From positions 82,678 to 146,677 of the forward strand of contig CAYSHH010000001.1 in assembly GCA_964430945.1 (NCBI GenBank): 64,000 bases of DNA. The letters run 5' to 3'. Of this stretch, positions 1 through 64,000 are shown piece after piece (positions within the stretch are counted from its first letter, which is position 1; each line of letters opens with the position of its first letter). Below the pieces are notes generated by a model. That model saw nothing but the letters and a program-made list of their open reading frames with translations, was not told where the DNA came from and ran no database searches. A program made the position numbers and the translations under genes. This DNA is from an uncultured Candidatus Saccharibacteria bacterium. GTDB lineage: Bacteria > Patescibacteriota > UBA1384 > JAMDBS01 > CAYSHH01.

Positions 1-734
1 ACACAAATATTTTTATGCTTTTCGCTAAGAAGTTTGCAAAACATATATTGTGGTTTATTCGTATCCTGATATTCATCTACAAGTATGTATTTAAATAATT
101 CTTGATATTTAGTCAATACTTCAAGATTTTTTTTAAATAATTCAACGGTTAAATTTAAAAGATCATCAAAATCAAGCACATTCATTGATTTTAGTCTTTT
201 CTGATATTCCGCATAAACATCTGCTACTTTTTCTTGAAAATGTCCATCAGCATATTTTCGGTAGCCTTTCGGACTAAGCATCTCACTTTTAGCACTAGAA
301 ATAAAAGATTGTATTGCTCGAGGATTATTTTTTTTAACATCAATTCCTGTATCCTTACAAACTCGTTTCACCAAGCTCAACGAATCCTGACTATCATAAA
401 TAGTAAAACTATTCTCATAACCAAGCTTATCTATGTCACGTTTTAATATTTTCAAACATATCGAATGAAAAGTACCCATCCAGGGTAATTTTAAACTCTC
501 CTGATCCGACAAAAGCTGACTTATTCTTTCTTTCATTTCATTTGCAGCCTTGTTCGTGAAAGTTACCGCTAATATATTGTAAGGAGAAACTTTTTTTTCT
601 TCCACAAGATATGCAATACGATGTGTAAGTGTTTTTGTCTTTCCGGAACCAGCACCAGCCAAAACCAAAACTGGCCCTTCGGTCTGGAGTACAGCTTCCT
701 TCTGCATTTCATTTAAACCATTCAATATATGCAT
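1..734 (-). CDS. pcrA: ATP-dependent DNA helicase PcrA/UvrD, N-terminal part (the gene continues beyond the window start)
   Basis: Minus-strand ATG at 734-732. Translation MHILNGLNEMQKEAVLQTEGPVLVLAGAGSGKTKTLTHRIAYL... carries the Walker A GAGSGKT and the UvrD motif VDEYQDTN. The ORF runs off the window edge. Confidence 0.85.
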   Translation of the reverse strand, partial: MHILNGLNEMQKEAVLQTEGPVLVLAGAGSGKTKTLTHRIAYLVEEKKVSPYNILAVTFTNKAANEMKERISQLLSDQESLKLPWMGTFHSICLKILKRDIDKLGYENSFTIYDSQDSLSLVKRVCKDTGIDVKKNNPRAIQSFISSAKSEMLSPKGYRKYADGHFQEKVADVYAEYQKRLKSMNVLDFDDLLNLTVELFKKNLEVLTKYQELFKYILVDEYQDTNKPQYMFCKLLSEKHKNIC

Positions 735-1155
735 ATGCTCCTTAAAATCACTAATATTTTATTAAAATAATTATTTACAACACAATACTATCTCTAGTGT
801 AATAAATATTACCGATTAAACCAAAAATACATTCATTATTGTGGATAACTATTTCGTATCATTCTGTGGATAACTAGAAAACTACTTATATTTAATTATA
901 TTCTTACCTGTTATATGATCACTGTAGCAAACCCTTGACAAAGATATATATAAATGGGATCATACTATAATTTAGTAAAACATTAAAAAACAGTCACCCT
1001 CAAATAGCAGCGATAGTATGCTTCAAGCAAGTACTCAAAATGTTCTTGGAGCATACTATCTCTACTATGTATCAATTTAACAAAGTAGGGATAATCACAC
1101 AGAAGATATGCATTCTTTCTTATAACCACGTGTTTTAGGAAGGAACGCGGAATAT

Positions 1156-1175
1156 CTCTCTGTGTACACAGAGAG
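1156..1175. terminator. Perfect 20-nt palindrome CTCTCTGTGTACACAGAGAG just downstream of the dnaB stop; possible terminator or protein-binding site
   Basis: Read directly from the sequence. Lies in the 520-bp gap between dnaB and the pcrA start. Confidence 0.4.
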
Positions 1176-1253
1176 CGGTTTGAGAAAGAAGTACGGTAAA
1201 TAATTTAATGATCTGTTTGCCGATTATACTTCACTCGAGCCGCTTTTTAGTTA

Positions 1254-2654
1254 TTAAAAATCTTCCTCTGCAGTATAATTTGTATCTAAAGTCTGAAACT
1301 GGGTTCTCTCGCCACAAAAATACAACTTAACTGAACCAATAGGTCCATTTCTATGCTTTCGGATCAAAACTTCTGCGATATTCTTATCTTCTGTTTCTGG
1401 ATCATAATATTCATCTCTATATATAAACATTACAACATCGGCATCTTGCTCAATTGACCCAGATTCACGAAGATCAGACAGTTGGGGTCGTTTATCAGGC
1501 CTGTGTTCAACTGCACGCGAGAGCTGACTTAAAGCGATAACTGGAACATTTATCTCTCTGGCCAAAGCTTTAAGCCCTCGCGAAATTTCAGAAATCTCTT
1601 GTACCCTATTTACATCACCAGATGTTTTCGATCCTTGCATAAGCTGCAAATAATCAATAATAATTAGTCTTACATCATTTTCCATTTGTAATCTTCGAGC
1701 TTTCGCCCTTATTTCCATAACATTCGAAAAGGGTTGATCATCAATAAAAATTGGTGCTTCTGAAAGAACACCCATGGCATATCCTATCTTGGGAAAATCA
1801 TCTTCTGAAAGTTTTCCGGTTCTAAGCTTCCAAGCATCAATACCAGCTTGAGCACATATCATCCTATCAGCAAGCTGTTCTTTTGATTGCTCCAAAGAAA
1901 AAACCGCAACACCTTTCTTCTCTTTGATCGCAACATGTTCTGCAATATTAAGTGCTAATGAAGTCTTACCCATCGATGGTCTGGCAGCAAGAATTATTAA
2001 ATCCGATGATTGCAATCCTGCTAAAAGATTATCAAGATGTTTAAATCCAGTAGGAAGTCCTTTTACTTTTCCATTGTCATTATGAAGCTCATCCATTCTT
2101 TCAAAAGACTCTGCTAAAATATCTTTTATTGGCACAAAATTCTGATTAGTAGAATTTTGTGATACCGAAAATAGGAGCTGTTCTGATTTGTCTAATATAT
2201 CACTTATTTCATTCTTTTCAGTGAAAGCCAAAGAAGAAATTTCATTGGCAGCGTCGATCAGTCTTCTTAAAGTCCCCTTAGAATGAACAATGTTTGCATA
2301 GTGCACCACATGAGCAGATGTTGGCACCATACTTACAAGATTGGTCAGATATGTCGCTCCACCAATCTCCTTAAGCTTTTTCTTTGATTCTAAATTGTCA
2401 GTCAGGGTAATTACATCAATTGCTCTTCTCTTCTCAAAAAGTTCGATCATCGCTGAATATATTATCCGATGAGAAGGTTCGTAGAAATCATCTGAAAAAA
2501 GTTTATCAGCAATTTTAATAAGACATTTAGAATCAAGAAGTATCGAACCAAGCACTGATTGTTCGGCTTCAACATTCTGCGGTGGTGCAAAAATATTATT
2601 GGTTCTATCCAATATGTCAGACTTCTTACTTTTTTGATAATTTATTTTGGTCAT
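1254..2654 (-). CDS. dnaB: Replicative DNA helicase DnaB
   Basis: 466 aa. DnaB N-terminal domain (NVEAEQSVLGSILLD), Walker A ARPSMGKTSLALNIA, RecA-like C-terminal domain (IIDYLQLM). Confidence 0.95.
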   Translation of the reverse strand: MTKINYQKSKKSDILDRTNNIFAPPQNVEAEQSVLGSILLDSKCLIKIADKLFSDDFYEPSHRIIYSAMIELFEKRRAIDVITLTDNLESKKKLKEIGGATYLTNLVSMVPTSAHVVHYANIVHSKGTLRRLIDAANEISSLAFTEKNEISDILDKSEQLLFSVSQNSTNQNFVPIKDILAESFERMDELHNDNGKVKGLPTGFKHLDNLLAGLQSSDLIILAARPSMGKTSLALNIAEHVAIKEKKGVAVFSLEQSKEQLADRMICAQAGIDAWKLRTGKLSEDDFPKIGYAMGVLSEAPIFIDDQPFSNVMEIRAKARRLQMENDVRLIIIDYLQLMQGSKTSGDVNRVQEISEISRGLKALAREINVPVIALSQLSRAVEHRPDKRPQLSDLRESGSIEQDADVVMFIYRDEYYDPETEDKNIAEVLIRKHRNGPIGSVKLYFCGERTQFQTLDTNYTAEEDF

Positions 2655-2786
2655 ATTTTTTTATATCTATACTTAAATTAATCGTTGATATACTCATCAT
2701 AAAAAAAACTGTCATCTTTGACAATTCTTCCTGTCAAAAAATATTGTGAGGATAGACAGAGGAAAAGAAGTGGATAGATCTAATCT

Positions 2787-4349
2787 CTATTCACCAAATA
2801 CATCCATCGCCTCTGACGCCAATTCATTTTCTTCACTCTTGTTGTCTTTACTACTACTCATCTGAGATATCTTCTGAACCAAATTAGAATCAACTACAAA
2901 CTTAAGCTGGCATTTATTATTGGTATATTTTTCAATACACGCACATATTTCTTGATAAACCAACTTATTCTCTAATTTATCTTTGTATAACTTAAATTCA
3001 ACCCCAATAACCAGTTTGTCATCTTCTACTTTGAGAGGTGCTGAATTCTTAAGAATAATTTTGAGTGAATGATTTTTCGCCATCTTACCAACTATATTTC
3101 TCCAATCATTCTTAATCTTCTTAATATCAATTTTTACATTTTTAGTCTCACTCTGAAGTTCTTTTTTGTCTACCAAATCAATCTTCTTTTCTATAACAAC
3201 TTTTTTCTCTACAGTTTTTTTATTCTCCTTAGATTCAACATTTTTTACATCTATTGGCACAACGATATTTTCCTTCTCGCCAATTAGATTAAAAACTGCT
3301 ATCTCGAGTGGCAAATAGCTAAGACTAGTATTTTTTAAATCCTGGTTTACTTTGATAAATGTTTCAATATATTTTACAATCATCTGGCTATTTATACGCT
3401 CAACGATTGATAAGATTTTTTTCTTTTCTTCATCTGTAGTATGATTTAAAACTTCGATATAATCATATTTTATTAATAATATTTTTCTCAAGTACTCTAC
3501 CAATTCAATTGCAAACTGTTCTAGATCAGCCCCTCCGTCATAAAGTCGATGGATCAATCCAATAATTTTTTTTACATCCTTATTTAATAAATAATCAATA
3601 AACTTATATATTGACTCCTGAGAAGCTAGACCCAAAATATCTCTAGTCGCTATCTCATCAATCTTTTCTGAAACATTTGATACTTGATCAAGAAGGGATA
3701 TTGCATCTCTCATACCACCCCTAGACACATTGGCAATTATCCTTATTGATTCCTTGTCAATATTAATTCCTTCTTTTTTTGCAATCTCAGAAAGTCTATT
3801 CGCTATATTTAAGACACTATGAAGATAGAAATCGAATTGCTGAGTTCTAGAAATAATTGTATCAGGAACCTTATGAAGCTCTGTTGTTGCCAATATAAAA
3901 ACAACATGCTTCGGTGGCTCCTCCAAAGTCTTTAATAGTGCATTAAATGCCTCTCTAGTAAGCATATGTACTTCATCAATAATAAACACTTTATATCGTT
4001 TACCGGATGCTGCAAAACGCACCTTGTCACGTAGTGCTCTTATTTCGTCTATACCTCTATTGGATGCTGCATCTATTTCGATGATATCCATCGCAGTCCC
4101 TTCATTGATTTCTCTACAGGATTGACATTTATTACATGGTTCAAAACCATTATTCTTTCGCTCAACACAGTTAAGTGATTTTGCCAAAAGCCTTGCCATT
4201 GTAGTTTTTCCTGTTCCTCGAGGACCTGAAAAAAGATATGCATGAGCAATTTTATTGGTAGATATAGCACTCGTAATTACCTTAACTACATGTGTCTGTC
4301 CAACGACCTCAGAAAACTTTTGTGATCGATATTTTGTATATAGATTCAT
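2787..4349 (-). CDS. dnaX: DNA polymerase III subunit gamma/tau
   Basis: 520 aa. AAA+ Walker A GPRGTGKTT, zinc module CNKCQSCREI, clamp-loader sensor motifs. Confidence 0.93.
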   Translation of the reverse strand: MNLYTKYRSQKFSEVVGQTHVVKVITSAISTNKIAHAYLFSGPRGTGKTTMARLLAKSLNCVERKNNGFEPCNKCQSCREINEGTAMDIIEIDAASNRGIDEIRALRDKVRFAASGKRYKVFIIDEVHMLTREAFNALLKTLEEPPKHVVFILATTELHKVPDTIISRTQQFDFYLHSVLNIANRLSEIAKKEGINIDKESIRIIANVSRGGMRDAISLLDQVSNVSEKIDEIATRDILGLASQESIYKFIDYLLNKDVKKIIGLIHRLYDGGADLEQFAIELVEYLRKILLIKYDYIEVLNHTTDEEKKKILSIVERINSQMIVKYIETFIKVNQDLKNTSLSYLPLEIAVFNLIGEKENIVVPIDVKNVESKENKKTVEKKVVIEKKIDLVDKKELQSETKNVKIDIKKIKNDWRNIVGKMAKNHSLKIILKNSAPLKVEDDKLVIGVEFKLYKDKLENKLVYQEICACIEKYTNNKCQLKFVVDSNLVQKISQMSSSKDNKSEENELASEAMDVFGE

Positions 4350-4498
4350 AATCGCTCATTCCAAACGCTAATTATATTGACTCATTATTCCCACAATTTC
4401 ATAACTCATAAAAATAACACCGCACATAAGTGTTAATGTTTATACTATTTAAAAATTTATATTATCTGCGATAAATAATCAATGCTAAATTATCTCAA

Positions 4499-4918
4499 CT
4501 ACTGTGCAGATTGTTCTATTTTTTTCCTATTTTCAGCGATTACATTCTCAATTTTTTCTACAACTTCCTTTGGCATAACTTCTGATTTAACGATATAATC
4601 ACTTGCTCCATCTGCAATACCTTTTTGTTTATGGTTTTCCTGAGACAAAGATGTAAGTATGATTACCGGAATATTCTTCGTTTCTGGAGTTGATTTGATG
4701 ATATTTAAAACATCAAAACCGTTCACTTTTGGCATCATTACATCAAGAAGCATTACATGAGGCAAACTTTCTACAGCCTTAGAAAGTGCAACTTCACCAT
4801 TAGGAGCCGTTATTACATCATATCCAGAAGCCTCAAGCCTCTCCTTGTACATATCCAAAAGTGTCTTGTCATCGTCTACTACAAGTACTCTAGTTTTGGG
4901 AGAATTGTCATCATTCAT
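4499..4918 (-). CDS. Single-domain response regulator (CheY-like receiver only)
   Basis: The receiver domain begins at MNDDNSPKTRVLVVDDD (start set to ATG 4918 to remove overlap with the upstream kinase). Conserved acidic pocket, LLDVMMP phospho-acceptor region, conserved T and K. No output domain. Confidence 0.8.
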   Translation of the reverse strand: MNDDNSPKTRVLVVDDDKTLLDMYKERLEASGYDVITAPNGEVALSKAVESLPHVMLLDVMMPKVNGFDVLNIIKSTPETKNIPVIILTSLSQENHKQKGIADGASDYIVKSEVMPKEVVEKIENVIAENRKKIEQSAQ

Positions 4919-4973
4919 ATTTATCCCATTAATTAATGATATTATATCACAAAAGAAATTTATAAAAACTAGT

Positions 4974-7184
4974 CTAATTTTGTTTCTTTTCTTTCTCCCT
5001 AGGTAGACTAAATGAGAACACACTTCCTTTACCAATCTCTGAATCAACCTGGATCAATCCACCCATAAGCTCAATAATCTGCTTGGTTATATAAAGCCCT
5101 AAACCGGTTCCCTGGGCCCCAGAGTTATCTGCGTTCGAAGCTCTATAAAATTTCTCAAACAAATGCGCAATCTCATCTTTTGGTATACCAACACCAGTAT
5201 CGATAACTGATACTCTGACTACAGACAAAGAAAAATCAGCTCTTACTTTCACAGAACCTTTGTCGGTGTATTTAATCGCATTACTTATAAGATTAACCAA
5301 CGCTTGATGTACTCTTTCTGGATCTGCCCAAACTTGCGGCAAATCTCTATCCAAACCCTCTGCCGCAAATTCTAATTTCTTCTCATTCGCCTTAGGTTGC
5401 ATTTCTGCCACAACCTGCTGAATCATCGCTTTCAGATCAAAATTCTTACTCTGAATAATAATTCTCCCACCCTCGATACGCGATACATTAAGAAGATCCT
5501 TTACCAACCCAGCCAACCTTTTCGAAGAAGCATAAACATTTTCTAGATATTTTCTTGCCTGAGGATCAACTTTCCCCATACCTTCATCCAATATCATTGA
5601 AAGATATCCTTCGATAGCAGAAGTAGGAGTCAAAAGCTCGTGTGAAGCAATCGATACAAATTCACTCTTAAGTTGATCTTCTTCATAAAATCTTGCTTTC
5701 TCAATTGCCATAGCTGTCTGATTAGCTACACTAGATAATAGCTCCAGATCACTATCAGAAAAAATATCACCTGACTTCTTAGCGCCGAGAATAAAAACAC
5801 CAATCAAGCGTCCTTTTACAATAATAGGGATAGACACTTCTGATTTTAGATTTTTAAGCTCAAGTATTGTATTTTTAACAATTTCATCGGTTGCTCCATT
5901 CACTTCAATCTCTCTTTCTAGCTCTTCAGTAATTATCGGTCTAGAATCGATTCTAATATTACATTTTTTTACAGATCTGTTTTCTTCATCCTTAGAATCC
6001 TTACAAGTAACTTGTTTGTGTAATTTCACATACTGCTCAAAATAAGCTATCAAATGTTTATCAGGATTAAGTGTGATTTTCTCTTCGCCATACCCAACAC
6101 TCTTAGCACGTTTCACGATCATTCTTTTTGTCTCAGGATCGTGTGTAAGTACGAATGCCCCAGCGCGCGTCAAACGCATCTCAGTAACCAATATTCCAAT
6201 TATTGAAGTAAGAGCCTCGTCAAGATCTAAAACACTTGAGAGAATACTTGAAAGCTTATTGAGTACATCTTGTGGCTTATATTCTCCCTTAAATAAAAAG
6301 CTGTCTGTCCATTTTGTTAAGATTCGACGCAAAGGATCGAATCCGGCAACTATAAAAATTGTTGCAATAAGGCTCGGGGCTATTGTTTTAACAGTTATCG
6401 CTCCACCAGTGCCAAAAATTTGAGCAAACACTAAAATAACTAGCGAATACACACCCAAAACAAAAGCAAGAAGTATTGAGTAAACAACAGTTCTTTTTAT
6501 AATTACCCGAATATCGAATAAATGGTGTGCGAGAATAGAATATGAAGTAAAAAAAACAAAGAATACCAAACCGTATAAACCTAGTCGTGTAATTTTTGGA
6601 AAATCGGGCAACGCATAAGGCAATACCAAATTTGATATTGCAGCTACTACAACAGTTATCATTAAACCGAGCAATACAAAAAGGATTCTAGACCTTTCAA
6701 GCCCAGCTGACTTTTTATATTTCAAAAATAAAATCGTAATCCCAGCTGCCGCAAAACCAAAAATAAAGATATCATAAACAACCTCTAATTGACCAAATAC
6801 AACATCGTATCCATCCATAAAAAAATCCAAACCAGACACAATAAGATTTGTCGTTAAAGAAAGATAAGATATGCCCAAAACTATAAATAGCAATAAAATT
6901 TTATATATTCTACTAATTTCAAACTTTGTAAATTCTATACAAAAAACAAAAACTAAATAAGTTACAAGTATGCCCAAAGAGAAATCTACTTTGGTCATAA
7001 TCAAGGCTCGATTGATATCACCAATCTCATCGACCAGATAATTACTTGCAACCCACCCAACAATAAATATAGACAATAACCCAAAAACCTGATTAACAAC
7101 ATTTTTAGGATTTTTTGAAAATACAAAAACACCAAGGAATAAATCAACAATCAAGATCAATATAAAAATAATTAACTCAAACAT
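4974..7184 (-). CDS. Sensor histidine kinase with multi-pass membrane N-terminal domain
   Basis: 736 aa. About 8 predicted TM helices, GAF-like central region, HisKA H-box SHELLTPTSAIEGY, HATPase_c N/G boxes (NAIKYT, DTGVGIP, GLGLYI). Confidence 0.9.
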   Translation of the reverse strand: MFELIIFILILIVDLFLGVFVFSKNPKNVVNQVFGLLSIFIVGWVASNYLVDEIGDINRALIMTKVDFSLGILVTYLVFVFCIEFTKFEISRIYKILLLFIVLGISYLSLTTNLIVSGLDFFMDGYDVVFGQLEVVYDIFIFGFAAAGITILFLKYKKSAGLERSRILFVLLGLMITVVVAAISNLVLPYALPDFPKITRLGLYGLVFFVFFTSYSILAHHLFDIRVIIKRTVVYSILLAFVLGVYSLVILVFAQIFGTGGAITVKTIAPSLIATIFIVAGFDPLRRILTKWTDSFLFKGEYKPQDVLNKLSSILSSVLDLDEALTSIIGILVTEMRLTRAGAFVLTHDPETKRMIVKRAKSVGYGEEKITLNPDKHLIAYFEQYVKLHKQVTCKDSKDEENRSVKKCNIRIDSRPIITEELEREIEVNGATDEIVKNTILELKNLKSEVSIPIIVKGRLIGVFILGAKKSGDIFSDSDLELLSSVANQTAMAIEKARFYEEDQLKSEFVSIASHELLTPTSAIEGYLSMILDEGMGKVDPQARKYLENVYASSKRLAGLVKDLLNVSRIEGGRIIIQSKNFDLKAMIQQVVAEMQPKANEKKLEFAAEGLDRDLPQVWADPERVHQALVNLISNAIKYTDKGSVKVRADFSLSVVRVSVIDTGVGIPKDEIAHLFEKFYRASNADNSGAQGTGLGLYITKQIIELMGGLIQVDSEIGKGSVFSFSLPREKEKKQN

Positions 7185-7260
7185 AATTTTTATTTTATTT
7201 ATTTAATTATAAGATAGTTCATATAATTAATAAAGCCGCGCACATGCGCGGCTTACCATT

Positions 7261-7776
7261 TCATTTCAAAAATATTTTTTTAATTATCGCTATGCCACCA
7301 CTATAGATTAAACACCATATGATGGCAGTGATAAAAGAAAAAAATACATTCAAATAATATACACATGGGCGTTTCCGTCCAAGTATGTACATTATTATCG
7401 CAGTCACCGAAGGACTAACCACAATTGCTGTTTTAAGACATATAAACCAAAAACCAATGGCCATTGCCTTTTTAGCAGTTTCGGCCATATCCTTCTTTTT
7501 TTTATCGATATATTCATCTATTCTCTTATCTAAACCCGTATTTTCACATAACCATGTTGTGGTTATTGAAAAAAAGGAAAATAGACAGGTAGTCAATAAT
7601 ATCGCGATAGCAATATGGAATTTACCAACCATCGCAATCGTCCAGGCTTCCTCAAAGAAAAAAACTGAAGCCTGGGTGACAAACAATCCGATTAGAACTA
7701 ATATTTTTTTCAAAAAAATCACCTCGGCTTCAGATTTTAAAAAACCATTTCCAGAGCCATGGAAAAGGCCAGCCAT
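7261..7776 (-). CDS. Small polytopic membrane protein (YqaA/DedA-like, tentative)
   Basis: 171 aa, 4-5 hydrophobic helices. The 5' end overlaps the GNAT gene, so the true start may be internal. Confidence 0.45.
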   Translation of the reverse strand: MAGLFHGSGNGFLKSEAEVIFLKKILVLIGLFVTQASVFFFEEAWTIAMVGKFHIAIAILLTTCLFSFFSITTTWLCENTGLDKRIDEYIDKKKKDMAETAKKAMAIGFWFICLKTAIVVSPSVTAIIMYILGRKRPCVYYLNVFFSFITAIIWCLIYSGGIAIIKKIFLK

Positions 7777-8392
7777 AAAACGGATTTTTCCACTTCATAA
7801 GCACTCCGTAATTACAGCTCTCAGGATCCTCGAAATAGTTCTCAATCAGCCGAACAATCTTCAATCCGGCCTTTTCATAAAGATATATTTCGGGATCCAT
7901 CGGCTTACCAAGCCGATTTCTTTTGCCAATATATTCCTGAGCAGTCATTTGTTTTTTCTTCTTATAATACCTAGGCATGCGACTACCCAGAAAAACATTT
8001 TTCACTCCATATTCAATCGCCAGTCGAGCAACAGCCTCCATGAGCTCGACCGATACCCCACTAGACGCATGAGGTGAAACACTTAGATTAATCCCATAAA
8101 GTGCATCACTCTCTGTCTCAGGAAATCCATTTCCATCATTAGAAATCTTATACCAAGTTAAACCCTCGGTATATTTGATAAATTGAGAATCGATCCATAT
8201 CACATTAATAAAACCCTGGATCTTTCCTCCGACTTCAGCGACGACATTTCCACCAGGAAAGTTATCGATAAGGTTTTCGAGATTTTTCTCAGAAAACTGA
8301 AATTTACCCTCCCATGCTTCACCCTCAACCTGAAGCATTTGGGAAATATCGCTGAGCAGAGCTTTTCTGATTGTTACTTTTTTCTTCATCAT
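7730..8392 (-). CDS. GNAT family N-acetyltransferase
   Basis: Start placed at MMKKK (ATG 8392) behind a strong SD AAAGGAG. Acetyl-CoA binding-like GINLSV...GVSVELMEAVARLA region. Confidence 0.7.
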   Translation of the reverse strand: MMKKKVTIRKALLSDISQMLQVEGEAWEGKFQFSEKNLENLIDNFPGGNVVAEVGGKIQGFINVIWIDSQFIKYTEGLTWYKISNDGNGFPETESDALYGINLSVSPHASSGVSVELMEAVARLAIEYGVKNVFLGSRMPRYYKKKKQMTAQEYIGKRNRLGKPMDPEIYLYEKAGLKIVRLIENYFEDPESCNYGVLMKWKNPFYGWPFPWLWKWFFKI

Positions 8393-8499
8393 TACATCTC
8401 CTTTGTTTAAGATCAAAAAATTTAGACACTTTAGAGTATCATAAAACACTCTCCAAGTCAATGCAAAGTTTAATCAAAAGTATATAAAATTATATAATA

Positions 8500-8703
8500 T
8501 TACTTATCTGTATTTTTCTCTTTAACAATAGATATAGCCTCAGATGGACATGCATCGATTGCTTGCTCAATACACTCCTTATTCGCTTCTAGATCAGCCT
8601 CTTTTTTCACAATAGCTTTATCGTCTTTTAATTCAAATACGTCTTCACAAAGAGATGCACAAGTACCACAAGCAGTACAGTCATCATTTATTATTACCTT
8701 CAT
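8500..8703 (-). CDS. 4Fe-4S single-cluster ferredoxin
   Basis: 67 aa, MKVIINDDCTACGTCASLCEDVF...CPSEAI (CxxCxxC...CP). SD GGAGA 6 nt upstream. The longer listed ORF would overlap the tRNA-Glu gene. Confidence 0.85.
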   Translation of the reverse strand: MKVIINDDCTACGTCASLCEDVFELKDDKAIVKKEADLEANKECIEQAIDACPSEAISIVKEKNTDK

Positions 8704-8746
8704 AAATCTCCTTTCAAATTTTATATATTTATAACAAAATAATTTT

Positions 8747-8821
8747 TGGCAGTCCCAAGGGGAATCGAACCCCTGTTTCAAGCTTGAGAAGCTTACGTCC
8801 TAGCCGCTAGACGATGGGACC
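8747..8821 (-). tRNA. tRNA-Glu (anticodon CTC)
   Basis: Manual cloverleaf: GGTCCCA acceptor, anticodon loop TTCTCAA, T-loop GGTTCGATTCC, CCA encoded. Confidence 0.85.
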
Positions 8822-8939
8822 ATATTTGGTATTATTTATTTTAAAAAATATTCAGACATAAAAAACAATGTCTAAGTTCACAAAGTTAATTACGCATAAA
8901 AATACTACCAAAATGATAGTATATTGTAAATAATATCAA

Positions 8940-9326
8940 TTACTTATCCCACCCAATAATCTTTTTGACTTTCTCGACTACATCTCCAGGCATTGTCTCT
9001 GATTTAGAAAGAAACTCCACTGCTCCCGCATTGCTTGCCAATCTCTTAAATTCATCTCTTGGATACGCAGTAAGTATAATAACTGGAATACTCTGATATA
9101 TAGGATTTGACTTAATTATCTGAATTATTTCAATACCTCCTTTGCCTGGAAGCATTAAATCCAAAAGTACAATATCTGGTTTTTCTTCAGCCAATCGTTT
9201 CATCGCCATGTCACCATATCTTTCAGTAACAACGATAAACTTTTCCTTTTCAAATCGAATCTTATACATCTCCATTAGTTTCTCGTCATCTTCTACTATC
9301 AATATAACAGGTCTTAGTTCTCCCAT
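8940..9326 (-). CDS. Single-domain response regulator (CheY-like receiver)
   Basis: MGELRPVILIVEDDE..., LLDLMLPG, conserved T/K. No output domain. Start overlaps the stop of the upstream PfpI gene by 1 nt. Confidence 0.8.
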   Translation of the reverse strand: MGELRPVILIVEDDEKLMEMYKIRFEKEKFIVVTERYGDMAMKRLAEEKPDIVLLDLMLPGKGGIEIIQIIKSNPIYQSIPVIILTAYPRDEFKRLASNAGAVEFLSKSETMPGDVVEKVKKIIGWDK

Positions 9327-9327
9327 T

Positions 9328-9840
9328 TTACACCTCACCTATCATATATAATATTTTCTCTGCAAATTCGCAAACCGCCCCGGGACCATTCGCTGTCACA
9401 ATATTTGCATCCACCTGTACGTCATTTGTTGTATATTCCGCATTAGCATCATCTAAATATTTACGATGTTTCGAAGATATAGTAGCTTTTTTCCCATTCA
9501 AAATTCCCGATCTTGCCAAAATAGCTGGAGCAACACAGATTGCCCCAATAATTTTTCCTTCATCATTAAAACCTCGAATAATATCAAGTAACATTTCATT
9601 ATCGAGATAAACTATTGCCCCAGATCCACCAACAAATATAATTGCATCAAAATCATTTACGCCAATATCCTCAATTGTCAAATCTGGTTCAATCTTAGTT
9701 CCCCTACTTCCTATACAAGTATTATACTCTTTACTAGCAGTTAAAACTTCAATACCATTTTGCTCTAGTATATCTTTAGGAATTTGATATTCCTTATCTT
9801 GAAAATCTTTTGGTGCTATGACCAATAGAACAGTTTTCAT
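9328..9840 (-). CDS. DJ-1/PfpI family protein (glutamine amidotransferase-like protease/deglycase)
   Basis: 170 aa. Nucleophile elbow AICVAP, conserved FVGGSG. Confidence 0.85.
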   Translation of the reverse strand: MKTVLLVIAPKDFQDKEYQIPKDILEQNGIEVLTASKEYNTCIGSRGTKIEPDLTIEDIGVNDFDAIIFVGGSGAIVYLDNEMLLDIIRGFNDEGKIIGAICVAPAILARSGILNGKKATISSKHRKYLDDANAEYTTNDVQVDANIVTANGPGAVCEFAEKILYMIGEV

Positions 9841-9910
9841 ACTAAGCTGATCATATCAACAAAAATCCCTTCGGTAAAGAAGAGATTTTTATCACCCCGA
9901 TATTTGATAC

Positions 9911-11386
9911 TTATTGATGTATAAAAACTTGCGTTCCTACTGATGCCCATCCATACACATTTGCTGCGGCACCCACACCTAGACGTATACAACCGTGGCT
10001 TACTGGAGTTCCCAAATGTGACTCACCCTCTTTATAACCATCAGGCCATTCTGGAAGCTCATGTATACCATATCCTCCACCTATATCCATCCAATAAGGC
10101 ATATAAAGTCCGTATTTTGCTGACCATGCACGATCAGATTTACCAGAAATAGTTCTTGTACCAATAGGAGTAGGCATATCCCATTTACCAGTAGATACAC
10201 TATATGAACCAACTTCATTTTCACCTTCAAAAAGATATAATGTTTGAGTTGAAAGGTTTACTTCGATATATTTCCCATCAGCTAGACCTGGTGTACCACC
10301 TGACTTCTTATTCTGAGGTTGTACTTTTACTTCCTTTTTCTTCTCAATAGTAGTTTTCAGATTAATTAAGTTTTCATCTTTACCAGAATTAAGTGCTGAT
10401 TTTGTATCAATAAAAGCCTTTTCTTGATCAAGCACCACACCATCTGCTCCCTCTGAAATAACCTCACCATTTTCAGCGTTTACTTTAGTATCAACTGCTT
10501 TTTTATCAATTTTCGAAGCCAAATAGGCGATATATTCTCTTATGCCATCATCAGATAGCTCTGCCCTAGGTGCCGAATGCTTCTGAATAGTAAACCACTT
10601 TATCTTATTTTCAGAAGTAGGCACATATTCAATATAATTATTTTTATAAACAATTTTTTTATTAAGATAATTCTCAACATCGCCCCTTACACTTTCCAAA
10701 TCAGCAACCGTCAAATCTGCGGGCTTATTTTCAGTGATTATCGCAACTCTTTGGTAAATATTTTCCGAACTAGCATTTTTTTCAATATTATTCTTCAATA
10801 AATCAAAACCAACCACAGTACCATTTTCCTCGTCTAAGATAACGATTTCACCATTTTCAACACTCATCTCGGCATCTTTAGATTCTTTAATCTTGTCAGA
10901 GGCAAGTTCATTGATTTTTGATTCAAATTTATCTTTATCAAAATTTACAACCAATGGGATATTTTCACCTTTAAAAAGTGATTTATATACATTCTCAACA
11001 TTGGCCAAATCACTTACTTTATTTCTTCCATAATTGTAAGCAGCTTCATAAGTTGCCTCTTTGTCAAAACTTATACCCAAATCTTCGTAGCCGACTGATC
11101 TTTCACCGTCGTTTGTATTAGTGAAAACCAACCCGACACCATTCAATTTTTCTATACGCTTTTCAATAGTATTTAAGGCTTCTTCTTTGGTATATCCACC
11201 AACATCAAAACTCGCTATTTTTACACCTGGATAAACTTTATCCCTAAAACTTTCAACATAAACTAGAGTACCAACTAAAATAAGGGTTAAAAAAATAAAA
11301 ATTCCCATCAATATGGGAAGTAATATCTTCTTAGCCTTTGTTTTTGTTTTTGTTTTTTTTGTTATACCAAGTAATTTTTGCATCAT
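9911..11386 (-). CDS. L,D-transpeptidase (YkuD catalytic domain) with N-terminal TM anchor and a long linker/peptidoglycan-binding-like region
   Basis: C-terminal YkuD signature SHGCIRL. N-terminal signal/TM KKILLPILMGIFIFLTLILVG. Confidence 0.85.
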   Translation of the reverse strand: MMQKLLGITKKTKTKTKAKKILLPILMGIFIFLTLILVGTLVYVESFRDKVYPGVKIASFDVGGYTKEEALNTIEKRIEKLNGVGLVFTNTNDGERSVGYEDLGISFDKEATYEAAYNYGRNKVSDLANVENVYKSLFKGENIPLVVNFDKDKFESKINELASDKIKESKDAEMSVENGEIVILDEENGTVVGFDLLKNNIEKNASSENIYQRVAIITENKPADLTVADLESVRGDVENYLNKKIVYKNNYIEYVPTSENKIKWFTIQKHSAPRAELSDDGIREYIAYLASKIDKKAVDTKVNAENGEVISEGADGVVLDQEKAFIDTKSALNSGKDENLINLKTTIEKKKEVKVQPQNKKSGGTPGLADGKYIEVNLSTQTLYLFEGENEVGSYSVSTGKWDMPTPIGTRTISGKSDRAWSAKYGLYMPYWMDIGGGYGIHELPEWPDGYKEGESHLGTPVSHGCIRLGVGAAANVYGWASVGTQVFIHQ

Positions 11387-11573
11387 CCCACCTTGAATTT
11401 TTATTTTTGTTTAATTTTTATATTTTTATCATTTTTTTTAACATTATGCTATCATAGCACAAAAAAACGTTGAAGTCAAGGTTGGCTTATGGTAAAATAA
11501 ATTAACTTTCAAAAAATATTTCGCATTAATATATATCTATTATCTTTCATTATTAGATATTATTTATTTTTGG

Positions 11574-11649
11574 GGGTGTGTAGCTCATCGGTTAGAGCAC
11601 GACTCTTATAAAGTCGGGGTAGAGGGTTCGATTCCCTCCACACCCACCA
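11574..11649 (+). tRNA. tRNA-Ile with anticodon TAT (UAU)
   Basis: Manual cloverleaf: acceptor GGGTGTG/CACACCC, D-arm GCTC-ATCGGTTA-GAGC, anticodon stem CGACT/AGTCG with loop CTTATAA (U33, anticodon UAU, A37), T-arm GAGGG-TTCGATT-CCCTC, discriminator A, CCA encoded. Confidence 0.8.
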
Positions 11650-11652
11650 CAA

Positions 11653-11680
11653 AAAGACTCACGTGAGTTCTTTTTTTATT
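11653..11680. terminator. Bidirectional rho-independent terminator
   Basis: AAAAAGACTCACGTGAGTTCTTTTTTTAT: palindromic stem flanked by an A-run and a T-run. Sits between tRNA-Ile (+) and the convergent ATP-grasp gene (-). Confidence 0.7.
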
Positions 11681-12680
11681 TAAAACAATATTTTTCTATC
11701 ATATCAACAATTACTTTTCCGACATTATCACCTTTTCCCCTAGATGGGTATTGGTGCATATCAATACCCGGAAAAGAATTTACCTCGATTACTTTACCGA
11801 GATTACCATAATTATCTTTTGAGATATCTTCAGTCACAATATCAACACCAGCATATTTAAGACCAATCACTTTTGCAGCTTTTTCGGCTAATTTAATATA
11901 ACTTTTATGTACTTTGTCAGTAATTACTTCAGTCTCTCCGCCCTTACTTTGGTTTGAAGTTTCTTTAAGATAAATAACTTCTCCCTTTCTTGGAACCTCA
12001 TCAAGTGTATATTCATTTTTGATTAATAATTTTTTTGTCTCATCATTAATTTCAATTTTTACAAGTGGCTTTGTATATCCACTGCCTCTAAGAGGATTTT
12101 TATTTTCAATATTAATTAATTTTTTTATACTATTCTTACCATCTCCGACAACTGTTGCTGGAATTCTCATCACAGCAGAAACAAATTTCTCATCAATGAT
12201 TAATAATCTGTGATCTCTACCTCTTATATACTTTTCTACAGCTATGGTTTTATATTTTTCTAGTGCCATATCGCTTTCGTATAGTAAATCTTTAATATTT
12301 TTAATATTAACAATTACTCCTTCGCCATGAGCTAAATTTATTGGCTTAATAACGACAGGAAATTTTATTTTTTTAGCAGCTTTTTTTATCTGTTTCAAAT
12401 CAGTACAAACAATATGTTTGGGTACAGGTATTTTATTAACCTTACAAAAATAATGGGTAAATTTTTTATTATTAGAAATTAATGCATTTAATGCAAAATC
12501 AATTGGAGCATTAGAACCTTTTATTATAATACTTTTTTTATGTTTAGATATCTTAAAAAAACTATTACCAATTGGCAAAAACTCAATATGATAGCTTCTT
12601 TTTGCAAATTCAGATATAAGTAACTTGGTACCAAGTGTGATATTTTTATTCATATTTTCTGTCAAACTTTTATTGAGCAC
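11676..12680 (-). CDS. ATP-grasp ligase resembling the N-terminal ATP-grasp (G) domain of cyanophycin synthetase CphA
   Basis: 334 aa. GSGYTKP...EVN..PGIDMHQYPSRGKGDNVGKVIVDMI recalls the CphA MH..P..G..R.VG..IVD motif. ATP-grasp fold, no Mur-ligase-like domain. Confidence 0.65.
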   Translation of the reverse strand: MLNKSLTENMNKNITLGTKLLISEFAKRSYHIEFLPIGNSFFKISKHKKSIIIKGSNAPIDFALNALISNNKKFTHYFCKVNKIPVPKHIVCTDLKQIKKAAKKIKFPVVIKPINLAHGEGVIVNIKNIKDLLYESDMALEKYKTIAVEKYIRGRDHRLLIIDEKFVSAVMRIPATVVGDGKNSIKKLINIENKNPLRGSGYTKPLVKIEINDETKKLLIKNEYTLDEVPRKGEVIYLKETSNQSKGGETEVITDKVHKSYIKLAEKAAKVIGLKYAGVDIVTEDISKDNYGNLGKVIEVNSFPGIDMHQYPSRGKGDNVGKVIVDMIEKYCFK

Positions 12681-12852
12681 TTATTATATTAGTATTTCAA
12701 CTACAATCTTACACTATAATAGGTACAAATACAATTCAATTTGCAACTACAAACACAAAATTATTTGATAAATTGAGTATTTATAATAGATATTTTATTT
12801 TAAAGTTGAATTATAGTAAAATGTTCATTAGATATTATTAAAAAATTAACAC

Positions 12853-14091
12853 ATGAAAAAACTAAATATTTTCTTACTAGGCAAACCATCCATGCCTCAA
12901 ATAAACTACTTGATTAAAAACAATTATAATATATATGCAGCTGAAGATAAAAATGAAAAAAATATCTTTCCCAAAGAAGTAAAATCTATTTTCAAAATAG
13001 ATTTGTCAAACAAGGCAGAAACTATAAAAAAAATATCTAAAATCCCAAAATCACAACGGCCCGATGCTCTTCCTTCTAGATATGAAAATTATGTTCTAGC
13101 AAAAACATGGATCGGTGAATATTTTAATATTAAAGTACCTACCGAAGATGCTGTCAAGGCAGCTACAGACAAATATATTATGAGAAAAAAATTCATGAAA
13201 TATGATCCATCAATTACACCGCACTTTAAACTGGTTGATGATCTAGATGGTATAAACGATTTTATGAAAACTCATTCTTTTCCGATTATCCTAAAACCAA
13301 CAAATCTTTTCAAAAGTCTGATGGTCACAAAAAATGACAATATGGATCAGTTAAAAACCAATTATCAAAAAACAAAAAAAGTTATTGCAAAAGTCTACAA
13401 ACAATATGGCGTAACACACCAAAAACCACGCATGATTATAGAAGAGTATTTAGATGGCCCATCATACTCGGTAGAAGCTTTTGCAGACAAAAATCATAAA
13501 ATATTTACTACCCCAGTAACAGATTTGGTAATGGCTAGAGATTTAGGCATTTCGGATAATTATAATTATTCTAGAAAATTGCCATCGAAACTTTCCGAAA
13601 AAAAACAAAAACAAATTCAAGAAGTTGCAAAAAAAGGAATGCTTGCGCTCGGTCTTTATAACTCTCCTGGACATGTGGAAATTATCGATACAAAAAATGG
13701 CCCAAAAATAATAGAAATCGGAGGAAGAATAGGCGGATATAGAACCAGAATGTATATGAGCGCCTTTGGTATTGATCTTGAAAAGATAGATATTGACCTA
13801 TCACTTGGAAATACCCCCATCATTAAAATAAGTAAAAAAAATTATTGTGCTGTTTACGAACTCTTTCCCAAACAAGTAGGAAAATTTAAGGCGATCACTA
13901 ACATTGATCAACTGAAAAAGTTAAATTCATTAGCATATATTTCAATTAAGAAAAAAATTGGTGAAAAAATTGGCTTATCACAAAACGGATATAAAATGAC
14001 AGCTATAATAATTCTCACGAACAAAAACAAAAAACAATTCGAAAACGACTGTCAATTCGTAGAAAATAAAGTAAACGTCATCACAAAATAA
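12853..14091 (+). CDS. ATP-grasp domain protein (L-amino-acid ligase / carboxylate-amine ligase-like)
   Basis: 412 aa. ATP-grasp hallmarks PRMIIEEYLDGPSYSVEAF and SPGHVEIIDT...IIEIGGRIGG. Confidence 0.7.
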   Translation: MKKLNIFLLGKPSMPQINYLIKNNYNIYAAEDKNEKNIFPKEVKSIFKIDLSNKAETIKKISKIPKSQRPDALPSRYENYVLAKTWIGEYFNIKVPTEDAVKAATDKYIMRKKFMKYDPSITPHFKLVDDLDGINDFMKTHSFPIILKPTNLFKSLMVTKNDNMDQLKTNYQKTKKVIAKVYKQYGVTHQKPRMIIEEYLDGPSYSVEAFADKNHKIFTTPVTDLVMARDLGISDNYNYSRKLPSKLSEKKQKQIQEVAKKGMLALGLYNSPGHVEIIDTKNGPKIIEIGGRIGGYRTRMYMSAFGIDLEKIDIDLSLGNTPIIKISKKNYCAVYELFPKQVGKFKAITNIDQLKKLNSLAYISIKKKIGEKIGLSQNGYKMTAIIILTNKNKKQFENDCQFVENKVNVITK

Positions 14092-14094
14092 CGA

Positions 14095-16482
14095 TTATAT
14101 TTCTAATTTCTTATAAATTTTATTAACAACGCGCTTGATTCGAGATTTAAGCTTATTATCAACTCCTATTACTACTTGAGGAAATATCAAATTCATAATT
14201 TTAGTATCACTATCCTGGACTTCGACATAGGTCCCTTTTTCAGTTATAGATTCAGCAAGTATAAATTCATTAGATAATTTATCAAAATCTCGCGGCAAAA
14301 TACTTTCTTTTTTGTATTTGATGTTGCCGTGATCATCAAATTCATAGATACCAGAATCAATATGTTTATTTATATGAATTTGTTTATTGGCAGTATTGTA
14401 AAGATAAAGTACTGAATATTTTTTATTCTTACTAAGCTTATGTAAGATTTTCGATTCATTAAAATCATAGTTGATCTTAAATGATTCCAACATCTGAAAA
14501 GCCTCCATTGGAATAATATTATTTGATATTCTTATCAAATCTTCAATCACGTTTGATGATGTTTTATGAGCCTTACACCCTATCGAGTAAACCTCATTAT
14601 TTTTTAATATAAATTCCAAACTAAACAGCCCTCTATATTTACTTTGTTTAATCATTTTCATGCCAATTTTTCTAGCAGTATCTGACACCAATTGCTTCTC
14701 AGCATTGCTAAGCGTCTTAGCACCCCATATGAATCCGCATCTTTTATTTCTGTATACAGCCTTTGTATTATAAAGATCGTCAATGTCTGTCATCTGTAAT
14801 CCAACATTGCCTAAAAGCACCTTCCCTGCCGCAATACAACAGTTTATTGCCACTACCTTACCATCAATATATTTTACGATGTCTACTTCATCAATTTTTT
14901 CATGTCGATAAGTCTGATGTCGAATAAGGTTTTTTAAATTATCAAACTCACTTTTACTACGAATCGTAAAAGTATTTCTGTTAGCTTTCGCTGTATTCTT
15001 AGGACATTGCACTACAAATACATCTTTATAAATATTTTGTGCCTGGGTATAAGACAATTTTTTAAATTCACTATAAGAAAAATTTTTATATTGAGGTGCA
15101 TTAAAATTATTTTTCTCCAAAAACCGATGGAATTTAAGTTTATTCTCAAATTGTTCTTTGGTCTTTGGAGTATTAGTATAAACCAAACTTACATTTATCT
15201 GTGCAACTATACTGTCAATGATATCGTCTTTGTCGCTAATAAATAAATGGCGGTCTTTATATCTTCTAAGATAATTTTCGATTTCCGCAAAATCAATTTG
15301 TTCATTTTCATGCAAGGACGAATTGTAGTTTACAAAATCGATATCTTTTTCTTGAACAGACCTTACCTTGCAATAATTTCTAAGCATGGAAAGATCACTA
15401 GTTTTTGTATAGCTCAACACATGATATTTATCAATAAAAAAACCCGGCACTATCTTACTAAATGCCTTTTTACCCATTCCGAAAATATTAGCATCAAGAT
15501 CGGCAAAAACTTTTCTTATACCAGACATCGTACTAATTTTATATTTTCTATCGGAAGTTTTTATTTTTTTAATTTTTTTTTTAGCTCTATCAACTGTATA
15601 TTCAAGCACAATTCTTGCCGTTTTCGGATCCTTCTTTGTACCTGGATTTTTATTTATTTCAATAAAATAATATTGATTATTGTAAAACATAAAGTCTACT
15701 GCTGCAATTTCTAGTCCAACCAAATTGGCAATATCTACTGCAACATTTTGTAATTCTTTGCTGGGTTTAAAATATCCTTTTTTACCTCCAAGAGCCACAT
15801 TCGCTCGAAAGTCTTTTTTGGGAGCATGTCTTATAATACCCTTAACTACTTTATTTCCCACTACAAATAGTCTGTAATCGGTTCCACCCTCAACAGGTAA
15901 ATATTCTTGTACTACAACACTTTGACCATTAAATACCATTGAATTTATTACAGACTTGGCACTTCTTTCAGACTCAACTATAGAAACACCTGCACCACCA
16001 GCACCAAATTGACTCTTTATAATTAGTGGGTATTTTTTAAATTCCTTTATGATATCTGGTATATTTTCAACACTACTAATCATAGCAGTTTTTGGTGTAA
16101 CATATCCGTGGGCAGAAATATATTCACCCTGCCAAAATTTGTCGTTAGAAATAAGCATTCCTTTTGTATAATTAATAACTGGAATACTAGTATGATTACG
16201 AATATAATCCATGGCGTTTAAAGCCAATACAAAATCTTTAAAAGAAACATCACTATCAATTCTAGGTAAAATCACATCAACTTTGATTTTTTTTCGATTA
16301 TAGTATAAATATTTATCTTTTTCTTTTGTTCCATTCTTATTGCTGGAAAACTCAAATTGCATCTGTTTAGGATCTAGAATAATCGATTTGGCATTGTATT
16401 CTTTCTCAAATTTTGCAAAATACTCTAAGAGTGAAGCATTATCGTGTCTTTCATTAATACTTAAAATACCAATTTTTATCAT
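14095..16482 (-). CDS. Double ATP-grasp protein: N-terminal RimK-like alpha-L-glutamate ligase module fused to a second ATP-grasp-like module
   Basis: 795 aa. N-terminal 300 aa match RimK strongly (SQFGAGGAGV, DYRLFVVGNKVV, DFRANVALGG, FIEINKNPG). The C-terminal 450 aa carry a second nucleotide-binding ATP-grasp-like region (IVKYIDGKVVAINC...LFSLEF). Confidence 0.75.
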   Translation of the reverse strand: MIKIGILSINERHDNASLLEYFAKFEKEYNAKSIILDPKQMQFEFSSNKNGTKEKDKYLYYNRKKIKVDVILPRIDSDVSFKDFVLALNAMDYIRNHTSIPVINYTKGMLISNDKFWQGEYISAHGYVTPKTAMISSVENIPDIIKEFKKYPLIIKSQFGAGGAGVSIVESERSAKSVINSMVFNGQSVVVQEYLPVEGGTDYRLFVVGNKVVKGIIRHAPKKDFRANVALGGKKGYFKPSKELQNVAVDIANLVGLEIAAVDFMFYNNQYYFIEINKNPGTKKDPKTARIVLEYTVDRAKKKIKKIKTSDRKYKISTMSGIRKVFADLDANIFGMGKKAFSKIVPGFFIDKYHVLSYTKTSDLSMLRNYCKVRSVQEKDIDFVNYNSSLHENEQIDFAEIENYLRRYKDRHLFISDKDDIIDSIVAQINVSLVYTNTPKTKEQFENKLKFHRFLEKNNFNAPQYKNFSYSEFKKLSYTQAQNIYKDVFVVQCPKNTAKANRNTFTIRSKSEFDNLKNLIRHQTYRHEKIDEVDIVKYIDGKVVAINCCIAAGKVLLGNVGLQMTDIDDLYNTKAVYRNKRCGFIWGAKTLSNAEKQLVSDTARKIGMKMIKQSKYRGLFSLEFILKNNEVYSIGCKAHKTSSNVIEDLIRISNNIIPMEAFQMLESFKINYDFNESKILHKLSKNKKYSVLYLYNTANKQIHINKHIDSGIYEFDDHGNIKYKKESILPRDFDKLSNEFILAESITEKGTYVEVQDSDTKIMNLIFPQVVIGVDNKLKSRIKRVVNKIYKKLEI

Positions 16483-16557
16483 AACATTCCTCTCTACTAA
16501 ATAATTATTCTGATACCAAGTTTACAATATTTTGTTTATTTGCAACAGGTCTAATGA

Positions 16558-16586
16558 TTGACAAACCTGTTATTTTTTGCTATACT
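16558..16586 (+). promoter_or_regulatory. Sigma-70-type promoter for the CAP-domain gene
   Basis: TTGACA, 17-nt spacer, TATACT. An overlapping inverted repeat AACAGGT...ACCTGTT spans the -35 element. Confidence 0.6.
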
Positions 16587-16619
16587 ACTCTAATTTAGTA
16601 AAATTCATAAATCAATTAT

Positions 16620-17186
16620 ATGAATAATACATCAAAAAAAATAATTTCTAGCTTTACGACTATTCTCATTATACTCTATCTTTTAAGTTGTTATCAAACA
16701 ACTCTCGCTTCGTCAATATCTCCCGAAAAGCTATCCGAACTATTAAATCAAGAGCGTACAGCAAGAAATCTTGATAGTCTCAATTGGGATTCCAAACTTG
16801 AATCTGCATGCAAATCCAAAGCTGATCATATGATCGATCATAATTATTTTGAACACTATGCGCCAGATGGTACTTCGCCATGGTTTTTTATTAATAATGC
16901 AAATTACTTATATAAGTTCGCTGGTGAAAATTTAGCTATTGACTTTACAACCTCAGAAGCTATAAATGATGCATGGATGGCAAGTCCAACACACAGAGAA
17001 AATATACTGGATCCCAAATACAAAGATTTTGCTATTTGCACAAAAAAAGGAAAAATTGATAATGAGGATACCACTGTTGTGGTCGAAATTTTTGGCGCTA
17101 AGGATAACCCAGTACTTGCCAAAACAAATAGACTTGTCGCATCAATATTAAATTATCTTCTTGGAAAATCCACTGAAATAAAATAA
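16620..17186 (+). CDS. Secreted CAP (SCP/PR-1, YkwD-like) domain protein
   Basis: 188 aa. Signal peptide, then CAP motifs HYAPDG, GENLA, WMASPTHRENIL. Confidence 0.75.
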   Translation: MNNTSKKIISSFTTILIILYLLSCYQTTLASSISPEKLSELLNQERTARNLDSLNWDSKLESACKSKADHMIDHNYFEHYAPDGTSPWFFINNANYLYKFAGENLAIDFTTSEAINDAWMASPTHRENILDPKYKDFAICTKKGKIDNEDTTVVVEIFGAKDNPVLAKTNRLVASILNYLLGKSTEIK

Positions 17187-17223
17187 TAAATCCTAATTAC
17201 ACAAATCGTTTATCTTATCCACT

Positions 17224-17256
17224 AAAAAATACCTTGACCAATAAGGTATTTTTTAT
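17224..17256. terminator. Bidirectional rho-independent terminator after the CAP gene
   Basis: AAAAAATACCTTgaccaatAAGGTATTTTTT: 12-bp stem, 7-nt loop. Confidence 0.75.
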
Positions 17257-17755
17257 ATCAGATAACACTTATCTTACACGTTCGTCGTATGTATATCTTA
17301 TCCACAACAACGCACGTCAACTGTATATTGACATACACAATATATGTTTCTAATCTAGAAATAGTCTTTATGGCATACTTAATAAGTAGACCATTTCGAA
17401 ATTTGTTCTTAGGTCACAAGCTTAGGAATCATGCAAATTTTTGAAACGATCTATTCTACAAGCGCTATGATGACACGAAAGAAATTAGACTACACTATTT
17501 AAAATTGTAGGCAAAAACAAACTTGTATATTTATCAAGTAGTATTTTTATTGTTGTATAAAATATATCATTTACAGGTTAACGCCTATAAATGAGAACTC
17601 TTTAAAAGAATCTAAATTTCATGCGATCTCGTAAAGGAGGTGGATCGTAAATTTTTTAGTTTCTCGAATTTATAAATACAACAACAAACAAAATTAATTA
17701 TTATTTTTCACAAAAAAAATTATCAAAAATTATTTGTGAAAATGGAGGAAAAACA

Positions 17756-20524
17756 ATGACAAAAATTTTAAACAAATTTAGAAAGATTGGTATCTTTGCT
17801 ATCATTCTTGGACTTCTTTGGCAAAGTTCAGCCCTCACAAGCATTCTAGATGTTGGTCACGCAAAAGCTGGAACAACCACTATCACACTCAATGAATTTG
17901 TTTCTGACTCAACTCAAGAGTGGGTAGAGCTATATAACAATACAAGTAGTCCAATTGATTTGGCTGGCTGGAAATTAACCGACCTTAAAACACCAGCGTC
18001 AACACCAGTAGAACAAGACATGCTGGCTCTTAGTGGAACAATCCCTGCACATTCGGTATTGGCATTTGATGTTAGTGGTCTTAACAATCCCCAAGATTCA
18101 ATCGGCCTTTATAATGGAGCAGTCGAAGTAAATAGAGTAACATATGGAACTATTACAGGTTATACAGCTAACATCGCTGCACCATCAACAGATTTATCAG
18201 GTGCAAGATTGCCAGATGGTATCGGAGGATGGTATACAAATCAAACACCAACCAAAGGATCAATAAATATCGATCCACTTACAGTCAATGCCGGTGGAGA
18301 CAAAATTGAAAATTCGCTATTCACACAAGATGGCACAGTTACTGGTGGCTTAGCACCTTATGCTTACAAATGGGAACAAATAGCTGGTCCAGGAACAATT
18401 ACATTTGGTACACCAAATGCTGAAGATACTACTATCACAGCTGATATTGACGGTTCTTACACAGTAAAATTTACCGCAACTGATCAATATACAACGAGTC
18501 AATATGAAACTATGAGCCTTACTTGGGATACTGTAGCTCCAACGATTGACAATATTGATCTTAATCAACCAACTTATAACTCAGTAGATTTTCCTCAACC
18601 AATTACTGGAAATGCTAGTGACACTACATCTGAAATATCAAAAGTTGAAGTAAAAATTAAAGACACAACGGCAAGCCCAGCAAAATTTTGGAATGGTAGT
18701 ACTTGGGTAACCACAACCGACACATGGAATCTAGCTAGCTCAACAACTTCATGGTCATACCAATTTGATCCAGCGAATATGACATATGGTCATAATTACG
18801 AAGTTAAAGCTAGAGCCTATGATTCACTAAATCAAGCATCAACAGTCGTTACTAAATCATTTTCTTATGCTGATAATGTTGTACCAACAGTTGTTTTGTC
18901 TCAAAATCCCACAACACCAACCAATACTAATGTAACTATAACCGCAGTTATTGATGGTACTGGATCAGATATTACAAAAACGAAATGGGCAAAGGGAAAT
19001 CAAAATACATCTTACTTTACCAACAACGGGATAATCCTAATTAATGATGAATTTATTGTTGATGAAAACGATACATACACTGTATATGCTAAAGATGCCT
19101 ACAATAATGAATCAGTAAAAACAATCGATATCACCAATATCGACAAAACGGCACCAACCGGATCAATCGTGATAAATAACGGTGTAAAAGTAACAAATTC
19201 AAAAAATGTCGATCTAAGTTTTCCAATCGATACAGCAATGGAAAAAAACATCGATCAGATGAAAATAACAGGTGATTTTAAACAAGTAAAAACAGTAAAT
19301 GATGGATGGGAAACATATTCTGACAAATTAACCAATAGAACACTCACAGACGGAAATGGTCTCAAAAATATTAGCGTACAATTCAAAGATAAAGCTGGAA
19401 ACGAATCTATTGTTTATTCTACTTCTATCTACTATAACGAATATGCAAATTATGTAGACCATAAAATAGTAAATGGTTCGGACGGATATACAAAAAACAA
19501 TATTCATCTAGACATTAACTCTGGCAGAGAAAGAATGTTAACTTATGCTGAATATTCACAAAATCCAGAAGGAAAATCGTCCTTTACCGCCTTCGGTAAA
19601 TATTTCGATCTTAGCTTAGATAGCAACGAAACAGTATCGGGTTTAGTTTTAGAAATATCTTACACACAAGCAGATTTAGACGCCATGAAAATTACAGAGG
19701 ATCAAATAACTGGACTTTATTACTGGAACGAAACAATATCGGGATGGGAGATATATCCAAATCAAACGATTGATACAACCGATTATGATGGATATGCTGG
19801 TAAAATTAGAGTTGAGCTTGATCACCTCACTCCTATGGTTCTTGGTGCAGATAATGTTGCTCCAACAATTCCATCTAACTTCAAAGCTGAGGCAAAAAGT
19901 GGTTCAGTTAAACTTACTTGGAATAAAATCGACGATGCTGATCATTACGACATTCGTTATCGAAAATCTACAAATAACAATGATTTAGTTGCGTATTCAG
20001 AAATTTACATTACAACTAATACTGAAACTGAGATAACGAATCTTGAAAATGGCATTGAATATGAATTTAATATTCGCGCTGTTGATGCTGCTGATAACAA
20101 AGGTGAATGGGCTATAGTTGTCGCTACACCAAATTTCACACCTGAAGAAATTGCTAAGCAAACTGAGCTCAAAAAACAAGTTGCCTATTATGGTAGTCTA
20201 GCAACACAAAATGACCAAACTCAATCAACCACCAATATTGGTGAAAATAACAAAGACGAAAACGGTAATGAAGTAATCGTCGATGATGGTGGCGAAGTAA
20301 AAGGGACTGACAACGCCGAAGGTGAGACCGAAGGTGCTCGCACTGCAGTAACTCTCGGAATCATAATTATCGCTATCGGTGCAGCTCTTGGTGGCTATTA
20401 CGGATACCAATGGTGGCTTGGTGAAGGTGAAAATGAAGTTGAAGAAGAAAAACTTCCAAAAGAAACCAAATCTCCAGAAAAACCAAAAAACAAGAAAAAG
20501 AAAAAATCCAACAGACGCTGGTAA
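17756..20524 (+). CDS. Large cell-surface protein with lamin-tail domain, Ig-like/PKD-like repeats, an FN3 domain, and a C-terminal TM anchor plus lysine-rich tail
   Basis: 922 aa. Signal peptide. The lamin-tail domain TITLNEFVSDSTQEWVELYNNTSSPIDLAGWKLTD. FN3 near the C-terminus (PSNFKAEAKSGSVKLTWNKIDDADHYDIRYR...YEFNIRAVDAADNKGEW). TM segment LGIIIIAIGAALGGYYGY, then KPKNKKKKKSNRRW. SD GGAGGAAAAACAATG. Confidence 0.8.
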   Translation: MTKILNKFRKIGIFAIILGLLWQSSALTSILDVGHAKAGTTTITLNEFVSDSTQEWVELYNNTSSPIDLAGWKLTDLKTPASTPVEQDMLALSGTIPAHSVLAFDVSGLNNPQDSIGLYNGAVEVNRVTYGTITGYTANIAAPSTDLSGARLPDGIGGWYTNQTPTKGSINIDPLTVNAGGDKIENSLFTQDGTVTGGLAPYAYKWEQIAGPGTITFGTPNAEDTTITADIDGSYTVKFTATDQYTTSQYETMSLTWDTVAPTIDNIDLNQPTYNSVDFPQPITGNASDTTSEISKVEVKIKDTTASPAKFWNGSTWVTTTDTWNLASSTTSWSYQFDPANMTYGHNYEVKARAYDSLNQASTVVTKSFSYADNVVPTVVLSQNPTTPTNTNVTITAVIDGTGSDITKTKWAKGNQNTSYFTNNGIILINDEFIVDENDTYTVYAKDAYNNESVKTIDITNIDKTAPTGSIVINNGVKVTNSKNVDLSFPIDTAMEKNIDQMKITGDFKQVKTVNDGWETYSDKLTNRTLTDGNGLKNISVQFKDKAGNESIVYSTSIYYNEYANYVDHKIVNGSDGYTKNNIHLDINSGRERMLTYAEYSQNPEGKSSFTAFGKYFDLSLDSNETVSGLVLEISYTQADLDAMKITEDQITGLYYWNETISGWEIYPNQTIDTTDYDGYAGKIRVELDHLTPMVLGADNVAPTIPSNFKAEAKSGSVKLTWNKIDDADHYDIRYRKSTNNNDLVAYSEIYITTNTETEITNLENGIEYEFNIRAVDAADNKGEWAIVVATPNFTPEEIAKQTELKKQVAYYGSLATQNDQTQSTTNIGENNKDENGNEVIVDDGGEVKGTDNAEGETEGARTAVTLGIIIIAIGAALGGYYGYQWWLGEGENEVEEEKLPKETKSPEKPKNKKKKKSNRRW

Positions 20525-20555
20525 TAATATAAAGATTTCAAACGAAATCCACAAA

Positions 20556-20590
20556 AATAGTCCCGGCATACCGGGGCTATTTTTGTTATA
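20556..20590 (+). terminator. Rho-independent terminator after the surface-protein gene
   Basis: AGTCCCGGCATACCGGGGCTATTTTTG. Confidence 0.75.
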
Positions 20591-20598
20591 ATAATTAC

Positions 20599-21006
20599 AT
20601 GACAGAAAAAAAGAATACTTTTTTTAACTTCACATCAACCTTGGGAAGAATTATTTTATTAGGATTAGTAATTTTGTTTTTAATAAACATTGCCCGCTCT
20701 ATCTATAAAAATCATGACGTCAAAAAACAAATTGCTAATCTTGAAAGTGAAATCAATGCCTTAGAAAATCAAAAACTAAATCTTGAAAATAGAATTCTTT
20801 ACTACGAAACACCTACTTACAAAGAGCTTGAAGCACGACAACACCTAAATTACAAAAAAAAGGGTGAAAAAGTAATCACTTTACTTGTAAAAAACGATCC
20901 GGAAACAAACCAAAATACAGTAGAACACAACGAACCCCAAAAAGAAATAAAATCCACCGACAATACACCGAACTGGCAAAAGTGGATGAAATATTTGTTT
21001 GGATAA
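20599..21006 (+). CDS. ftsB: Septum formation initiator family protein (FtsB/DivIC-like)
   Basis: 135 aa. One TM helix, a coiled coil (QIANLESEINALENQKLNLENRI), then the conserved YKELEARQHLNYKKKGEKVI segment. Confidence 0.65.
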   Translation: MTEKKNTFFNFTSTLGRIILLGLVILFLINIARSIYKNHDVKKQIANLESEINALENQKLNLENRILYYETPTYKELEARQHLNYKKKGEKVITLLVKNDPETNQNTVEHNEPQKEIKSTDNTPNWQKWMKYLFG

Positions 21007-21033
21007 TAAAATATATTTAATCTAGGAGGATTT

Positions 21034-22743
21034 TTGTCAGTATTTACGCAAATTGGAATTATTGTATGTGCAGCTGCCATCTTGGCTGTTATACTAGCAC
21101 GCTTCAAACAACCACTGATACTTGCTTATCTTTTGGTAGGTGTCATTATAGGACCTATTGGGCTTAAACTAGTCGGTGCCGAAACAAACGTTGAAAGCTT
21201 AGCATCAATTGGTATTGCATTTTTACTTTTTATAGTCGGACTTGAATTAAATTTTGCAAAACTCAAAAAACTTGGCAGCACTGTTATTGTAATTGCACTG
21301 GTTCAAATTATTGGCACAGCGCTCTTGGCTTATATATTGGCCCATCTATTAGGATATAATTTTGCGAGCTCCATCTACATATCACTTGCACTGACTTTCG
21401 GAAGTACAGTAATCGTCGTACAAATTCTTTCAGAGAAAAAATTACTCGATCATTTATTTGGTCGTATTGTTCTAGGAATACTGCTTATTCAAGACATTGT
21501 TGCCGTCATAGCTCTCGCGCTTCTAGAAAATTTTCTACATCAAGCGAGTGCACCAGATTTATTACTCAATTCTCTTTTAGCGATAACAAAAACTGGACTA
21601 GTAGTTTTTCTAATCTGGTTGATAGGCCACTTTTTCATAAATAAAATTATAAAACGTACCGCAAAAACTCCCGAACTTTTATTTATAATTGCTATAGCAT
21701 GGTGTTTTTTTGCTTCAATTGTCGCCAACTACCTTGGTCTGTCAATTGAAATAGGAGCTTTTCTTGCTGGAATTTCTATAGCATCAGGCACCTATACATT
21801 AGAAATTTCTGCAAAAGTAAAACCCCTGAGAGATTTTTTTATAATAATATTTTTTGTCATACTAGGCCTAGAACTTAATTTTTCAGTACTCGAAAATTAC
21901 ACTCCTATAATCATTTTTATTTTATTTGTTCTTATCACTCATCCACTAATTATTTTGATCACCATGGGTATTCAAGGATTTAAACGTCGTACTTCATTTT
22001 TAACCGGTATTTCTATAGCCCAAATATCAGAATTTTCTCTGATTTTAGTAGCGTTAGGCTACAAACTTGGCCATGTTAACCAGGAACTTGTTTCTACAAT
22101 TACTGTTACGGCTATTATTACGATAATCATATCTACCTATCTTATTAGTTATTCAAGAAAAATATTTGAATACATAAAAAAACCTCTTGCTATATTTGAA
22201 CACCCGGATCCACAACTTGAAAAGTACAATTATAAAACCAGAACTTTTTATAATCACATCATTCTCATAGGTGCTCGACGAACTGGTTATAACATTCTCA
22301 AAAAAATTATTGAACTCAAAGAAGAAGTTGTTGTTGTAGATTTTAACCCCGAGTTAGCCGAAGAAATGATTGCCAAAAAAATTCCCGTTATATATGGTGA
22401 CGCAACGGATCATGAAATCTTAGATAATCTCAATATTAGAGAAGCAAAAATGCTTATATCAACACTTCCTGATTTTACAGACAATCTAATAATCATTAGA
22501 CGCACTAAAAAAATAAATCACAATATTACCATCTACGCTACAGCTTTTGATACAGAGGAAGCATTAAAACTTTATCAATCTGGAGCGGATTATGTTATAT
22601 TACCTCAACAAATTTCAGGTGAACACGTCTCAACACTCCTTAGCGAAGTGAGAAAAGATACAAAACATATCGCAAAAAAAAGAGCATCTCACATAAAAGA
22701 CCTTGAGGATTTTCTTAGAGAACATGATCAGATTCATTCATAA
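21034..22743 (+). CDS. Monovalent cation:proton antiporter-2 (CPA2, Kef-type) with C-terminal TrkA-N/RCK domain
   Basis: 569 aa. TTG start 5 nt after AGGAGGA. About 12 TM helices, then the Rossmann-like ILIGARRTGYNILKKI...VVVDFNPE segment. Confidence 0.85.
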   Translation: MSVFTQIGIIVCAAAILAVILARFKQPLILAYLLVGVIIGPIGLKLVGAETNVESLASIGIAFLLFIVGLELNFAKLKKLGSTVIVIALVQIIGTALLAYILAHLLGYNFASSIYISLALTFGSTVIVVQILSEKKLLDHLFGRIVLGILLIQDIVAVIALALLENFLHQASAPDLLLNSLLAITKTGLVVFLIWLIGHFFINKIIKRTAKTPELLFIIAIAWCFFASIVANYLGLSIEIGAFLAGISIASGTYTLEISAKVKPLRDFFIIIFFVILGLELNFSVLENYTPIIIFILFVLITHPLIILITMGIQGFKRRTSFLTGISIAQISEFSLILVALGYKLGHVNQELVSTITVTAIITIIISTYLISYSRKIFEYIKKPLAIFEHPDPQLEKYNYKTRTFYNHIILIGARRTGYNILKKIIELKEEVVVVDFNPELAEEMIAKKIPVIYGDATDHEILDNLNIREAKMLISTLPDFTDNLIIIRRTKKINHNITIYATAFDTEEALKLYQSGADYVILPQQISGEHVSTLLSEVRKDTKHIAKKRASHIKDLEDFLREHDQIHS

Positions 22744-22763
22744 TCAATAAATAAATATAAATT

Positions 22764-23723
22764 ATGAACATAAATCTTGTACTTATTCTGAAAATGATTG
22801 TTCTTTTCATTGTTCTTGCCTACTCAACAAAAATTCTTACTGGCGTCCTTGTAAACCTTAGTAAATATTTCAAAGTATCTAGCTTTGCTATAGGTATAGT
22901 TTTCATGGCTGTTGCTACATCGATACCAGAACTATTTATTGGTATTCAATCGGCACTCCAAAATGTTCCTGATTTATCTCTAGGAACCGTACTCGGTTCA
23001 AACATATCAGACCTAGCATTTGTACTAGGTATCATTATAATCTTCTCCAAAACTGCAATAAAGACAAAAGAAAGTATAAAAATAAGTGATGCTTGGTGGA
23101 TGTTTGTTTACGCACTTATTCCAGTACTCTTATCAATTGATGGAGTAATATCAAAAATTGATGGTATTATTTTGATGATAATGTTCATCATCTATATCTA
23201 TTATATTTTTCTTTCCAAACAAAAAGTTGCAAAAAACATTAAACATCCTAGCCATAGACATTTTCTTATAGATATCGGAAAATTTATCCTAGGTGTTGGG
23301 TTATTATTGTTCTCAAGTCATTATCTTGTCCAATATGGATTAGAAATCGCCAATGATTTCGCTATTCCAACTATAGTTATTGGTGTTACAATATATGCCC
23401 TATCTACTTCATTACCGGAACTATCGTTCGAATTAAGAGCAATTCACGAAAAAAAAGAATCAATGGCTATGGGAGATCTTATAGGATCAATCATCGTAAA
23501 CTCTAGTCTTGTTCTCGGAGTCACAGCTATCATTACTCCTATTACAATAAGCAATATAGCTGAATATGTTCCAACCATCCTAGTGCTATTTATTACAGCT
23601 GGGTTTTTCTTTTATAAAGTGTTAAATGGTAAAAAATTAAGATTAATTGATGGCTTTTTGTTGATCACTATCTACGTGATATTTATTATCTCTGAATTCG
23701 GTATTCTAGAACTTAATTTTTAA
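22764..23723 (+). CDS. Ca2+/cation antiporter (CaCA, YrbG-like) membrane protein
   Basis: 319 aa. Two alpha-repeat signatures: ATSIPELFIGI / GTVLGSNISDLAFVLG and STSLPELSFEL / GDLIGSIIVNSSLVLG. Confidence 0.8.
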   Translation: MNINLVLILKMIVLFIVLAYSTKILTGVLVNLSKYFKVSSFAIGIVFMAVATSIPELFIGIQSALQNVPDLSLGTVLGSNISDLAFVLGIIIIFSKTAIKTKESIKISDAWWMFVYALIPVLLSIDGVISKIDGIILMIMFIIYIYYIFLSKQKVAKNIKHPSHRHFLIDIGKFILGVGLLLFSSHYLVQYGLEIANDFAIPTIVIGVTIYALSTSLPELSFELRAIHEKKESMAMGDLIGSIIVNSSLVLGVTAIITPITISNIAEYVPTILVLFITAGFFFYKVLNGKKLRLIDGFLLITIYVIFIISEFGILELNF

Positions 23724-23738
23724 CCATTTCTTAGATTG

Positions 23739-24332
23739 TCATTCTCTTTTCGCCACAACTACCAATCTTCTAAAAGTAGTACCTGGTGGATTACAGGTCA
23801 TTAAAGATAACGTTTCCTCGCCTTTGATAACGTCTTGAGTCACCTGCACTTCGTCTGGGTTGATTATCTTTTTATCAAAAACTTTGTACTTATATTCTCC
23901 TAAATTAGATTTGACAACAATCTCGTCACCATTATCGAGATCATCCAGTTTTCTAAATATCGTTTTGTATTCACCTGGATCATAAAATAAATAGCTAGAA
24001 TGACCAAATATAAATACATTCCCTTTTTGTCCTGGTATTTTTGTTCCTCTAAGTTGAGCAACTCCCCGCTGAAGACTTCTCAAATATTCCTCTTCATTAT
24101 TTCCGTCAATATTCATAATGATCGGCGCAGTGATCTCAATTTTTGGTATTGTTATCTCCCAATCTTTTTCATCTTCAAGAGGTTTCAAATTTATTTCCGT
24201 AGTACTAAAGGCATACTCCAATATTGGCGGTTTATTCACCCACCAATATAAAAAAAGCATACCGGATAGAAACAATAAGAAACATCCAGTCAGTATTAAA
24301 AAATATGCTCCACTAAAACTATGTCTTTTCAT
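23739..24332 (-). CDS. Sortase family transpeptidase
   Basis: 197 aa. N-terminal TM anchor, catalytic His in FIFGHSSY, TLxTC motif LSLMTCNP, conserved Arg (TTFRRLVV). Confidence 0.85.
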   Translation of the reverse strand: MKRHSFSGAYFLILTGCFLLFLSGMLFLYWWVNKPPILEYAFSTTEINLKPLEDEKDWEITIPKIEITAPIIMNIDGNNEEEYLRSLQRGVAQLRGTKIPGQKGNVFIFGHSSYLFYDPGEYKTIFRKLDDLDNGDEIVVKSNLGEYKYKVFDKKIINPDEVQVTQDVIKGEETLSLMTCNPPGTTFRRLVVVAKRE

Positions 24333-24377
24333 AATAAGAGTTCATTATATATTTAAATCACCTTTTAGACAAGCCTA

Positions 24378-24902
24378 CTACAATTTAACTTCGCTTAGTA
24401 TTTTATAGCCAATCCCGTCATCATCGAGTACCGATTCGAAAAGAACAATACTTTCTACACTTTGAGTCCACGCTATATTTTTGTTTTCCCAAGTCTTAAC
24501 TATATCTCGTGCATTATCACGTCCAAAACGCGCCAATGTCAGATGAAGTTTAAATCTTCTTTGAGGATATTTGCTAAATACTTTTTCTAGTTTTTCTTTA
24601 AGTTGATATATTTCTTTCGTTGATTTCCCTTTTGCCCACACAAGTTTTGGTCTATCATAATATGGTCCCAAAGTTATATGATTAAATCCTATTTCAAATT
24701 TCTTTGTATCTCTTTTGATCTCTTTTAATTTATTTTTGGCATCAGCTATATCTTCCTCGTCCCATGGCGAAAGAATTGTTATGTGAAGATCTTTATCACT
24801 AAGCCAATTCAATTGATACTTTTGACAATCCTTTTGAAATGCTTTTACTTTCTTATTTATATCACTTGAAACTTTTATAGCAACAAATATTCTTTTTTTC
24901 AT
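24378..24902 (-). CDS. RNA 2',3'-cyclic phosphodiesterase (LigT/ThpR, 2H phosphoesterase)
   Basis: Two H-x-T/S-x motifs (LHITIL and HLTLARF). Start placed at MKKRIF (ATG 24902). Confidence 0.8.
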   Translation of the reverse strand: MKKRIFVAIKVSSDINKKVKAFQKDCQKYQLNWLSDKDLHITILSPWDEEDIADAKNKLKEIKRDTKKFEIGFNHITLGPYYDRPKLVWAKGKSTKEIYQLKEKLEKVFSKYPQRRFKLHLTLARFGRDNARDIVKTWENKNIAWTQSVESIVLFESVLDDDGIGYKILSEVKL

Positions 24903-24977
24903 ACAAATCAAAATTAATAATAGTATTATCATTATAGCAACTTTAATTTAATAGTTAAAAATATTCATGCAAAATCG

Positions 24978-25006
24978 TTGTAAAACAGGTAGCAAAATGC
25001 TAAAAT
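24978..25006 (+). promoter_or_regulatory. Sigma-70-type promoter upstream of tRNA-Gln
   Basis: TTGTAA, 17-nt spacer, TAAAAT; 37 nt upstream of the tRNA 5' end. Confidence 0.6.
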
Positions 25007-25043
25007 AGTTAAGATTAATTGCTATTATTTTCCTGTATAGTGC

Positions 25044-25114
25044 TCGAGGATCGTCTAATGGTAGGACACCAGGTTCTGGCCCTGGCAATCTAGGTTCGAA
25101 TCCTGGTCCTCGAG
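25044..25114 (+). tRNA. tRNA-Gln (anticodon CTG)
   Basis: Manual cloverleaf: U1-A72 acceptor (TCGAGGA/TCCTCGA, as in E. coli tRNA-Gln), anticodon arm CCAGG-TTCTGGC-CCTGG, T-loop GGTTCGAATCC, discriminator G. CCA is not encoded. The listed 65-aa ORF 24948-25145 is therefore spurious. Confidence 0.8.
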
Positions 25115-25171
25115 CTTTGTACAAGAAACACTGGCTATATCGCAACCAAATACATTTTTAACTATATATCA

Positions 25172-25200
25172 AAAAACAGCCCACGTATGGACTGTTTTTT
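25172..25200. terminator. Bidirectional terminator between tRNA-Gln and the ftsH 3' end
   Basis: AAAAAACAGCCCACGTATGGACTGTTTTTT: an imperfect stem with A and T runs on both sides. Confidence 0.6.
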
Positions 25201-25219
25201 GATAATCATAGGTCAATAT

Positions 25220-27022
25220 TTATTTCATCAATTTATTAAATTCAATTTTATCAATAGTTTCTTTTTTAAGAAGAGTTTGAGCTATCTTGTCAAGTTTGGT
25301 TTTATGCTTAGTAAGAAGATCATTCGCCTCTTTCTCACCTTCAAGAACAATTCTTTTCACCTCATCATCAATAAGAGATGCCACTTTCTCAGAATAATTT
25401 TTGTGTTCTCCAAGCTCTCTCCCCAAGAAAACCATTTCATCCCGTTCACTAAGAGATTGAGGGCCAATCTTGTCACTCATACCATAAACGGTTACCATGT
25501 CCCTAGCAATTTTTGTTGCTCGCTTCATATCGTTTTCTGCCCCCGTTGTTGTCTCACCAAAAATTATTTTCTCAGCTTCGCGTCCAGATAAAAGTTGTGC
25601 TATTTCATCGATAAACTTACTTTTTGAATATAAATGAATATCCTTTTCTGGAAGACTCCAAGTATACCCAAGAGCCATACCACGAGAAGTAATCGATACT
25701 TTATGGATCGGATCAGTATTTGGAAGCACATGTCCAACAACAGCATGTCCTGCTTCGTGATATGCAGTTATTTCTTTTTCCATTTTAGATAGTATTCTAG
25801 ATTTTTTCTCAGGACCCATCATTACTTTCTCTATTGCTTCTTGAAAATCACTTTGAACTATAGTTTTTTTGTTTTCTCTTGCTGCTAAAATTGCTGCCTC
25901 ATTTACGACATTTTTAAGATCAGCACCGGCCAAACCAACTGTAGATGCTGCGATAGACCTTAGATCTACGTTTGATTCTACTGGTTTATTACGAGTATGA
26001 ATTTTTAAAATTTGCTCTCTTTCTTCTAATGTCGGCAAGCCCAATACTACGCGCCGGTCAAATCTGCCTGGTCTCAAAAGCGCAGGATCCAATACGTCCG
26101 GTCTATTAGTTGCTGCAATGATTATGACTCTCGTATCTGTTTCAAATCCATCCATTTCTACAAGTATTTGATTAAGGGTCTGTTCTCGCTCATCATGTGA
26201 CCCCCCAAGACCAGTTCCACGTTGACGACCGATAGCATCTAACTCGTCAACAAAAATTACACTTGGAGCATTTCTTTTTGCCTTAGTAAACAAATCACGT
26301 ACACGTGAAGCTCCCACACCCACAAACATTTCTACAAACTCTGATGCCGAAATTGATAAAAATGGTACACCAGCCTCACCAGCTACTGCTTTTGCCATAA
26401 GAGTCTTACCAGTACCTGGGGGACCTGCCAAAAGTACACCTTTAGGAATTTCTGCGCCAAGATTCAAATATTTTTTAGGATTTTTAAGAAAATCAACGAT
26501 TTCTACCAATTCCTGCTTTGCTTCCTTAAGACCAGCAACATCATCAAATGTTACTTTTTTCTTTCCCATATATAATCGGGCTTTTGTTTGTCCAAAACTC
26601 ATTGCCTTCATATTCGCACCTTGTGTAGAACGAAATAAAAAATACAAAAATAATGCGATAAGGCCTAGAGGTAAAAGTATTGAAAGAAGAGCAGACCATA
26701 TTTCACCCTTATTTGGATCTTTAATATCTATCTTAACATTATCAGGTTTAATACCATAGTCACTTATACCTACTCCAGCTTCTTTATAAGTCATAAGTAC
26801 AGTATCAGAATCTTTCAAATCAGCTGTAACTTTATTCCCATCAACCACAATTTTATCAACATTATCGGTTTCAACTTCATGAACAATCTCAGACATTGAA
26901 GATTCCTGACTATTCATGTCCATTGGATTTAGAATACTAAAAAGAGATACTCCGACTAGTATTAATATAACTATATATATAATTCCTTTTGTTAGGTTAG
27001 ATGATTTGTTTGGATTATCCAT
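25220..27022 (-). CDS. ftsH: ATP-dependent zinc metalloprotease FtsH
   Basis: 600 aa. TM anchors, AAA+ Walker A GPPGTGKT, second region of homology, zinc motif [10 protein letters not shown]. Confidence 0.95.
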
Positions 27023-27039
27023 AATATCTTTTCCTTGCT

Positions 27040-27115
27040 TGGTGGCTGAGGAGGGATTTGAACCTTCGACCTTCGGCTTATGATGCCGCTGCTCTAACCA
27101 CTGAGCTACTCAGCC
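27040..27115 (-). tRNA. tRNA with CAT anticodon: elongator Met, or a lysidine-type Ile2
   Basis: Manual fold: GGCTGAG acceptor (G1-C72), D-arm TAGCTCAGTGGTTAGAGCA identical to the E. coli Ile2/Met type, anticodon loop ATCATAA, T-loop GGTTCAAATCC with one A-C mismatch in the T-stem, CCA encoded. Confidence 0.75.
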
Positions 27116-27207
27116 TCGATTATTCAAATAAACATATTATACTTAGTGTATTTTCTACTTAGCTAAATCAATCCTTAGCTATTATTCGCAAATGTAATAA
27201 AATAACT

Positions 27208-27282
27208 TGGTAGCGGGGGAAGGATTCGAACCTTCGACCTCCGGCTTATGAGACCGACGAGCTACCACTGCTCTACCCCGCG
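27208..27282 (-). tRNA. Initiator tRNA-fMet (anticodon CAT)
   Basis: CGCGGGG 5' end with an unpaired 1-72 position, A11:U24, anticodon loop CTCATAA, GGTCGAAGG-TTCGAAT-CCTTC T-arm, CCA encoded. Close to E. coli tRNA-fMet. Confidence 0.8.
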
Positions 27283-27465
27283 TCAATTAATACAGTAATT
27301 AAACAATAATCCTGTATTTATCTGAATTGCGTAAAAAAATTGTACCAAAAAAACTATATTAAATCAATTGACACAAAAAAAGATACGTAGTACGTCTAAT
27401 AAACAAAAGAATAGCTTTACATCAATGCCAATATGATGCACTAAACGATTTTATATATATTAAAA

Positions 27466-28092
27466 TTAATTAACTGCAGCAATCCTATGTTTCTTTTTCT
27501 TAATAAATCTCATAATCACTGGTATCATAAGATAAGCAAGTGTACTATAAGCGGGACTAAAAAAATTAACAACTATAGCCAATACCGCTACGGGTATTAT
27601 TATCATATTCTTTGTCAGGGCAAAATTAACATCATCACCGCTAAGATCTGATCTTAAAAGATGATTATCTATACAATATTTATATTGAATATAAAACATC
27701 ACACCAAGAACTAGCAAATTAATATTAAAAATCATCACAGCAAGTACATTATCGGTATATGTATCCATAAGCTCTGTTGTAAAGGGAACTAGTACCACAA
27801 ACATCAATAAGAAAATATTTATCCAAGCCAGAGTGCTCGTACTTCTCTTTATTACAATATATTGTTTTTGGTGTATCACCCAAAATATACCCAAAAGAAG
27901 AAAACTAAGAGCAAAATTATAAAAACTCGGCAATATTTCTAGCAGTTTTTCAGGCAATAACGCATCTGCTGAGGACTGAGATATTTGTGGTACTGCGATA
28001 TTCAAAACTAAAAGAGTCATTGCAATTGCAAATACCGCATCTGCCAACCCCTCCAGTCTATTTGTTGGAATTACTAATTTTCTGTCTTCCAT
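27466..28092 (-). CDS. DUF1211 (TMEM175-like) membrane protein
   Basis: 208 aa. N-terminal RLEGLADAVFAIAMTLLVL matches the DUF1211 signature (R...F/L.D.VFA.A.TLL). Multiple TM helices. Confidence 0.65.
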   Translation of the reverse strand: MEDRKLVIPTNRLEGLADAVFAIAMTLLVLNIAVPQISQSSADALLPEKLLEILPSFYNFALSFLLLGIFWVIHQKQYIVIKRSTSTLAWINIFLLMFVVLVPFTTELMDTYTDNVLAVMIFNINLLVLGVMFYIQYKYCIDNHLLRSDLSGDDVNFALTKNMIIIPVAVLAIVVNFFSPAYSTLAYLMIPVIMRFIKKKKHRIAAVN

Positions 28093-28102
28093 AACATCCG
28101 TT

Positions 28103-28639
28103 TTATTTAAGATTTTTTAACTGAAAACTAAACACCATCATTGCGATTCCAGCGACCAAAGCATAAACACCTAAAAGCCAAATCAAAATTGCTATTGTCG
28201 CACCAGGATAAGCAAGCATTACGACACCTAAAATAAGCGATAACACGCCAACAAGAATTATCATACTTTTAGCTGTTGGTGTAATTTCTGTCGTTCCACC
28301 AATTAAAATCTCAACTAATCCAGTGATAAGTGCCCATAAAGCAATAAGGTATACAAATATCACGATTGATATCCCTGGCCATGTAAGTATTATAACACCA
28401 GCGATAATCCCTAATACACCTTCGAGAAGAAATGTTCCCCATTTCTCATGATGTTTGCTAGCCTGGATAGATGCTCCGATTGCGAATAAACCTTCGCCAA
28501 TCGCAAAAATTGCAAACAACACTACCAAAACCTCTAGTGTTAAACCTGTCCAGAAAAAAGCCAGAAAAGCAAAAATGATAGCGAGTATTCCTCTTAAAAG
28601 CATTACCCACCAATATTTGCTCATCATTTTATTACCCAT
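28103..28639 (-). CDS. HdeD-like (DUF308) membrane protein
   Basis: 178 aa. Tandem DUF308-like repeats (GILAIIFAFLAF..., GVLGIIAGVIILTWPG...), 6 TM helices. Confidence 0.55.
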   Translation of the reverse strand: MGNKMMSKYWWVMLLRGILAIIFAFLAFFWTGLTLEVLVVLFAIFAIGEGLFAIGASIQASKHHEKWGTFLLEGVLGIIAGVIILTWPGISIVIFVYLIALWALITGLVEILIGGTTEITPTAKSMIILVGVLSLILGVVMLAYPGATIAILIWLLGVYALVAGIAMMVFSFQLKNLK

Positions 28640-28778
28640 GAAATCCTCCTAATGCATATTTGATTACCAAATATACTGCTAGTTGCTATGAGATAAAAAT
28701 AACTAGCCTGATTATTTAAACTATATAAGACAATATAGCTAAACTATATTGAATTTATCGACCAAAACTAAAAATGGA

Positions 28779-28859
28779 TTATTTTTTACCGCCACCAGCA
28801 ATAAGACCAATGATGATCAATATTACTATGACAATAATAACCCACCAATACCATGCCAT
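28779..28859 (-). CDS. Candidate 26-aa hydrophobic micropeptide (MAWYWWVIIVIVILIIIGLIAGGGKK)
   Basis: Unannotated small ORF. SD AAAAGGGG 7 nt upstream of the ATG. A single TM helix plus a KK tail. Not in the ORF track (below its size cutoff). Confidence 0.4.
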   Translation of the reverse strand: MAWYWWVIIVIVILIIIGLIAGGGKK

Positions 28860-29248
28860 AATTTACCCCTTTTACCCCACACGAGCGTGTGAGCTAATTA
28901 TTATTAATGTAATTATATCACTTTACAATAATAGGTAGTTGTTGATAACTAAAAATAATCACCAAAATGTGATTATTTTATGACTACAAAGCTCGGACAT
29001 CTCACTCGCTTCGCTCTTTAAAAACCACTCGGTTTTTAGTATTTTCCTCAAACGGGAAAACAATTGTTTTCCCGACCCCTTTCATGTTCGAGCCCTTCAA
29101 ACTACAAAACAAGACGAAAAAAGACGACATAAAGTCATCTTTCTTCGTCTGGCTCCCCGTTATGGTTCAGTACCAAGTATTTAAGGGTGATAATACTCTT
29201 GTCCGATTCCCGTAGTAAATCGATATAGAACTATCACATTATCACAAG

Positions 29249-30604
29249 TTATATATAAACTTTTCTATTTTTTAAGAAAATATCTGTATTAAGACATTTG
29301 AGTAAATCTTGTTTTTCTTGTTTACTGCCACACTCAAAAACATGCTTAATATAGCTTTTTTCATCAATTTTCTTTGGATTTTTGCGTATTTTGAGCTCGG
29401 TTTGTCTACAAAATTCATATACTGATTCACCAAAATTTATAAACTCCTCCATCTTATACCTAACTCTTTTATTATTTTTCACCTGTTTAATAATAAGCAT
29501 TTCATTAAATAGTTTCTCTAACTGTTTTGTTAAATCTTCTTCTCGTATATATGGCTCTTTACAGTCAAGATTTCTGAATTTAGTGCAGTGATAGTAAACA
29601 TATTGTTTTTTAGTGCTGTCCTTGCGAGTCTTAATTTTTTCTGAGGCAGTAACACCTGATCCACAAGCACCGCATTTAAGTATTTTTGTATAATCAAACT
29701 TCTTAGTATTGGGCCAGGTTTTTGGGCATACTACCAGCTTTTTCTGGACTTTATTAAATAAATCGCGACTTATAACTGCTTTGTGTTTAGTCTTGTACCA
29801 TTTCCCAGAACCCTTAGGAAATTCAAATATTCCACAGTAGTATGGATTATTTAATATTGAGTAGATCATACTATAAGATACTCGTTTATTTTTTCTAGTT
29901 CTAAATCTTATTTTATCAAGCCATTTAAAAATATCTCTACCGCTATATCCTTGATACGCTGCTTTCTGAAACATTTTCTTGATAATTGATATCTTCTTGC
30001 GATCAATTTTAATAGTATGATTTACTCTATTGTTTATAAAGCCAAGTGGCGCCATAGTAGGGCGATATCCCATCTCGCATTTTGCCTTCATTCCTCTTTT
30101 GGCATTAATCCCTCTGTTATCATTTTCTAGCTTTGCTTGAGATCCTAATATCATCAACAGGAATTTATCATTAGGTGAATTTCTAAACTTTTGATTATAT
30201 GTTCTAATTTCGGTTAAAAATCCATTATCCATCAAATCTACCAACACACCTAAATCTCCTGCATTACGGCTCAAGCGATCAATAGACCAGCTGATAATAG
30301 CACTATATTTCCCCAATTTAATATCATCAATCAATTGGTTGAAAACGGATCTTTGTCTTGATTCTTTGGCAGAATAGCTTTCGCGAAGAATATTTTTTAC
30401 CTTAATATTGCTATTTTGGGCATACTCCAGCATTTCCTTAACTTGTGAGTCAATAGACATTGCTTGTCTTTCATCTGATTCACTTGACTTGCGAGCATAA
30501 AGGCAATATCTAATTGACTTCTTCTTTTTAAACTCTGCAGTTTGGTTGTTTGAGGTAAAAAATGATGGTATATTTTTCAACTTATCTTTCCTTTCTATAT
30601 ACAT
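29249..30604 (-). CDS. Large serine recombinase (resolvase/invertase N-terminal domain, recombinase domain, zinc-ribbon)
   Basis: 451 aa. Catalytic Ser region CLYARKSSESDERQAMSIDSQ, DRLSRN, Cys-rich zinc ribbon CGACGSG...YYHC. Paralog of the recombinase at 51662-52954. Confidence 0.9.
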   Translation of the reverse strand: MYIERKDKLKNIPSFFTSNNQTAEFKKKKSIRYCLYARKSSESDERQAMSIDSQVKEMLEYAQNSNIKVKNILRESYSAKESRQRSVFNQLIDDIKLGKYSAIISWSIDRLSRNAGDLGVLVDLMDNGFLTEIRTYNQKFRNSPNDKFLLMILGSQAKLENDNRGINAKRGMKAKCEMGYRPTMAPLGFINNRVNHTIKIDRKKISIIKKMFQKAAYQGYSGRDIFKWLDKIRFRTRKNKRVSYSMIYSILNNPYYCGIFEFPKGSGKWYKTKHKAVISRDLFNKVQKKLVVCPKTWPNTKKFDYTKILKCGACGSGVTASEKIKTRKDSTKKQYVYYHCTKFRNLDCKEPYIREEDLTKQLEKLFNEMLIIKQVKNNKRVRYKMEEFINFGESVYEFCRQTELKIRKNPKKIDEKSYIKHVFECGSKQEKQDLLKCLNTDIFLKNRKVYI

Positions 30605-30666
30605 TCAGACTAATTTTTCAGATAAACAATGTCAATAAAATATACTTTAGCAAAATGAGACAAGAC

Positions 30667-30682
30667 AAATGAGACACTATAG
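30667..30682 (+). repeat. Direct repeat copy 1: AAATGAGACACTATAG, preceded by a tandem partial copy AAATGAGACA at 30653-30662
   Basis: Identical 16-mer at 38613-38628 (19 of 21 matches with flanks). The core GACACTATAGAA equals the SP6-promoter core. Confidence 0.7.
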
Positions 30683-30746
30683 AAAAGCAGGAATAAAAAT
30701 CTCAAACTATAATATTTAGATAAAGGTGAATTCAATATATATCCCC

Positions 30747-30776
30747 TTGACAAGCAATAAAACAAAGTGCTATACT
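30747..30776 (+). promoter_or_regulatory. Sigma-70-type promoter of the TetR gene
   Basis: TTGACA, 18-nt spacer, TATACT; 27 nt upstream of the ATG at 30803. Confidence 0.55.
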
Positions 30777-30802
30777 TTATTGGCTTACCGACCGGTAAGT
30801 AA

Positions 30803-31423
30803 TTGAAGGGAAAGTATATGTTAAATATAAACACTAGTTGTGATCAAAAAAAAATACTATATAATACGCAAAAAAAAATTATTGACACTGCTAGTCACTT
30901 ATTTTCTGAATATGGTTATTTTGGTGTCTCGATGAACGATATTGCTAAAAAACTGAATATTACAAAAGCTGCACTTTATTATCATTTTACAAGTAAATCT
31001 GAGATTTATAAAAATGTTCTTGACAAAGCTTTTTGCGATTTAAAAATATCGATATTAGAATTGTCTAAAGAAAAAGATGTAAATAATAGACTAAGAAAAT
31101 TAATTTATAAATACTTAGAAATAGGCACTAAAGAGAAAAATCTAATAAAAGCAATAGTTATTAAAATGCCTTCAACAAATAGAGAAATTATCAAACATAT
31201 TACTAACCTGAGAAGTCAAATTAAATTTATTATAAAACCAATAATTAACGAAATTTTTAAAAAGAAAAAAATAAGTGCTAGAGTGGACAGTGATTTATTG
31301 ACTTCATCACTGCTAAGCACTATGGATGGTTTCATTTTAGAGTATTCGTTTTTAAATAAAAAGATTGAAATAGAAAAATTATCAAATCAAATAACAGATT
31401 TGTTCATACAAGATATTAATTAA
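30803..31423 (+). CDS. TetR/AcrR family transcriptional regulator
   Basis: 206 aa. N-terminal HTH FSEYGYFGVSMNDIAKKLNITKAALYYHF. Confidence 0.85.
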   Translation: MKGKYMLNINTSCDQKKILYNTQKKIIDTASHLFSEYGYFGVSMNDIAKKLNITKAALYYHFTSKSEIYKNVLDKAFCDLKISILELSKEKDVNNRLRKLIYKYLEIGTKEKNLIKAIVIKMPSTNREIIKHITNLRSQIKFIIKPIINEIFKKKKISARVDSDLLTSSLLSTMDGFILEYSFLNKKIEIEKLSNQITDLFIQDIN

Positions 31424-31438
31424 CATGAAGGATTATAT

Positions 31439-34400
31439 ATGAAATTTACAGAAATTTTTGTTAAAAGACCAGTGACAACAATTATGATAATGCTGATTGT
31501 TATTCTTTTGGGTGTAGTTTCTTTAAGTGGTATCTCTTGGGATTTGCTGCCAGAGATCGAACTACCGATGGCAGGAGTGATAACAGTTTATCCAGGATCC
31601 TCTCCAACTGAAGTTGAAGAATTGGTGACCAAACCTCTAGAAACAGAATTAAGCACAGTTAATAATTTAGATTCCGTAAACTCTATTTCACAAGAAAATA
31701 TGTCCATAGTAATGTTTAAATTTAATTGGGGGGTCAATGTTGATGAGGCTGCGATTGAACTTAGGGATAAACTCGAATTAGTAAAAGCAAATCTTCCATC
31801 TGGTATCCAAACGCCAACTGTAATCAAATTTGATCCAACCTTAATGCCTACTATGGAATTGGCTGTTTCTGACGGAAAATCAATAGAAGATTTAACTAAA
31901 ATAATAAACGATACCATCAAACCTGATCTTGAAAAAGTTCCAGGTGTAGCATCTGTTGAACTTATCGGTGGATTGGATTCGGAAATTAAAATACAAGTTG
32001 ATCAAGAAAAAATGAGTCAGGCGGGACTGAGCTACGACCAACTTTTGCAGGTGCTAAAATCTCAAAATCTCTCTATTCCAGCAGGTGAAATAGAAAAAGA
32101 CAACAAAAAAATGGACGTTCGAGCAACTGCATCAATTGATAATATTGATCAGATAAAAGACATAATCGTAGGATATAAAACTGCAAATTTATCTTCCAGT
32201 GCTAATCAAGTCAGCACTGTTTCTGCTTCATATCTTTCCTATCAAGCAATACCTCAACCAGTTTATTTGAAAGATATTGCTGAAGTTGACTGTGATGTTG
32301 AAGAAACAACATCAATTAACAAATTAAATGACCAAAAAGCTGTTGGTCTTTCTATTCGCAAAGAAGGAAGCGCTAATACAGTCAAAGTTTCAAATGAAGT
32401 TAAAGAAAAAATTGATAGAATTCAAGAGGAGAACAATGTTGATATTGCAATTATTATGAATCAAGCAGAAATTGTTGAGAATTCTATAAACAATGTTGCA
32501 ATAACTGGAATTATCGGAGCAATTATAGCGATTATTATTTTATTTTTCTTTTTAAAAGATATAGGAAGCGCTTTGATTGTTGGCATTTCAATTCCTTTTT
32601 CAGTTATTGCCACATTTGCCTTGATGTATGCATCTGGCATTTCCATGAATCTTATGAGTTTGGGTGGATTGGTTTTAGGGATTGGCATGCTTGTGGATAA
32701 TTCTATTGTTGTATTGGAAAACATTTATAGGCACTTCAAAGAGAAAGGTAAAACTGCATTTCAAGCAGCAATTGAAGGAACTAAAGAAGTGGCTGGTGCT
32801 ATCACTGCATCTACACTCACTACTTTGGCAGTTTTCTTGCCAGTAGTATTTTTAGGTGGTTTAGCGGGACAATTATTTAAAGATTTTTCTTTGACTATTG
32901 TTTTTTCTTTAAGTGCATCATTATTGGTTGCATTAACAATACTTCCTATGCTGGCTTCTAAATTTATGAAAAAAAATAATGCAAGACAAGCAGTAAAAGA
33001 AAATAAATTATTAAAAATATATGAGCCAATAATAAAATGGTCTCTAAAAAATAGATTTGCTGTTATTGTAATTGCAATAGGTCTATTGGCGGGGAGTATT
33101 GCATTGATACCAGCTGTTGGAACCGAGTTGATTCCCGACATTGATCAAGGATATGTTGCAATATCTGCAAAATTACCCAATGGAACTAAATTAGAAAAAA
33201 GTGAAGAGCTGGCTGAAGAAATTGAAGTGATGCTTTTGGATTACGAGGAGATTAGCAACATCTCTGCAAATATTGGAAGTGACAGTCAAAATATGGCTTC
33301 AATTATGGGTGACAGCGGAAACAATATTGTTAAAATTAATGCAAAGCTTAAAGCAAAAAATGAACGAGATATTTCTACTGACGAATTTGTCAAAGAAGTC
33401 AAATCAAAATTGGAGGTTATAACAGGCGGTAGAGCCGAATCCTCAATTGCCAAAACAAATGCCATGATGGATATTGGAACAACGATTGAATATAAAATAA
33501 GTGGCAATGATGATCAAGATATTAAAAAAATCAGTGACAATCTTGTGGATAAAATTAAAAATATTAACGGACTTATAAATGTATCCTCTGATATTTCTGA
33601 GCAAAAGCCGGAAATTGAAATTTTAGTAGACAATAACAAAGCAATGAGTCAAGGGCTAGTGCCTGCTCAAGTCATTAATGCTGTTTACACCACTACAGGA
33701 ACTACAAAAGTCATGGAAATAGAAAAAGATGATGATATTATGGATGTAAATATTGAGCTTCGAAAAGAAGATAAAGCATCAATAGATGATCTTAAACAAT
33801 TAGAGCTAACTACCACTCAAGGCAAAAAAATAAAATTAGAGGAGGTTGCTGAAATTAAAGACTCTTTAGGACCAGTAAAAATTACCAGAGAAAATCAATC
33901 ACGTACAGCAACAATTTCTGCTAGTTTAAACGATACATCTCTTAGCAAAGCCGACTCTCAAATTCAAGAAATAATTGACAGTCTTGAAATCCCTTCAGGG
34001 CTAGAAATCACTCAAAGCGGTATACATGAAATGCAGGATGAATCATTTGATAATATTTATATTGCCTTAATCTTTGCTGCAATATTGGTGTATATGATTA
34101 TGGCAGCTCAATTTGAACGTTTGCTACATCCTTTTATCATCATGTTTTGTATACCCCTTGCACTTATAGGGGCGATATTAGGACTTTTAATGACAAATAT
34201 ACCTTTAGGTATTACTGCGATGATTGGCTTTGTAGTTTTGGTGGGTATAGTGATTAATAATGGTATTGTATTGGTTACTTATGTGGAGCAATTACAAGAA
34301 AAAGGAATGTCAAAGGAAGAAGCTCTTATCGAAGGTGGAAAAACAAGATTAAGACCTATCCTTATGACTGCAATTACTACAATTGTTGGATTAATTCCTT

Positions 34401-34564
34401 TAGCTCTAAATCTTGGCGAGGGATCAGAAATGATGAAACCTGTAGCTATTGTAGTAATCGGTGGAATGATTACCTCAACTTTGCTTACATTAATAGTTAT
34501 TCCTGTAGTATACTCTTTGCTTGATAGAAAAAAGACTGTAAAAGCTGATTCAATTCAAAATTAA
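31439..34564 (+). CDS. RND superfamily efflux transporter permease (AcrB/HAE-like, 12 TM, two large periplasmic loops)
   Basis: 1041 aa. N-terminus FVKRPVTTIMIMLIVILLGVVSLSGISWDLLPEIELP. Duplicated 6-TM bundles. No adjacent MFP or OMP gene. Confidence 0.85.
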   Translation: MKFTEIFVKRPVTTIMIMLIVILLGVVSLSGISWDLLPEIELPMAGVITVYPGSSPTEVEELVTKPLETELSTVNNLDSVNSISQENMSIVMFKFNWGVNVDEAAIELRDKLELVKANLPSGIQTPTVIKFDPTLMPTMELAVSDGKSIEDLTKIINDTIKPDLEKVPGVASVELIGGLDSEIKIQVDQEKMSQAGLSYDQLLQVLKSQNLSIPAGEIEKDNKKMDVRATASIDNIDQIKDIIVGYKTANLSSSANQVSTVSASYLSYQAIPQPVYLKDIAEVDCDVEETTSINKLNDQKAVGLSIRKEGSANTVKVSNEVKEKIDRIQEENNVDIAIIMNQAEIVENSINNVAITGIIGAIIAIIILFFFLKDIGSALIVGISIPFSVIATFALMYASGISMNLMSLGGLVLGIGMLVDNSIVVLENIYRHFKEKGKTAFQAAIEGTKEVAGAITASTLTTLAVFLPVVFLGGLAGQLFKDFSLTIVFSLSASLLVALTILPMLASKFMKKNNARQAVKENKLLKIYEPIIKWSLKNRFAVIVIAIGLLAGSIALIPAVGTELIPDIDQGYVAISAKLPNGTKLEKSEELAEEIEVMLLDYEEISNISANIGSDSQNMASIMGDSGNNIVKINAKLKAKNERDISTDEFVKEVKSKLEVITGGRAESSIAKTNAMMDIGTTIEYKISGNDDQDIKKISDNLVDKIKNINGLINVSSDISEQKPEIEILVDNNKAMSQGLVPAQVINAVYTTTGTTKVMEIEKDDDIMDVNIELRKEDKASIDDLKQLELTTTQGKKIKLEEVAEIKDSLGPVKITRENQSRTATISASLNDTSLSKADSQIQEIIDSLEIPSGLEITQSGIHEMQDESFDNIYIALIFAAILVYMIMAAQFERLLHPFIIMFCIPLALIGAILGLLMTNIPLGITAMIGFVVLVGIVINNGIVLVTYVEQLQEKGMSKEEALIEGGKTRLRPILMTAITTIVGLIPLALNLGEGSEMMKPVAIVVIGGMITSTLLTLIVIPVVYSLLDRKKTVKADSIQN

Positions 34565-34620
34565 TATTGAGAATATTACAAATAGTAAATAAATATTAAC
34601 CAGTTCAAAAGTGATATTAG

Positions 34621-35100
34621 ATGAAAAAATATCCTGATAAAAATTTTATTTCAGAGGGTATATACGGAATGGTCACATGTTTGGCAGTTATTTTGATTAT
34701 GGAAAGCCATTTATCAAATTATTGGGATGCATCTTTAACCTTATTTGGTTCTGTATTGGTAGTTACACTCGCAAAAGCATATAGTGATACTATTGCTGAA
34801 GTGATTACTCAAAAAAGAAAATTAGAGTTGTCAGAATTAAGAATAGTCTGGTATCATGCAGCCCCCATACTTATATCTGCAAATATCCCCACATTAATTA
34901 TTTTACTGTCTGGCTTGGGATTATATTCTGTGTCCACAGCTTTATATGTATCTAAAATATTCATTTATATTTTATTGTTTTTATATGGAATTAAGATGGG
35001 TCAGCTTATGCATGAATCCAGGATAAGGATAATATTCAGTGGGCTTATGACATGTGGTATAGGATTGTTAATTAGTTTTATTAAAATGTTTTTTCACTAA
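34621..35100 (+). CDS. Hypothetical polytopic membrane protein
   Basis: 159 aa, 4-5 TM helices, no recognisable motif. Confidence 0.4.
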   Translation: MKKYPDKNFISEGIYGMVTCLAVILIMESHLSNYWDASLTLFGSVLVVTLAKAYSDTIAEVITQKRKLELSELRIVWYHAAPILISANIPTLIILLSGLGLYSVSTALYVSKIFIYILLFLYGIKMGQLMHESRIRIIFSGLMTCGIGLLISFIKMFFH

Positions 35101-35129
35101 ATGTATAAATATTAAATAATTAATAGATA

Positions 35130-36083
35130 ATGGCTATCATTGAAGTTCAAAATCTAACCAAAAAGTTTGGCGAAAAAGCTGCGGTAAACGGCTTAAGTTT
35201 TGATGTGGAAAAAAATCAAATTTTTGGTCTTCTTGGAACAAATGGGGCTGGCAAATCAACAACTATTAATATTCTAAATGGTCTTTTAGTTCCAGATAAA
35301 GGAAAAGTTAAAATTCTTGGATATGATATTAAAAATATTGAAAAGGTAAGGAATAAGATTGCTTTAGTTCCTCAATCAACTTCTTTATATGAAGATTTAA
35401 CAGCACTCGAAAATATTGAATTTTTTGCAGGAATGTATATTAGTGATGAAAGAAAACTGCAGAGCTCCATCAAGTGTACTGTTAATAAACTCAATATTAA
35501 AAATATTTTAACAAAACAAGTTTCCCAACTTTCCGGAGGATATAAAAGAATTGTTTCTATTGCATGTGCATTAGCTACAAACCCAAAAATTGTATTTTTT
35601 GATGAGCCACTTACAGGAATAGATATTCATACAAATCAAATAATATTAAACATTTTAGAAGATCTTAAAAAGGATATGACAATAATCTTTACCACTCATT
35701 CAATAAAAGAAGCAGAAAAACTATGCGATTATGTTTTTTTTATTGATAAGGGTCAATGTTTTCTTCAAGGAAAAGTATCAGATATTATAGATAGATATAT
35801 CAAAAAAAATGGTCAGAATATAATTATAAAATTTAATACCTTGCGTGAAACTAGGAAATTTGCAAAATTTTTGCAATCAAATAAAACTAGCATCCTCAAT
35901 CAAAAAAATGAAGGTAAGTCGATAGTATTAGATGTTTCTAATCCAAATTTTGGAATTAAAGAAATATTTTTACTATCTCAAAAAGCTTCTACTACAATTA
36001 AAGATATCAAAATAAATAAACCTAATTTAGAAATAGTTTTTAATAAAATATATAACGATGAAATTATTAAGAATAATTATTAA
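35130..36083 (+). CDS. ABC transporter ATP-binding protein
   Basis: Walker A GTNGAGKST, ABC signature LSGGYKR, Walker B IVFFDEP, H-loop. Confidence 0.9.
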   Translation: MAIIEVQNLTKKFGEKAAVNGLSFDVEKNQIFGLLGTNGAGKSTTINILNGLLVPDKGKVKILGYDIKNIEKVRNKIALVPQSTSLYEDLTALENIEFFAGMYISDERKLQSSIKCTVNKLNIKNILTKQVSQLSGGYKRIVSIACALATNPKIVFFDEPLTGIDIHTNQIILNILEDLKKDMTIIFTTHSIKEAEKLCDYVFFIDKGQCFLQGKVSDIIDRYIKKNGQNIIIKFNTLRETRKFAKFLQSNKTSILNQKNEGKSIVLDVSNPNFGIKEIFLLSQKASTTIKDIKINKPNLEIVFNKIYNDEIIKNNY

Positions 36084-37551
36084 AGAATTCAAGCAGATCA
36101 CTCATGACAGAGGATTTATATTAACTCTTATATTTATCCCTCTTGTTTTGATGATAATTTTCAATGCCACTTTTAAGTCAGATGTAAAAAATCTAGACAC
36201 AATAATTATTGATAATGATAATTCAGTTTATTCAGAAAGCATTAAAAATGCCGCTCGTGATTCAGAATATTTTAATGTTATTGAGGACGATATTTCCTTT
36301 GATCAAGCCAAAGAAAAATTAAAAACAAGTGAGGTCAGATCAATTATTGTTGTGCCGGAAGGATTTTCTCAAAAATTAGATAATGCTGAAAAAACTGATA
36401 TGAAAATTTATATCGATTCTTCTGATTATACAGTTTATAATGTTATTAAATCTGCCTCGGGTCAACTTTTGAAAGATTCTCTAAAAGATATAATTAATCT
36501 TATTGTAGCAGGTCTTGAAACTGAAAAGGATGTAAATCAAAATAAAATTAATGAGATAAATGAGCTGACCGATAATTTAAAAGTCAAAGCGGATCGAACA
36601 AAAGCAAATTTAGACAATCTATCGTATGATTTTGATGATTTTAGAACACAGATTAATGATATGGAAAGCTCTATTACTGATCTTGATAAGTCGTTAAATG
36701 CACTTCCCAAGGATTCGGACGTTGTAAAACAATTTAGTGAAATCAAAAATGAATTCGATAGTTTAAAAGATAAGGTTAATAATCATCAGAAATCGGTTGA
36801 TAGCATTGAATATGATATAGATGGAATCAAGGTAGATTATGACTCTATTAAAGAAAAGGTGCAAAATATTGATGTTAAACTTGAGAATCTGAAAAAAGAT
36901 TTTCTTTCTCAGCCGATAGAATTTGAAAAGCAATTTGAATATGGAGAAATATCTTACTTTCAATATTTGACCCCCGGAATTATATCACTCATCTTATTTT
37001 TTATAGGTATATCATTAACACTTCTTAATCTAATTGAAGAAAAACAATCTAAAACGCTGTATCGCATGATGACTACTCCAGTAAATAAATGGGAGATATT
37101 TTTTGGAAAATTTTTTCTTTTTTTTGTGATAGGTATTTTTGAAGCAGGATATATACTCTTAATTTCTATACTTTTCTTTAATGTAAATATTGCTGGAAGC
37201 ATCTTGTATGTTTTTTATATTTTAGTAGTCCTTATGTCTGCATCAATTGGTCTAGGTCTTATGCTTTCAGAATTTGTAAAAACTACAAAACAAGCATTTA
37301 TGCTCGGACCACTTATAATTATTCCTTCAATTTTAATTTCCCAGACCTTTTCACCAGTAGAAGTAATGCCTCAATATATGCGATATGTCGCATATCTAAT
37401 ACCGATGTATTATTCTAATAATGCACTTCGTGATGTAATGATAAAGGGTGCATCTTTTTCAACTATTGCCCCAGAAATTATTCTTCTTACGCTTTATGCT
37501 TTTATCACGGTTTCACTTGGAGCATTAATCTTTAGAAAAAAAATCCAATAA
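36058..37551 (+). CDS. ABC-2 family permease with a large extracytoplasmic coiled-coil domain (YhgE/Pip-like)
   Basis: 497 aa. N-terminal TM helix, then a 250-aa coiled-coil-rich loop and a C-terminal 5-TM ABC-2 domain. Overlaps the ATPase gene by 26 nt. Confidence 0.75.
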   Translation: MKLLRIIIKEFKQITHDRGFILTLIFIPLVLMIIFNATFKSDVKNLDTIIIDNDNSVYSESIKNAARDSEYFNVIEDDISFDQAKEKLKTSEVRSIIVVPEGFSQKLDNAEKTDMKIYIDSSDYTVYNVIKSASGQLLKDSLKDIINLIVAGLETEKDVNQNKINEINELTDNLKVKADRTKANLDNLSYDFDDFRTQINDMESSITDLDKSLNALPKDSDVVKQFSEIKNEFDSLKDKVNNHQKSVDSIEYDIDGIKVDYDSIKEKVQNIDVKLENLKKDFLSQPIEFEKQFEYGEISYFQYLTPGIISLILFFIGISLTLLNLIEEKQSKTLYRMMTTPVNKWEIFFGKFFLFFVIGIFEAGYILLISILFFNVNIAGSILYVFYILVVLMSASIGLGLMLSEFVKTTKQAFMLGPLIIIPSILISQTFSPVEVMPQYMRYVAYLIPMYYSNNALRDVMIKGASFSTIAPEIILLTLYAFITVSLGALIFRKKIQ

Positions 37552-37600
37552 AAAGTCGTTTATTGTGAAATAAATAAAAATATTATCAAACATTATCGTT

Positions 37601-38446
37601 ATGAAAAATTATAAAGAAGCACCAGGTATTCTGGATTCAATTAAGAAAATATTCCGTACTAAACCTCCTAAAATATGCTTAGTTCTTGGTAGTGGGGGTA
37701 CTTGGGGTCTAGCACATATTGGGGTTTTAAAAGTCCTAGAAAAGAATGGTATCGTACCAAATTATATAGTCGGTTGTAGTATGGGGTCTGTAATTGGTGC
37801 TATATATGCACTAAATAAGGACTTAAATAAAATTGAAAAGATATCATCGGAGCTTGGTAAGTGGAATCTAATTAAACTTGCTGATGTAAATATACCCAAA
37901 AAATCATTAATAACTGGCAAGAAAATCAGAAATTTTCTAGAAAATATTATTGCCGATAAAACATTTTCCGATACTATAATTCCTATTAAAATCATTGCTA
38001 CTGACTTAGAAAAAGGAGAACAAATGGTTTTAAGTCGAGGAAGTTTACTAGATGCGGTTATGGCAAGTTCAAGCATTCCTGGGATATTCCCACCAGTTAA
38101 ATTAGATGAAAAACTATTAGTTGACGGAGGTGTAATTAACGCCACTCCAATTAATGTAGCTAGAAGTTTTAAGCCAGATATTATTATTGGAGTAGATTTG
38201 ACTATAAAACATAAAGCTGTTTTTAAAAACCCAAATATCTATCAAGTACTTATGCGATCATTTGATATATTAAGGAACCAATCTACTAAATTTTTTATTG
38301 AAGAAGACAAAAATACTATTATTATAAGACCAAATGTTGCTAAGATGGAATCATATAAACTATATGATTTGAATATGTTTATTAAAGAAGGAGAAAAAGC
38401 AACAAAAAAATGTTTACCGCAAATAAATGCATTATTAAATGATTAA
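37601..38446 (+). CDS. Patatin-like phospholipase
   Basis: Oxyanion hole GSGGTWG, nucleophile elbow GCSMGS, catalytic DGG in VDGGVINATP. Confidence 0.85.
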   Translation: MKNYKEAPGILDSIKKIFRTKPPKICLVLGSGGTWGLAHIGVLKVLEKNGIVPNYIVGCSMGSVIGAIYALNKDLNKIEKISSELGKWNLIKLADVNIPKKSLITGKKIRNFLENIIADKTFSDTIIPIKIIATDLEKGEQMVLSRGSLLDAVMASSSIPGIFPPVKLDEKLLVDGGVINATPINVARSFKPDIIIGVDLTIKHKAVFKNPNIYQVLMRSFDILRNQSTKFFIEEDKNTIIIRPNVAKMESYKLYDLNMFIKEGEKATKKCLPQINALLND

Positions 38447-38612
38447 TCACACTAAAAAACATTTTCTTCACACAATCTATTATATATTTCAAAACAGACA
38501 ATTTAGTATAAAAAGTCCCAAACTGCATCTGGCCGGGGACATGTCGGTCTGGACATTTTGTCTCTTTACCAGTACCTATATAAAGGTTTTAGGTGTTTAA
38601 AGCAACAGGTAG

Positions 38613-38628
38613 AAATGAGACACTATAG
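38613..38628 (+). repeat. Direct repeat copy 2: AAATGAGACACTATAG
   Basis: Exact copy of 30667-30682. Lies 44 nt upstream of the ATG at 38672. Confidence 0.7.
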
Positions 38629-38671
38629 GAAATGGTTGTTTTAATTCTCATTTTCTGATTAGAATATAAAT

Positions 38672-39586
38672 ATGAAGAAAAAAATATTTCAACTAATAAT
38701 TGGCGGTGAATTTACTGCTCAACCAAAACATAAATCCAAGATCATTCCTATAAACCTTCTAGACCATTTTTATAACACCAACCCAAACGATTTAGGAAGT
38801 ATTATAGATTTTGCCAATAAATATAGTTTTGGTGGATATATTGTACCTAATAGAAATTGTTCAATAAAAGATAGATTCTTAAATCTTCAAGATAAATATA
38901 ATCCGATTATCAGACATCTTGTTGACACTAAAACGATTAATTATCATGATCTTACAATTATTAACAAAGATTTAAAATCATCTTTCCCCTATATTCGTTT
39001 AAGAAATACTGTTAATAATCTTGAAAAAATTAAAAGAGGTTTTGCTTTTTATGATTTAAAAAATGTTCATGGCGAAAAACCAGAATACAAAATCACAAAC
39101 ATTGGTGCATTTGAAGTTGATAAAGATAAAAGCGCTCATATTGAAATAACTATAAAGGTTCCTGCTGAGTCTAAGACAAAATGGTATGTTGAGCAAATAG
39201 ATGACGGCGCATCAATGCTTGAAAAAATATTTCCCGATCAAGACTGGGGAGCAAACAAAGAATATCTCAAAAATATTATTTTAAAAAACGGAAATATCAA
39301 ATTTGATTCCAATAAACAGGTAAAATCAATTGAAATGAATTTCTACCTTGGTAAGACAAATTTTTTTAAAGAAGAACTAGTAGCAGTCTGGACATCACAA
39401 AATGCAGAATCTTTTCTAGCTAAAAGAATCTGGGATTATGTAAACAGTGAGTTTATAAATAAAGGAGAACGTAAGTTATGTAAAATTTGCGCGAAAATAC
39501 ACACTGGACGCTCTAAAGATTATTGTTCAAGAGAAGCTTGTCGCAAAGAATGGGATAGTAGACGAAAAAAACGTAAAAAGAAGTAA
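38672..39586 (+). CDS. Hypothetical protein with C-terminal zinc-ribbon and basic tail
   Basis: 304 aa. No recognisable catalytic motif. C-terminus CKICAKIH...CSREAC, then RKEWDSRRKKRKKK. Confidence 0.4.
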   Translation: MKKKIFQLIIGGEFTAQPKHKSKIIPINLLDHFYNTNPNDLGSIIDFANKYSFGGYIVPNRNCSIKDRFLNLQDKYNPIIRHLVDTKTINYHDLTIINKDLKSSFPYIRLRNTVNNLEKIKRGFAFYDLKNVHGEKPEYKITNIGAFEVDKDKSAHIEITIKVPAESKTKWYVEQIDDGASMLEKIFPDQDWGANKEYLKNIILKNGNIKFDSNKQVKSIEMNFYLGKTNFFKEELVAVWTSQNAESFLAKRIWDYVNSEFINKGERKLCKICAKIHTGRSKDYCSREACRKEWDSRRKKRKKK

Positions 39587-39660
39587 AATTCCGAGCATTT
39601 TCCGAGTTTGAACTCTCAAAAAACGCCTTGTGGTAAGATAAAAATAATAAAAATAATAAA

Positions 39661-39683
39661 CGCACCCGAAAGGTGCTTTTTTA
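39661..39683 (+). terminator. Rho-independent terminator
   Basis: GCACCCGAAAGGTGCTTTTTT. Confidence 0.8.
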
Positions 39684-39701
39684 GTTAAGAAAGGAATAAA
39701 A

Positions 39702-39896
39702 ATGCCACAAGACAAAGAGAAACAAGCGCTAGAGCTTGTAAATTCAATTCGAGGGCAAGTCCTTATTGGATACGCCTTAGAAACAGCTATTAATAAGTTT
39801 TCAATATTTAAAGGAAGATACAAACAAGTATCAGTGATTGCTGACATGCAATTGATGCTTGATAATATTTTCTTCATCGGAAAGGCACAAAAATGA
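39702..39896 (+). CDS. Small hypothetical protein (64 aa)
   Basis: SD GAAAGGAAT upstream. The stop overlaps the start of the ParB-MTase gene (ATGA). Confidence 0.4.
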   Translation: MPQDKEKQALELVNSIRGQVLIGYALETAINKFSIFKGRYKQVSVIADMQLMLDNIFFIGKAQK

Positions 39897-41188
39897 AAAA
39901 ATTAAACTTAAAAACTGTCTATGTAGACACAAAATCACTAAAATTCTGTGAATATAACCCAAGGATTTTTAGTGATAAAGCGATTAGTGATCTTAAAAAG
40001 TCGATCAAAAAAAGCGGATTTGTTTCTCCAATTTTGGCTAACTCAAATTCCAAAAGATACATGATTGTAATTGGAGGGAACCTTCGGTTATATGTTGCTC
40101 GCAAGCTTGGCATTAAAAAGGTGCCGGTCAACTACATCAATGTGGAAAATATTGAAGATGAAAAAAGATTAAATCTGGCTTTAAATCGTGTGAGCGGTGA
40201 ATGGAATTATGAAGCACTTAAAAACTTTAAAATTAAAACGCTTCTAGACATAGGTTTTGATGAAAAGGATTTAAGTTTAATTTGGAACGATGTTTTGTCC
40301 ATAGAAAATGATGATTTTGATGAAGCCAAAGAGGTTGAAGCAATTAAGATTCCAAAAACCAAACTTGGAGATTTATACGAACTCGGGATACATCGCTTGA
40401 TTTGCGGAAATTCCGAGAACCCGGAAGTTATAAAACGATTAGTTGGTAAAGAAAAAGTAAGTATGATAAATTGCGATCCAATCTATAACATCACCTACGA
40501 TTACTCCAAAGGACTAGGCAAAAAAGACAAGTATCATGCAGAAGTAAAAGACACCAGAAGTATTGAGGAATACAAGAAGCTATTGAAGACAACTATTGAA
40601 AATGGATTGGCAGTTTCCAAAGATGATGTCCACTGCTTTTACTTCTGTGATCAAAGGTATATAGGTTTACTTCAAAGTATTTATTCAGAACTAGGATTAG
40701 ATAATAAACGAGTATGTTTATGGATTAAAAATAATATGAATCCGACACCTCAGGTCGCATTTTCAAAGTGTTATGAAGCTGTCGTATATAGTACCCGAGG
40801 AAATCCATACTTGGCGTCAATTAATAATCTTAATGAAATCTTAAACAAAGAAATTGGCACCGGCAATAGAACAATTGATGACATTTTAGATTTATTGGAT
40901 ATATGGCTTGTTAAAAGATTGCCAACATCTCAATATGAGCATCCTACCAGCAAGCCGCCTTCACTTTACGAAAAAGCTCTCAGAAGATGCACCAGGCTCA
41001 ATGATATTGTACTTGACATGTTTGCCGGCGGTGGCAGTCAAATGTCAGCCTGCGAGCAGTTAAAGCGCAAATGCTATATGGTCGAGCTTGAGCCGAGGTT
41101 CTGTGATGTGATCATCAAACGTTATGAAACACTAACAGGGAATAAAGCAAAATTAATTAGAAAAGGAGATTCAAATGAAAATAAATAA
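39893..41188 (+). CDS. ParB-like nuclease domain fused to a DNA methyltransferase (N6-adenine/N4-cytosine, beta class)
   Basis: 431 aa. N-terminal ParB/Srx-like region (VSPILANSNSKRYMIVIGGNLRLYVARKLG), catalytic motif IV DPIYNI, C-terminal AdoMet motif I DMFAGGGS. Confidence 0.8.
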   Translation: MKKLNLKTVYVDTKSLKFCEYNPRIFSDKAISDLKKSIKKSGFVSPILANSNSKRYMIVIGGNLRLYVARKLGIKKVPVNYINVENIEDEKRLNLALNRVSGEWNYEALKNFKIKTLLDIGFDEKDLSLIWNDVLSIENDDFDEAKEVEAIKIPKTKLGDLYELGIHRLICGNSENPEVIKRLVGKEKVSMINCDPIYNITYDYSKGLGKKDKYHAEVKDTRSIEEYKKLLKTTIENGLAVSKDDVHCFYFCDQRYIGLLQSIYSELGLDNKRVCLWIKNNMNPTPQVAFSKCYEAVVYSTRGNPYLASINNLNEILNKEIGTGNRTIDDILDLLDIWLVKRLPTSQYEHPTSKPPSLYEKALRRCTRLNDIVLDMFAGGGSQMSACEQLKRKCYMVELEPRFCDVIIKRYETLTGNKAKLIRKGDSNENK

Positions 41189-41921
41189 AAACGATTTAAT
41201 TATTTTGGGCAATCACAGACTTTTTGCAGGTGATTGCACCAAACCAGAAAACATCAAAAGACTTATTGGTGACGAAAAAGTAACTTCCATAATCGTAGAT
41301 GTACCTTACGGAATTCAAGCCACCCAATCTAAAGAATATCTGCAAACCAAAACTAAACATAAAAACATTATTAATGATCAATATCAATCCAATACAGATT
41401 ATACCAAATTCATGAGAGATTGGCTTTCTGTCATAAAACCTTATCTTACAATTACCAACTCATATTATATCTTCAATTCCGACAAGATGATCTTTGCTCT
41501 TAAGGATGCCCTGGACAAAGAAAACTTTTATTTTTCCCAGCTTCTTATTTGGATTAAAAACCATCCAGTAATTGGACGGCTGGATTATCTTCCCCAGCAC
41601 GAGCTTGTAGCTTATGGATGGTATAAAAAACACAAATTCAGAAAATCCAAAGATAAAAGTGTCCAGTACTTTCCAAAACCCAACAAAAGTGAACTGCACG
41701 CCACTATGAAACCAGTAGGATTAATCAGAAATCTTATCTTAAACAGCACTGAAATTGGTGACATTGTCTATGATGGGTTTTTGGGTTCAGGAACCGCTAT
41801 TATTGCAGCAGAGCATACCAGAAGACGTTGTTTTGGAGCTGAAATTGATTTGGATCATTGCCGAACAATTATTAAACGTTTTAGTAAATTAACCGGCTTA
41901 AAAGCCAGAAAGGAGAATTAA
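41175..41921 (+). CDS. DNA methyltransferase (amino-MTase, motif IV before motif I)
   Basis: 248 aa. Motif IV DVPYG, motif I VYDGFLGSGTAIIAAE. Overlaps the upstream gene by 14 nt. Confidence 0.8.
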   Translation: MKINKNDLIILGNHRLFAGDCTKPENIKRLIGDEKVTSIIVDVPYGIQATQSKEYLQTKTKHKNIINDQYQSNTDYTKFMRDWLSVIKPYLTITNSYYIFNSDKMIFALKDALDKENFYFSQLLIWIKNHPVIGRLDYLPQHELVAYGWYKKHKFRKSKDKSVQYFPKPNKSELHATMKPVGLIRNLILNSTEIGDIVYDGFLGSGTAIIAAEHTRRRCFGAEIDLDHCRTIIKRFSKLTGLKARKEN

Positions 41922-41923
41922 AA

Positions 41924-42331
41924 ATGATTAAAAACAAAACTAAAATTAAACAATTGTTTGTCGAGCAATTGAGTAAAACGCCGATCATCCAAGTTTGTTG
42001 CGACAAGTTAAATGTCAGTAGGGCGACATTTTATAGGATGAAAGCCAGTGACAAGAAGTTTAGCCAGGAAGTAGACAAGGCTTTAGATGAAGGACGAGAA
42101 CTAGTTAATGATATTGCAGAATCAAGATTATTAACTGCTATTCAAAATGGTAATCTTTCCAGTATTATGTACTGGCTCAAGTTCAATAACTCCCGTTATG
42201 GCAATAAAATTGAGATTTCCGGCTCAATTAATACTACTAACGAGCTGACACCCCAGCAGCTAAAAAATATTAAAAAAGCGTTGGCTCTTGCCAACATTAA
42301 GGAGAATAATTATGAAAGAACAAATAAATAA
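41924..42331 (+). CDS. Phage terminase small subunit-like HTH protein
   Basis: 135 aa. HTH CDKLNVSRATFYRMKASD. Sits immediately upstream of, and overlapping, the terminase large subunit. Confidence 0.6.
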   Translation: MIKNKTKIKQLFVEQLSKTPIIQVCCDKLNVSRATFYRMKASDKKFSQEVDKALDEGRELVNDIAESRLLTAIQNGNLSSIMYWLKFNNSRYGNKIEISGSINTTNELTPQQLKNIKKALALANIKENNYERTNK

Positions 42332-43889
42332 TAAAAATTATCAGGAAATTAAGAAATTTGTTGAAAGCATTATCAGTGATCCAGCAAGTCGCAGAGAAAT
42401 AGTTAAGCGAAGTCATCTATATTTCTTCTGCACTTACTTTAGTAAATACCTAACTTACCAGATGGCGCCACTTCATCACGAGCTATTTCGTATCAGTGAA
42501 GATGATAATATTAATCTGGCAATAATTTCTGCCTTCAGAAATTGTGGAAAAAGCGTAATTATGAATCTATCATATATACTCTGGGCGGTATTGGGAAAAC
42601 CACAAAAAAAATTCATACTCATTATTTCTCAAACCAGTGATCAAGCCAGACAGCATTTTGCCAATTTAAGACGAGAGTTGGAGACAAATGAGCTTTTGAA
42701 AAAAGATCTTGGTCCATTTAAGCAGGATTTCACCTGGAATAATGGTGCTTTAGTTATTCCCAAATACAATGCCAAGATTATGGCTTGTTCAACTGAGCAG
42801 TCAATTCGAGGATTAAGATATGGCGAGCATCGTCCTGACCTATTGATTCTTGATGATATTGAAGACATAAACAGCGTAAAAACTAGAGAATCCCGTGATA
42901 AAACATACACTTGGTTTGATTCAGAAATAACTCCAATTGGTGACAGAAAAACAAAGACAATAATCTTGGGAAATATTTTGCATCAGGATTCAATGATTAA
43001 AAGATTAGAATCAGAAATTGACGCAAAAACTAGAGACGGTATTTATCGAGAGTATCCTATTATGGATGATAATGATAATATTCTCTGGTCTGGCAAATAT
43101 CCAACCATAAAAGAAATTGATGAAGAAAAAAGGAAACGCAACAGATTCACTTGGCTTAGAGAATTTATGCTTAGAATTATTGATGATAAAGAACCAGTAA
43201 TTGACCCTGATTGGATACATTATTATCAAGAGCTTCCAAAACCATTAAGGAATCAAGGATATGCTTATGCCGTAGGTATAGATCTGGCGGTATCAGAGAA
43301 AGAGCATGCAGACTATACTGCAATTGTAACAGCAAAAGTTATGAACGAAAAAAATGGAAAAAGGATATATATTCTCCCTAATCCAATCAACACCAAAGTG
43401 CGTATGCCCGATACAATCAATAATATTATAAACATAGATAATACATTGGATGATGGAAGATGCAAATTCTATATCGAAGACGTAGGTACTCAAAGAGGAT
43501 TAGCTCAGTTATTGGAGGAAAAAAAGATTGAAACATACAATGTGAAAATTGGTCAGAATGATAAAAGAACCAGACTCTCTATGACATCTAACAGCATCAA
43601 AGAAGGAAAAATATTATTTCCCGAAAAAGGATGCGAAGAACTCATCAGACAGATTCTTGAATTTAACATCTTAAAGCACGATGATTTAATGGATGCATTC
43701 TCTACATTGTTTCAAGGTATTCAGGAAGAACCACCATCAACTTCCTGTGGTATTACAATCATTGATTTAGGACCTGAATTTAAACCAAGAGATCCATTGG
43801 AATACGAAAAATATGCAAAAGAAAAAAGGATTAAGCTTGGACCAGATGGTCTTCCAGTAAGAAAAAATGGAAGAATTGTTAGACTTTAA
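42312..43889 (+). CDS. Phage terminase large subunit
   Basis: Start set at MKEQINN (SD AAGGAG 8 nt upstream). ATPase Walker A-like FRNCGKS, Walker B LLILDDIED, RNase H-like nuclease domain AVGIDLAVSEKEHADYTAIV...DDLMDAF. Confidence 0.85.
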   Translation: MKEQINNKNYQEIKKFVESIISDPASRREIVKRSHLYFFCTYFSKYLTYQMAPLHHELFRISEDDNINLAIISAFRNCGKSVIMNLSYILWAVLGKPQKKFILIISQTSDQARQHFANLRRELETNELLKKDLGPFKQDFTWNNGALVIPKYNAKIMACSTEQSIRGLRYGEHRPDLLILDDIEDINSVKTRESRDKTYTWFDSEITPIGDRKTKTIILGNILHQDSMIKRLESEIDAKTRDGIYREYPIMDDNDNILWSGKYPTIKEIDEEKRKRNRFTWLREFMLRIIDDKEPVIDPDWIHYYQELPKPLRNQGYAYAVGIDLAVSEKEHADYTAIVTAKVMNEKNGKRIYILPNPINTKVRMPDTINNIINIDNTLDDGRCKFYIEDVGTQRGLAQLLEEKKIETYNVKIGQNDKRTRLSMTSNSIKEGKILFPEKGCEELIRQILEFNILKHDDLMDAFSTLFQGIQEEPPSTSCGITIIDLGPEFKPRDPLEYEKYAKEKRIKLGPDGLPVRKNGRIVRL

Positions 43890-43930
43890 GTCAGTTATCT
43901 GTCATTACTGTATGTCAGAAAGGAATATAT

Positions 43931-44185
43931 ATGAAAACAAGATACATTGTTAAAGATAATAAACTAATCTTATATTCTCAAAATAAAACCACTATTCCCA
44001 TATCTCAAATTCTTTGGATAAAATTCTCTGATAATCAGAAAAACTCTAAAGTAATACTTGAGACAATATCAGGTATTATAGCTGAATTTAAGATTAATCC
44101 CGAAAATAGAACAAAATTCAAAAACTTAATGGATCTGCATAGAAAGAATGTAATCTTAAAAGAGTTAGAAATAAAGAAGAAATAA
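43931..44185 (+). CDS. Small hypothetical protein
   Basis: 84 aa. SD GAAAGGAAT. Confidence 0.4.
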   Translation: MKTRYIVKDNKLILYSQNKTTIPISQILWIKFSDNQKNSKVILETISGIIAEFKINPENRTKFKNLMDLHRKNVILKELEIKKK

Positions 44186-44198
44186 TAAAGTGAAAATA

Positions 44199-44232
44199 AG
44201 CTAGGGATTAATTATCCTTAGCTTATTTTATT
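44199..44232. terminator. Bidirectional terminator at the convergence of the phage-like module and the minus-strand operon
   Basis: ATAAGCTAGGGA-ttaatta-TCCTTAGCTTATTTT: 12-bp stem with one mismatch. Confidence 0.7.
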
Positions 44233-44237
44233 AATTC

Positions 44238-44465
44238 TTAATTATTATCTACATCAAGCATAGATAGCTTTTTATAATATTTAACAGCACTTTCTTGATT
44301 AGGGAATTCTTTTTTACCACAAAACCCACGAAAGCGGGTGCCTTCCGGATAGTTTTCTGTTATCAGATACTCTGCAAACCATTTTTTAGTTTTGGGATTA
44401 ATTTTAGGTTTAACTTCAATTTTGCAGGTTTTGTATGTAAAGTTTAAGATACTATTTTTTAGCAT
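44238..44465 (-). CDS. Small hypothetical protein, last gene of the minus-strand operon
   Basis: Likely start MLKNSIL. Overlaps the 3' end of the DUF2130 gene. Confidence 0.35.
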   Translation of the reverse strand: MLKNSILNFTYKTCKIEVKPKINPKTKKWFAEYLITENYPEGTRFRGFCGKKEFPNQESAVKYYKKLSMLDVDNN

Positions 44466-45609
44466 TTTTATTCTCTTCAGGCTCTTCAAGGTATTTAATT
44501 TGCCCCAATGCACGACCAGTTACCGCTTGAAAATCTCCATACATTCCATGAGTATTATCAATGATCTTTCTGATTTCTTTCTCTTGTCTTGCCCATTTTG
44601 TTTGAAACCATCTTTTTTCTCTTTCAGTTTCTTGTTGTAAATTTGTAAATGCTTCAACTATAGCTTCAATGCGGTGTTGAAATTCTGTTCCAGTAAGATA
44701 TTGAAATAGTATTTCCATTTTTTCATTTTTACCTACATTCAATAATTTTTCGTTATGGAGATGAATCAAATCGAATCTAAGCGCGGTTGATAAAGCGATA
44801 ATCATCTTGGGATTAGCTATCCAAACTCCTTCACGATAAACATAAGTTTCAATATCATCTGGCAAATCAGTTCCAACCAAAACTCCCAACTGAGCTTTTG
44901 CCGTTCTTTGATCTTCTCTTAATTTTTTAATCCAGCTTGAGCTCCATTTAGCATTTTTAGACTCCCATAATATTGTTCCACATTCTCTTCCTTTTTTATC
45001 GATGACTACCTGTTTCGTATCGGCTCCTCTTTGTCCCTTTTTGATTTCTTCAATTTTATCTTCAGAGAAATAACGTTTCAGCATTTCTTCAAGTTTTAAC
45101 TCGAGAACCTCACCTTGTAATTGTTGTGAGCTTCGTTGAGCTTTCTTCTGTGCTTCAATTAAAGATTTTTTTAAGTCATCAATTATTTTATCTTTTTCCC
45201 TATCTTTTAATTCATGTTCTTCAGTAAAACTTTTTCTCGTTTCAATTTTAATTTTTTCTTCTTCATCTAATAATTTCTTTTTCATCTCCAAATCTCGTTC
45301 TTCATCCTTTCTTCTGAGTTTGCGTAATTCATCATTCAAATCTTCCAATTGTTTTAGAAGTTTAGAATTTCTGTCTTTTTCTTCTTGTTTTTCTTTTTGT
45401 AGATTTTTAATTTGAGAATCAAAACTATCTTGAAGTTTTGACATAATTTCTTTTTCTGTTCTTTCCTTAACTTCAGCAATTTCCTTTTGATGTTTTGTTT
45501 TTTCTGCAAGTAATGCTTCTTCTTTGATTTTATGTTGCAAAGCTTCAGTTATTTCAATTTCTTTACCACAATACTTACATTTAATTGTATTTGTCATACT
45601 TGACTCCAC
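44452..45609 (-). CDS. DUF2130 family protein with N-terminal zinc-ribbon and long coiled coil
   Basis: 385 aa. CKYCGKEI zinc ribbon, 200 aa of K/E-rich coiled coil, and a C-terminal DUF2130-like core (KKGQRGADTKQVVIDKKGRECGTILWESKNAKWSSSWIKKLREDQRTAKAQLGVLVG). Confidence 0.6.
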   Translation of the reverse strand: MESSMTNTIKCKYCGKEIEITEALQHKIKEEALLAEKTKHQKEIAEVKERTEKEIMSKLQDSFDSQIKNLQKEKQEEKDRNSKLLKQLEDLNDELRKLRRKDEERDLEMKKKLLDEEEKIKIETRKSFTEEHELKDREKDKIIDDLKKSLIEAQKKAQRSSQQLQGEVLELKLEEMLKRYFSEDKIEEIKKGQRGADTKQVVIDKKGRECGTILWESKNAKWSSSWIKKLREDQRTAKAQLGVLVGTDLPDDIETYVYREGVWIANPKMIIALSTALRFDLIHLHNEKLLNVGKNEKMEILFQYLTGTEFQHRIEAIVEAFTNLQQETEREKRWFQTKWARQEKEIRKIIDNTHGMYGDFQAVTGRALGQIKYLEEPEENKNAKK

Positions 45610-45627
45610 AAATCATTATTTATGAAT

Positions 45628-48600
45628 TTAATTTAATTCTTTTTTTATTTCTTCAATTATTTGATCTCTATTATAATTGTTATTTATCCAATTTGAATAT
45701 TTAATTCGTAAAAACTTCCAACCTGCTGATTCAAGAACCATTTGTCTTTTTATATCGGAATCAATATATTCCATATTTTCTTCATCAGAAAAATGACAAG
45801 GTCCATCACATTCAATTGCAAGCTTTGTATTATTCTCTTTATTTTGAATTACAAAATCAATATAATAACCACAAGTTGGTACCTGATTATAAATTAAATA
45901 TTTCTTACTTTGTAGTTTATTATTAGCTAAATCATAAAATTCTTTTTCGAAGTTTGAATCAAAACTACGAAGTTCCTTTTTTGTGCTTTCAACTACTCCG
46001 TTTGTTTCAATATAGCATAAGAATTTATCAAGCCATATTTTTTCTGGCCATTCCCTATAATCTAAGCTAGTAAAACAATGTACTTGTAGTCTAGCTCGAG
46101 AAAAAGCAACATTTATTCTACCCCTGACTATTTCTGGACGTATGTCTCCACCTTCACCAGTTAAAGCTACATATTGCATTTTTTGAGATGGATCATGTAT
46201 AACTAACGAAAAAATTACTATATCTCTTTCTTCTCCTTGTATACCATCAATAATACCAATTTTAATATTATGGTCTATTCCAAATGTGTTCTCAATTTTT
46301 TTTCTTATTAAATCTGCTTGATCATTAAAAAAAGATAGTATTGCTATCGATTTATCTTTGTATATAGGATCTTTTTTAATATCTTTAATAAACTTAATAA
46401 TTTCATTAGCCTCATTTGAATTCACACTTGGTGAAATATTTTCCTTATCTTCTGTATCATATTTAACTAAATGATTTACTAATACACGATTAGTATCCTT
46501 GTATGTTAGATATGAATTATTAACAACTTTCAGACTATTATCATAAAAATTTTCATTACAAAAACCTATAATTTCAACAGGTGATCGATAATGTTCTTCT
46601 AAAAATTTTGATTTAATACCTCTGAGTATGCCAATATCTAGTATCGATTTAATATTTTCATATCTTCCCATTATTCTGTAATCTTCATCGATATCAAATC
46701 TTAATGCCAAATCTTCTAAAATAGATTTCTTTTTAAACAGTACTGTATCATCCCTCATTTGTTTAGGATCGCCAACGATTATTGCTTTTTCTGCCCGATA
46801 CATTGTTGGAAGTGCATATGCAATATTACATTGTGATGACTCGTCTAATATTACATAATCAAATAAGTTTTGTTCTAAGGGTAGAACTCTGCTTGCATCC
46901 TCTAAATTCATTATCCATATAGGAACAATATTTGATACTGCACTAAAAATAGATAAATCATTTCTTAATCTTTCGAAGGTCTTAAAAGCTTTTTTAGATT
47001 TCTTTAAACCTTTTGCAAAACTAATTATTTTTCCTCGAATAGTGGCTTTCAAATCTTTATAAAGAGAGACTTTGTATTTTATCTGATTACGGAGATATTG
47101 TCCTACGATTTTTTGTCTATTCTTTTCAAAATCATTTATTTCATTTGATATATTTGAATAATCAATAAAATCAATCTCGATTATTTGTTCTGTGATTTTA
47201 TTAAATTCAAAAAAATCCGATAATTCTTTTTTTTGATTTTGTGAAGATAAAATTATTTTAATTATTCTTTTTAACTCATCTAGGGTAGTATTAATAGATT
47301 CTAAAAACTCATTTATTTGTTCCCGAGTATTTTCTATTTGCAATCTTTGTTCCTGAAATACACAATATCTTTGTACTGATTCAAAAAATTTTACTTTTGT
47401 TCCGAGTGACTTAGTTTTATCAGCAAGACATTTTTTCAAAATGCTCGTCATTTCTTTAGGCATCTTTTCTATGTTGTTCCGGTGAGCTTTTTGAAGTTGT
47501 ATTTTTTTAATTATTGATTTAATCAAATTTTGATTATCGTAATCAAACTGAATCATCTCATCAATCATTTCTTCCACATCTGCTGATAAATTTTTCTCCC
47601 AATACATTGCCAAAACTGTTGAGAAGAATTCTGAGAATTTATCAAATTCCTTTTTGTAAGTATTCTCGTAATCCTTCCTTCTTTTTTCTAAGTATGAGAT
47701 TTTGTTTATTTTTTCCTGAAGATTTTTAACAGTTTCCAAATTAAGCTTTTCTTCTAATTTTCTATAGTTTTCTAAATAAAAATATTCTTCCGGATATTTT
47801 TTAATTTTTTCTTTTAAATGAAAAATGGTTTCTTGTTGTTTAATACCTTTGTTAAAAAGTAATGACTTTTCTACAATTTCTTTAATTTGTTTTTGTATAT
47901 CTTGTTCATCAATATTGTGTCGGGATAAGAAACTATCTAATTTTAATCGTTCTAAAGAATTAGAAAAACTATCATAAATTTGTTTTTCTGTTATGTCGCT
48001 AGTCATATAACCAAATAAATGATCAATTCCCAAATCATTCATTTTGTCTTTTACCACTCTCAACGCTTGCTGTTTTTGACTAACAAATAATATTCTTTTT
48101 CCTTTTGCAACTAAGTGGCAAAGTAAATTTGATATTGTCTGGCTTTTGCCAGTTCCTGGAGGACCTTCAATAATAAATGCTTTGTTTTGCAAAAATTGTA
48201 TTACTTTTAGTTGACTACGATTATATTTAAAAGGATAAAATATATTTCCTTGTTTAATAGATTCGTTATCGACTAGATTGAGTTCATTATCGCTTTCCTG
48301 GGACCATACTCCAATACTAGATTTAGCAAGTTCTTCATTTTTCTTTTCAGATAATATTTCTAGATCTTTAGTAAGAAAATAATTACTTTTAGGCGCTAAA
48401 CTTAATGATATTATTGAAAAATCGCAATTGTTCTGAGCAAAATTTATCTTAGTTAATCTTAATTTATTTACTAAAATTTCACCTAGTTCTTTTAGAATTT
48501 TAATATTTCCCGGTAGATTTAACTTGGTATCTTGGTCAAATTTACCAAAATCTTTTAACAAGTCATAATAAAAATCTTCATTTTCTAGAATATTCTCAAA

Positions 48601-49155
48601 CATGCTTAAATCATAATATATCTTATCGTCTGTGATTTTTAGAGAATATCCTCCTCTGATTTTTTTTATTGAAACCTTAATATAAAAAAGAAAACTCGAA
48701 TGTGCTTCTTGGTTCAAAAACGTACCGTCTTTTTCTATTCTTTTTCCACCTCTTAATTTAGCTTTCTGAGATAATTGGTGATCAATATTAAAACTAAATT
48801 CACCGAATCTTACTATAATATCTTTAGTAAATTCCTGGTTTTTTTGTGCAGATATTAAATTCTCGATGTTTAAAGCAATATCCTTTTCAAATTCATAGTC
48901 TTTCTGGTTTTCTTCGGTTACTGTTTTAGGGGTATACTTGTTTAAAACTTCAAGTTTGATATTTACTTTATTATTGTCTGCATTAAAAGCTAAAACATCA
49001 TCAATTTTAAGATATTTTTCATTTAATGAAATATATTCTTTTGGCCTGAGAGATGCATTGCATATCCTAAGATATCCCAAACAATATTTAATATAATTTG
49101 ATAGAAATTTTTTTTGTTCATTGTCGGAAGATTCTGATTGATTATTATTTATCAT
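45628..49155 (-). CDS. Large SF1 (Upf1/DNA2-like) helicase with N-terminal DUF4011-like region and C-terminal Vsr/DUF559-like endonuclease domain
   Basis: 1175 aa. Walker A IIEGPPGTGKSQTI, motif II YVILDESSQ, GDPKQM, motif VI VAFSRAR. C-terminal DUF559-like LAIECDGPCHF...WKFLRI. Confidence 0.8.
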   Translation of the reverse strand: MINNNQSESSDNEQKKFLSNYIKYCLGYLRICNASLRPKEYISLNEKYLKIDDVLAFNADNNKVNIKLEVLNKYTPKTVTEENQKDYEFEKDIALNIENLISAQKNQEFTKDIIVRFGEFSFNIDHQLSQKAKLRGGKRIEKDGTFLNQEAHSSFLFYIKVSIKKIRGGYSLKITDDKIYYDLSMFENILENEDFYYDLLKDFGKFDQDTKLNLPGNIKILKELGEILVNKLRLTKINFAQNNCDFSIISLSLAPKSNYFLTKDLEILSEKKNEELAKSSIGVWSQESDNELNLVDNESIKQGNIFYPFKYNRSQLKVIQFLQNKAFIIEGPPGTGKSQTISNLLCHLVAKGKRILFVSQKQQALRVVKDKMNDLGIDHLFGYMTSDITEKQIYDSFSNSLERLKLDSFLSRHNIDEQDIQKQIKEIVEKSLLFNKGIKQQETIFHLKEKIKKYPEEYFYLENYRKLEEKLNLETVKNLQEKINKISYLEKRRKDYENTYKKEFDKFSEFFSTVLAMYWEKNLSADVEEMIDEMIQFDYDNQNLIKSIIKKIQLQKAHRNNIEKMPKEMTSILKKCLADKTKSLGTKVKFFESVQRYCVFQEQRLQIENTREQINEFLESINTTLDELKRIIKIILSSQNQKKELSDFFEFNKITEQIIEIDFIDYSNISNEINDFEKNRQKIVGQYLRNQIKYKVSLYKDLKATIRGKIISFAKGLKKSKKAFKTFERLRNDLSIFSAVSNIVPIWIMNLEDASRVLPLEQNLFDYVILDESSQCNIAYALPTMYRAEKAIIVGDPKQMRDDTVLFKKKSILEDLALRFDIDEDYRIMGRYENIKSILDIGILRGIKSKFLEEHYRSPVEIIGFCNENFYDNSLKVVNNSYLTYKDTNRVLVNHLVKYDTEDKENISPSVNSNEANEIIKFIKDIKKDPIYKDKSIAILSFFNDQADLIRKKIENTFGIDHNIKIGIIDGIQGEERDIVIFSLVIHDPSQKMQYVALTGEGGDIRPEIVRGRINVAFSRARLQVHCFTSLDYREWPEKIWLDKFLCYIETNGVVESTKKELRSFDSNFEKEFYDLANNKLQSKKYLIYNQVPTCGYYIDFVIQNKENNTKLAIECDGPCHFSDEENMEYIDSDIKRQMVLESAGWKFLRIKYSNWINNNYNRDQIIEEIKKELN

Positions 49156-49165
49156 TTAAAATCCC

Positions 49166-50086
49166 TTATTTAAATTTATTATAAATCTGTTTTATTAAAA
49201 ATAAAGCATATTCCAGGTCATCTTCATTTTTAATCGAAAATTCTGTCTGGTGTTTATGATAATATTTGTAACTATTTTTTATATATAGAAGAGTTTTCTT
49301 TGGATCTTTAAAATCTTTGGGTTGCACCCTATTTAATATTAAATTTAATTTATTTCTTTGAGATTTAAACTCAAATAAAACTCTAGAATCCATCTTGTAA
49401 CCAATGTAATATTTTTGTGGACTTTCTTCTAAATTTGGGTAAACTTCTAAAATGTTTTCTCTAATCTTATCAAAAAGTTCTTTTGATTTTTCCCAGCCTT
49501 TTTTAAAATGATCATCTATTGTATACTTTTTAACTTCTTTAGATACTTTTTGAACTATACCACTTGTCTTAGAAAGAGTTTTTATTGATTCTGAGGTTTC
49601 AGGAGATACAAGCTGATCAAATTCAATAATATTGCCAGAGTATTTGGCAACCTTCCAAAGTTCAATTGGTAAATCATTAAAATTAATAGCTTGCTTTTGA
49701 TGTTTTGTATAACTTCTTGCAACAAAAATTACTCGTGTTTGTGACCAGTCAACTTGATCTTTTTTAAGACTATCTTTCTGAGTTTCATTGTAATGTAAGA
49801 TAAAGTCAGCTTTATTATTAAGAGCCAAGCTTAAATACGCATATCCTTGATCAATAACAGATATATTTCTGTCTTTTTTGTATTCAATAATCACAAAGGA
49901 TTTTGATTCATCATCAAAAGCAAGAGTATCAATACGTAAGTTGTTGAGTGCAAATTCTGTAGCAATAAATTTGAGTCCAAAAATCTCTGAAAGATTTTTT
50001 TCAGCAAGAGTTTGAATATCTTTTTCCAAATCAAAAGAAAATTCTTTTACTAGCTCTAATTTGTTATTGACTTTCTTAAAAAGCAT
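49166..50086 (-). CDS. PD-(D/E)xK nuclease-like protein (RecB/Cas4-like core with QxxxY)
   Basis: 306 aa. D in RIDTLAFDDE, E-x-K in VIIEYKK, then IDQGYAY (QxxxY). Confidence 0.6.
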   Translation of the reverse strand: MLFKKVNNKLELVKEFSFDLEKDIQTLAEKNLSEIFGLKFIATEFALNNLRIDTLAFDDESKSFVIIEYKKDRNISVIDQGYAYLSLALNNKADFILHYNETQKDSLKKDQVDWSQTRVIFVARSYTKHQKQAINFNDLPIELWKVAKYSGNIIEFDQLVSPETSESIKTLSKTSGIVQKVSKEVKKYTIDDHFKKGWEKSKELFDKIRENILEVYPNLEESPQKYYIGYKMDSRVLFEFKSQRNKLNLILNRVQPKDFKDPKKTLLYIKNSYKYYHKHQTEFSIKNEDDLEYALFLIKQIYNKFK

Positions 50087-50145
50087 ACTTAAATTATACT
50101 TCCAAACAGGTTAGAACACAACCTTTTAATAAAAAGTAAACGTAT

Positions 50146-51255
50146 TTAATTTAATTTGTCGGCAGCAGATTTAATCTTTGAAATTAGTTTTTGAATATTT
50201 AAATCATCAAATAATTCAAAAGCAGTAATCTTTCCATCTTCATAACTACTAAGAGATCTGAAATATTCTACATACTTTTTGATAGGTGAACATTCCTCAT
50301 TCATTTTACAAAGTTTGTCATATTGTTCGTTTGGATAGCTGAAAGTTAATCTTGGACTGTTGTCTTTGATTTCAAAGAATAGATAAGAAAAATTGTTATA
50401 CCCACCAGGTTTTTTGATATCTTCTGGAAATGGTGTCATAAGAGAAAATCCATTCTTTCTCCATGTAACTTTTACATTTTTGGAATTCTGAAAGTTATCA
50501 AGTAACTTAATGGCTAACTGCTTTGCATTACCACTAAGCTTATTTACAAAATCATTTTGCGCGATTGGAGTTCTATCATAATCATCTGACTTTGTAATAT
50601 TCTTGGTAACACTTTTCCTGTATGGGTTGGCAAGACGAGGAACAAGAAACTTTTGATTTTTATCGCCAATAAGCTCCATTTGGGCAATATAAAAGTCAAT
50701 TTCTTGACCAGTCCTATCATTAAGATAGTTAGCAATATTTTTAAGCTCATCATTTACTTTATCTACTACTATCAAGATACTAAAGCTTCCTAATCTTAAG
50801 CGTTTTTCAATTCCTTCCTTAAAATCACTTTCTGAAAAACTATCGCCAAATTTTTCCTTAAGATAATCGGATAAATTACCTTGATATTGGATTTTCTCTT
50901 GTAAAAGATATTGTTTGAAATAATTTTCAATATCTTCGTAATTTTTATTCCATAAATACGAAGCATATCCTAGAGCTTGTCCGACAACAGTTCTTTTCAC
51001 TTCTGGGTTTTGATCAAGTTTTGTCTCAATAATTACAATCTGACCTTGCGGACTTACTGCCAATAGATCAAGATAGCCATTTTCTAAAGATACTTCTTTA
51101 CCTATAGTTACGAATTGATCAGAATAACCCATATCTTCAAAAGGTAAAGTATTTACATCTTTTGATAATATATCTTGAAGTTCAGATTCATTTTTATATG
51201 CCTGTTTTTGAGTTTTAGTCCAACCATCTTTAGTTTTATGTAATATGTGTGTCAT
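50146..51255 (-). CDS. PD-(D/E)xK nuclease-like protein, paralog of the downstream gene
   Basis: 369 aa. YLDLLAVSPQGQIVIIETKLDQN (D...ExK), then GQALGY (QxxxY). Confidence 0.6.
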   Translation of the reverse strand: MTHILHKTKDGWTKTQKQAYKNESELQDILSKDVNTLPFEDMGYSDQFVTIGKEVSLENGYLDLLAVSPQGQIVIIETKLDQNPEVKRTVVGQALGYASYLWNKNYEDIENYFKQYLLQEKIQYQGNLSDYLKEKFGDSFSESDFKEGIEKRLRLGSFSILIVVDKVNDELKNIANYLNDRTGQEIDFYIAQMELIGDKNQKFLVPRLANPYRKSVTKNITKSDDYDRTPIAQNDFVNKLSGNAKQLAIKLLDNFQNSKNVKVTWRKNGFSLMTPFPEDIKKPGGYNNFSYLFFEIKDNSPRLTFSYPNEQYDKLCKMNEECSPIKKYVEYFRSLSSYEDGKITAFELFDDLNIQKLISKIKSAADKLN

Positions 51256-51344
51256 ATCTTCCTTTCTATATAACTAAAAAACCACAGTTAAAAACTGTGA
51301 TTAAATAATAAAATATAAATTGTAATTTAATATTACTTTCATAT

Positions 51345-51487
51345 TGTCGCAGTGGATTTCTGTGAACGAAAGAGTACAAAAAGGGTCTCCCGTTCACCGA
51401 CAGCTCTTACGAAACTGCCTACTACCTTTCGGTAGTAACCACTGCGACATGATAGTGAGACGGAAGACCGTCTTTATGTCGCAGTGG
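51345..51487 (+). ncRNA. GC-rich structured element. The 11-mer TGTCGCAGTGG occurs at 51345-51355 and 51477-51487, with an inverted copy CCACTGCGACA at 51439-51449 and internal hairpins. Candidate ncRNA or recombination/regulatory site.
   Basis: Read from the sequence. Nested stems GTGAACG/CGTTCAC and CTACC/GGTAG, plus a terminator-like GAGACGG-aaga-CCGTCTTTAT. Local GC is well above the surroundings. Confidence 0.45.
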
Positions 51488-51661
51488 AATATTTATTAAA
51501 ACCATATCTTACATATAAATATATAAGGGTTAGGTTTGTTTCTAACTAATTGTTACTAACAGGTATATAATAGCATAAATAAACATTAAATAAAAGTATT
51601 TCTACCTGTTAGTTATCTACATCTAGACATATATCACATTATCCGGCATCCTTACCTTGCT

Positions 51662-52954
51662 ATGCAGACAATTCTATCCAAAGGAAAGAAAATTAATTTC
51701 TGCTTATATGCTCGCAAATCATCAGAACGTGATGAATTGCAAGCTTTGTCAATTGAGACTCAGGTAAACGAAATGCTTGCTATTGCTAAAAGAGATGATT
51801 TGAAAATCATAGATATTCGTAAGGAATCTCATTCAGCAAAAGACAGTGGTGAGCGTCCAGTTTTCAGATCAATAATAAACGATATAAAAGCTGATAAGAT
51901 TCAGGGAATTCTCACCTGGGCACCAGACAGATTAAGCCGAAATGCTGGTGATTTAGGGTTATTAGTCGATCTTATGGATCAAAAGTATTTGCTTGAAATT
52001 AGAACGTATAATCAAATATTTACCAATTCACCGAATGATAAATTTCTGCTGATGATACTAGGATCACAGGCAAAATTAGAGAATGACAATAAGGCGATAA
52101 ATGTTAAAAGAGGATTAAAAGCAAAGTGCGAGATGGGATTTAGACCAGGCATGTCACCATTAGGGTTTATCAATGACAAATATGCTAAAAAAGGTGAAAA
52201 AAAAGTTCGTTTAGATCCAAAACGTGCTCCTATTATGAAGGAGATGTTTAAAAAAGTTGCTTCAGGAGAGAGTGGTCGAGCAGTATTTCGGTGGCTTAAT
52301 CAAACGGGCTTTACTACCAGATCAGGTAAAAAAGTAACTTTAAGCTTAGTATATGATATGCTTCATAATTCATATTATTGTGGTAAATTTGAATATCCAA
52401 TAGGAAGTGGCAATTGGTATAAAGTTGGACATGAAACTTTAATCTCAGAAGAAACTTTTAATCAAGTTCAACAAGTATTAGAAGTCGCTCCCAAATCTAG
52501 ACCAGGAACCAAAGAATTTGATTTTACTAGACTTATTAAATGCGGTTCTTGCGGTTCTGGTGTGGGAGCTGAAGAAAAATTTAAAACTCTCAAGAACGGA
52601 AGTAAAAACAGATATGTATATTATCATTGTACTAAAGGCGCTGATCGAAACTGTAAAGAATTATACATCAGAGAAGAAGATTTAGTTGAGCAATTGATTC
52701 AATTGATAGATAAACTTGATATTAACCAATTTGATGCTCAGAGGAAACTTCGAAATGAAATTGCTAGATATGAAAGATTTACTAAAGGAGTATTAGGTGA
52801 GAAAACAAATCATATCGGAAAAACAAACAAGGTAAAAATACACAATTATGCAAAATATGTCTTAAAGAATGGAACCAGAGAAGAAAAAAGAGAATTGTTA
52901 AGTTGTCTCAAAACAAAATTATACCTTAAAGACCAGAAAATATATATGCAATAG
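51662..52954 (+). CDS. Large serine recombinase (paralog of 29249-30604)
   Basis: 430 aa. FCLYARKSSERDELQALSIETQ, DRLSRNAGDLG, zinc ribbon CGSCGSG...YYHC. Collinear with the other recombinase, roughly half the residues identical. Confidence 0.9.
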   Translation: MQTILSKGKKINFCLYARKSSERDELQALSIETQVNEMLAIAKRDDLKIIDIRKESHSAKDSGERPVFRSIINDIKADKIQGILTWAPDRLSRNAGDLGLLVDLMDQKYLLEIRTYNQIFTNSPNDKFLLMILGSQAKLENDNKAINVKRGLKAKCEMGFRPGMSPLGFINDKYAKKGEKKVRLDPKRAPIMKEMFKKVASGESGRAVFRWLNQTGFTTRSGKKVTLSLVYDMLHNSYYCGKFEYPIGSGNWYKVGHETLISEETFNQVQQVLEVAPKSRPGTKEFDFTRLIKCGSCGSGVGAEEKFKTLKNGSKNRYVYYHCTKGADRNCKELYIREEDLVEQLIQLIDKLDINQFDAQRKLRNEIARYERFTKGVLGEKTNHIGKTNKVKIHNYAKYVLKNGTREEKRELLSCLKTKLYLKDQKIYMQ

Positions 52955-52957
52955 TTT

Positions 52958-52980
52958 GGTTCGAGTCCGATTTCTGGTCA
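52958..52980 (+). repeat. Inverted partial copy of the tRNA-Asn 3' end (GGTTCGAGTCCGA exact, 17 of 23 overall), immediately after the recombinase stop codon
   Basis: Compared by eye with the tRNA-Asn gene at 53081-53155, where the corresponding segment lies at 53092-53105 on the opposite strand. Confidence 0.5.
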
Positions 52981-53080
52981 AACAAAAAAAGCGTTTTTAA
53001 ACACTCTTTTTGATGTACATATGTTTTCTAGCTAACCTGTAATCCCTTGACAGGAAATGGTCGCCAGGAACATATGGTGT

Positions 53081-53155
53081 TGGCTCCGGAGCTCGGACTC
53101 GAACCGAGAACCCTCTCGTTAACAGCGAGATGCTCTGCCATTGAGCTACTCCGGA
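53081..53155 (-). tRNA. tRNA-Asn (anticodon GTT)
   Basis: Manual fold: U1-A72 acceptor TCCGGAG/CTCCGGA, anticodon arm TCTCG-CTGTTAA-CGAGA, T-arm CTCGG-TTCGAGT-CCGAG, discriminator G, CCA encoded. Confidence 0.8.
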
Positions 53156-53210
53156 CTATTATTTTTGTAAGAATATTCTATCAGTTAAAATTAGTCTTTT
53201 CAAGAGATTA

Positions 53211-54311
53211 TTAATTCAAATAGTCTCTAAGCTTTTGACTCTTTTCATGTTTTCTAAGTTTCTCAAGGGCTTTGGCTTCAATCTGTCGAATTCTCTCACG
53301 CGTAACGCCAAATTCATTACCTACTTCTTCAAGAGTATGGGTACGGCCCGTCTCAAGCCCGAATCTCATCTTGAGAATTTTTTGTTCACGTGGCGATAAT
53401 GAATTTAAAAACTCAGCAACATGTCCTTTAAGAAGTTCATATATTGCCTTCTCTCGTGGGGTTAAACTCTCTTTGTCTTCAATAAAATCACCGAGTTTAG
53501 AATCCTCTTCTTCTCCGACAGGAGCCTCAAGAGATACAGTTTCTTGAGAAATTTTAAGTATATGATCAACCTTATCAACTGGTATTTCCATCTCAGCTGC
53601 AATTTCTTCAGGAAGCGGAGGTCTACCGAGTTCCTGCACAAGCTGTCTTTGAACTCTAACTAATTTATTTATCAATTCAACCATATGAACCGGTATCCGA
53701 ATAGTTCTTGCCTGATCAGCAATCGCGCGAGTAATAGCTTGTCGTATCCACCACGTAGCGTAAGTAGAAAATTTAAAACCTTTACGATAATTAAATTTTT
53801 CTACAGCTCTAAGAAGTCCCGCGTTTCCTTCTTGTATTAGATCGAGCAAAGTGAGACCCCTACCAATATATTTTTTTGCAATAGAAACTACAAGTCGCAA
53901 ATTGGCTTCAGCCAATTTCTTTTTGGCCAATTCATCTCCAGCTTCAATCCTCTTGGCGAGTCTTACCTCATCTTTACCCGTAATAAGAGGAATATTTCCA
54001 ATCTCTCTCAGATACATCCTTACCGAATCATCAGAAATGTTTCTAAGATCAGAAGCATCTTTGTCGCTATCCTTCTCAAGCTCTTCTTGTATTAATTTCC
54101 TAGGCTCTCTGACTTCAATACCTTCTTTTAGAAGCAAAGAATATAATTGATCTATAAGGGGTATATTTTCTTCAACCTTACCCATTCTCTGAAGCATTTC
54201 TATTTCAGTAACAAACCCATGAGCACGCCCTTTTCTTATAAGAGGCTTAAGTTCTTCTGGAAAATCGGATAAATCGTCCTGGGGTATATATTTTGGTAAT
54301 TTTTTAGCCAT
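53211..54311 (-). CDS. rpoD: RNA polymerase sigma factor RpoD (primary sigma-70, short form lacking region 1.1)
   Basis: 366 aa. Region 2.4 and the RpoD box ([17 protein letters not shown]), regions 3 and 4.2 ([24 protein letters not shown]). Confidence 0.9.
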
Positions 54312-54377
54312 TAGATTTTATAAATTATATTATTAGTCATTAATCAATTTATCACAGATCACAAACCATAACCGAAA

Positions 54378-56141
54378 TTATTTTTTTGATATTTTTTCCT
54401 GAAATTTCTCTAAAAGTTTTTTTACTTCTCCGATGTCCTTCTTTTCTTCTGCATGAGATATAAGCTGAGCAAATTCTTCTTTTACTTTCTTATTCGATTG
54501 CCCTTTTATTCTGGCCATATAATCACTGAATACCTGATCCGCCTCGTCATCATCAATTTCTTTCATCTTCTTTTCGACTTCCATAACAAAAAACTTGACT
54601 CTTTCCTGTAAGTCTTTGGGCAATTTTTTTTCTATACACCCTGAAATTATCTTAAGATCATCATCTGTCAGAGTTTTTTTATCAACCTCATTATAACAAT
54701 CACTTATCACTTTGTAAACAGAGCGAACATCATCATCTAACAAATCATTGTCAGTAAGGTTTTCTACAAAAAGCTGGATAAACCTAGGATGAATTAAAAC
54801 CAAACCTAGAAGGTATTTTTCTTCAGACACATTCTTATATGGCTTTCTAGTTGTAGATTCAACTTTCTTATTCTTACTTTTACTCTTAAACCTCACAATA
54901 ATTTCATCAATGATCCTATTAGTAACACCTACTCTAGCTGCAATAGCCTTCTTGTAATGTTCAAATTCCAAAGGATCACCGATCACCGAAAGATATCCAA
55001 CAAGTTCCTTTGTAATCTGCTTTTTCTCATTTGTTCCAATATTTTTTCCATATTCATCAAATATTATGTCTAAGAGCCATTCCACTGCTGGCCTTTTTTG
55101 TTTCGATATTTTCTTCCATTCATTTGGATCCTTTTCGACAATGTCCCCAACATCCTTATAGCCATTCGGAATTTCAATAATATATGGCGAAATATCTATA
55201 TTATAAGCCATTTTTATAGCTTTTTTTGCAGCAATTTTTCCAGCATCGTCGCCATCAAAACAAAATGATATATCAACATTATATCTTGATAATATTTTTA
55301 AATGATCTTCGGTCAACGCAGTACCAGAAGTAGCAACCACATTTTCTACACCAGCAATATGCGAAAGCACTACATCCATTTGCCCCTCCACCAATATCAA
55401 ATGCTTCTCTTTTCTAATACTATCACGAGAAAAATTTAGTCCATACAATGTTTTTGACTTGTGAAATATTATAGTTTCAGGCGTATTTAGATATTTAGGT
55501 TCGATATTTTTTTCAATAGTTCTACCCGTAAAAGCAACTACGTTGCCAAGTCTATCCTGAATCGGAAACATGATACGCTTATAAAACTTATCTGGGTTGC
55601 CAGCCTCCCTTATTTGAGTATCATTAAAACCTCTTTTTTTAAAAAATCCAAGAAGAACCCTACTGCTAGGGGCGTAACCAATCATAAATTTACTTATTGC
55701 ATCATTGTTAATCTTTCTTGATTTGAGATATTTGTTGGCCAATAATGCACTTTCGTGATCCTTAAGAATCTTATTGAAAACCTTAGCAGAAAGACTATTT
55801 ATCTTAAAAATAGCAGTTTTTGTATCTTTTTCCCGAGCATATTCTTTAGGTGGTTTTCGATTTTTAGACAATTGTACGCCAGCTCGATCTGCGAGTATCT
55901 GAAGTGCTTCAGGAAAGCTGAGATTTTCCACCTTCATTAAAAATTCAAATATGTCTCCACCTTCTGAGCACCCGAAACATTTGAATATTTGTTTGTCGCT
56001 AGATACCATAAAAGACGGTGTCTTCTCATTGTGAAATGGGCAAAGACCTCTCCAATTTGCTCCAGCTCGGTGGAGCTCCACATATTGCCTTACAAACTCA
56101 ACAATATCAATACTATCTTTGATTTGATCAACTTCGTTCAT
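54378..56141 (-). CDS. dnaG: DNA primase DnaG
   Basis: 587 aa. CHC2 zinc finger CPFHNEKTPSFMVS...CFGC, TOPRIM (EGQMDV...DGDDAG). dnaG-rpoD synteny. Confidence 0.9.
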   Translation of the reverse strand: MNEVDQIKDSIDIVEFVRQYVELHRAGANWRGLCPFHNEKTPSFMVSSDKQIFKCFGCSEGGDIFEFLMKVENLSFPEALQILADRAGVQLSKNRKPPKEYAREKDTKTAIFKINSLSAKVFNKILKDHESALLANKYLKSRKINNDAISKFMIGYAPSSRVLLGFFKKRGFNDTQIREAGNPDKFYKRIMFPIQDRLGNVVAFTGRTIEKNIEPKYLNTPETIIFHKSKTLYGLNFSRDSIRKEKHLILVEGQMDVVLSHIAGVENVVATSGTALTEDHLKILSRYNVDISFCFDGDDAGKIAAKKAIKMAYNIDISPYIIEIPNGYKDVGDIVEKDPNEWKKISKQKRPAVEWLLDIIFDEYGKNIGTNEKKQITKELVGYLSVIGDPLEFEHYKKAIAARVGVTNRIIDEIIVRFKSKSKNKKVESTTRKPYKNVSEEKYLLGLVLIHPRFIQLFVENLTDNDLLDDDVRSVYKVISDCYNEVDKKTLTDDDLKIISGCIEKKLPKDLQERVKFFVMEVEKKMKEIDDDEADQVFSDYMARIKGQSNKKVKEEFAQLISHAEEKKDIGEVKKLLEKFQEKISKK

Positions 56142-56227
56142 GTTTTAAGTATCTAGAATAATCAGTCAAGAATCAAGGGTAAATAAAAAACACACTCAAT
56201 GTGTGCACTTCAAAATTACAATAAAAC

Positions 56228-56315
56228 TGGCGGAAGGAGAGGGATTCGAACCCTCGATGCCTTGCGACATACACGCTTTCCAAGCGTGCGCACTAGACCA
56301 CTATGCGATCCTTCC
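56228..56315 (-). tRNA. tRNA-Ser (anticodon GGA), class II with long variable arm
   Basis: GGAAGGA acceptor, anticodon loop TTGGAAA, long variable arm, T-loop GGTTCGAATCC, discriminator G, CCA encoded. Confidence 0.8.
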
Positions 56316-56384
56316 ATTGATTTTTGGTATATAAAATGATAGCATTTTTAGACACAATCAACAAGAGACAAGAGGTGAAGCACA

Positions 56385-56984
56385 TTGAAAATTTATTTAT
56401 TTTTATACCCTATTAAAAAGTATTTTGAATATTCGTTTTCTGAAGTTGCAACAATATTACAAGAAAATAATTTAACACCAAGAAGAATTGACCAAATCAT
56501 TGATACAAGATATAGACAAAATAATTTTCAAATAATATGGCTAGTTTTTGCTGATACTATACATGATCAAAAAAATAATTGTCTTAATTCGATTAGCCCA
56601 TATATCACAATACATAAAAACGATATTATATTAAAAAGCGAACTTACATTTAGCCAGATGGAAAAATCACTGTATCCACAAGAAAAAATAATTTATGAAA
56701 AGATAGTTAAACTAACTGGCCCTATAGAAAAAATTACTTTAGGAGGATTCCATCAAAATGACTGTGTAGAAAAAATAGCAAAATGTTTTCACAATCTAGA
56801 CATATATACACAAATAGATGAAGAAACTACTGAGTTATTTTTTACTATTACAGCTCACAATAAAAAAGAAATTCCTCTTACTCGATCCAAACCCACCACT
56901 CTTGAAGATTTGGGTGTATCGGAAAATTTTTTAGAATTAGCCAGGAAATGTAGAAAAGACAAACCCTGGCTTACTCAGGCATAG
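56385..56984 (+). CDS. Hypothetical protein, member of a paralogous pair sharing the LGGFHxNDCV motif
   Basis: 199 aa. ITLGGFHQNDCVEKI matches IVLGGFHNDDCVRRL in the protein at 59421-59870. Confidence 0.45.
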   Translation: MKIYLFLYPIKKYFEYSFSEVATILQENNLTPRRIDQIIDTRYRQNNFQIIWLVFADTIHDQKNNCLNSISPYITIHKNDIILKSELTFSQMEKSLYPQEKIIYEKIVKLTGPIEKITLGGFHQNDCVEKIAKCFHNLDIYTQIDEETTELFFTITAHNKKEIPLTRSKPTTLEDLGVSENFLELARKCRKDKPWLTQA

Positions 56985-56992
56985 CCCGATTA

Positions 56993-57022
56993 TTAATCGG
57001 GTTTTTATTTTTTCTACCCAAA
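56993..57022. terminator. Bidirectional rho-independent terminator
   Basis: AGCCCGATTAtTAATCGGGTTTTTATTTTTT between convergent genes. Confidence 0.75.
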
Positions 57023-58216
57023 CATCAACCACTCTGGTTTAAATATCAAAAGTACTCCAATAATAAGCATCAACGTTCCACCGATCAGATGAGCATATTT
57101 TGTATATTTGCTCGTTGTTGTAGTTAAACGAAGTGTAACCATGGCAATTATAAACACGATAATATCGTCCAACATGTAAAAAATAATATAGATTAGAATA
57201 TTTAAATAGTATTGCCACTTTGGAAGCTCTGAAATAGATAAAATCTGTGTATAGATCACAGGAATTCCAGCCGAGCAAACTGCTTCGACCATATTTATCG
57301 AAAATGCCAAAACCACAATTCCACCGACCGCGACCCAAAAATTCTTTTCCTTAGCATAACGCTTAAGCCCTTCAACAATCTTATTTTCTCTCTTATTCTT
57401 ACTTATCGCGCAAACCGCTTCCTTGTTTTTAGAGTATTCCTTCAGATTGATATAACCCCCGAAAAGTGCGACTATACCAATAATTATTCTTACCCATTTA
57501 AGAAATCCAATAAACATAAGTAAGTTTAAAAATGTGCTTAATACCAAGAAGTAAACCGCAGCGCTAGCAAACAAAAATATTCCACCCAAGATCCACATTC
57601 TCTTGATATCATTTGTAGCCAAAAGCAAAGTAATCAAAAACACCAACACCCACATCGCACATGGATTAAATCCATCCAAGGTACCAAGAACAATTGAGAT
57701 CACTGGTACTGACCAATTTTTAATGTTGATCTCGCCAAAAAATGGCACTCTTATCGTTTCGGGAATATTCTCCTTCACATCCCGACTATCATTATCGGTA
57801 TTCTCACCGTTAGTCACACCCAAAACTACATCTTCACACTTAGTTTCTTGATGACATTTCACCAATTCCTCAATCTTAGAACCAGAAGTAGTATCATCCA
57901 AAAAACCAGATACATATCTATTTCCGATCACTGTCAGAGGAACACCTGATATTTTGGCGTCAAGTTTATTGACAACGTTTTCTAGTAATTTCTGATTTGT
58001 CTCGTCATGCCACACTTCATATTCCTTCACTTCAATATCTGGATATTTCTCTTTAAGAATTGTTAGATATTCCTCTTCCTTAGCACAATGCGGACATCCT
58101 TTGCCATAAAAAAAATGAATGATTGTTTTATTACTATCCTGAGCATGAACACTACCCATACCCAAAAACAGAGTACACAAAAGAAATAGTCCTAAAATTA
58201 TTTTCTTTAAGTTCAT
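57014..58216 (-). CDS. Thioredoxin-like domain fused to a CcdA/DsbD-type transmembrane thiol-disulfide transporter
   Basis: 400 aa. Signal peptide, periplasmic thioredoxin/glutaredoxin-like CPHC, then CcdA core (FNPCAMWVLVFL) with 6 TM helices. Confidence 0.75.
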   Translation of the reverse strand: MNLKKIILGLFLLCTLFLGMGSVHAQDSNKTIIHFFYGKGCPHCAKEEEYLTILKEKYPDIEVKEYEVWHDETNQKLLENVVNKLDAKISGVPLTVIGNRYVSGFLDDTTSGSKIEELVKCHQETKCEDVVLGVTNGENTDNDSRDVKENIPETIRVPFFGEINIKNWSVPVISIVLGTLDGFNPCAMWVLVFLITLLLATNDIKRMWILGGIFLFASAAVYFLVLSTFLNLLMFIGFLKWVRIIIGIVALFGGYINLKEYSKNKEAVCAISKNKRENKIVEGLKRYAKEKNFWVAVGGIVVLAFSINMVEAVCSAGIPVIYTQILSISELPKWQYYLNILIYIIFYMLDDIIVFIIAMVTLRLTTTTSKYTKYAHLIGGTLMLIIGVLLIFKPEWLMFG

Positions 58217-58334
58217 AAATACATTTTATTTTATAAACCAAATCATTGCAAAAGTTATATAACACAATTTTGCAAAAATATAAATCACAAATTAAAACTG
58301 TATTGCCAAAAAAAATATTAACAATAAAAATCCA

Positions 58335-58793
58335 TTATTTATTCTTCTTTCCCCATGGTTGATTGCCATCGCCAAATCCACTTTGATCTACCCTGTGACA
58401 GTTTTTTGATCCACAAGAAGGACATTTCATGTCGATTCCTTTTTCACCAGTACCTCTATCTTCTTCCCACTCGTGCTTACAATCCTCGCACATAAATTTT
58501 CTCTTGCTCATCACATACCTCCCACCCTTAATTTTTATTGCTTCTCCCAAAATAATCGCTTTGGCAATCTTACTTCTAGCGCTCTTTAGTACCCTAAAAA
58601 ATGTACTCTGAGATATTTTCATTCTCTGAGCACTTTCGATCTGACCTAATCCTTCATAGTCATTAAGCTTAATTGCTTCGAGTTCCTCAAAATTAATATC
58701 TACTTCATTCAACTCAGCCAATCTTATTCCTCGTGGCTTAAAATAAGTTACTCGGGGATCAAACCCAATATGTCTTAATTTCTTTGGTCTCAT
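58335..58793 (-). CDS. DUF134 family putative DNA-binding protein with C-terminal zinc ribbon
   Basis: 152 aa. MRPKKLRHIGFDPRVTYFKPRGI, then an HTH-like SQSTFFRVLKSARSKIAKAI and CEDCKHEW...CPSCGS. Confidence 0.65.
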   Translation of the reverse strand: MRPKKLRHIGFDPRVTYFKPRGIRLAELNEVDINFEELEAIKLNDYEGLGQIESAQRMKISQSTFFRVLKSARSKIAKAIILGEAIKIKGGRYVMSKRKFMCEDCKHEWEEDRGTGEKGIDMKCPSCGSKNCHRVDQSGFGDGNQPWGKKNK

Positions 58794-58884
58794 TCAAAAT
58801 AATAATTATTTAATACATTTTATATACCCAGAAGGTATTTGTCATTTGTGTATATTATACCAAAGGACAAATACACTACCGAGC

Positions 58885-59148
58885 TTATTTTATCTTATTA
58901 AGTCGTTCTTTAATTGCTTTAAGCTCATCTTCAAGATATTTTGCGTCTTCTGTAAGCATCTCTTTTTCTTCCTTCTCAGAGATTACTTGAATATTGGTAT
59001 TTGTGGCATATCCTCTTCCTATCTTACTACCATATCCACATCCACGTACGCATCTTCCGCCTCTAGTATATCCTCCAGCACATTGCCCCATACGTCTACC
59101 TGTCATGGCGCCAGTACCTTGAGGACCTGTTCCATTTAAATTTGGCAT
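58885..59148 (-). CDS. DUF5320-like small Gly/Cys-rich protein
   Basis: 87 aa. MPNLNGTGPQGTGAMTGRRMGQCAGG...CVRGCGYG, then a coiled-coil tail. DUF5320 is the usual genomic partner of DUF134. Confidence 0.55.
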   Translation of the reverse strand: MPNLNGTGPQGTGAMTGRRMGQCAGGYTRGGRCVRGCGYGSKIGRGYATNTNIQVISEKEEKEMLTEDAKYLEDELKAIKERLNKIK

Positions 59149-59420
59149 TCAAACTCCAATCTATTGCAAAATCCAAAAATTAAAATTTTAATTTTAATTT
59201 TCAATACTCATAAATCTTGCAGTTAATTTGTATTGTCATCCTGAATTTATTTTAGAAAACTTGTATAATCAACTTCAGGATCTCTAATGTTTTATCGACC
59301 GTTTTTGCATATCATAACCTAAAGTTATGAATATATATTCATTATAATATAGTTCACTGATTTTGTCAAGAAAGTATCTTAAGTAAATAAAAACGACCAG
59401 TTGTTGTACAATCTTGGTCG

Positions 59421-59870
59421 TTATATAAAAGCCTTATCAGTAAGATCAGTATCAATCTTACACAAAAACATTTCTGGAACATCATTTAAGTATTTCTCCA
59501 ATCTTCTTACGCAATCATCATTATGGAATCCCCCAAGAACGATGATTGAGAAATCAGACTGCAGACCCAGCCTCTCAATGATAAAATCTTTGTCAGGATA
59601 TTTACCGCAGACTATTTCTTCTACCGTACGACCAGAAGAAATAATCATGTCCTCTGATTTTATCATCAAAACTGGTTCGTTTTGCCCTTCTATATTCGGA
59701 AGATATGGATCACCCGAACAAGCGAAAAATAACCAACAAACCTGGAATCCCTCATCGCGATATTTCTGAATTTTTTCATTCATTTTTACTTTGGGATCGA
59801 TACCAGTTTTTCGAACCATGTCATGCCAATAGAACTTCGTCGAATAGAAAAATAATACTCTTTGTTCCAA
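59421..59870 (-). CDS. Hypothetical protein, paralog of 56385-56984
   Basis: 149 aa. IVLGGFHNDDCVRRLEKYL. Confidence 0.45.
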   Translation of the reverse strand: MEQRVLFFYSTKFYWHDMVRKTGIDPKVKMNEKIQKYRDEGFQVCWLFFACSGDPYLPNIEGQNEPVLMIKSEDMIISSGRTVEEIVCGKYPDKDFIIERLGLQSDFSIIVLGGFHNDDCVRRLEKYLNDVPEMFLCKIDTDLTDKAFI

Positions 59871-60020
59871 TTGATCTCACCTCCGATTTAAATAACTAAC
59901 ATAAAGAAGTCTTAAAGTACCATATCCTTAAACAATTTTCAATGAGCAAAATAAAAAGGGTCCGATGTGTGCGTGTTGCCATTTGCGGCTACACAATACA
60001 CATGGACCCATAATAGAAAA

Positions 60021-60428
60021 TTATTCTATTCCAATGGCAGTTTTTACCTGCCAAAATCTCTTATCCTGAGAATCGCGAAGCCGCTGAACTCTCTCTGCTC
60101 TTTGTCTTTCTTGTATTTCTTGCTCTACCCGAGAACTACTTTCATAAGCGTGAGCTACCATCAGCCCACCACTTATTATCCAGAAAACCTGGAGAAAAAA
60201 ACCAAACCATGTCACAACTGGACAAAAAAGGATTAGCTCACCTAGTCTGAGTAATCCTCCCAAGAAAAAAACAAACCCGAGAACAAAGGCAATCATCTCG
60301 GGGCCAGAGAAAAATCTCCAGCGTTTTACAGTCTGGCCTTTCAGCCAAGCTGAAAAACTTATTTTCGGCTCACATCCTATGAGTCCAACTAAAATCACTT
60401 TGCAAAACTCAAAAAACTTTTTAAACAT
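60021..60428 (-). CDS. Hypothetical membrane protein
   Basis: 135 aa. Two or three hydrophobic helices and a basic, Q/R-rich C-terminus. Confidence 0.4.
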   Translation of the reverse strand: MFKKFFEFCKVILVGLIGCEPKISFSAWLKGQTVKRWRFFSGPEMIAFVLGFVFFLGGLLRLGELILFCPVVTWFGFFLQVFWIISGGLMVAHAYESSSRVEQEIQERQRAERVQRLRDSQDKRFWQVKTAIGIE

Positions 60429-60655
60429 TTAAAAGATCAACTCCTTTTTATTTTTTGACCAGTTAATATACCAAATTATACCCCAAAAGTCAAGGATTAT
60501 ACACACCAAATCATACACTCAAAGCATTAATTAAATATATAATCACTTTATAAAGAAAGTAATATTAGATTACTACATCGTTTTACTCCTCACGATAACA
60601 CAAAATCAACCCTTTTATAGGCTATTTTTAACATTTACTATATATTATATTCTAC

Positions 60656-63016
60656 CTATTCTAGTAATTTCCCAAGCATAAGCTTCCTCTCAACAGAAGC
60701 AATTAACCTTCTTCCAGGTATAATCATATCTGGATTTACAGAAATTGATGTTATTCCCGATTTTACTAAAAACTCTGTATATTCTGGATATGTAGAAGGA
60801 GCCTGACCACATATCGAAGTGGCCACTCCTCGTTTTCTACATTTTTCAATCATATGTCGTATACCTGTAAGCACTGCCTCATCTCTCTCGTCAAACTCAC
60901 TCGCCAATTTCTGAGAATCCCTATCGATACCAAGCATAAGCTGAGTAAGATCATTACTTCCAATAGAAATACCGTCTATGCCTACATCGATAAACTTATC
61001 AATCAAAATCACATTGGACGGCACTTCAGCCATCATATAAAATTTAAAATCACGCGTATCAAATAGTCCTGATTTTTCTACCAAATTCCTTACTTTTCGC
61101 AGCTCATCAACAGTTCGCACAAAAGGAATCATTAGATGCAAATTTCTAAATCCTCCAGAATTCCTAACCTGCTTTATAGCTTCAAGTTCCATATTGAATA
61201 CCTCCGGCTCATGGATATACCTTGCGCAACCTCGATAACCAATCATTGGGTTTTCTTCTTCGCCTTCGAATTCTTTGCCACCCTTAAGATTTCGGTATTC
61301 ATTGGTCTTAAAATCAGTTGCCCGATAGATAACAGGTCTTGGCGCAAACGCACTCGTAAAAGTTGTCAGTCCCTCAGAAAGCTTATCGATCCACTCAACT
61401 TCTCTTTTTTCCTTAACAAATAATCTAGGATGTTCTCCCATCTCAGCAATTATAAATTCAGCACGCAACAACCCAACACCATCTACAGGCATCTTTGCAA
61501 TTTCTTCTGCACGTGATTTTTCTGCCAAATTAACATATAGCTTTGTACCTGTGATCGGTACTTCTTGTCTCGTTATAATTCGTGCCTTAGTTGTAGTTGG
61601 CACAAGCTTATTGTCAGATTTAGTAAATTTACCTTTGTACACTGTTCCTTTGGCACCATCAACCGTTATCATCTGCCCTTGTTTAAGTGTATGCGTTGCC
61701 CTGCCAGTTCCAACAACACAAGGAATTCCTAATTCTCGTGAGACAATAGCCGCATGACAAGTCCGTCCGCCAGTATCAGTAACGATAGCTTTGGCACGTC
61801 TCATTGCAGGAACAAAATCAGGTGTCGTCATCTCAGTCACCAATACTTCACCATCACTGATTTTATCAATATCACTAGAACTATGAATAATATTAACTGG
61901 TCCAAATGCCATGCCGACAGAAGCAGGTGCTCCTTTCAAAACAACATCGTCACTAGTTGGCTTACTAGGATTTGTACCACTTCCAACCTTTTTCCCTTCA
62001 AACTCAGATACTTTTAGATCATGTTTTAGAGTAGTAACTGGGCGAGATTGAACAAAATATATTTTTTCACCGTCATATGCCCACTCCGTATCTTGAGGAG
62101 TGCCATAGTGTTCTTCGATATTTATTCCAAGCTTAGCAAGTTCAACAATTTTATTATCAGAAAACTTTTGTGCTTTCTTTTCTTCCTCAGTAAGTTTTAG
62201 ATGTTTATCAATCTCCCTATCTCCTTCCAATACTTTAATAATCCTGAAATCCTGATCATGAACTTCTTTAGAAACAATTTTCAAATCGCTCTTAGAAACA
62301 ACATATCTATCTGGAGTAACTAAACCAGATACAATCGCTTCACCAAGTCCTAGTCCTGCATCAATTACAACAACATCTCGATTGTTGGTCACTGGATCAA
62401 TCGTAAACAGTATTCCTGAAACCATAGACTGAATCATTGATTGTACCGGAACAGCTATACCAACCCGAAGATGATCAAACTTGTTTATTTGCCTATAATA
62501 AATAGCTCTTGGTTCAAAAAGAGAAGCCCAGCATTGCTTCACAGCTAAAAGCAATTTATCTCCACCATAAATATTTAAAAATGTTGCTTGCTGACCTGCG
62601 AATGAGGCTTCTGGTAAATCCTCTGCAGTAGCCGATGATCGGACAGCAACATATCGATTACTTGTTTTATTGACTAGAACATTATAACTATCTCGAATAT
62701 CACGTTCAAGTGTAGAATTCATCTTTGCACTCAATATTTTTGACTGAATATCTTTGGCAATCCTATTTAGTTTTTTCGTATCTTCATGATTAAGTCCGTT
62801 TAACTCTGATCTTATCTTTTCAACCAATCCAGACTCATTGAGAAAATTAAAATACGCAGAAGCAGTAATATTAAAACCTGGCGGTACACTAATACCAGCC
62901 TTCATAAGTTCGCCCAAATTGGCACCTTTTCCGCCGACCTCATCAATACTTCCTTTGCCAACCTCATCGAACCAAAGAATATTTTTTATGTCTTTCTTGC
63001 CCCTTTGAAAAAACAT
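60656..63016 (-). CDS. ppsA: Phosphoenolpyruvate synthase (pyruvate, water dikinase)
   Basis: 786 aa. N-terminal ATP-grasp-like PPDK_N (GGKGANLGEL), phosphohistidine domain (GGRTCHAAIVSRELGIPCVVG), C-terminal PEP-utilising TIM barrel. Confidence 0.9.
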   Translation of the reverse strand: MFFQRGKKDIKNILWFDEVGKGSIDEVGGKGANLGELMKAGISVPPGFNITASAYFNFLNESGLVEKIRSELNGLNHEDTKKLNRIAKDIQSKILSAKMNSTLERDIRDSYNVLVNKTSNRYVAVRSSATAEDLPEASFAGQQATFLNIYGGDKLLLAVKQCWASLFEPRAIYYRQINKFDHLRVGIAVPVQSMIQSMVSGILFTIDPVTNNRDVVVIDAGLGLGEAIVSGLVTPDRYVVSKSDLKIVSKEVHDQDFRIIKVLEGDREIDKHLKLTEEEKKAQKFSDNKIVELAKLGINIEEHYGTPQDTEWAYDGEKIYFVQSRPVTTLKHDLKVSEFEGKKVGSGTNPSKPTSDDVVLKGAPASVGMAFGPVNIIHSSSDIDKISDGEVLVTEMTTPDFVPAMRRAKAIVTDTGGRTCHAAIVSRELGIPCVVGTGRATHTLKQGQMITVDGAKGTVYKGKFTKSDNKLVPTTTKARIITRQEVPITGTKLYVNLAEKSRAEEIAKMPVDGVGLLRAEFIIAEMGEHPRLFVKEKREVEWIDKLSEGLTTFTSAFAPRPVIYRATDFKTNEYRNLKGGKEFEGEEENPMIGYRGCARYIHEPEVFNMELEAIKQVRNSGGFRNLHLMIPFVRTVDELRKVRNLVEKSGLFDTRDFKFYMMAEVPSNVILIDKFIDVGIDGISIGSNDLTQLMLGIDRDSQKLASEFDERDEAVLTGIRHMIEKCRKRGVATSICGQAPSTYPEYTEFLVKSGITSISVNPDMIIPGRRLIASVERKLMLGKLLE

Positions 63017-63072
63017 AAGCTTTATTTAATTTAATGTTTTAATTTGGATCAGCTAGGTTTGCCAAATAAAAT

Positions 63073-64000
63073 CTATTTTTTGGCTTCACTAACACATTTT
63101 TTAATATCTGTTTCAATCTTTTTAGCAATTTTTTCATGATCTTTAAGAAACTGTCTAGCTGCGCTTTTACCTTGCCCAAGCTTCTCATCTCCCAATGTAT
63201 ACCATGCTCCAGACTTGTTGATCACACCATATTTTACACCCACATCAAGAAGATCTCCTTCAAAAGAAATTCCGTATGGTGGCAATATATCAAATTCGGC
63301 TTGTTTAAACGGAGGAGCAACCTTATTTTTTACTACTTTAACCCGAGTCCTAGCGCCAATAATTTCATCGCCTTCTTTTATCGCTCCGATTCGACGAATA
63401 TCCATACGAACAGACGAGTAAAATTTTAATGCCATTCCACCAGTCGTAGTTTCTGGGTTACCAAACATTATTCCTATTTTCATCCTAATCTGGTTGATAA
63501 ATATTACGCAAGTCTTAGTCTTACTTACTATTGCAGTAAGCTTACGTAGCGCCTGACTCATAAGCCTTGCTTGAAGGCCCACATTGGCATCGCCCATTTC
63601 TCCCTCAATTTCATGTTTGGGAGTCAATGCAGCAACCGAATCAACAACAACTATATCTAGCGCATTTGATCGCACCAAGGTTTCTGTAATTTCTAAAGCT
63701 TGCTCACCAGTATCGGGTTGTGAAATTAAAAGTTCGTCAATATTTATACCAATATTTTTCGCATATTCTGGATCAAAAGCGTGTTCAGCATCAATAAACG
63801 CAGCCAAACCACCCAATTTCTGACATTGTGAAACAATATGCATTGTAAGAGTAGTTTTTCCAGATGACTCTGGCCCATATATTTCAATGATTCTACCCCT
63901 AGGCACACCACCAATACCGAGAGCCATATCCAAAGATATCGAACCAGTAGGTATAGATCCAATATTGAGTGTCTTTCTCTGTCCTAGTTTCATGATACTA
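63073..64000 (-). CDS. recA: Recombinase RecA, 5'-truncated by the window end
   Basis: Walker [11 protein letters not shown]1/L2 loops. The frame stays open past ATG 63993 (upstream codons encode ...SIM, matching the conserved RecA GSIM.LG), so the true start lies outside the window. Confidence 0.92.

What the first reader, a model, noticed from the sequence alone, without database searches (positions are those of the whole stretch)
28779..53155. Accessory region bracketed by two outward-facing paralogous large serine recombinases, tRNAs and a tRNA 3'-end remnant
The two large serine recombinases (29249-30604 minus; 51662-52954 plus) are clearly paralogous: same architecture, roughly half their residues identical. 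They point outward from about 21 kb of accessory cargo: TetR/RND/ABC/patatin, the phage-like module, and the nuclease/helicase operon.

The right end abuts tRNA-Asn (53081-53155). An inverted 13-nt exact copy of the tRNA T-arm/acceptor segment, 17 of 23 counting flanks, sits directly after the recombinase stop (52958-52980). The left side has tRNA-fMet and tRNA-Met (27040-27282) followed by small membrane-protein genes. Dual serine recombinases and tRNA-associated remnants suggest one or two integrated elements with a non-canonical att arrangement, or two tandem islands.
Basis: partly seen in the sequence, partly recalled or inferred. Interest (0 to 1): 0.62.

Follow-up and report, generated by a model that had tools for sequence, protein, structure and literature searches.

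The report
Two-recombinase mobile island in tRNA-Asn
A 24-kb block of foreign genes (drug-efflux, phage-packaging and anti-phage defence genes) sits inside the end of a tRNA gene of a tiny-genome "candidate phyla radiation" bacterium, carried by large serine recombinases that belong to a big, apparently undescribed family of tRNA-targeting mobile elements.

Summary
Two intact large serine recombinases (LSRs), 52% identical, face outward at 29249-30604(-) and 51662-52954(+), next to tRNA-Asn.

The host is a Patescibacteria (CPR) genome. The island is 29157-53080. It is bounded by a 7-bp direct repeat, TGGCTCC, which is the last 7 nt of tRNA-Asn. Removing the island restores a normal tRNA 3' flank. 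An older tRNA-Asn 3' copy lies at 28981-28998.

LSR-R belongs to a module found in dozens of contigs: ParB-methylase, methylase, TerS, TerL, variable defence cargo, LSR, then a convergent tRNA. Of 65 relatives with enough downstream DNA, 35 have such a tRNA. No phage structural genes were found, so the element looks satellite-like rather than a prophage.

LSR-L sits at the tRNA-distal end with TetR/RND/ABC/patatin cargo. A second island (tRNA-Leu, 8-bp repeat) pairs the same two LSR clades in the same geometry. One two-recombinase unit is slightly favoured over two abutting elements, but this is unresolved.

The "tRNA remnant" after LSR-R is real, but it is an inherited relic of the clade's end module, not this insertion's att scar. 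The orphan Rfam LOOT RNA is a hallmark of the family.

The parts
28950..28980 (.). Hairpin, probably the original terminator downstream of tRNA-Asn. It now lies 24 kb from the gene.
   Evidence: Read from the sequence: taaaaataatcaccaaaatgtgattatttta, directly following the displaced tRNA 3' copy on the tRNA strand. L005 and L164 have the same layout.
28981..28998 (-). Degenerate displaced copy of the tRNA-Asn 3' end (TGACTACAAAGCTCGGAC; 14/18 match to 53081-53098). This is the outermost, older scar.
   Evidence: It is the only other hit with <=4 mismatches in the window; shuffles give 0.1. In L001 and L005 an analogous copy of the tRNA-Ser 3' end precedes the same X sequence.
28999..29149 (.). 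'X-module': about 150 nt of conserved non-coding sequence. It has a perfect 20-nt palindrome (29053-29074), a T-loop-like GTTCGAGCC (29086) and a hairpin spacer. It normally abuts a tRNA 3' end. Here it is the pre-existing flank (B arm) of the insertion.
   Evidence: 87.5% identical to L001 3230-3322 and L005 7762-7870, both next to tRNA-Ser. A second copy at L005 12950-13125 abuts an intron-containing tRNA.
29150..29156 (.). Left copy of the 7-bp direct repeat TGGCTCC (reverse complement of GGAGCCA, the tRNA-Asn 3' terminus). This is the distal junction.
   Evidence: TGGCTCC occurs only at 3915, 29150 and 53081 in 64 kb. Homology with L163 (94.8% over 2.6 kb) stops at 29144.
29157..29248 (-). 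Element arm between the LSR-L stop codon and the distal junction (P' arm).
   Evidence: Conserved with L163 up to the junction.
29249..30604 (-). LSR-L, a large serine recombinase of clade D. It sits at the tRNA-distal end and is transcribed in the same direction as the tRNA.
   Evidence: Pfam domains. It forms an NJ clade with L163, L164 (P0127) and L166 (P0125), none of which has a convergent tRNA.
30667..30686 (+). 20-nt motif AAATGAGACACTATAGAAAA in the LSR-L/TetR intergenic region. It is repeated at 38613-38632.
   Evidence: 2 hits against 0.04 expected. Among the other loci it is present only in L163.
30803..38446 (+). Cargo block 1: TetR (30803-31423), AcrB-type RND pump (31439-34564), a 159-aa unknown, ABC ATPase, ABC-2 permease, and a patatin-like phospholipase (37601-38446).
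   Evidence: Pfam. TetR and the start of AcrB are shared with L163.
38613..38632 (+). Second copy of the 20-nt motif, upstream of the 304-aa gene.
38672..44185 (+). Conserved family module: 304-aa unknown, ParB-N6 methylase (39893-41188), methylase (41175-41921), TerS-like (41924-42331), TerL (42288-43889), 84-aa unknown.
   Evidence: phrog_498 1.9e-89; TerL phrog_38 7e-78; TerS weak. The ParB-methylase/(methylase)/TerS/TerL order recurs upstream of the LSR in L165, L167 and dozens of IMG/VR contigs; a homolog of the 304-aa gene was found only in L167.
44452..51255 (-). Defence-candidate cassette in the TerL-LSR cargo slot: DUF2130, SF1 helicase + REase_MTES_1575 (PDC-S37), DUF5655 (PDC-S18), and a 369-aa PDC-S11-like protein.
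   Evidence: PADLOC 2.8e-76, 2.8e-103 and 6.1e-23; Pfam. In relatives this slot holds 0-8 kb of differing genes.
51399..51536 (-). LOOT RNA (Rfam RF03000). It is divergent from LSR-R and upstream of the PDC-S11-like gene.
   Evidence: 59.4 bits against a gathering score of 46.4; 103.7 bits with own model R1.
51662..52954 (+). LSR-R, a large serine recombinase of clade R. It sits at the tRNA-proximal end, tail-to-tail with tRNA-Asn.
   Evidence: Pfam. Its clade includes L081/L083 (82%, at tRNA-Gln), L084 and L165.
52958..52980 (+). Fragment resembling a tRNA T-arm plus acceptor strand, in LSR sense. It is followed by a terminator-like hairpin (about 52984-53012).
   Evidence: 13-nt exact inverted match to the tRNA-Asn T-arm; unique in the window. 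Equivalent motifs lie 110-131 nt from the tRNA end in L083, L085, L092, L096, L171 and L165.
53033..53080 (+). Element arm abutting the tRNA (P arm): aacctgtaatcccttgacaggaaatggtcgccaggaacatatggtgt.
   Evidence: Conserved with L081 and L083, which are inserted at tRNA-Gln, right up to the tRNA end.
53081..53155 (-). Intact tRNA-Asn(gtt). Its last 7 nt (53081-53087) form the right copy of the direct repeat and contain the crossover.
   Evidence: ARAGORN and Rfam, 69.1 bits; repeat positions.

Best explanation
Window 29157-53080 is a 23.9-kb mobile island inserted by serine-recombinase site-specific recombination into the last 7 nt (GGAGCCA) of tRNA-Asn in a Patescibacteria genome. The tRNA is left intact.

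The tRNA-proximal part belongs to a large family of compact, phage-satellite-like elements. Their layout is: 304-aa gene, ParB-methylase, methylase, TerS, TerL, a swappable defence-gene slot, LOOT RNA, then LSR-R. Their LSR lies about 100-400 nt from, and tail-to-tail with, the 3' end of a tRNA gene.

The distal part (LSR-L with TetR, RND, ABC and patatin genes) carries a recombinase of a sister clade. That clade is always found at the tRNA-distal end, pointing outward.

I take the two parts to form one excisable composite. Recombination between the two TGGCTCC junctions would release a circle in which the two LSR genes converge on a roughly 225-bp attP region. It would also restore the X-spacer|tRNA-Asn site.

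Shown: the boundaries, family membership, tRNA targeting and the recurrent pairing. Inferred: the exact crossover position, activity of either enzyme, packaging by a helper phage, and movement of the island as a single unit.
For: Host and site variability:
- The host is a CPR bacterium.
- Relative L001 has a different 8.2-kb island with an LSR and a LOOT RNA at the same tRNA-Asn.

Boundaries:
- The 7-bp repeat lies only at the two ends, plus one unrelated site.
- The break in L163 homology falls at 29144.
- The P arm is conserved with L081 and L083 up to the tRNA end, although those elements sit in tRNA-Gln.
- The reconstructed empty site resembles the natural unoccupied site at L005 13090-13150.

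tRNA targeting:
- 35 of 65 LSR relatives with >=800 nt of downstream DNA have a convergent tRNA within 1.5 kb. The tRNAs include Gln, Asn, Ser, Lys, Asp, Gly, Trp and Glu.
- L108 has an 18/20 direct repeat of its tRNA end 11 kb away.

Family module and cargo:
- The module recurs in dozens of IMG/VR contigs.
- TerL matches phrog_38 at 7e-78.
- Cargo in relatives is defence genes, and no structural genes were found in the samples examined.

Single-unit reading:
- An independent island, SRR30728738_3476, has the same layout. It has a distal LSR, LOOT and defence cargo, then ParB-methylase/methylase/TerS/TerL and a proximal LSR, followed by CBASS genes (SMODS + SAVED) before the tRNA-Leu.
- In that island the 8-bp TGGTACCC occurs only at the two ends.
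- Its distal LSR clusters with LSR-L and its proximal LSR with LSR-R.
- L166, also clade D, shows the ParB-methylase operon reading away from the LSR.
Against: Against a single unit:
- LSR-R-clade enzymes occur alone (L081, island <=9 kb) and without the terminase module (L243).
- The LSR-L/TetR end is 95% identical in L163, whose flanking DUF308 gene is only 79% identical. LSR-R's nearest relatives are only 82% identical. This hints at separate histories.
- Multi-LSR arrays in various orientations are common: six IMG/VR contigs, L088, L106 and L243.
- In L194/L206, outward-facing LSRs each have their own convergent tRNA.
- The two end arms show no significant dyad or direct similarity.
- The absence of an internal repeat copy is weak evidence, because the tandem pair in L106 also lacks one.

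General gaps:
- No excised circle and no empty site of the same species was found.
- No replication gene or recombination directionality factor was identified.
Confidence: 0.55

Rival explanations
1. There are two independent LSR elements lying side by side at tRNA-Asn. An older distal one carries LSR-L and the efflux/patatin cargo (about 29157-38500). Its att polarity places its recombinase at the far end. A younger proximal satellite-like one (about 38500-53080) carries LSR-R. Each would excise on its own, and the outward-facing geometry would be a by-product of opposite att polarity in two sister clades.
For: - Accretion of several LSRs at one locus is frequent.
- LSR-R relatives work as single-LSR islands.
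- The 95% identical LSR-L/TetR/AcrB segment in L163, against a 79% identical flank gene, suggests recent separate transfer.
- The cargo beside clade-D LSRs differs between islands.
- The conserved module starts at the 304-aa gene, as in L167. That gives a natural internal border at 38447-38671.
Against: - Successive integrations should leave an internal copy of the tRNA 3' end at the border. None exists in the window (TGGCTCC) or in the second island (TGGTACCC). The control L106 shows that such copies can be missing.
- The same D-distal/R-proximal pairing recurs with co-clustering of both partners.
- A 20-nt motif is shared by the promoter regions of both halves.
Confidence: 0.35
2. The region is a decayed prophage of a CPR phage that has lost its structural genes. 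The LSRs would be its integrase plus a second, unrelated recombinase.
For: - TerS, TerL and ParB-methylase are phage-type genes.
- IMG/VR lists many relatives as viral contigs.
Against: - The compact order ParB-methylase/TerS/TerL/(cargo)/LSR/tRNA is conserved across dozens of contigs with 40-60% protein identity. Random decay does not produce that.
- The DNA examined upstream and in the cargo slot of relatives encodes defence genes: GmrSD, DUF2779, OLD-like, McrB-like AAA_5 and methylases. No capsid, portal or tail proteins were found.
- The unknown ORFs in the window have no PHROG structural hits.
Confidence: 0.07
3. The two inverted LSR genes form a DNA-inversion switch that flips the 21-kb segment between them.
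For: The genes are inverted relative to each other. The only long inverted repeat lies within the LSR genes themselves (I1, 266 nt, 74%).
Against: - There are no inverted att-like repeats at the ends. The ends carry direct repeats of the tRNA terminus.
- Family members are overwhelmingly single LSRs next to tRNAs.
- Both enzymes have the full large-serine-integrase architecture.
Confidence: 0.03

Closest known systems
Large serine integrases of temperate phages and integrative elements (phiC31, Bxb1, A118, SPbeta SprA, TnpX/TndX)
   Same: Both have the resolvase catalytic domain, recombinase domain and zinc ribbon. The recombinase gene lies within about 100-150 bp of the element end, and the sequence identity between the two junctions is very short.
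   Different: The target here is the 3' terminus of tRNA genes, across many tRNA species. The known examples I recall use protein-coding or intergenic sites (my own knowledge, not tested). This island also has a second paralog at the opposite end.
tRNA-integrating genomic islands and satellites driven by tyrosine integrases (Islander-type islands, P4, PICI; PMC4383910)
   Same: Integration is at a tRNA 3' end. The gene is regenerated and a displaced fragment marks the far end. The locus is occupied differently in relatives.
   Different: The enzyme is a serine recombinase, not a tyrosine recombinase. The repeat is only 7-8 bp in this clade, though 17-18 bp in L108 and around the X-module.
Phage satellites with defence hotspots (PICI, cf-PICI, P4-like)
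   Same: These are small integrative elements with packaging genes, no virion genes, and a variable slot filled with anti-phage systems.
   Different: This element carries TerL as well as TerS and a ParB-methylase. No primase/replicase or capsid-remodelling gene was found. The host is a CPR bacterium. Helper dependence is entirely untested.
SCCmec CcrA/CcrB
   Same: Two paralogous large serine recombinases sit in one chromosomal island that inserts at the 3' end of a conserved gene.
   Different: The ccrA and ccrB genes are adjacent and co-transcribed. Here the paralogs are 21 kb apart at opposite ends, and the target is a tRNA, not rlmH.
Tycheposons of Prochlorococcus (bioRxiv 10.1101/2020.12.28.424599)
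   Same: They are tRNA-associated, form tandem arrays, come in cargo-carrying and PICI-like (terS) versions, and a minority (27 of 937) carry a large serine recombinase.
   Different: They occur in a different phylum. Most use tyrosine recombinases and replication modules. They have no TerL/ParB-methylase module and no LOOT RNA.
LOOT RNA motif (Rfam RF03000)
   Same: The window copy passes the family's gathering score (59.4 against 46.4).
   Different: I could find no functional context for this motif in the papers held. Here it is tied to one family of mobile elements.

Membership tests
Large serine recombinase (serine integrase) | N-terminal resolvase catalytic domain, followed by a recombinase domain and a zinc beta-ribbon domain | tested here: met
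   All three Pfam domains are above their cut-offs in both proteins.
Large serine recombinase (serine integrase) | Conserved catalytic serine/arginine motif near the N-terminus | tested here: met
   The YARKSSE motif is present in both. R18 is invariant and S20 nearly invariant in a 20-sequence alignment.
Large serine recombinase (serine integrase) | Catalyses attP x attB recombination with a 2-bp staggered crossover | not testable with these tools
   Only the 7-bp junction identity is seen.
tRNA-integrated genomic island | Abuts an intact tRNA gene at one end | tested here: met
   tRNA-Asn at 53081-53155 scores 69.1 bits.
tRNA-integrated genomic island | A displaced copy of the tRNA 3' end, in direct orientation, at the far end | tested here: met
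   TGGCTCC at 29150 and a 14/18 copy at 28981.
tRNA-integrated genomic island | Absent or different in related genomes | tested here: met
   L001 has a different 8.2-kb island at the same site. L005 has an unoccupied X-spacer|tRNA junction. No empty site was found in the same species.
Phage satellite (PICI-like) | Integrase plus packaging gene(s), without virion structural or lysis genes | tested here: met
   LSR, TerS and TerL are present. The window's unknown ORFs and sampled relatives show no structural hits.
Phage satellite (PICI-like) | Own replication module (primase/replicase and origin) | tested here: not met
   No primase, helicase-replicase or Rep domain was found among the island's ORFs.
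Phage satellite (PICI-like) | Induction and packaging depend on a helper phage | not testable with these tools
   This needs experiments or virome read mapping.
Intact prophage | Portal, capsid, tail and lysis genes | tested here: not met
   None were found in the island.
SCC-type CcrAB cassette | Adjacent co-oriented ccrA/ccrB pair, with insertion at the rlmH 3' end | tested here: not met
   The genes are 21 kb apart and inverted, and the target is a tRNA.
LOOT RNA (RF03000) | Covariance-model score above the Rfam gathering threshold | tested here: met
   59.4 bits against 46.4.

The most novel reading that the evidence does not exclude
The island is a genuine two-integrase element. Clade-R and clade-D serine recombinases are encoded at opposite ends. 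In the excised circle their genes converge on one asymmetric attP. They would act together, each reading one arm: the tRNA-like arm or the non-tRNA arm. This would move a terminase-bearing, defence-carrying satellite between the tRNA genes of CPR bacteria. The LOOT RNA would be the element's regulatory RNA.
Probability: 0.2. Interest if true: 0.8.

Novelty: new variant of a known kind. Interest (0 to 1): 0.62.

Why it matters
- CPR/Patescibacteria have tiny genomes and few described mobile elements. This family gives them a recognisable vehicle for defence and efflux genes. It was found in more than 200 fetched loci, and about 8000 proteins score E<=1e-30 against either LSR.
- It shows that serine integrases, not only tyrosine integrases, have colonised the tRNA 3'-end niche.
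- The enzymes are well conserved, and their attB sites are predictable from tRNA genes. That makes them easy candidates for integrase toolkits.
- The orphan LOOT RNA gains a biological context.
- The recurrent distal/proximal LSR pairing is a concrete, testable case of possible two-recombinase cooperation.

Tried and rejected
- **Empty site or circular junction in the same species.** Exact-protein look-ups of rpoD, LSR-R, patatin and DUF308 returned nothing or only contigs from one sample (SRR13007709) with the same arrangement.
- **Walking from L163 through the cargo.** A patatin homolog search found nothing above 60% identity.
- **Similarity between the two end arms.** Neither dyad nor direct similarity is significant.
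- **Internal tRNA-end copies as a test for tandem accretion.** The control tandem pair in L106 also lacks one, so the test is weak.
- **The T-arm-like motif as a family-wide feature.** Rejected: 7 of 123 LSRs against a 4% background. It is restricted to one clade but fixed in position.
- **L218 (two abutting convergent LSRs) as the excised form.** Rejected. The second gene is truncated and is not clade D.
- **X-module as a tRNA, or as the target of LSR-L.** No tRNA is called there, and L163 lacks X at the same junction.
- **L005's 502-aa ORF next to the X-like copy as an LSR.** It is a GATase-domain protein.
- **A LOOT-like RNA near LSR-L.** None was found.
- **Close relatives in IMG/VR using single-protein patterns.** None. 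An alignment-based scan did work.
- **Literature on CPR serine integrases at tRNAs, or on LOOT.** Nothing relevant was found.

Full report
**1. Observation**

The window carries seven tRNA genes. They include tRNA-Asn(gtt) at 53081-53155(-) and two tRNA-Met at 27040-27282(-).

ORFs at 29249-30604(-) and 51662-52954(+) each contain Resolvase, Recombinase and Zn_ribbon_recom domains. They are 52% identical over 431 residues, E 8e-164. I call them LSR-L and LSR-R.

The genes between them, in order, are:
- TetR, an AcrB-type pump, an ABC ATPase with ABC-2 permease, and a patatin.
- A 304-aa unknown, a ParB-N6 methylase, a second methylase, a weak TerS and a clear TerL (phrog_38, 7e-78).
- On the other strand: DUF2130, an SF1 helicase fused to a REase (PADLOC PDC-S37), DUF5655 (PDC-S18, 2.8e-103) and a PDC-S11-like protein.

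The 13-nt inverted copy of the tRNA-Asn T-arm directly after the LSR-R stop is real, and the 22-mer is unique. In the whole window, T-loop-like motifs outside tRNA genes occur only there and at 29086.

**2. Host and site variability**

The rpoD gene next to tRNA-Asn finds only Patescibacteria/CPR metagenome-assembled genomes as close relatives. The best is L001 at 84%.

L001 keeps the flanks: dnaG, rpoD and tRNA-Asn on one side, and TMEM175, two tRNA-Met and the 600-aa protein on the other. Between them it has 8.2 kb instead of 25.8 kb. That stretch holds a different LSR (39% identical to LSR-R) whose ORF runs 42 nt into tRNA-Asn, plus a LOOT RNA. L050 also has tRNA-Asn followed by a convergent LSR. 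So the locus is a variable integration site.

**3. A tRNA-targeting LSR family**

Protein searches with either LSR return about 8000 hits at E<=1e-30. The top 120 are 48-100% identical to the query, and the few that carry source names are almost all from Patescibacteria groups.

I fetched 80 metagenome loci around LSR-R relatives. Of 65 LSRs with at least 800 nt downstream, 35 have a tRNA gene on the opposite strand within 1.5 kb, 3' end to 3' end. The tRNAs are Gln, Asn, Ser, Lys, Asp, Gly, Trp and Glu.

The closest relatives (82%; L081, L083) sit at tRNA-Gln. The roughly 48 nt just outside the tRNA end are conserved with window 53033-53080 right up to ...GT|TGG(C/T)TCCGG. That stretch is therefore the element's own arm, and the junction lies at or within the tRNA terminus.

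In the distant relative L108, an 18/20 direct repeat of the tRNA end lies 11 kb away.

**4. Boundaries in the window**

A Logan contig, L163, carries an LSR 95% identical to LSR-L. It matches window 31734-29144 at 94.8% and then diverges a few bases after ...GGGGAGCCAGA. On the + strand this is TGGCTCC at 29150-29156, identical to the first 7 nt of tRNA-Asn read on that strand (53081-53087). The heptamer occurs only once more in 64 kb, at 3915.

Left of it lies a 150-nt 'X-module' (28999-29149). In relatives L001 and L005 the same module abuts the 3' end of tRNA-Ser, between a displaced copy of that tRNA's end (a perfect 17 nt in L005) and the intact gene. A second L005 copy abuts a tRNA that carries a group I intron and shares the acceptor end of tRNA-Asn.

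Deleting 29157-53087 from the window gives ...TTTCTTCGTC|TGGCTCCGGAGCTCGG. This closely resembles the natural L005 junction, ...TCTTTTCGT|TGGCTCCGGAGGTCGG.

Further left, 28981-28998 is a 14/18 copy of the tRNA-Asn 3' end, the only hit with <=4 mismatches against 0.1 in shuffles. A hairpin follows it. This is the trace of an older event that put the X-module there.

The island proper is therefore 29157-53080 (23.9 kb). The LSR-L stop is 92 nt from one end, and the LSR-R stop is 126 nt from the other.

**5. What the proximal half is**

An alignment-based scan of IMG/VR gave 69 loci. In most of them the order is ParB-methylase, (methylase), TerS, TerL, 0-8 kb of variable genes, then the LSR. Wherever the contig extends far enough, a convergent tRNA often follows. 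L165 and L167 show the same order.

The variable slot and the DNA upstream of the module encode methylases, a McrB-like AAA_5, VWA, GmrSD, DUF2779, OLD-like ATPases and, in other loci, HsdRMS, AbiV, PycTM and CBASS. I found no portal, capsid, tail or lysis genes in the window or in the relatives I sampled.

This is the anatomy of a satellite-like, defence-carrying integrative element rather than a prophage. However, no replication gene was seen, and helper dependence is untested.

**6. The two recombinases**

LSR-L lies at the tRNA-distal end and is transcribed in the same direction as the tRNA. Read in its own sense, the sequence after its stop runs into ...GGGGAGCCA, which is tRNA sense. LSR-R runs into TGGCTCC..., which is tRNA antisense.

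A second, independent island (Logan SRR30728738_3476, 23.7 kb; loci L164 and L165) has the same design:
- An outward-facing distal LSR (P0127), followed about 530 nt later by ...GGGGGTACCA plus a terminator.
- LOOT, a PDC-S11-like gene and defence cargo.
- ParB-methylase, methylase, TerS, TerL and a proximal LSR (P0014).
- CBASS, a T-arm-like relic, and then ...GT|TGGTACCCGAGG, the tRNA-Leu 3' end.

TGGTACCC occurs only at these two junctions.

In a neighbour-joining tree of 97 LSRs, LSR-L, L163, P0127 and P0125 (L166) form one clade. None of them has a convergent tRNA, and the two whose loci show the ParB-methylase module (LSR-L and P0125) have it reading away from the LSR. LSR-R, L081, L083, L084 and P0014 form another clade. 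The pairing of a distal clade with a proximal clade is thus repeated at 56-66% protein identity.

A 20-nt motif is shared by the LSR-L/TetR intergenic region and the region upstream of the 304-aa gene. These points favour a single two-recombinase unit.

Several points count against it:
- LSR-R-clade enzymes occur singly or without the module.
- Multi-LSR arrays in several orientations are common.
- One outward-facing pair (L194/L206) is simply two elements at two convergent tRNAs.
- The LSR-L end is 95% identical in a genome whose neighbouring core gene is 79% identical.
- The end arms show no significant symmetry.
- The missing internal repeat is weak evidence.

I put the single-unit reading at roughly 0.5-0.55 and two abutting elements at about 0.35.

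**7.

The T-arm/acceptor-like fragment after the LSR-R stop is not family-wide: 7 of 123 LSRs have one, against a 4% background. In LSR-R's wider clade, however, it lies at a fixed distance from the target tRNA end. That distance is 110-131 nt in the window, L083, L085, L092, L096 and L171, and 128 nt in L165, whatever the tRNA and wherever the LSR stop falls. L081 has a decayed version.

A terminator-like hairpin follows it, which is exactly how a displaced tRNA end plus its terminator looks. I read it as an old captured junction that has become part of the element's end module. A present-day role, such as mRNA 3' processing or an accessory site, cannot be excluded.

**8. LOOT RNA**

Rfam finds a LOOT RNA at 51399-51536(-), 126 nt upstream of and divergent from LSR-R. 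A model built from seven copies finds 47 copies in the window plus 137 LSR-anchored loci. In 60 rpoD-anchored control loci it finds only two, and both lie inside the LSR islands of L001 and L033.

Typical positions are 130-230 nt upstream of and divergent from the LSR or the ParB-methylase gene, or about 70 nt downstream of an LSR stop. LOOT is thus a hallmark of this element family. Its role is unknown.

**9. Known versus new**

The enzymes are ordinary large serine recombinases by domain content. The island is an ordinary tRNA-linked genomic island in outline.

What I could not find described is:
- A large serine-integrase family specialised on tRNA 3' termini in CPR bacteria.
- Its fixed association with a ParB-methylase/terminase module, a defence slot and the LOOT RNA.
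- The distal/proximal two-LSR geometry.

The nearest analogues are tyrosine-integrase tRNA islands, PICI- or P4-type satellites with defence hotspots, SCCmec CcrAB, and the minority of LSR-bearing tycheposons. I rate it a new variant of a known kind, with interest about 0.6.

Noticed in passing
window 51399-51536(-); also L001 10862-11004, L033 18146-18261, L164 8275-8402, L166 8589-8716, L197 5297-5418, L206 4067-4179 and about 40 more loci: The orphan Rfam motif LOOT (RF03000) is tightly linked to this LSR/terminase element family. There are 47 hits in 137 LSR-anchored loci plus the window, against 2 in 60 control loci, both of those inside LSR islands. It is usually divergent from the LSR or ParB-methylase promoter, or just downstream of an LSR stop. 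It precedes varied genes, including PDC-S11-like and T4 endonuclease IV-like genes.
   Followed up: partly
window 28999-29149; L001 3237-3370; L005 7762-7900 and 12950-13125: This is a conserved 150-nt non-coding 'X-module' with a perfect palindrome GGGAAAACAATTGTTTTCCC and a T-loop-like GTTCGAGCC. It sits immediately 3' of tRNA genes. In L001 and L005 a duplicated tRNA-Ser 3' end brackets it (17 nt perfect in L005), as if it were a miniature insertion. Its nature (mini mobile element, scar or small RNA) is unknown.
   Followed up: partly
L033 12076-12345(+); L005 13174-13371(-): In two relatives, Rfam finds a group I intron at the spot where tRNA-Asn is expected (L033) or inside a tRNA whose 3' end matches tRNA-Asn (L005). 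ARAGORN calls no tRNA at either place. The window's tRNA-Asn has no intron.
   Followed up: partly
window 56228-56315(-) versus L001 3371-3459: tRNA-Ser(gga) next to dnaG is inverted relative to dnaG/rpoD between the window and L001. Both orientations occur among the relatives L002-L018. The divergent orientation in L001 and L005 is the one that carries the X-module.
   Followed up: no
window 30667-30686 and 38613-38632: The 20-nt motif AAATGAGACACTATAG(A/G)AAA occurs twice, upstream of the TetR/efflux operon and of the 304-aa/ParB-methylase operon (0.04 expected). It may be a shared operator. Elsewhere it is found only in L163.
   Followed up: partly
window 37601-38446: The best homologs of the patatin-like phospholipase cargo gene reach only 55-60% identity. 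At 48-57% identity the list includes proteins labelled Pacearchaeota/Nanoarchaeota (DPANN archaea). This hints at gene sharing between the two groups of ultra-small episymbionts.
   Followed up: no
L001 6626-8167(-); L108, L123 and L128 (LSR stops 40-76 nt inside the tRNA): In a more distant branch of the family, the LSR reading frame ends inside the antisense strand of the target tRNA. The enzyme's C-terminus is therefore encoded across the attachment junction.
   Followed up: no
L218 10001-12569; L087/L088; L243 4735-10946; IMG/VR contigs 3300042286_000458, 3300000970_000154, 3300032737_000190, 3300014205_009253, 3300009873_002614: Arrays of two family LSRs on one contig are frequent. They include same-strand pairs 1-37 kb apart and one pair of convergent genes whose stop codons are about 4 nt apart, one of them truncated.
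   Followed up: partly
window 12001-13000: This 1-kb stretch has a GC content of 0.24, the lowest in the window, next to tRNA-Ile(tat) at 11574-11649.
   Followed up: no

Follow-up and report, generated by a model that had tools for sequence, protein, structure and literature searches.

Sites that adjoin genes of large serine recombinases (LSRs) include the attP and attB sites of phiC31, Bxb1 and A118-type systems. Att sites of the LSR systems studied to date measure less than 50 bp, typically with no accessory binding sites beside them; only a 2-bp core is required for crossover, and the RDF of Bxb1 shows no DNA binding (PMC1470463). The window analysed here, a 64-kb stretch of DNA, holds two copies of a cis-element (the site) which likewise adjoin LSR genes. 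Copy 2 and several of its relatives form an imperfect dyad of about 41 bp, a typical att size. Furthermore, boxes found near the sites mimic tRNA 3' ends, are real element ends and behave like LSR half-sites. However, the junctions are located 60-220 nt (1.5 kb in element E1) from the 16-nt repeat within the site. In addition, the inner and outer half-sites have the same sequence and are accompanied by extra direct copies, two features that are not known for LSR att sites.

The composite SCCmec islands of the Ccr serine recombinases may be a second analogue. As in the window, LSR-bearing cargo cassettes appear to have accumulated one after another at a single chromosomal locus, with repeated end sequences between the cassettes and efflux- or resistance-type cargo. 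The direct repeats of SCC and its integration-site sequences are one and the same. In the window, by contrast, the equivalents would be the boxes, and the 16-mers are internal. A third possible parallel is offered by the Cox (P2), Apl (186) and Xis (lambda) arrays, in which short asymmetric repeats about one helical turn apart are placed near att and over a promoter. A small element-specific protein couples transcription control to excision in those systems, and such a coupling is putative here. The arrays differ in that their systems use tyrosine integrases, and the array in the window includes an inverted half-site.

Two adjacent LSR elements

The window was found to have two site copies because two such elements, E1 and E2, are integrated side by side. 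As delimited from sequence, E1 (about 29148-38527) consists of box1, LSR1, site copy 1 and a TetR-RND-ABC-patatin cargo, and E2 (about 38528-52980) of box2, site copy 2, hyp304, methylases, TerS/TerL, defence-like cargo, LSR2 and a right arm. The features are:

29150-29174, + strand: box1, TGGCTCCCCGTTATGGTTCAGTACC, tRNA-3'-end-like LSR half-site, left terminus of E1
29249-30604, - strand: LSR1, large serine recombinase (Pfam Resolvase, Recombinase, Zn_ribbon_recom; PHROG 95 integrase)
30648-30709, + strand: site copy 1, complete, containing the 16-mer (30667-30682)
30676-30705, - strand: predicted sigma-70-type promoter TTGAGA-18-TATAGT toward LSR1 (10/12 in a consensus scan)
30747-30798, + strand: TetR promoter (30747-30776) and palindrome TTACCGACCGGTAA (30785-30798)
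30803-38446, + strand: E1 cargo (Pfam: TetR, RND pump (ACR_tran), 159-aa ORF, ABC ATPase, ABC-2 permease, patatin-like phospholipase)
38528-38554, + strand: TC plus box2, TGGCCGGGGACATGTCGGTCTGGAC, tRNA-3'-like half-site, left terminus of E2
38613-38653, + strand: site copy 2, without the first direct half-site
38672-43889, + strand: E2 backbone operon (Pfam, PHROGs: hyp304, ParB-N/DNA methylase, DNA methylase, TerS-like HTH, TerL-like terminase)
44452-51255, - strand: E2 cargo (Pfam: DUF2130, 1175-aa SF1 helicase with REase_MTES_1575/DUF559 nuclease domain, DUF5655, 369-aa ORF)
51662-52954, + strand: LSR2, large serine recombinase (Pfam), last gene of E2 as typical in the family
52958-52980, + strand: E2 right-end arm, GGTTCGAGTCCGATTTCTGGTCA, tRNA-3'-like, inverted relative to box2

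The true start of LSR1 may be a TTG near 30581, behind an AAGGAA Shine-Dalgarno motif. The related locus L001 encodes a 95% identical LSR1 homologue with the same neighbours; the whole LSR1-TetR-RND segment is 95% identical, whereas identity falls to 79% in the flanking DUF308 gene. A separate sigma-70 promoter for TetR downstream of the repeat, noted in the first-pass annotation, is present as TTGACA-18-TATACT, and the palindrome behind it is likely the TetR operator. The LSRs of the relatives share 55-59% identity with LSR2 and 50-56% with LSR1. The E2 backbone, hyp304-ParB/MTase-MTase-TerS-TerL followed by an LSR, has the same order in L017-L024 and partly in L007-L009. hyp304 carries a C-terminal CxxC..H..C..C motif, and family and fold searches with it gave no match.

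Box1 is preceded by TC, giving the hexamer TCTGGC at 29148-29153, which is repeated at 38528-38533. We infer the right end of E1 only from this hexamer and the position beside box2. The hexamers could possibly be a crossover overlap. Box2 itself (38530-38554) is unique within the window and is conserved in L017, L018-L024, L028 and L030; L003 and L032 carry a box of the box1 type. A resemblance was seen when the boxes were aligned with real antisense tRNA 3' ends. The right arm of E2 has 13 nt in common with the T-arm of tRNA-Asn (53081-53155, - strand), and in L007 and L008 an opposite-strand tRNA is located about 220 nt past the LSR.

The first-pass annotation had offered, as one reading, that the two 16-mers are att-type direct repeats delimiting an inserted cargo module of 7.9 kb. 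This reading is correct in outline but not in its particulars. The TetR-patatin genes do form mobile cargo, and the repeats do belong to element ends; the mobile unit, however, includes LSR1, and its junctions are at the boxes (29150-29174 and 38530-38554). Element/flank breakpoints were observed at boxes rather than at sites in five comparisons. L018 and L019 are 100% identical rightwards of the box and unrelated leftwards, contigs L023 and L024 begin at the box, homology between L030 and L018 begins at the box, and identity between the window and L001, at 99% in its final 117 nt, ends between 29147 and 29148. Att-type or target-site repeats made by insertion of the module would explain why the 16-mers share strand and direction and lie on either side of the module, and why the two 41-bp dyads are identical in their left halves and different in their right halves, like hybrid sites. 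This origin is nevertheless very improbable, since the single-unit relatives L024, L026 and L028 already have a complete site beside hyp304. Copy 2 also has a native context, the order box, site and hyp304 being that of L024, L026, L028, L018 and L030, and a 2-bp core suffices for LSR crossover (PMC1470463).

Architecture and conservation of the site

The 16-mer, AAATGAGACACTATAG, is the core and best-conserved part of a site of about 60 bp. Within the site, an A-rich spacer separates two to three phased direct half-sites (AAATGAGAC) from an inverted half-site. The direct half-sites, AAATGAKAC, are spaced 9-14 nt apart (about 9-10 nt in most variants), and the inverted half-site follows 20-25 nt downstream. 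In copy 1 the direct half-sites AAATGAGACA (30653-30662), AAGAC and AAATGAGACAC (30667-30677) are followed by TATAG-AAAAG and the inverted half-site TCTCA (30700-30704). In copy 2 the 16-mer (38613-38628), a 17-nt spacer and the inverted half-site TCTCATTT (38646-38653) together form the 41-bp dyad. E1 and E2 have one site each.

The exact 16-nt repeat at 30667-30682 and 38613-38628 (+ strand) and the half copy at 30653-30662 were confirmed as first described, and with flanks included the copies agree at 20/22 positions (A-x-16mer-x-AAA). Both are intergenic and 5' of genes on the + strand, namely TetR (30803) and the 304-aa ORF (38672). The exact repeat by itself is statistically weak evidence. 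Nine direct repeats with an exact match of 16 nt or longer occur in the window, compared to 2.8-5.4 in Markov shuffles, so that three to five are expected at random in such AT-rich DNA. That the pair arose by chance is already refuted by the comparative data, and we give this explanation almost no credence: the motif is conserved across loci, both copies are intergenic in a context typical of the family, and an independently built family model picks them out. This model, R2, was made from related loci, with the window and L001 excluded, and was scanned filter-free over all 64 kb. Copy 1 came out on top (E 6.7e-7), followed by copy 2, although copy 2 alone is marginal (E 0.012), the third-ranked match having an E of 0.021.

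The site recurs in at least ten related LSR elements from other metagenomes. Instances of the same architecture were found in L001, L002, L003, L017, L024, L026, L028 (two), L030, L032 and L033, and L018 carries a variant. The pattern ATG(NN)AC-N1-9-ATG(NN)AC gave eight matches in 414 kb, both strands included, and 8/8 were sites. Over 28 nt, copy 1 shares 96% identity with L026 and L028 (27/28 nt in L028), whereas the adjacent protein of these loci is only 44-48% identical (44% for hyp304 of L028), which indicates that the sequence of the site is under constraint. Copy 1 is also 79% identical, over 66 nt, to the site that precedes the hyp304 homologue in L024. On these comparisons, the motif is non-random, and the site belongs to a family of LSR mobile elements of Patescibacteria, which carry it near their ends. 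Conserved among the relatives is AAATGAKAC...AATGAKACA(C/G), and the half-sites covary across loci, GAGAC occurring with GTCTC, GGTAC with GTACC and GGCAC with GTGCC.

These data also bear on the other first-pass reading, that a T7/SP6-type single-subunit RNA polymerase, encoded elsewhere, uses the copies as promoters. The motif has ten contiguous nucleotides, GACACTATAG, in common with the SP6 core, followed by A/G-rich sequence, and each copy is 5' of a + strand gene. The reported match of 15 of 18 positions from -13 to +5 was found for copy 1; copy 2 reaches 14/18. However, the upstream specificity region diverges, the full 23-mer matches at only 17/23 positions, and a core match of at least 15/18 occurs in 5% of shuffled windows. 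The TATAG motif, the -1/+1 part, is replaced in relatives by TACTT, TACAA, GATCA and others. There is one copy per element rather than per transcription unit, and the motif also occurs in tandem and inverted, as part of an array of direct and inverted half-sites. With its covarying inverted half-site it behaves like a protein-binding site, unlike the asymmetric RNA polymerase promoters. A search for the polymerase gene gave no RNAP domain among the ORFs of the window, where all ORFs of at least 430 aa fell to other families, and none is listed for the related loci. A promoter of this type is thus not supported and is extremely improbable.

Possible roles of the site

In our reading, the site is a protein-binding array of operator type or with an accessory role. 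The covariation of half-sites in direct and inverted copies identifies it as a probable protein-recognition sequence. The site is not confined to a single transcription unit, which counts against an operator. Downstream promoters are found at distances between 0 and about 120 nt. Directly after the site, L032 and L033 have the LSR gene's 3' end, and nothing obvious would be regulated that way. The constant partner is the box and no gene, and an att-linked or a replication or packaging role therefore fits as well as an operator.

It is conceivable but rather unlikely that the site has an accessory or architectural function in LSR recombination, steering integration versus excision. A small directionality factor or the recombinase complex would bind the phased repeats beside one att arm, in the manner of the Xis, Cox or Apl arrays of tyrosine integrases. 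In agreement with this, box and LSR are the sole constant partners of the site, which is always internal to the terminal box, in fixed orientation and at 60-220 nt regardless of the following gene; the box-site unit stands alone beside the LSR 3' end in L032 and L033, and the direct half-sites are about 9-10 nt apart in most variants. E1 is an exception in distance, since the whole LSR1 gene (1.45 kb) separates box1 from the site, about 1.5 kb in total. Moreover, box type and half-site type vary independently of each other, and accessory sites are not typical of LSR systems (PMC1470463).

A replication origin or a pac site was considered improbable. E2-type elements encode TerS and TerL with no structural genes inside their ends, and such terminase-bearing, capsid-less satellite-like elements would depend on a pac site and probably also on an origin; the E1 copy would then permit replication or packaging in trans. 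With direct repeats, an A-rich tract and a partial inverted repeat immediately before the first gene, the arrangement resembles iteron/rep layouts of the pPS10 and pSC101 type, with their inverted-repeat operator before rep. The GATAC variant TGATACACA agrees at 8/9 positions with the DnaA-box consensus. In contrast to iteron origins, only two to three short repeats of about 10 bp are present, and the first gene, hyp304, is not recognisable as a Rep initiator. It is absent from L002 and L003, which both carry the site, and in L002, L032 and L033 the site occurs with no hyp304 or terminase in view.

An operator-type platform shared by the two adjacent LSR elements, neither a phage-RNAP promoter nor a crossover site, is the explanation we hold to be somewhat probable. 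Most likely, the site would be bound by an element-specific DNA-binding protein. In E1 it overlaps the predicted sigma-70 promoter of LSR1, whose -10 is the reverse complement of ACTATA in the 16-mer and whose -35 is the inverted half-site. Equivalents were read from the sequence of L024 (TTGAGA-17-TATAGT) and L002 (TTGATC-18-TATAGT); this antisense promoter has no conserved counterpart in L026, L028, L003 and L017. In E2-type elements the site is found directly 5' of the operon, which has the LSR as its last gene in compact relatives. Occupancy of the site would therefore set the expression of the recombinase and packaging genes of these elements.

The 16-nt repeat and its resemblance to the SP6 promoter

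The 16-nt direct repeat AAATGAGACACTATAG was confirmed as two exact plus-strand copies at 30667-30682 (copy 1) and 38613-38628 (copy 2), and a tandem half copy, AAATGAGACA, was confirmed at 30653-30662. With flanks included, the two copies agree at 20 of 22 positions. The window (32% GC) has nine exact direct repeats that are 16 nt or longer, Markov shuffles yielding three to five, and an identity of at least 15/18 to the SP6 core was reached in 5% of shuffled windows. By itself the repeat is therefore not remarkable. No Rfam match was obtained at either copy, and the exact 16-mer gave three single matches in IMG/VR, all in large unrelated phage contigs and compatible with chance.

In the first-pass annotation, one reading of the copies was as promoters for an SP6/T7-type single-subunit RNA polymerase. 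Copy 1 matches SP6 positions -13 to +5 at 15/18 and copy 2 at 14/18, with only 17/23 matches over the whole 23-nt promoter. The reading is not supported, for want of a polymerase ORF in the window, a constant core and a promoter-like number of sites. A single-subunit RNA polymerase domain was absent from all window ORFs of at least 430 aa and from the gene lists of the related loci examined. The -7 to +1 core CACTATAG was not kept among relatives of the window sites, where TATAG is replaced by TACTT, TACAA, TATAA, GATCA or CCATC; judged from this comparison, the SP6 resemblance comes from TATAG, a variable part of the site. One site or one tandem pair was found per element in 30 sources (363 kb), and the window has two sites, one in each of its elements. 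The layout expected of promoters, one copy before each transcription unit, was not seen in the elements examined. A plus-strand sigma-70 promoter formed by the motif was also dropped, no -35 being present at the proper spacing. A phage-type RNA polymerase regulon is a false lead that can be removed; as far as the window and the related loci show, there is no sign of one in this Patescibacteria genome.

Two adjoining serine recombinase elements

The copies lie in two adjoining elements, E1 and E2, which carry the large serine recombinases (LSRs) LSR1 and LSR2, both with full domain sets. The window looks like part of a Patescibacteria chromosome, and homologues of the LSRs are filed under such names in public records.

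Features of the window in and around E1 and E2 (coordinates; strand; feature)
up to 28639; host genes FtsH, two tRNA-Met, TMEM175, DUF308
29249-30604; minus; LSR1, large serine recombinase
30667-30682; plus; 16-mer copy 1
30803-38446; plus; TetR, RND pump, 159-aa ORF, ABC ATPase, ABC-2 permease, patatin
38613-38628; plus; 16-mer copy 2
38672-43889; plus; hyp304 (304 aa), ParB-N/methylase, methylase, TerS-like, TerL-like
44452-51255; minus; DUF2130, helicase-nuclease, DUF5655, 369-aa ORF
51662-52954; plus; LSR2
53081-53155; minus; tRNA-Asn, with RpoD and DnaG beyond

Related loci (numbered with the prefix L) were used to locate the ends. The LSR1 of L001 is 95% identical, and LSR1, copy 1, TetR and RND are all kept at 95%, the adjoining DUF308 gene being only 79% identical. 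Identity between the window and L001 stops exactly between 29147 and 29148; LSR1 and its cargo therefore travel together, with a left end at 29148. Next to this end lies a short tRNA-3'-end-like sequence, or box (29150-29174), of a type common to L003 and L032. The other box type, ATGGCGGGACAGTCCGGTCTGGAAC, occurs once in the window, at 38530-38554 (box2). L018 and L019 were 100% identical over 11.5 kb and unrelated left of this box, the homology of L030 with L018 starts at it, and contigs L023 and L024 begin exactly there. In all of these comparisons, the one with L001 included, the breakpoint was at the left edge of a box. The left end of E1 was thus set by comparison with L001, and that of E2-type elements in three contexts.

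All boxes, as well as the arm after LSR2 (52958-52980, inverted), aligned with antisense tRNA 3' ends, having a TGG and stretches that resemble the acceptor and the T-arm. A complete tRNA was considered at box2 but ruled out, as ARAGORN was negative and the acceptor 5' strand is missing. We infer that the boxes are LSR half-sites and that E1 extends over approximately 29148-38527 and E2 over approximately 38528-52980. Both have an LSR gene and ends with differing flanks, and so are LSR-mobilised integrative elements. The right arm of E2 adjoins tRNA-Asn, and 13 nt (GGTTCGAGTCCGA) are common to this arm and, inverted, the T-arm of that tRNA. Past the LSR, an opposite-strand tRNA-Gly was seen after about 220 nt in L007 and L008, and a tRNA-Asp after about 1.6 kb in L009.

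The hexamer TCTGGC at both E1 junctions (29148-53 and 38528-33) suggests that the left junction of E2 may have been the integration site of E1, whose right end is putatively placed at about 38527. No further box-like arms were found in the window when this end was sought, nor was a close patatin relative, the sole match being the identical sequence from a second assembly. The order and sequence patatin-box2-copy 2-hyp304 recurred exactly in an assembly from another run. L028 has two boxes in tandem (928-950 and 1367-1389, about 440 nt apart) preceding two different sites, a GATAC type and then a GAGAC type, and L030 has GGTAC-type and GAGAC-type sites in tandem; these arrangements suggest repeated accretion at element left ends.

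The other first-pass reading was that the repeats are att-type sequences around an inserted TetR-patatin module. It was partly right, since the repeats do mark element ends and the module is mobile cargo; the att-type sequences, however, are the boxes, the mobile unit takes in LSR1, and the repeat was not made by insertion. The 16-mer was rejected as an LSR att core, since one copy is 83 nt and the other about 1.5 kb inward of the element boundary. An insertion-made duplication was likewise rejected: each copy belongs to a separate unit of box and site, and the single units of L024, L026, L028 and L017 already hold the full site. The proposed presence/absence comparison for the 7.9-kb segment between the copies found no relative lacking that segment alone.

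Homologues of hyp304, the first gene of E2, belong to an operon that is compact and conserved, with the order hyp304-ParB/MTase-(MTase)-TerS-TerL-LSR. Portions of this backbone adjoin LSRs in GTDB genomes, followed by an opposite-strand tRNA. E2 is made up of the backbone and LSR2, and 7 kb of defence-like cargo separates LSR2 from TerL. Genes for capsid, portal or tail proteins were not seen between the ends of the E2-type backbone (window 38672-52980; L017-L024), and E2-type elements may form a terminase-bearing, satellite-like element family of Patescibacteria. The helicase-nuclease and its neighbours are defence-like cargo inside E2. Encoded at 45628-49155 (minus strand), it is a 1175-aa SF1 helicase (AAA_11/AAA_12) fused to REase_MTES_1575/DUF559, flanked by the DUF2130 and DUF5655 genes.

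The RND cargo of E1 (31439-34564) is a full-length AcrB-type transporter (Pfam E 7e-255); the lineage of this genome is generally regarded as lacking an outer membrane. A perfect palindrome, TTACCGACCGGTAA, at 30785-30798, after the TetR promoter and before the gene start, is likely the TetR operator, separate from the 16-mer. An exact repeat of 14 nt, TTCCTTTCTATATA (TATATAGAAAGGAA in reverse complement), was found at 30588-30601 and 51259-51272, where it forms the Shine-Dalgarno regions of LSR1 and the 369-aa ORF (minus strand). The repeat suggests a start of LSR1 at a TTG near 30581, not at the ATG of 30604. A LOOT RNA match (Rfam RF03000; 51399-51536, minus strand; 59.4 bits, gathering score 46.4, E 4.9e-9) lies in the gap of 400 nt that separates the 369-aa ORF from LSR2. 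The surrounding region (51276-51487) is 74% identical to L002 8312-8520, which lies beside a 369-aa-ORF homologue and an LSR. Among the tRNAs, ARAGORN called at 11574-11649 a tRNA-Ile (anticodon TAT), an isoacceptor that is uncommon in bacteria.

Architecture and conservation of the site

The 16-mer is the core of a site of about 60 bp. Each related element has a half-site array downstream of the box, in fixed orientation, at a distance of 60-220 nt, and AAATGAKAC...AATGAKACA(C/G) together with an A-tract is conserved in relatives.

Half-site arrays in related loci
L024: AAATGAGACGAGACAAATGATACACTATAAAAAGAC...GTCTCAAAT
L026, L028: AAATGAGACGAGACAAATGAGACACTACTTGGGGGTCTCTGAAAAAGTCTCAAA
L017: TGTCTCATTT...AAATGAGACAAATGAGACACTAC
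L002, L003, L028 (second site): AAAATGATACACAATGATACA(C/G)...
L018, L030: AAAATGGAACAAAATGGTACAC...GTACCATTTT
L033: AATGGCACATAATGGCACAC...TGTGCCATT

Copy 1 is a complete instance of the site, which accounts for the tandem half copy. Copy 2 occupies the native position (box2, 58 nt, site, hyp304), without the first half-site. Model R2, built from related loci with the window and L001 excluded, had its best window match at copy 1 (E 6.7e-7) and its second at copy 2 (E 0.012). A generic tandem half-site pattern gave zero false positives in 414 kb. The window site and L028 have 27 of 28 nt in common, although the L028 hyp304 is only 44% identical.

Tandem copies match within each of the half-site variants GAGAC, GATAC, GGTAC and GGCAC, and matching inverted copies were found for three variants (GAGAC/GTCTC, GGTAC/GTACC and GGCAC/GTGCC). 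The GATAC loci L002 and L003 gave no clear inverted match. Copy 2, L018, L024 and L028 have a dyad of about 41 bp, with extra direct half-sites also present, and L033 has a dyad of 32 bp. Of the variants, only GATAC (TGATACACA) resembles the DnaA box, agreeing with 8 of the 9 positions in the consensus TTWTNCACA.

GATAC-variant sites
L002: 11760-11790, minus
L003: 14060-14100, minus
L028: 1515-1545

In GTDB genomes, LSR relatives were all at most 52% identical and none had a recognisable site. In IMG/VR the box pattern matched once only, inside coding sequence from a high-GC phage.

Predicted role of the site and its meaning

The repeated half-sites change in concert, as would be expected of an operator-type array. 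Because the tandem copies have a spacing of about one helical turn, the array includes an inverted copy and change between elements is concerted, it is probably the recognition sequence of an element-specific DNA-binding protein. The E1 array overlaps the best predicted LSR1 promoter (TTGAGA-18-TATAGT, minus strand), and in E2-type elements the array is just 5' of the operon ending with the LSR. On account of these two positions, the preferred reading is an operator-type site, which would set expression of recombinase and packaging genes. Predicted promoters lie 0-120 nt downstream of the site in other loci. In two loci, L032 and L033, the unit of box and site lies directly against the 3' end of the LSR gene, and no regulated gene is evident there. 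An operator function is only predicted, because there are no more than candidate binders, these two loci have no obvious target and the box is constantly associated with the site.

Candidate binders, all of them guesses, are the LSR, hyp304, the TerS-like HTH protein, the ParB-N/methylase and small HTH ORFs. Some loci that carry the site lack hyp304. This protein had no Pfam or PHROG match, its AF2 model (pLDDT 73) gave no meaningful PDB fold match (TM about 0.12, to Cas12f), and hhalign showed no relationship with hyp369 or an L003 ORF.

Two other, less likely readings are kept alive by the constant association with the box. The site could be an accessory recombination site of the LSR, with the half-site array acting in cis, although this would be unusual, since the LSRs studied so far act on sites shorter than 50 bp and typically have no accessory sites (PMC1470463). 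Alternatively, it could be an ori or pac of the terminase-bearing, capsid-less elements. It is conceivable, if rather improbable, that box and site form a two-part recombination locus in which the array steers LSR directionality or target choice, for example accretion of cassettes such as E1 at the attL of a resident element.

Searches of IMG/VR with hyp304, LSR1 and the hyp304 alignment gave no relatives, and exact-protein look-ups of the window ORFs gave no useful match. Neither annotated phage records nor IMG/VR yielded the site, the boxes or the element family, the E2-type family did not turn up in INPHARED either, and a literature search found no reports of such elements. In kind, the features are ordinary for mobile elements: the elements are integrative, their att sites are tRNA-like and a predicted binding site is repeated.

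Mobile elements of this lineage are little studied. With two tandem serine recombinase elements delineated, and efflux and lipase cargo on one, those genes are mobile in the lineage. The compact cis-element and the tRNA-like end boxes are usable for finding and bounding such elements in metagenomes. Large serine integrases are widely used genome-engineering tools, thought to need only sites of less than 50 bp. If the site were an accessory recombination, pac or ori site, it would be a new control layer for these enzymes, and a two-part locus, if true, would make terminase-bearing, capsid-less elements of Patescibacteria the source of the first LSR system to depend on an accessory site.

Follow-up and report, generated by a model that had tools for sequence, protein, structure and literature searches.

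SaPI-type PICIs (phage-inducible chromosomal islands) and PICMIs are small integrated islands that have an integrase gene at one of their ends, lack virion structural genes, carry accessory or defence cargo and use their own terminase small subunit (TerS) to redirect packaging. The islands of CPR bacteria analysed here resemble them in all of these points, presumably including the redirection of packaging. The 'minimalist' PICMIs of Vibrio (int + terS) have an equally minimal counterpart of about 4 kb, a ParB-MTase-TerS-LSR core lacking the terminase large subunit (TerL). However, in place of a tyrosine integrase the CPR islands carry a large serine recombinase (LSR), and they conserve no Stl-like repressor or pri-rep/ori module. 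Furthermore, their ParB-methyltransferase fusion (ParB-MTase) is obligatory, many of them encode their own TerL, and a structured RNA, LOOT, is associated with them. Possession of both TerS and TerL is shared with cf-PICIs (capsid-forming PICIs), but these have genes for capsid, portal, protease and head-tail connector proteins in addition, none of which is present or conserved in the CPR islands. Satellites have not been reported in CPR hosts, a matter called unknown in 10.1101/2025.02.15.638363.

Temperate siphophages (Streptococcus Javan, Wolbachia phage WO, Gordonia, Clostridium) likewise carry a ParB_N + N6_N4_Mtase fusion upstream of the terminase, and phage WO also has a large serine recombinase. 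Over the full length, identity between the ParB-MTase studied here and the siphophage MTases is about 31%, and no GenBank phage TerL exceeds 28% identity to the TerL of the window. Downstream of the terminase, these phages have portal, capsid, tail and lysis genes, whereas the cassette continues with the recombinase or with cargo. The temperate-phage homologues of ParB-MTase lie directly upstream of terminase and portal genes, which shows that the cassette is of phage origin. SCCmec elements (ccrAB) also integrate by serine recombinases beside a conserved housekeeping locus, have modular, strain-variable cargo and can be tandem or composite, with a pair of recombinase genes. In contrast to the CPR islands, SCC elements have no terminase genes and their transfer route is not element-encoded.

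The window, that is, the whole 64-kb stretch of DNA analysed, contained the following features.

29249-30604, minus strand: LSR_L, large serine recombinase at the left island edge, reading outward (Pfam Resolvase + Recombinase + Zn_ribbon_recom)
30803-38446, plus strand: left cargo, comprising TetR regulator, RND (AcrB-type) pump, 159-aa ORF, ABC ATPase, ABC-2 permease and patatin-like phospholipase (Pfam)
38672-39586, plus strand: 304-aa protein whose C-terminal part bears a CxxC...C...C motif; it precedes the cassette only in close relatives
39662-39676, plus strand: terminator-like hairpin and T-run between the 304-aa gene and the cassette operon (consensus scan only)
39702-39896, plus strand: 64-aa ORF, first operon gene, kept in the strain variant L001 (ORF list)
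39893-41188, plus strand: ParB-MTase (PF02195 ParB_N, E 5.6e-9; PF01555 N6_N4_Mtase, 1.1e-24; phrog_498, 1.9e-89)
41175-41921, plus strand: second N6/N4 amino-methyltransferase, lacking a ParB domain (PF01555, 3.3e-25)
41924-42331, plus strand: putative TerS, N-terminal HTH and helical region (TerS PHROG matches)
42312-43889, plus strand: TerL, 525 aa from the ATG at 42312 (phrog_38, 7e-78)
43931-44185, plus strand: 84-aa ORF, last operon gene (ORF list)
44193-44229, plus strand: terminator-like hairpin closing the cassette operon, stem of 16 bp (consensus scan only)
44238-51255, minus strand: right cargo, leftward and variable, comprising 91-aa ORF, DUF2130 protein, SF1 helicase-REase_MTES_1575/DUF559 nuclease fusion (PDC-S37/Hhe-like), PDC-S18 and PDC-S11-like protein (Pfam, PADLOC)
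51399-51536, minus strand: LOOT RNA (Rfam RF03000, 59.4 bits against a gathering score of 46.4)
51662-52954, plus strand: LSR_R, large serine recombinase at the right island end, on the cassette strand (Pfam Resolvase + Recombinase + Zn_ribbon_recom)
53081-53155, minus strand: tRNA-Asn, convergent with LSR_R at a distance of 127 bp (ARAGORN, Rfam)

The cassette operon (39702-44185) consists of the 64-aa ORF, ParB-MTase, the second MTase, TerS, TerL and the 84-aa ORF. The four genes from ParB-MTase to TerL, proposed in a first-pass annotation, were all recovered by Pfam, PHROG and the ORF list. Two of the overlaps reported there between these genes were correct, 14 nt between ParB-MTase and the second MTase and 20 nt between TerS and TerL, counted from ATG 42312. 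The third, of 4 nt, instead joins the end of the 64-aa ORF to the start of ParB-MTase, and the second MTase and TerS do not overlap but are separated by 2 nt. In translation, ParB-MTase combines a ParB/Srx-like N-terminal domain with a beta-class N6/N4 amino-methyltransferase (motifs DPIY ... FAGGGS). The second MTase is found in about half of the cassette family. The view that both are orphan enzymes is consistent with the family as a whole, in which MTases accompany TerS/TerL with no restriction endonuclease. The 64-aa ORF had no family match in Pfam, PHROG or PADLOC; the 84-aa ORF, which is kept 3' of TerL in the nearest relatives (L001, L009, L026), had no family match either. No Pfam or PHROG match was obtained for the 304-aa protein, which forms only 12 clusters among 5.8e9 proteins and whose homologues in L001 and L009 precede the cassette; its AlphaFold2 model (pLDDT 73) gave no usable Foldseek match.

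The mechanical ORF of TerL starts at TTG 42288, from which residues are numbered here, and the recorded 525-aa product at ATG 42312. A Foldseek search with the AlphaFold2 model placed 19 full-length large terminases at the top (1e-16 to 1e-10), confirming the predicted TerL fold. The residues of the ATPase (K88; D189, D190, E192) and of the RNase H-like nuclease (D332; D465, D466, D469) are present, and they are at least 97% conserved among 97 sequences. By itself, the TerS protein of the window gave weak matches to TerS PHROGs (2e-6). Such scores would fit a rather unlikely reading, in which the system acts without capsids, or in which 'TerS' is a directionality or regulatory accessory of the LSR and TerL, where present, processes island DNA for transfer by some other means. 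CPR bacteria depend on competence and type IV pili, a helper phage is not known, island sizes are without visible constraint and TerS adjoins the LSR without TerL in L219, L230, L240, L247 and L265, all of which would suit that reading. However, several independent TerS PHROGs were matched over most of the length by the family: 30 of 31 members match phrog_4044 'terminase small subunit' (best E 3e-13) and 26 of 31 match phrog_309, also a TerS family. Where TerL is present, the TerS and TerL genes overlap in the manner of phage terminase operons, and we know of no TerS-like recombination directionality factor, which counts against a recombinase accessory. The assignment of the 41924-42331 product as a terminase small subunit is thus supported at the level of protein families.

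The same gene order, ParB-MTase-(MTase)-TerS-TerL, was found in 100 of 100 non-redundant TerL-seeded loci of Patescibacteria, and in all 80 GTDB and all 16 IMG/VR TerL-seeded loci. Membership in IMG/VR may reflect the terminase gene alone. Every TerL at least 36% identical to that of the window sits in a cassette and not in a phage. Among 1800 neighbouring genes, the conserved families were TerL (104 of 104 loci), MTases (100), TerS (97) and LSR (76), the next commonest family reaching 15 loci; no portal, capsid, tail or replication genes were conserved. Several MAGs contain two cassette copies each. The absence of portal, capsid, tail and lysis genes downstream, noted in the first-pass annotation, extends to phage structural genes throughout the 64-kb window, which otherwise holds housekeeping genes (DnaB, DnaX, FtsH, RpoD, DnaG, PpdK, RecA), transport genes and defence cargo. 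Collinear structural genes beside the region, the sign of an ordinary intact prophage, were found neither in the 39 kb upstream nor in the 20 kb downstream. Phage-derived genes with the structural genes missing might also be left by a decaying prophage with no function of its own, as the annotation had considered, but this is hardly credible: the four-gene set keeps its order and content at about 100 independent loci from many CPR classes, catalytic residues are conserved at a mean pairwise identity of 48%, and the neighbouring genes yield no conserved structural family. We interpret the cassette, on these comparative grounds, as the conserved core of a widespread family of integrating islands in ultra-small CPR (Patescibacteria) bacteria, apparently undescribed so far.

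LOOT is, as judged from its distribution, a further component of these islands. About 37% of cassette loci contain it, compared with none of 66 controls. Conversely, of the metagenome loci that were seeded with LOOT and measured 6 kb or more, 86% contained core genes, many of them without TerL. The window copy and 36 others matched the model end to end, and 28 of the 31 pairs showed compensatory changes. In the window, 144 bp separate LOOT from the leftward cargo operon downstream of it, and LSR_R, from which it diverges, is 126 bp away; across the family it heads leftward cargo operons, with 46-85 bp between it and the first ORF. Cassettes that are 92% identical differ in whether they have a 1.2-kb unit made up of LOOT and a single gene. 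LOOT is entered in Rfam as an sRNA and, to our knowledge, has no assigned organism or function; in these islands the Rfam orphan has a defined genomic home.

Among 39 classifiable LOOT-seeded loci, 26 (e.g. L247) keep ParB-MTase, TerS and LSR without TerL. Since many loci with the core genes lack it, TerL is facultative and TerS, ParB-MTase and LSR are constant, a pattern which matches satellites that redirect helper-phage packaging. These forms also bear on an alternative that we consider unlikely, an RM-like defence or addiction module with an exapted TerS as recogniser, TerL as translocase-nuclease and protecting ParB-MTases, the LSR merely mobilising it. The strict linkage of MTases to TerS/TerL at about 100 loci, the constant location among defence genes and MTases without a classical REase could be so explained. 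Seven loci, moreover, carry a tandem pair of intact TerL paralogues, which we know from no satellite or phage; tandem active TerLs suit an enzyme complex better than a packaging motor that has to fit a portal. The supposed nuclease, however, is dispensable in the many islands without TerL, TerS and TerL match no PADLOC model, and the ParB-MTase-terminase order comes from ordinary temperate phages.

An LSR is located downstream of TerL in 70 of the 100 non-redundant loci, 69 times on the same strand; 33 adjoin TerL and 37 lie beyond 0.3-9.8 kb of variable cargo, mostly defence genes (type I RM, AlwI RM, Dcm+AIPR+Z1; in the window PDC-S37, PDC-S18 and PDC-S11). The window follows the latter layout, with TerL, three defence candidates, LSR_R and tRNA-Asn in succession, LSR_R being a paralogue of LSR_L (52% identity, BLASTP). 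The GC content of the right cargo is 26-29%, compared to 33-36% for the backbone. L001 is collinear with the window at 93% nucleotide identity from 33915, where its contig begins, and yet homology stops at 44445, which marks the right-cargo region as a cargo hotspot. The two LSRs, the tRNA-Asn, the defence cargo, LOOT, the CPR-wide family and the facultative TerL were absent from the first-pass annotation.

The tRNA-Asn probably represents the target of integration and the chromosomal flank, with rpoD and dnaG beyond it; L004 shares the tRNA-Asn-rpoD-dnaG flank. A convergent tRNA downstream of the LSR was observed in many loci, but tRNAs show a strand bias in general, 10 of 12 upstream ones also being on the minus strand, which weakens this orientation rule. 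Flanking repeats were found in one locus only, L045, where 34-bp direct repeats overlapping the 3' end of tRNA-Ser border an island of 9.57 kb with no structural or replication gene. Island sizes appear to vary between 9.6 kb and over 20 kb and show no sign of a headful constraint; neither a recombination directionality factor nor a replication module was recognised. Integrase, tRNA genes and strain-variable cargo are the behaviour of a mobile element, and the cassette is patchy, sometimes multi-copy and no universal CPR trait. Together with 64 kb of genome devoid of structural genes, this makes it improbable that the cassette serves as a domesticated engine of gene transfer or lateral transduction, packaging in situ into the capsids of a GTA-like cluster or prophage and thereby moving defence genes. 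The nearest phage relatives of TerL are indeed Mu-type terminases, which package from the integrated state, and defence cargo adjoins the cassette; mobilisation of defence genes by lateral transduction has been reported (PMC12829572).

We put at about even the chance that the region represents the core of an integrating island in a CPR bacterium, probably a Berkelbacteria-like one, and that this island acts as a phage satellite with defence genes and is packaged in helper capsids. The first-pass proposal of a satellite-like island keeping its own terminase and MTases is thereby the best-supported reading, though unproven; excision, helper dependence and encapsidation of the island are what we infer. 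The LSR would integrate the island, at least sometimes into the 3' ends of tRNA genes, and induction, or infection by a helper phage, would switch on the cassette operon. TerS would then recognise a pac site on the island, and procapsids made by the helper would be filled with island DNA by the island TerL or, for TerL-less forms, by that of the helper. The linkage between MTase and TerS is very tight and could hint at a function besides anti-restriction. One or more ParB-tethered MTases would pre-methylate the island DNA, allowing it to survive the RM systems that dominate CPR defence. By these steps, from integration to pre-methylation, the island would act in its CPR hosts as a defence-carrying phage satellite.

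The four genes that the first-pass annotation had read in this region are all present, as judged by Pfam and PHROG matches. They lie in a six-gene unit on the forward strand (39702-44185), which also includes ORFs of 64 and 84 aa and is flanked by terminator-like hairpins at 39662-39676 and 44193-44229, predicted by a consensus scan only:

39702-39896 (+), ORF of 64 aa
39893-41188 (+), fusion of ParB_N and N6_N4_Mtase domains (ParB-MTase; phrog_498, E 1.9e-89)
41175-41921 (+), second N6_N4 methyltransferase (MTase)
41924-42331 (+), small HTH protein, the predicted terminase small subunit (TerS)
42312-43889 (+), terminase large subunit (TerL; phrog_38, E 7e-78)

The overlaps claimed between these genes stood in part. 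Those of 14 nt (between the two MTase genes) and 20 nt (the TerS gene over the start of terL) are real, whereas the 4-nt overlap joins the 64-aa ORF to the ParB-MTase gene, and a gap of 2 nt separates the second MTase gene from that of TerS.

TerL is a terminase large subunit in whole-protein homology and in fold. Besides the phrog_38 match, a Foldseek search of the PDB with its structural model (pLDDT 79) returned full-length TerL proteins as the top 19 hits (E 1e-16 to 1e-10, probability 1.0). Numbered from the ORF start at 42288, the Walker A lysine and Walker B acidic residues of the ATPase (K88, D189, D190, E192) and the residues of the RNase H-like nuclease (D332, D465, D466, D469) are each conserved in at least 97% of 97 sequences. 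The TerL profile matches the ATPase domains of T7 and PhiV-1 TerL, and the nuclease domain superimposes on the G20c nuclease with a TM of 0.6; Pfam Terminase_6C stays under its cut-off (19.9 vs 22.6 bits). No GenBank phage TerL exceeds 28% identity to the protein over its full length, the nearest being Mu-type, and no nucleotide similarity between the window and GenBank phages was found. The small HTH protein is a putative TerS by its N-terminal HTH and helical region, by its position directly upstream of terL and by profile matches: among 31 family members, 30 matched phrog_4044, 26 phrog_309, 24 phrog_4102 and 20 phrog_24579.

Seven related loci elsewhere (L027, L039, L051, L067, L077, L091 and L100) contain two tandem TerL paralogues with 52-59% mutual identity and with all ATPase and nuclease residues intact in both copies. 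Certain TerL homologues (P0133, P0135, P0136, P0150, P0167, P0173, P0254 and P0269) are 680-830 aa long, being extended at the N or C terminus by about 200-300 aa. Co-evolution of TerL, ParB-MTase and the large serine recombinase (LSR) of these loci was also considered by pairwise identity, and was set aside as uninformative (rho only 0.13-0.21) because divergence is star-like.

Relatives of the window TerL are numerous. More than 2500 were found in a large protein collection at E<=1e-10, on contigs of up to 867 kb, and those with a taxon name are labeled Patescibacteria, Berkelbacteria or Kuenenbacteria; at E<=1e-30 they form 397 clusters at 50% identity, and the family occurs in at least 538 places of the GTDB species representatives. 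In loci scored for cassette order (TerL at least 36% identical to that of the window), the order ParB-MTase, optional second MTase, TerS, TerL was found in 80 of 80 GTDB and 16 of 16 IMG/VR loci. All 64 IMG/VR loci with a TerL of 30% identity or less are without ParB-MTase and LSR. When 1800 neighbor genes from 104 loci were clustered, the conserved families were TerL (104 loci), MTases (100), TerS (97) and LSR (76), with any other neighbor family in at most 15 loci. The LSR gene lies downstream of TerL in 70 of 100 non-redundant loci, 69 times on the same strand. It abuts TerL in 33 loci and in 37 is separated from it by 0.3-9.8 kb of variable cargo, frequently type I restriction-modification (RM) genes; among the 30 loci that lack an LSR, downstream sequence is shorter than 5 kb in 16. 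According to Pfam contexts, RM and defense genes are found upstream of the cassette and housekeeping genes past the LSR.

The absence of portal, capsid, tail and lysis genes, already remarked on in the first-pass annotation, extends to the whole 64-kb window. In an intact prophage the terminase would be collinear with genes for portal, major capsid, tail and lysis; none were found in the 64 kb, none are conserved in the 104 related loci, and a portal gene was found neither in the window nor in any related locus. The first-pass annotation had offered a degraded prophage as one of two readings. About 100 loci from across the CPR classes share this gene set and its order, four families are conserved, the catalytic residues of TerL are intact and TerS retains its PHROG matches; a decaying prophage remnant is therefore ruled out. 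The other reading was a PICI-like island, which would bring its own packaging-specificity gene without virion genes. This arrangement is indeed seen: 97 of the 104 loci have TerS, and virion genes are not among the conserved families. The replication module of PICIs has no counterpart, since no replication family is conserved among the neighbors in 104 loci or present in the 9.57-kb island of locus L045, and the capsid, portal and connector genes that a capsid-forming PICI would possess are absent from the window and not conserved in related loci.

A same-strand ORF, mostly of about 130-300 aa, lies directly upstream of the cassette in 55 of 77 loci. A fifth conserved protein at this position was considered and rejected, as the ORFs split into numerous small groups that lack Pfam matches and have only patchy profile-profile links. 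Neither a recombination directionality factor nor a replication function was recognized in the family loci. Regulators typical of inducible mobile elements occur in individual loci, none of them conserved family-wide: a LexA-like repressor (LexA_DNA_bind and Peptidase_S24; 7425-8057, reverse strand) divergent from the cassette in L172, an M78 peptidase and HTH_3 pair in the strain variant L001, and a MerR/HTH_17 ORF in L045.

The cassette of the window is bracketed by two outward-reading LSR genes whose products are 52% identical and contain Resolvase, Recombinase and zinc-ribbon Pfam domains above cut-off:

29249-30604 (-), LSR_L
38672-39586 (+), protein of 304 aa
51399-51536 (-), LOOT RNA (Rfam RF03000)
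51662-52954 (+), LSR_R

To the left of the cassette lie the 304-aa protein, a patatin, an ABC exporter, an RND pump and TetR. Between TerL and LSR_R, a stretch of 26-29% GC contains leftward genes for DUF2130, a fusion of an SF1 helicase and an REase_MTES_1575 nuclease (PDC-S37/Hhe-like), PDC-S18 and a PDC-S11-like protein. To the right of LSR_R follow a convergent tRNA-Asn gene, 127 bp away, and then rpoD and dnaG. The L001 DNA is 93% identical to the window over 33915-44445 and beyond this carries different cargo (DUF3368, M78 peptidase, HTH protein), which marks the sequence following TerL as a cargo hotspot. The rest of the 64 kb is ordinary chromosome (DnaB, DnaX, histidine kinase, FtsH, RpoD, DnaG, PpdK, RecA) together with transport and defense genes. 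RpoD and DnaG are closest to proteins of Patescibacteria metagenome-assembled genomes, and locus L004 shares the tRNA-Asn-rpoD-dnaG flank.

LSR_L adjoins efflux and patatin cargo and is without a cassette of its own; its presence could mean a composite island or two islands placed back to back. In the 600-bp non-coding gap before LSR_L, a 42-nt repeat of the 5' end of a DUF308 gene (28574-28615 and 28809-28850, 71% identity) is a possible left-junction scar. The 304-aa protein belongs to a tiny family, with 12 clusters in the whole collection and invariant C-terminal cysteines. A likeness to Cas12f was discarded: Cas12f chains were its best Foldseek matches, but with a TM of 0.12. Seven tRNA genes are scattered over the window (e.g. 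11574-11649, forward strand), including tRNA-Ile(TAT), tRNA-Glu(CTC) and tRNA-Gln(CTG), and two tRNA-Met genes, 168 bp apart, adjoin FtsH.

The LOOT RNA between cargo and LSR_R is a full-length match to its Rfam model (59.4 bits against a gathering threshold of 46.4). With a covariance model built here, LOOT was found in 37 of about 100 non-redundant cassette loci and in none of 66 control loci (0.8 Mb). Compensatory changes in 28 of 31 predicted pairs among the 37 island copies support the consensus helices. Of 39 matches in all, counting one duplicate locus and two weak matches, 34 lie on the strand opposite the cassette. LOOT is placed 100-200 bp upstream of the LSR gene, 250-450 bp upstream of the ParB-MTase gene or among the cargo. 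In most loci a same-strand ORF begins 46-85 bp downstream of LOOT; these ORFs come from several unrelated families, and often head a leftward RM or defense operon. In L065 and L073, two loci with cassettes 92% identical, a 1.2-kb unit of a 297-aa gene and LOOT is present in one and missing in the other, the insertion site being the TerL-LSR spacer of about 90 bp.

In a reverse test, metagenomes were scanned for a DNA pattern that is particular to a single LOOT subfamily. Of the LOOT-seeded loci of at least 6 kb, 54 of 63 (86%) contained core proteins; an LSR was present in 35, TerL in only 12. Where TerS was found in LOOT-seeded loci, it was followed by TerL in 13, directly by the LSR in 6 and by other genes without TerL in 20, with 6 unclassifiable. 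Locus L247, for instance, reads LOOT, ParB-MTase, a 201-aa TerS homologue and LSR; over the entire length of the window TerS, the homologue shares 33% identity with it. The same TerL-less form, in which ParB-MTase and a longer TerS homologue of about 200 aa are followed by the LSR or cargo, was seen in L219, L230, L240, L265 and about 20 more LOOT-seeded loci. Among predicted viral contigs seeded with TerS, TerL follows TerS in 52 of 56 loci, a collection and a profile that both favor the TerL-bearing form. Because LOOT-seeded loci often lack TerL, the constant part of the family is ParB-MTase, TerS and LSR, and TerL is facultative.

These forms also bear on a reading of the cassette as an RM-like module with TerL as its nuclease. 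The MTases match PADLOC MTase_II models. A Type II system would pair them with a cognate restriction endonuclease; no restriction endonuclease family travels with them across the related loci, and the existence of TerL-less forms argues against TerL in this role.

Repeats at the island ends were found in L045, a Woesebacteria locus. Here a 34-bp direct repeat with one mismatch (3944-3977 and 13509-13542) delimits an island of 9.57 kb. The right copy overlaps the 3' end of a tRNA-Ser gene, and the left copy, 9.57 kb upstream, adjoins a tRNA-like 3' fragment. Between the two copies lie, in order, a SAM-MTase, a histidine phosphatase, DUF4352, an unknown ORF, the MerR/HTH_17 ORF (excisionase-like), the cassette, the LSR and a 105-aa ORF, with no structural or replication genes; housekeeping genes flank the island on either side, with a tmRNA gene 1.2 kb past the right copy. 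A search of all loci for flanking direct repeats returned only L045 and a terminal overlap in L061. Serine recombinases need very little identity between their sites, and missing repeats elsewhere are therefore expected.

The first tRNA gene downstream is convergent with the LSR in all 28 loci that have one, within 600 bp in 7, and such a convergent tRNA is likewise found in the window, L172, L219, L240, L247 and L273. Because 10 of 12 upstream tRNAs share this strand bias, the orientation rule can be taken only as suggestive. A search of the window island for a copy of the tRNA-Asn end found none, and exact-protein look-ups returned no empty integration site (RpoD and the 304-aa protein were unmatched; DUF308 led to one 2.5-kb contig of the same arrangement).

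Directly after the LSR_R stop codon lies the 13-nt T-arm-like sequence GGTTCGAGTCCGA (52958-52970), possibly the remains of an attachment site; its reverse complement matches the T-arm of the adjacent tRNA-Asn exactly (53093-53105). L064 (20195-20235) and L098 (7169-7208) have near-perfect palindromes of 40-41 bp, 8-14 nt past the LSR stop and just before a convergent tRNA, which could be a terminator or an att-like site. In L015, partial tandem tRNA-Gly duplications (16871-17065; exact repeats of 32 and 28 bp) lie between the LSR and the intact tRNA. L061 was the only candidate for a circular contig among the loci. This 17.3-kb contig may be circular by a 44-bp exact terminal overlap (1-44 and 17291-17334) inside an ORF with an Ntox44 toxin domain, and it carries the cassette, LOOT and two tandem LSRs of about 580 aa, its remaining genes being uninformative.

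Homologues of ParB-MTase in real temperate phages are encoded immediately before the terminase and portal genes; the cassette is thus the head of a phage late operon from which everything downstream has been lost. In all, the island combines an integrase, a subunit for packaging specificity, an optional motor, phage-derived DNA-modification enzymes and variable defense cargo, and has no virion or replication genes. This anatomy, which is the part that is shown, matches that of phage satellites that redirect the packaging of a helper. SaPIs and PICMIs carry TerS only, cf-PICIs both TerS and TerL. On the strength of the integrase, TerS, optional TerL, MTases and cargo without virion genes, we therefore favor a helper-packaged satellite. 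The LSR would integrate and excise the island, TerS would direct its DNA into helper capsids, and the DNA would be methylated in advance against the RM systems of the recipient.

We rate the element as a satellite-like integrative island with an unusual core gene set, host range and RNA partner. In the full-text literature covered, which is incomplete, neither the cassette nor the occurrence of LOOT in such islands was found to be described. Whether satellites exist in CPR or DPANN episymbiotic hosts was described as an open question in a 2025 preprint (10.1101/2025.02.15.638363). The loci could represent the first phage-satellite family of CPR/Patescibacteria, a phylum-wide set of LSR islands in which only ParB-methyltransferase and TerS are constant and TerL is facultative or duplicated, acting as the main vehicles of defense genes with LOOT as their regulatory or immunity RNA; we put this full reading at somewhat below an even chance.

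CPR make up a large share of bacterial diversity, with genomes of about 1 Mb, and to our knowledge almost nothing is known of their mobile elements and phage interactions. The natural series of TerS only, TerS with TerL and TerS with two TerLs lends itself to the study of how packaging enzymes are redirected, and the linked LSRs with tRNA-adjacent targets may serve as integration tools. LOOT, so far an orphan RNA, gains a genomic context and testable partners. A conserved island family at no fewer than 538 places would provide CPR with a major route for gene flow and defense-gene turnover.

Follow-up and report, generated by a model that had tools for sequence, protein, structure and literature searches.

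The GC-rich repeat cluster in the window, by which we mean the whole 64-kb stretch of DNA that was analyzed, belongs to the known LOOT RNA family and is encoded on the minus strand, where it is the core of a LOOT-family RNA of ∼200 nt running from about 51545 to 51340 (Table 1). We consider it probable that this RNA and its close relatives form a LOOT subfamily of cis-acting 5' leaders of defense genes, in which a middle strand (B) pairs either with an upstream strand (A), leaving the start codon free, or with a downstream strand (C), by which the start codon is sequestered.

The LOOT family stems from metagenomes, as part of the Weinberg/Breaker collection (Weinberg et al. 2017, PMC5737381), and is shown in Rfam 14 (PMC7779021); Rfam types it as 'Gene; sRNA' with function unknown, and it has about 43 bp in six helices (Rivas 2020). 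The searchable literature gives no function for LOOT, and literature searches with the repeated 11-mer returned nothing relevant. The Rfam model (RF03000) matches the minus strand at 51536..51399 with 59.4 bits against a gathering threshold of 46.4, covering model positions 1 to 121 of 121, and this is the sole non-tRNA Rfam match in the whole window at gathering threshold; an Rfam E-value search found no match of the element to known aptamer or riboswitch families. The minus-strand fold has −90.8 kcal/mol (z −7.8), compared with −81.7 kcal/mol (z −6.5) for the plus strand. All of the LOOT helices are present, namely P1 with its internal loop, the long P2 with an apical hairpin, P3, and P4, and the Rfam alignment identifies the third and second repeat copies as the two strands (A and B) of helix P2. 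The first copy (C) is 3' of the Rfam model, past a further hairpin (P5) and 2 nt ahead of an AUG.

The preliminary description had reported an 11-mer in direct, inverted, and direct orientation, with 132 nt between the starts of the direct copies, and a one-mismatch search of both strands of the window bears this out: TGTCGCAGTGG is at 51345-51355 and 51477-51487 on the plus strand and is inverted at 51439-51449, reading CCACTGCGACA. These three are the only matches with at most one mismatch in the 64 kb, with 0.18 expected from shuffling and three copies reached in 0 of 100 shuffles, and within this window the repeat is not part of a scattered family, the outcome that had been named as counting against an RNA. 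Copy 2 can pair with either of the others, as was claimed, being 100% complementary to both (12 nt with copy 3 and 11 nt with copy 1). The elevated GC content in AT-rich surroundings is also confirmed (0.43 to 0.48 over 51350-51499, compared to 0.20 to 0.31 in the flanks), and repeat searches and folds recover every inner hairpin that was listed: GTGAACG/CGTTCAC is P5, 3' of the model, TACTACC/GGTAGTA (given as CTACC/GGTAG) is P3, and GAGACGG/CCGTCTC is the P2 apical hairpin. The last of these had been described as terminator-like (GAGACGG-AAGA-CCGTCTTTAT), but it is what the P2 apical hairpin looks like when read on the plus strand, and no terminator is called there by the scan. The 143-nt segment itself stands, but the element reaches on to 51536 and its relevant strand is the minus strand, both of which were missed. 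The proposal of a structured RNA in which the middle repeat is shared by two long-range helices that exclude each other gains support from the LOOT match and from covariation, two of the checks that had been suggested: the Rfam search identifies the element as LOOT, and both long-range helices covary across relatives.

Table 1. Features of the LOOT element in the window and variant repeat triples in its relatives
Feature	Position or loci	Strand	Basis and remarks
−10-like box TAACAAT	51549..51555	-	13 nt upstream of P1; putative promoter
P1 hairpin, internal loop CCUAAC...UAUGG	51500..51536	-	Rfam alignment, model positions 1-38; P1 pairs covary
Strand A (copy 3), CCACUGCGACAU	51476..51487	-	5' strand of P2; covaries with B over five types
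P2 apex, local hairpin GACGG-UCUU-CCGUC	51451..51475	-	Rfam alignment, fold
5' strand of long-range 10-bp helix (PK), GGUCUUCCGU	51460-51469	-	In P2 apex; PK analysis
Strand B (copy 2), AUGUCGCAGUGG	51439..51450	-	Pairs with A or C
P3 hairpin ACUACC-GAAA-GGUAGU, GNRA tetraloop	51420..51437	-	Rfam alignment, repeat search, covariation
P4 hairpin GGCAGU...GCUGUC	51399..51419	-	Rfam alignment, covariation; Rfam model ends here
P5 hairpin GUGAACGGGAGA...UCUUUCGUUCAC	51362..51397	-	Outside Rfam model; fold, present in all relatives
3' strand of PK, ACGGGAGACC	51384-51393	-	Within P5; PK analysis
Conserved U-rich motif, CUUUUUGUAC	51374-51383	-	Within P5; in all relatives
Strand C (copy 1), CCACUGCGACA	51345..51355	-	Identical to A; preceded by A-rich linker
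AUG and 13-codon ORF, MKVILNYNLYFII then stop	51301..51342	-	AUG 2 nt after C; contains AAATTACAATT
Terminator-like hairpin AAUCACAGUU-UUU-AACUGUGGUU and U run	51272..51302	-	Terminator scan, fold
369-aa gene, PDC-S11	50146..51255	-	First full gene downstream; own AAGGAAG ribosome-binding site
A/B/C triple CCCGACCAAGA / UCUUGGUCGGG / CCCGACCAAGA	L177-L179
A/B/C triple CCUACCACAGG / CCUGUGGUAGG / CCUACCACAGG	L176, L203, L204
A/B/C triple CCCAUCCCUGA / UCAGGGAUGGG / CCCAUCCCUGA	L192
A/B/C triple CCCGCUACAGG / CCUGUAGCGGG / CCCGCUACAAG	L202

Relatives were collected by two routes, and these differ in how far they constrain the repeat. Degenerate LOOT patterns on viral contigs were the starting point and returned mostly chance matches, with about six true LOOTs, among them L132, which has the same 12-mer arms and a third copy downstream; a later degenerate LOOT pattern on viral contigs found only L001 again. 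A search with the pattern CCACTGCGACA-N15-45-TGTCGCAGTGG over three collections gave 1 viral, 9 genome, and 20 metagenome loci; 12 distinct sequences (type 1, the window included) are LOOT RNAs above threshold, from metagenome-assembled genomes labeled Patescibacteria, Saccharibacteria, Planctomycetia, or plain 'bacterium'. Each has an exact C copy 80 to 92 nt after B, and P1, P3, P4, P5, and the P2 apex vary and covary among them. The type 1 pattern demanded A and B exactly and did not contain C, and the unbiased evidence is therefore the C copy in type 1 loci together with types 2 to 5, which were reached through a repeat-independent anchor, a protein encoded divergently upstream of several LOOTs. 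In all, there are 17 further distinct three-copy LOOT loci with the same layout, mainly in mobile elements of Patescibacteria, and all 17 pass the LOOT threshold with 48 to 91 bits; the LOOTs of the loci found through the anchor are given as 64 to 92 bits. Using the recombinase and the 369-aa protein as anchors on viral contigs found no relatives, and a blastn comparison of the element with GenBank phages gave only weak chance matches. The window is AT-rich and has rpoD and dnaG, and its LOOT is closest to those of Patescibacteria. We also considered the invariance of CCACTGCGACA across phyla as the mark of a sequence-specific binding site and rejected this, as four other triples were found by way of the neighboring protein family; the invariance is largely an artifact of the search pattern. 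Some LOOT RNAs lack the C copy (L001, L034, and L128), and the proposed switch is thus a feature of a subfamily and not of LOOT as a whole.

Five 11-mers are found among these loci (CCACUGCGACA, CCCGACCAAGA, CCUACCACAGG, CCCAUCCCUGA, and CCCGCUACAGG), each present as A, as the complement B, and as the copy C. The conserved feature is not the sequence but the relationship, in that A equals C, both complement B, and in each locus all three change together. Over the five types A:B is 100% paired and B:C is 98% paired, and in either helix both partners have changed at 9 of 11 pairs, counts that were made on excerpted segments with registers chosen by the analyst and that represent five independent repeat types only. 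Excerpted segments were used both here and for the long-range PK helix described below because whole-RNA MAFFT alignments mis-register the variable hairpins and the variant repeats. None of 500 shuffles reaches the observed values for A:B or B:C, and slid registers pair at 29 to 47%. P1, P3, and P4 covary among 12 to 18 relatives, and P2 covaries among the five types. The three-way covariation shows that the predicted pairings of B, with A or with C, are both kept by selection. A blind search for 10-mer triples (X, its reverse complement, and X at these spacings) in 205 sequences totaling 1.84 Mb, on both strands, found these loci and one related group of mini-elements only.

Several other arrangements of the repeat were seen. 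A ∼110-nt element carries the CCACTGCGACA triple with C 47 nt after B and then an ATG, and has none of the LOOT helices and no Rfam match; it is present in L157 (7480-7800), L165, L166, L163, L170, and L156, all from one metagenome (Ga0182024), with a GC content of about 0.6. It has flanking inverted repeats of ∼30 nt and differing genomic contexts, and may be a repeated or mobile mini-version. L159 (1366-1560) has tandem head-to-tail CCACTGCGACA units facing inverted GTGGTGTCGCA units with an 11-nt period, unrelated to LOOT.

The position of C is as regular as its sequence is variable. In 18 of 18 three-copy loci it is 0 to 5 nt upstream of an ATG (1 to 5 nt in types 2 to 5) and on the same strand as the gene, with no Shine-Dalgarno sequence between C and the ATG, and the B:C helix of type 1 reaches far enough to take in part of the AUG. 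The adjacent open reading frames (ORFs) usually code for DNA methyltransferases of two unrelated families, with either PF01555 or PF02384 with HSDR_N_2, followed by a ResIII helicase (type III) or HsdS (type I); among the type 1 loci there are also one methyltransferase-Mrr fusion and one membrane protein. Methyltransferases of type I, type III, and fused restriction-modification systems account for 15 loci, and PDC-S11-like genes are present in the window and in L034; the exceptions to defense cargo are membrane proteins in L150 and L001. The loci thus combine a structured domain 5' of a gene, mutually exclusive conserved pairings, and a consistent gene class, as in a riboswitch-like leader.

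The same facts bear on the reading closest to the Rfam classification, in which LOOT is a free-standing sRNA that is terminated and acts in trans, its third repeat having no function in cis. The Rfam type is sRNA, there are canonical LOOTs without C, and in the window the intrinsic terminator is 40 nt after C and before the first real gene. However, 17 of the 18 three-copy loci have no terminator and have C directly ahead of the start codon of a following gene in the same orientation, C covaries with B, and the 64-kb window contains no other complementary target; we regard the sRNA reading as unlikely.

The window copy is unusual in what follows C. The only terminator-scan call (51302..51280, minus strand) is the hairpin listed in Table 1, and the stop codon of the 13-codon ORF overlaps its first stem bases. 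The ORF contains AAATTACAATT, which is present once in the window (0.42 expected over both strands, 128 kb) and is out of frame here; in L148, L149, L155, L176, and L177, it follows the AUG as the conserved 5' end of type III mod genes. The mini-ORF sequence is likely an out-of-frame stub of a type III mod 5' end, and an earlier mod gene was probably replaced. One reading of this is that the window copy is a nonfunctional relic, a leader left behind when type III mod gave way to other defense genes, for which it also speaks that the mini-ORF is followed by a terminator and the next gene has its own ribosome-binding site. We consider this distinctly improbable, as all of the helices, PK, and the three repeats are intact in the window, and in viral contig L034 a canonical LOOT is followed directly by an ORF homologous to the PDC-S11 protein of 369 aa (27% identity over 209 aa, E 4e-23), such that this cargo may be native. 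Under our preferred reading of a cis-acting leader, the window copy may act through translation-coupled read-through of the terminator, or it may be orphaned.

The neighbors are as first described, with minus-strand genes at 45628-51255, the last of which codes for a helicase-nuclease, and a serine recombinase gene at 51662-52954 on the plus strand. The three consecutive minus-strand genes correspond to the PADLOC candidate defense families PDC-S11 (369 aa), PDC-S18 (306 aa, 343 bits), and PDC-S37, an SF1 helicase with a DUF559/MTES_1575 nuclease domain. In L158, an RVT_1 reverse transcriptase gene (3665-4717, plus strand) is convergent to, and directly after, the LOOT-led methyltransferase-Mrr fusion gene. 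Many loci also have a gene for a 66- to 73-aa HTH_17/MerR-type protein that ends 25 to 40 nt upstream of LOOT on the same strand (L176, 4711-4932; L177, 4714-4914; and also L148, L152, L155, and L171), which is the position of a restriction-modification controller protein; there is none in the window.

The RNA contains further long-range structure. A 10-nt stretch of the P2 apex pairs with another lying directly 5' of the U-rich motif that is conserved in the P5 loop (UUUUCUGU or UUUGUG), a helix that we term PK, with a mean of 9.4 of 10 pairs within a sequence compared to 7.2 between mismatched sequences; 95% of the cells are paired and 6 of the 10 pairs are compensatory, as opposed to 43 to 46% in slid registers, and in the window 10 of 10 pairs are intact. 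These strands overlap the apical hairpin and the inner part of P5, so that PK may be a pseudoknot or else one more alternative pairing. In P1 the internal loop resembles the 11-nt receptor for GAAA tetraloops; L153, L154, and L192 match its consensus CCUAAG...UAUGG exactly, with near matches in the rest, and most P3 and P4 hairpins have GAAA loops. Together, the covarying 10-bp long-range helix and the tetraloop-receptor-like motif indicate a compact predicted fold for the RNA.

This long-range helix is also the basis for a different account, in which the element is mainly a transcription attenuator, with PK and the U-rich tract (UUUUCUGU) as the terminator, the P2 apex hairpin as the anti-terminator, and A, B, and C secondary. 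The 3' strand of PK abuts the U-rich tract in 18 of 18 sequences, the helix covaries, and its overlap with the apex hairpin makes the two mutually exclusive. Even so, some 90 nt separate the two PK strands, an uncommon distance for an intrinsic terminator, the U-tract is not continuous, and the account leaves unexplained why C copies A and why C sits at the AUG. Attenuation as the main function is thus quite unlikely in our view, although it may coexist with the translational leader that we favor.

A TAACAAT or TACAAT motif is present 5 to 12 nt upstream of P1 at nearly all of the LOOT loci examined, the canonical ones included, and its position suggests that the predicted minus-strand transcript starts just before P1; a generic sigma-70 scan makes no call at the TAACAAT box in the window. 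Separately, the divergent region between the start of LOOT and the recombinase gene contains, at 51555-51613, a perfect 11-bp inverted repeat (ACTAACAGGTA / TACCTGTTAGT, 37 nt apart) around a TATATAAT box, which could be an operator or a recombinase-related site.

With each pairing forced in ViennaRNA, the B:C and A:B states differ by −0.7 ± 2.2 kcal/mol on average (B:C minus A:B, 18 sequences), and for the window the difference is 0.1 to −2.0 kcal/mol according to how much sequence is folded; these energies ignore PK and tertiary contacts, and their near equality partly follows from A being equal to C. If A:B is formed, the LOOT fold would be complete, C and the AUG would be single-stranded, and translation would be on; if B:C is formed, the start region would be held in a helix of at least 11 bp and translation would be off, the on and off assignments being by analogy. 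The balance could be set by anything that stabilizes or destabilizes the LOOT fold, with a ligand, a protein, Mg2+, temperature, and co-transcriptional timing as candidates, and PK and the U-tract could add a termination step. Extending the leader model in this way, it is possible, and we propose this more tentatively, that LOOT is a sensor RNA, riboswitch-like or protein-responsive, that gates the translation of restriction-modification and other defense operons on Patescibacteria mobile elements.

The contigs reached through the anchor protein show a conserved integrative element comprising this protein, a DUF5659 protein, a Toprim primase, an HTH_17 protein, and a large serine recombinase adjoining a tRNA, with a variable cargo slot opposite. 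The anchor family (450 to 740 aa) includes the L155 protein (1036-3198, plus strand) and 92 homologues (P0001-P0092), is transcribed divergently from the cargo slot, and is matched by nothing in Pfam, PHROG, or PADLOC; as it is also found where there is no LOOT, it is a core gene of the element and not a LOOT partner. Integron-type sites flanking the cargo were considered and discarded, as there are no further repeat copies at the cargo ends. The end of the large serine recombinase gene adjoins tRNA-Asn in the window (52955-53155) and tRNAs in L153 (2217-2287) and L203 (9200-9270), and a tRNA-like 3' fragment, GGTTCGAGTCCGATTTCTGGTCA, follows the recombinase stop in the window. This placement suggests that a tRNA is the site of integration, and no att duplicate of the tRNA end was found within the window. 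In L180-L185 LOOT is cleanly absent (about 4690-4730, minus strand), with TTAACAATT joined straight to the mod ATG, and the methyltransferase is split by a frameshift into 131 and 529 aa in 4 of these 6. The cargo slot of a LOOT-less related element, L187, has another strongly structured segment (3770-3900, minus strand) with a closing stem GCGACATCCAACTA / TAGTTGGGTGTCGC, upstream of genes for zinc-ribbon membrane proteins and with no Rfam match at gathering threshold.

A role for the repeats at the DNA level, as HTH operator half-sites or as binding or crossover sites for the serine recombinase (the latter raised in the preliminary description), has in its favor that the repeats are exact, that the recombinase gene is 125 nt away in the window, and that a small HTH_17 gene is just upstream in many relatives. 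It is scarcely credible given the rest of the data: A:B is helix P2 of an RNA family that covaries throughout and has RNA-specific motifs, G:U pairs (127 of 1,033 pairs on the sense strand) are on one strand only, and 9 of 11 positions differ between repeat types whose neighboring proteins stay similar. Furthermore, the recombinase is 3 to 6 kb and several genes away in L153, L176, L192, and L203, the window has no HTH gene, and no locus has further copies of the repeat that could serve as a second site. The repeats had likewise been compared to the a1/a2 repeats of retrons, but none of the six ORFs scanned (45.6-56.1 kb) codes for a reverse transcriptase, and the partner of the middle repeat is at a start codon and not at the end of an msd. 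Retron msr/msd loci share with these elements the inverted repeats bracketing a structured noncoding region, but the elements described here have three strands where retrons have two, their outer strand is next to a start codon, and neither the window nor the relatives have an adjacent reverse transcriptase, except for L158, where it is on the other strand.

Several known systems resemble parts of this arrangement. Relative to LOOT (RF03000) as modeled, P1 to P4, the CCUAA...AUGG internal loop, the long P2, and the GAAA-capped hairpins are held in common, but the Rfam model stops after P4, whereas here there are also P5, the long-range helix to the P2 apex, the U-rich motif, and C at a start codon, together with a steady link to restriction-modification and other defense genes; the 3' extension, the third strand, and the defense-gene link are absent from the searchable literature. 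In translational riboswitch platforms, including the pseudoknot-type SAM-II and preQ1, the aptamer domain shares a strand with the helix that hides the start, and the pairings are conserved and mutually exclusive. That logic is similar, but the sequestered element here is a copy of an internal helix strand and not a Shine-Dalgarno sequence, and there is no similarity in sequence or model. In hok/sok-type post-segregational killing loci, refolding (tac/fbi/ucb-dcb) gives one strand two alternative partners and decides the translation of the addiction gene, and restriction-modification systems are addiction modules as well. One strand with two partners is common to both, although neither an antisense RNA nor a 3' processing signal is present here, the controlled genes are not related, and the arrangement is confined to the 5' end in contrast to the long-range 5'-3' pairing of hok. 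Controller (C) proteins and their C-boxes are dedicated control elements ahead of restriction-modification operons, as LOOT is here, often with a small HTH gene just upstream; however, that HTH is of the HTH_17/MerR type and absent from the window, and the element is a covarying RNA and not a palindromic DNA operator.

Described in 2017 and found largely in metagenomes, LOOT has remained an orphan among RNA classes; the window and its relatives now give it a probable genomic role as the leader of defense operons, mostly restriction-modification systems, on integrative elements of Patescibacteria, with a testable mechanism in which a middle strand chooses between two identical partners, one of which is at a start codon. 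The timing and limiting of mobile restriction-modification expression is a long-standing question for which, to our knowledge, the answers so far have been proteins and antisense RNAs, and a switch made of structured RNA would be an answer of a new kind. The 11-nt triple varies by lineage while the scaffold is constant, an attractive compact design for engineered translational control. Should LOOT prove to be a sensor, restriction-modification control would have its first known dedicated RNA switch and this orphan class would have a function, and the three-strand module would be both portable and reprogrammable.
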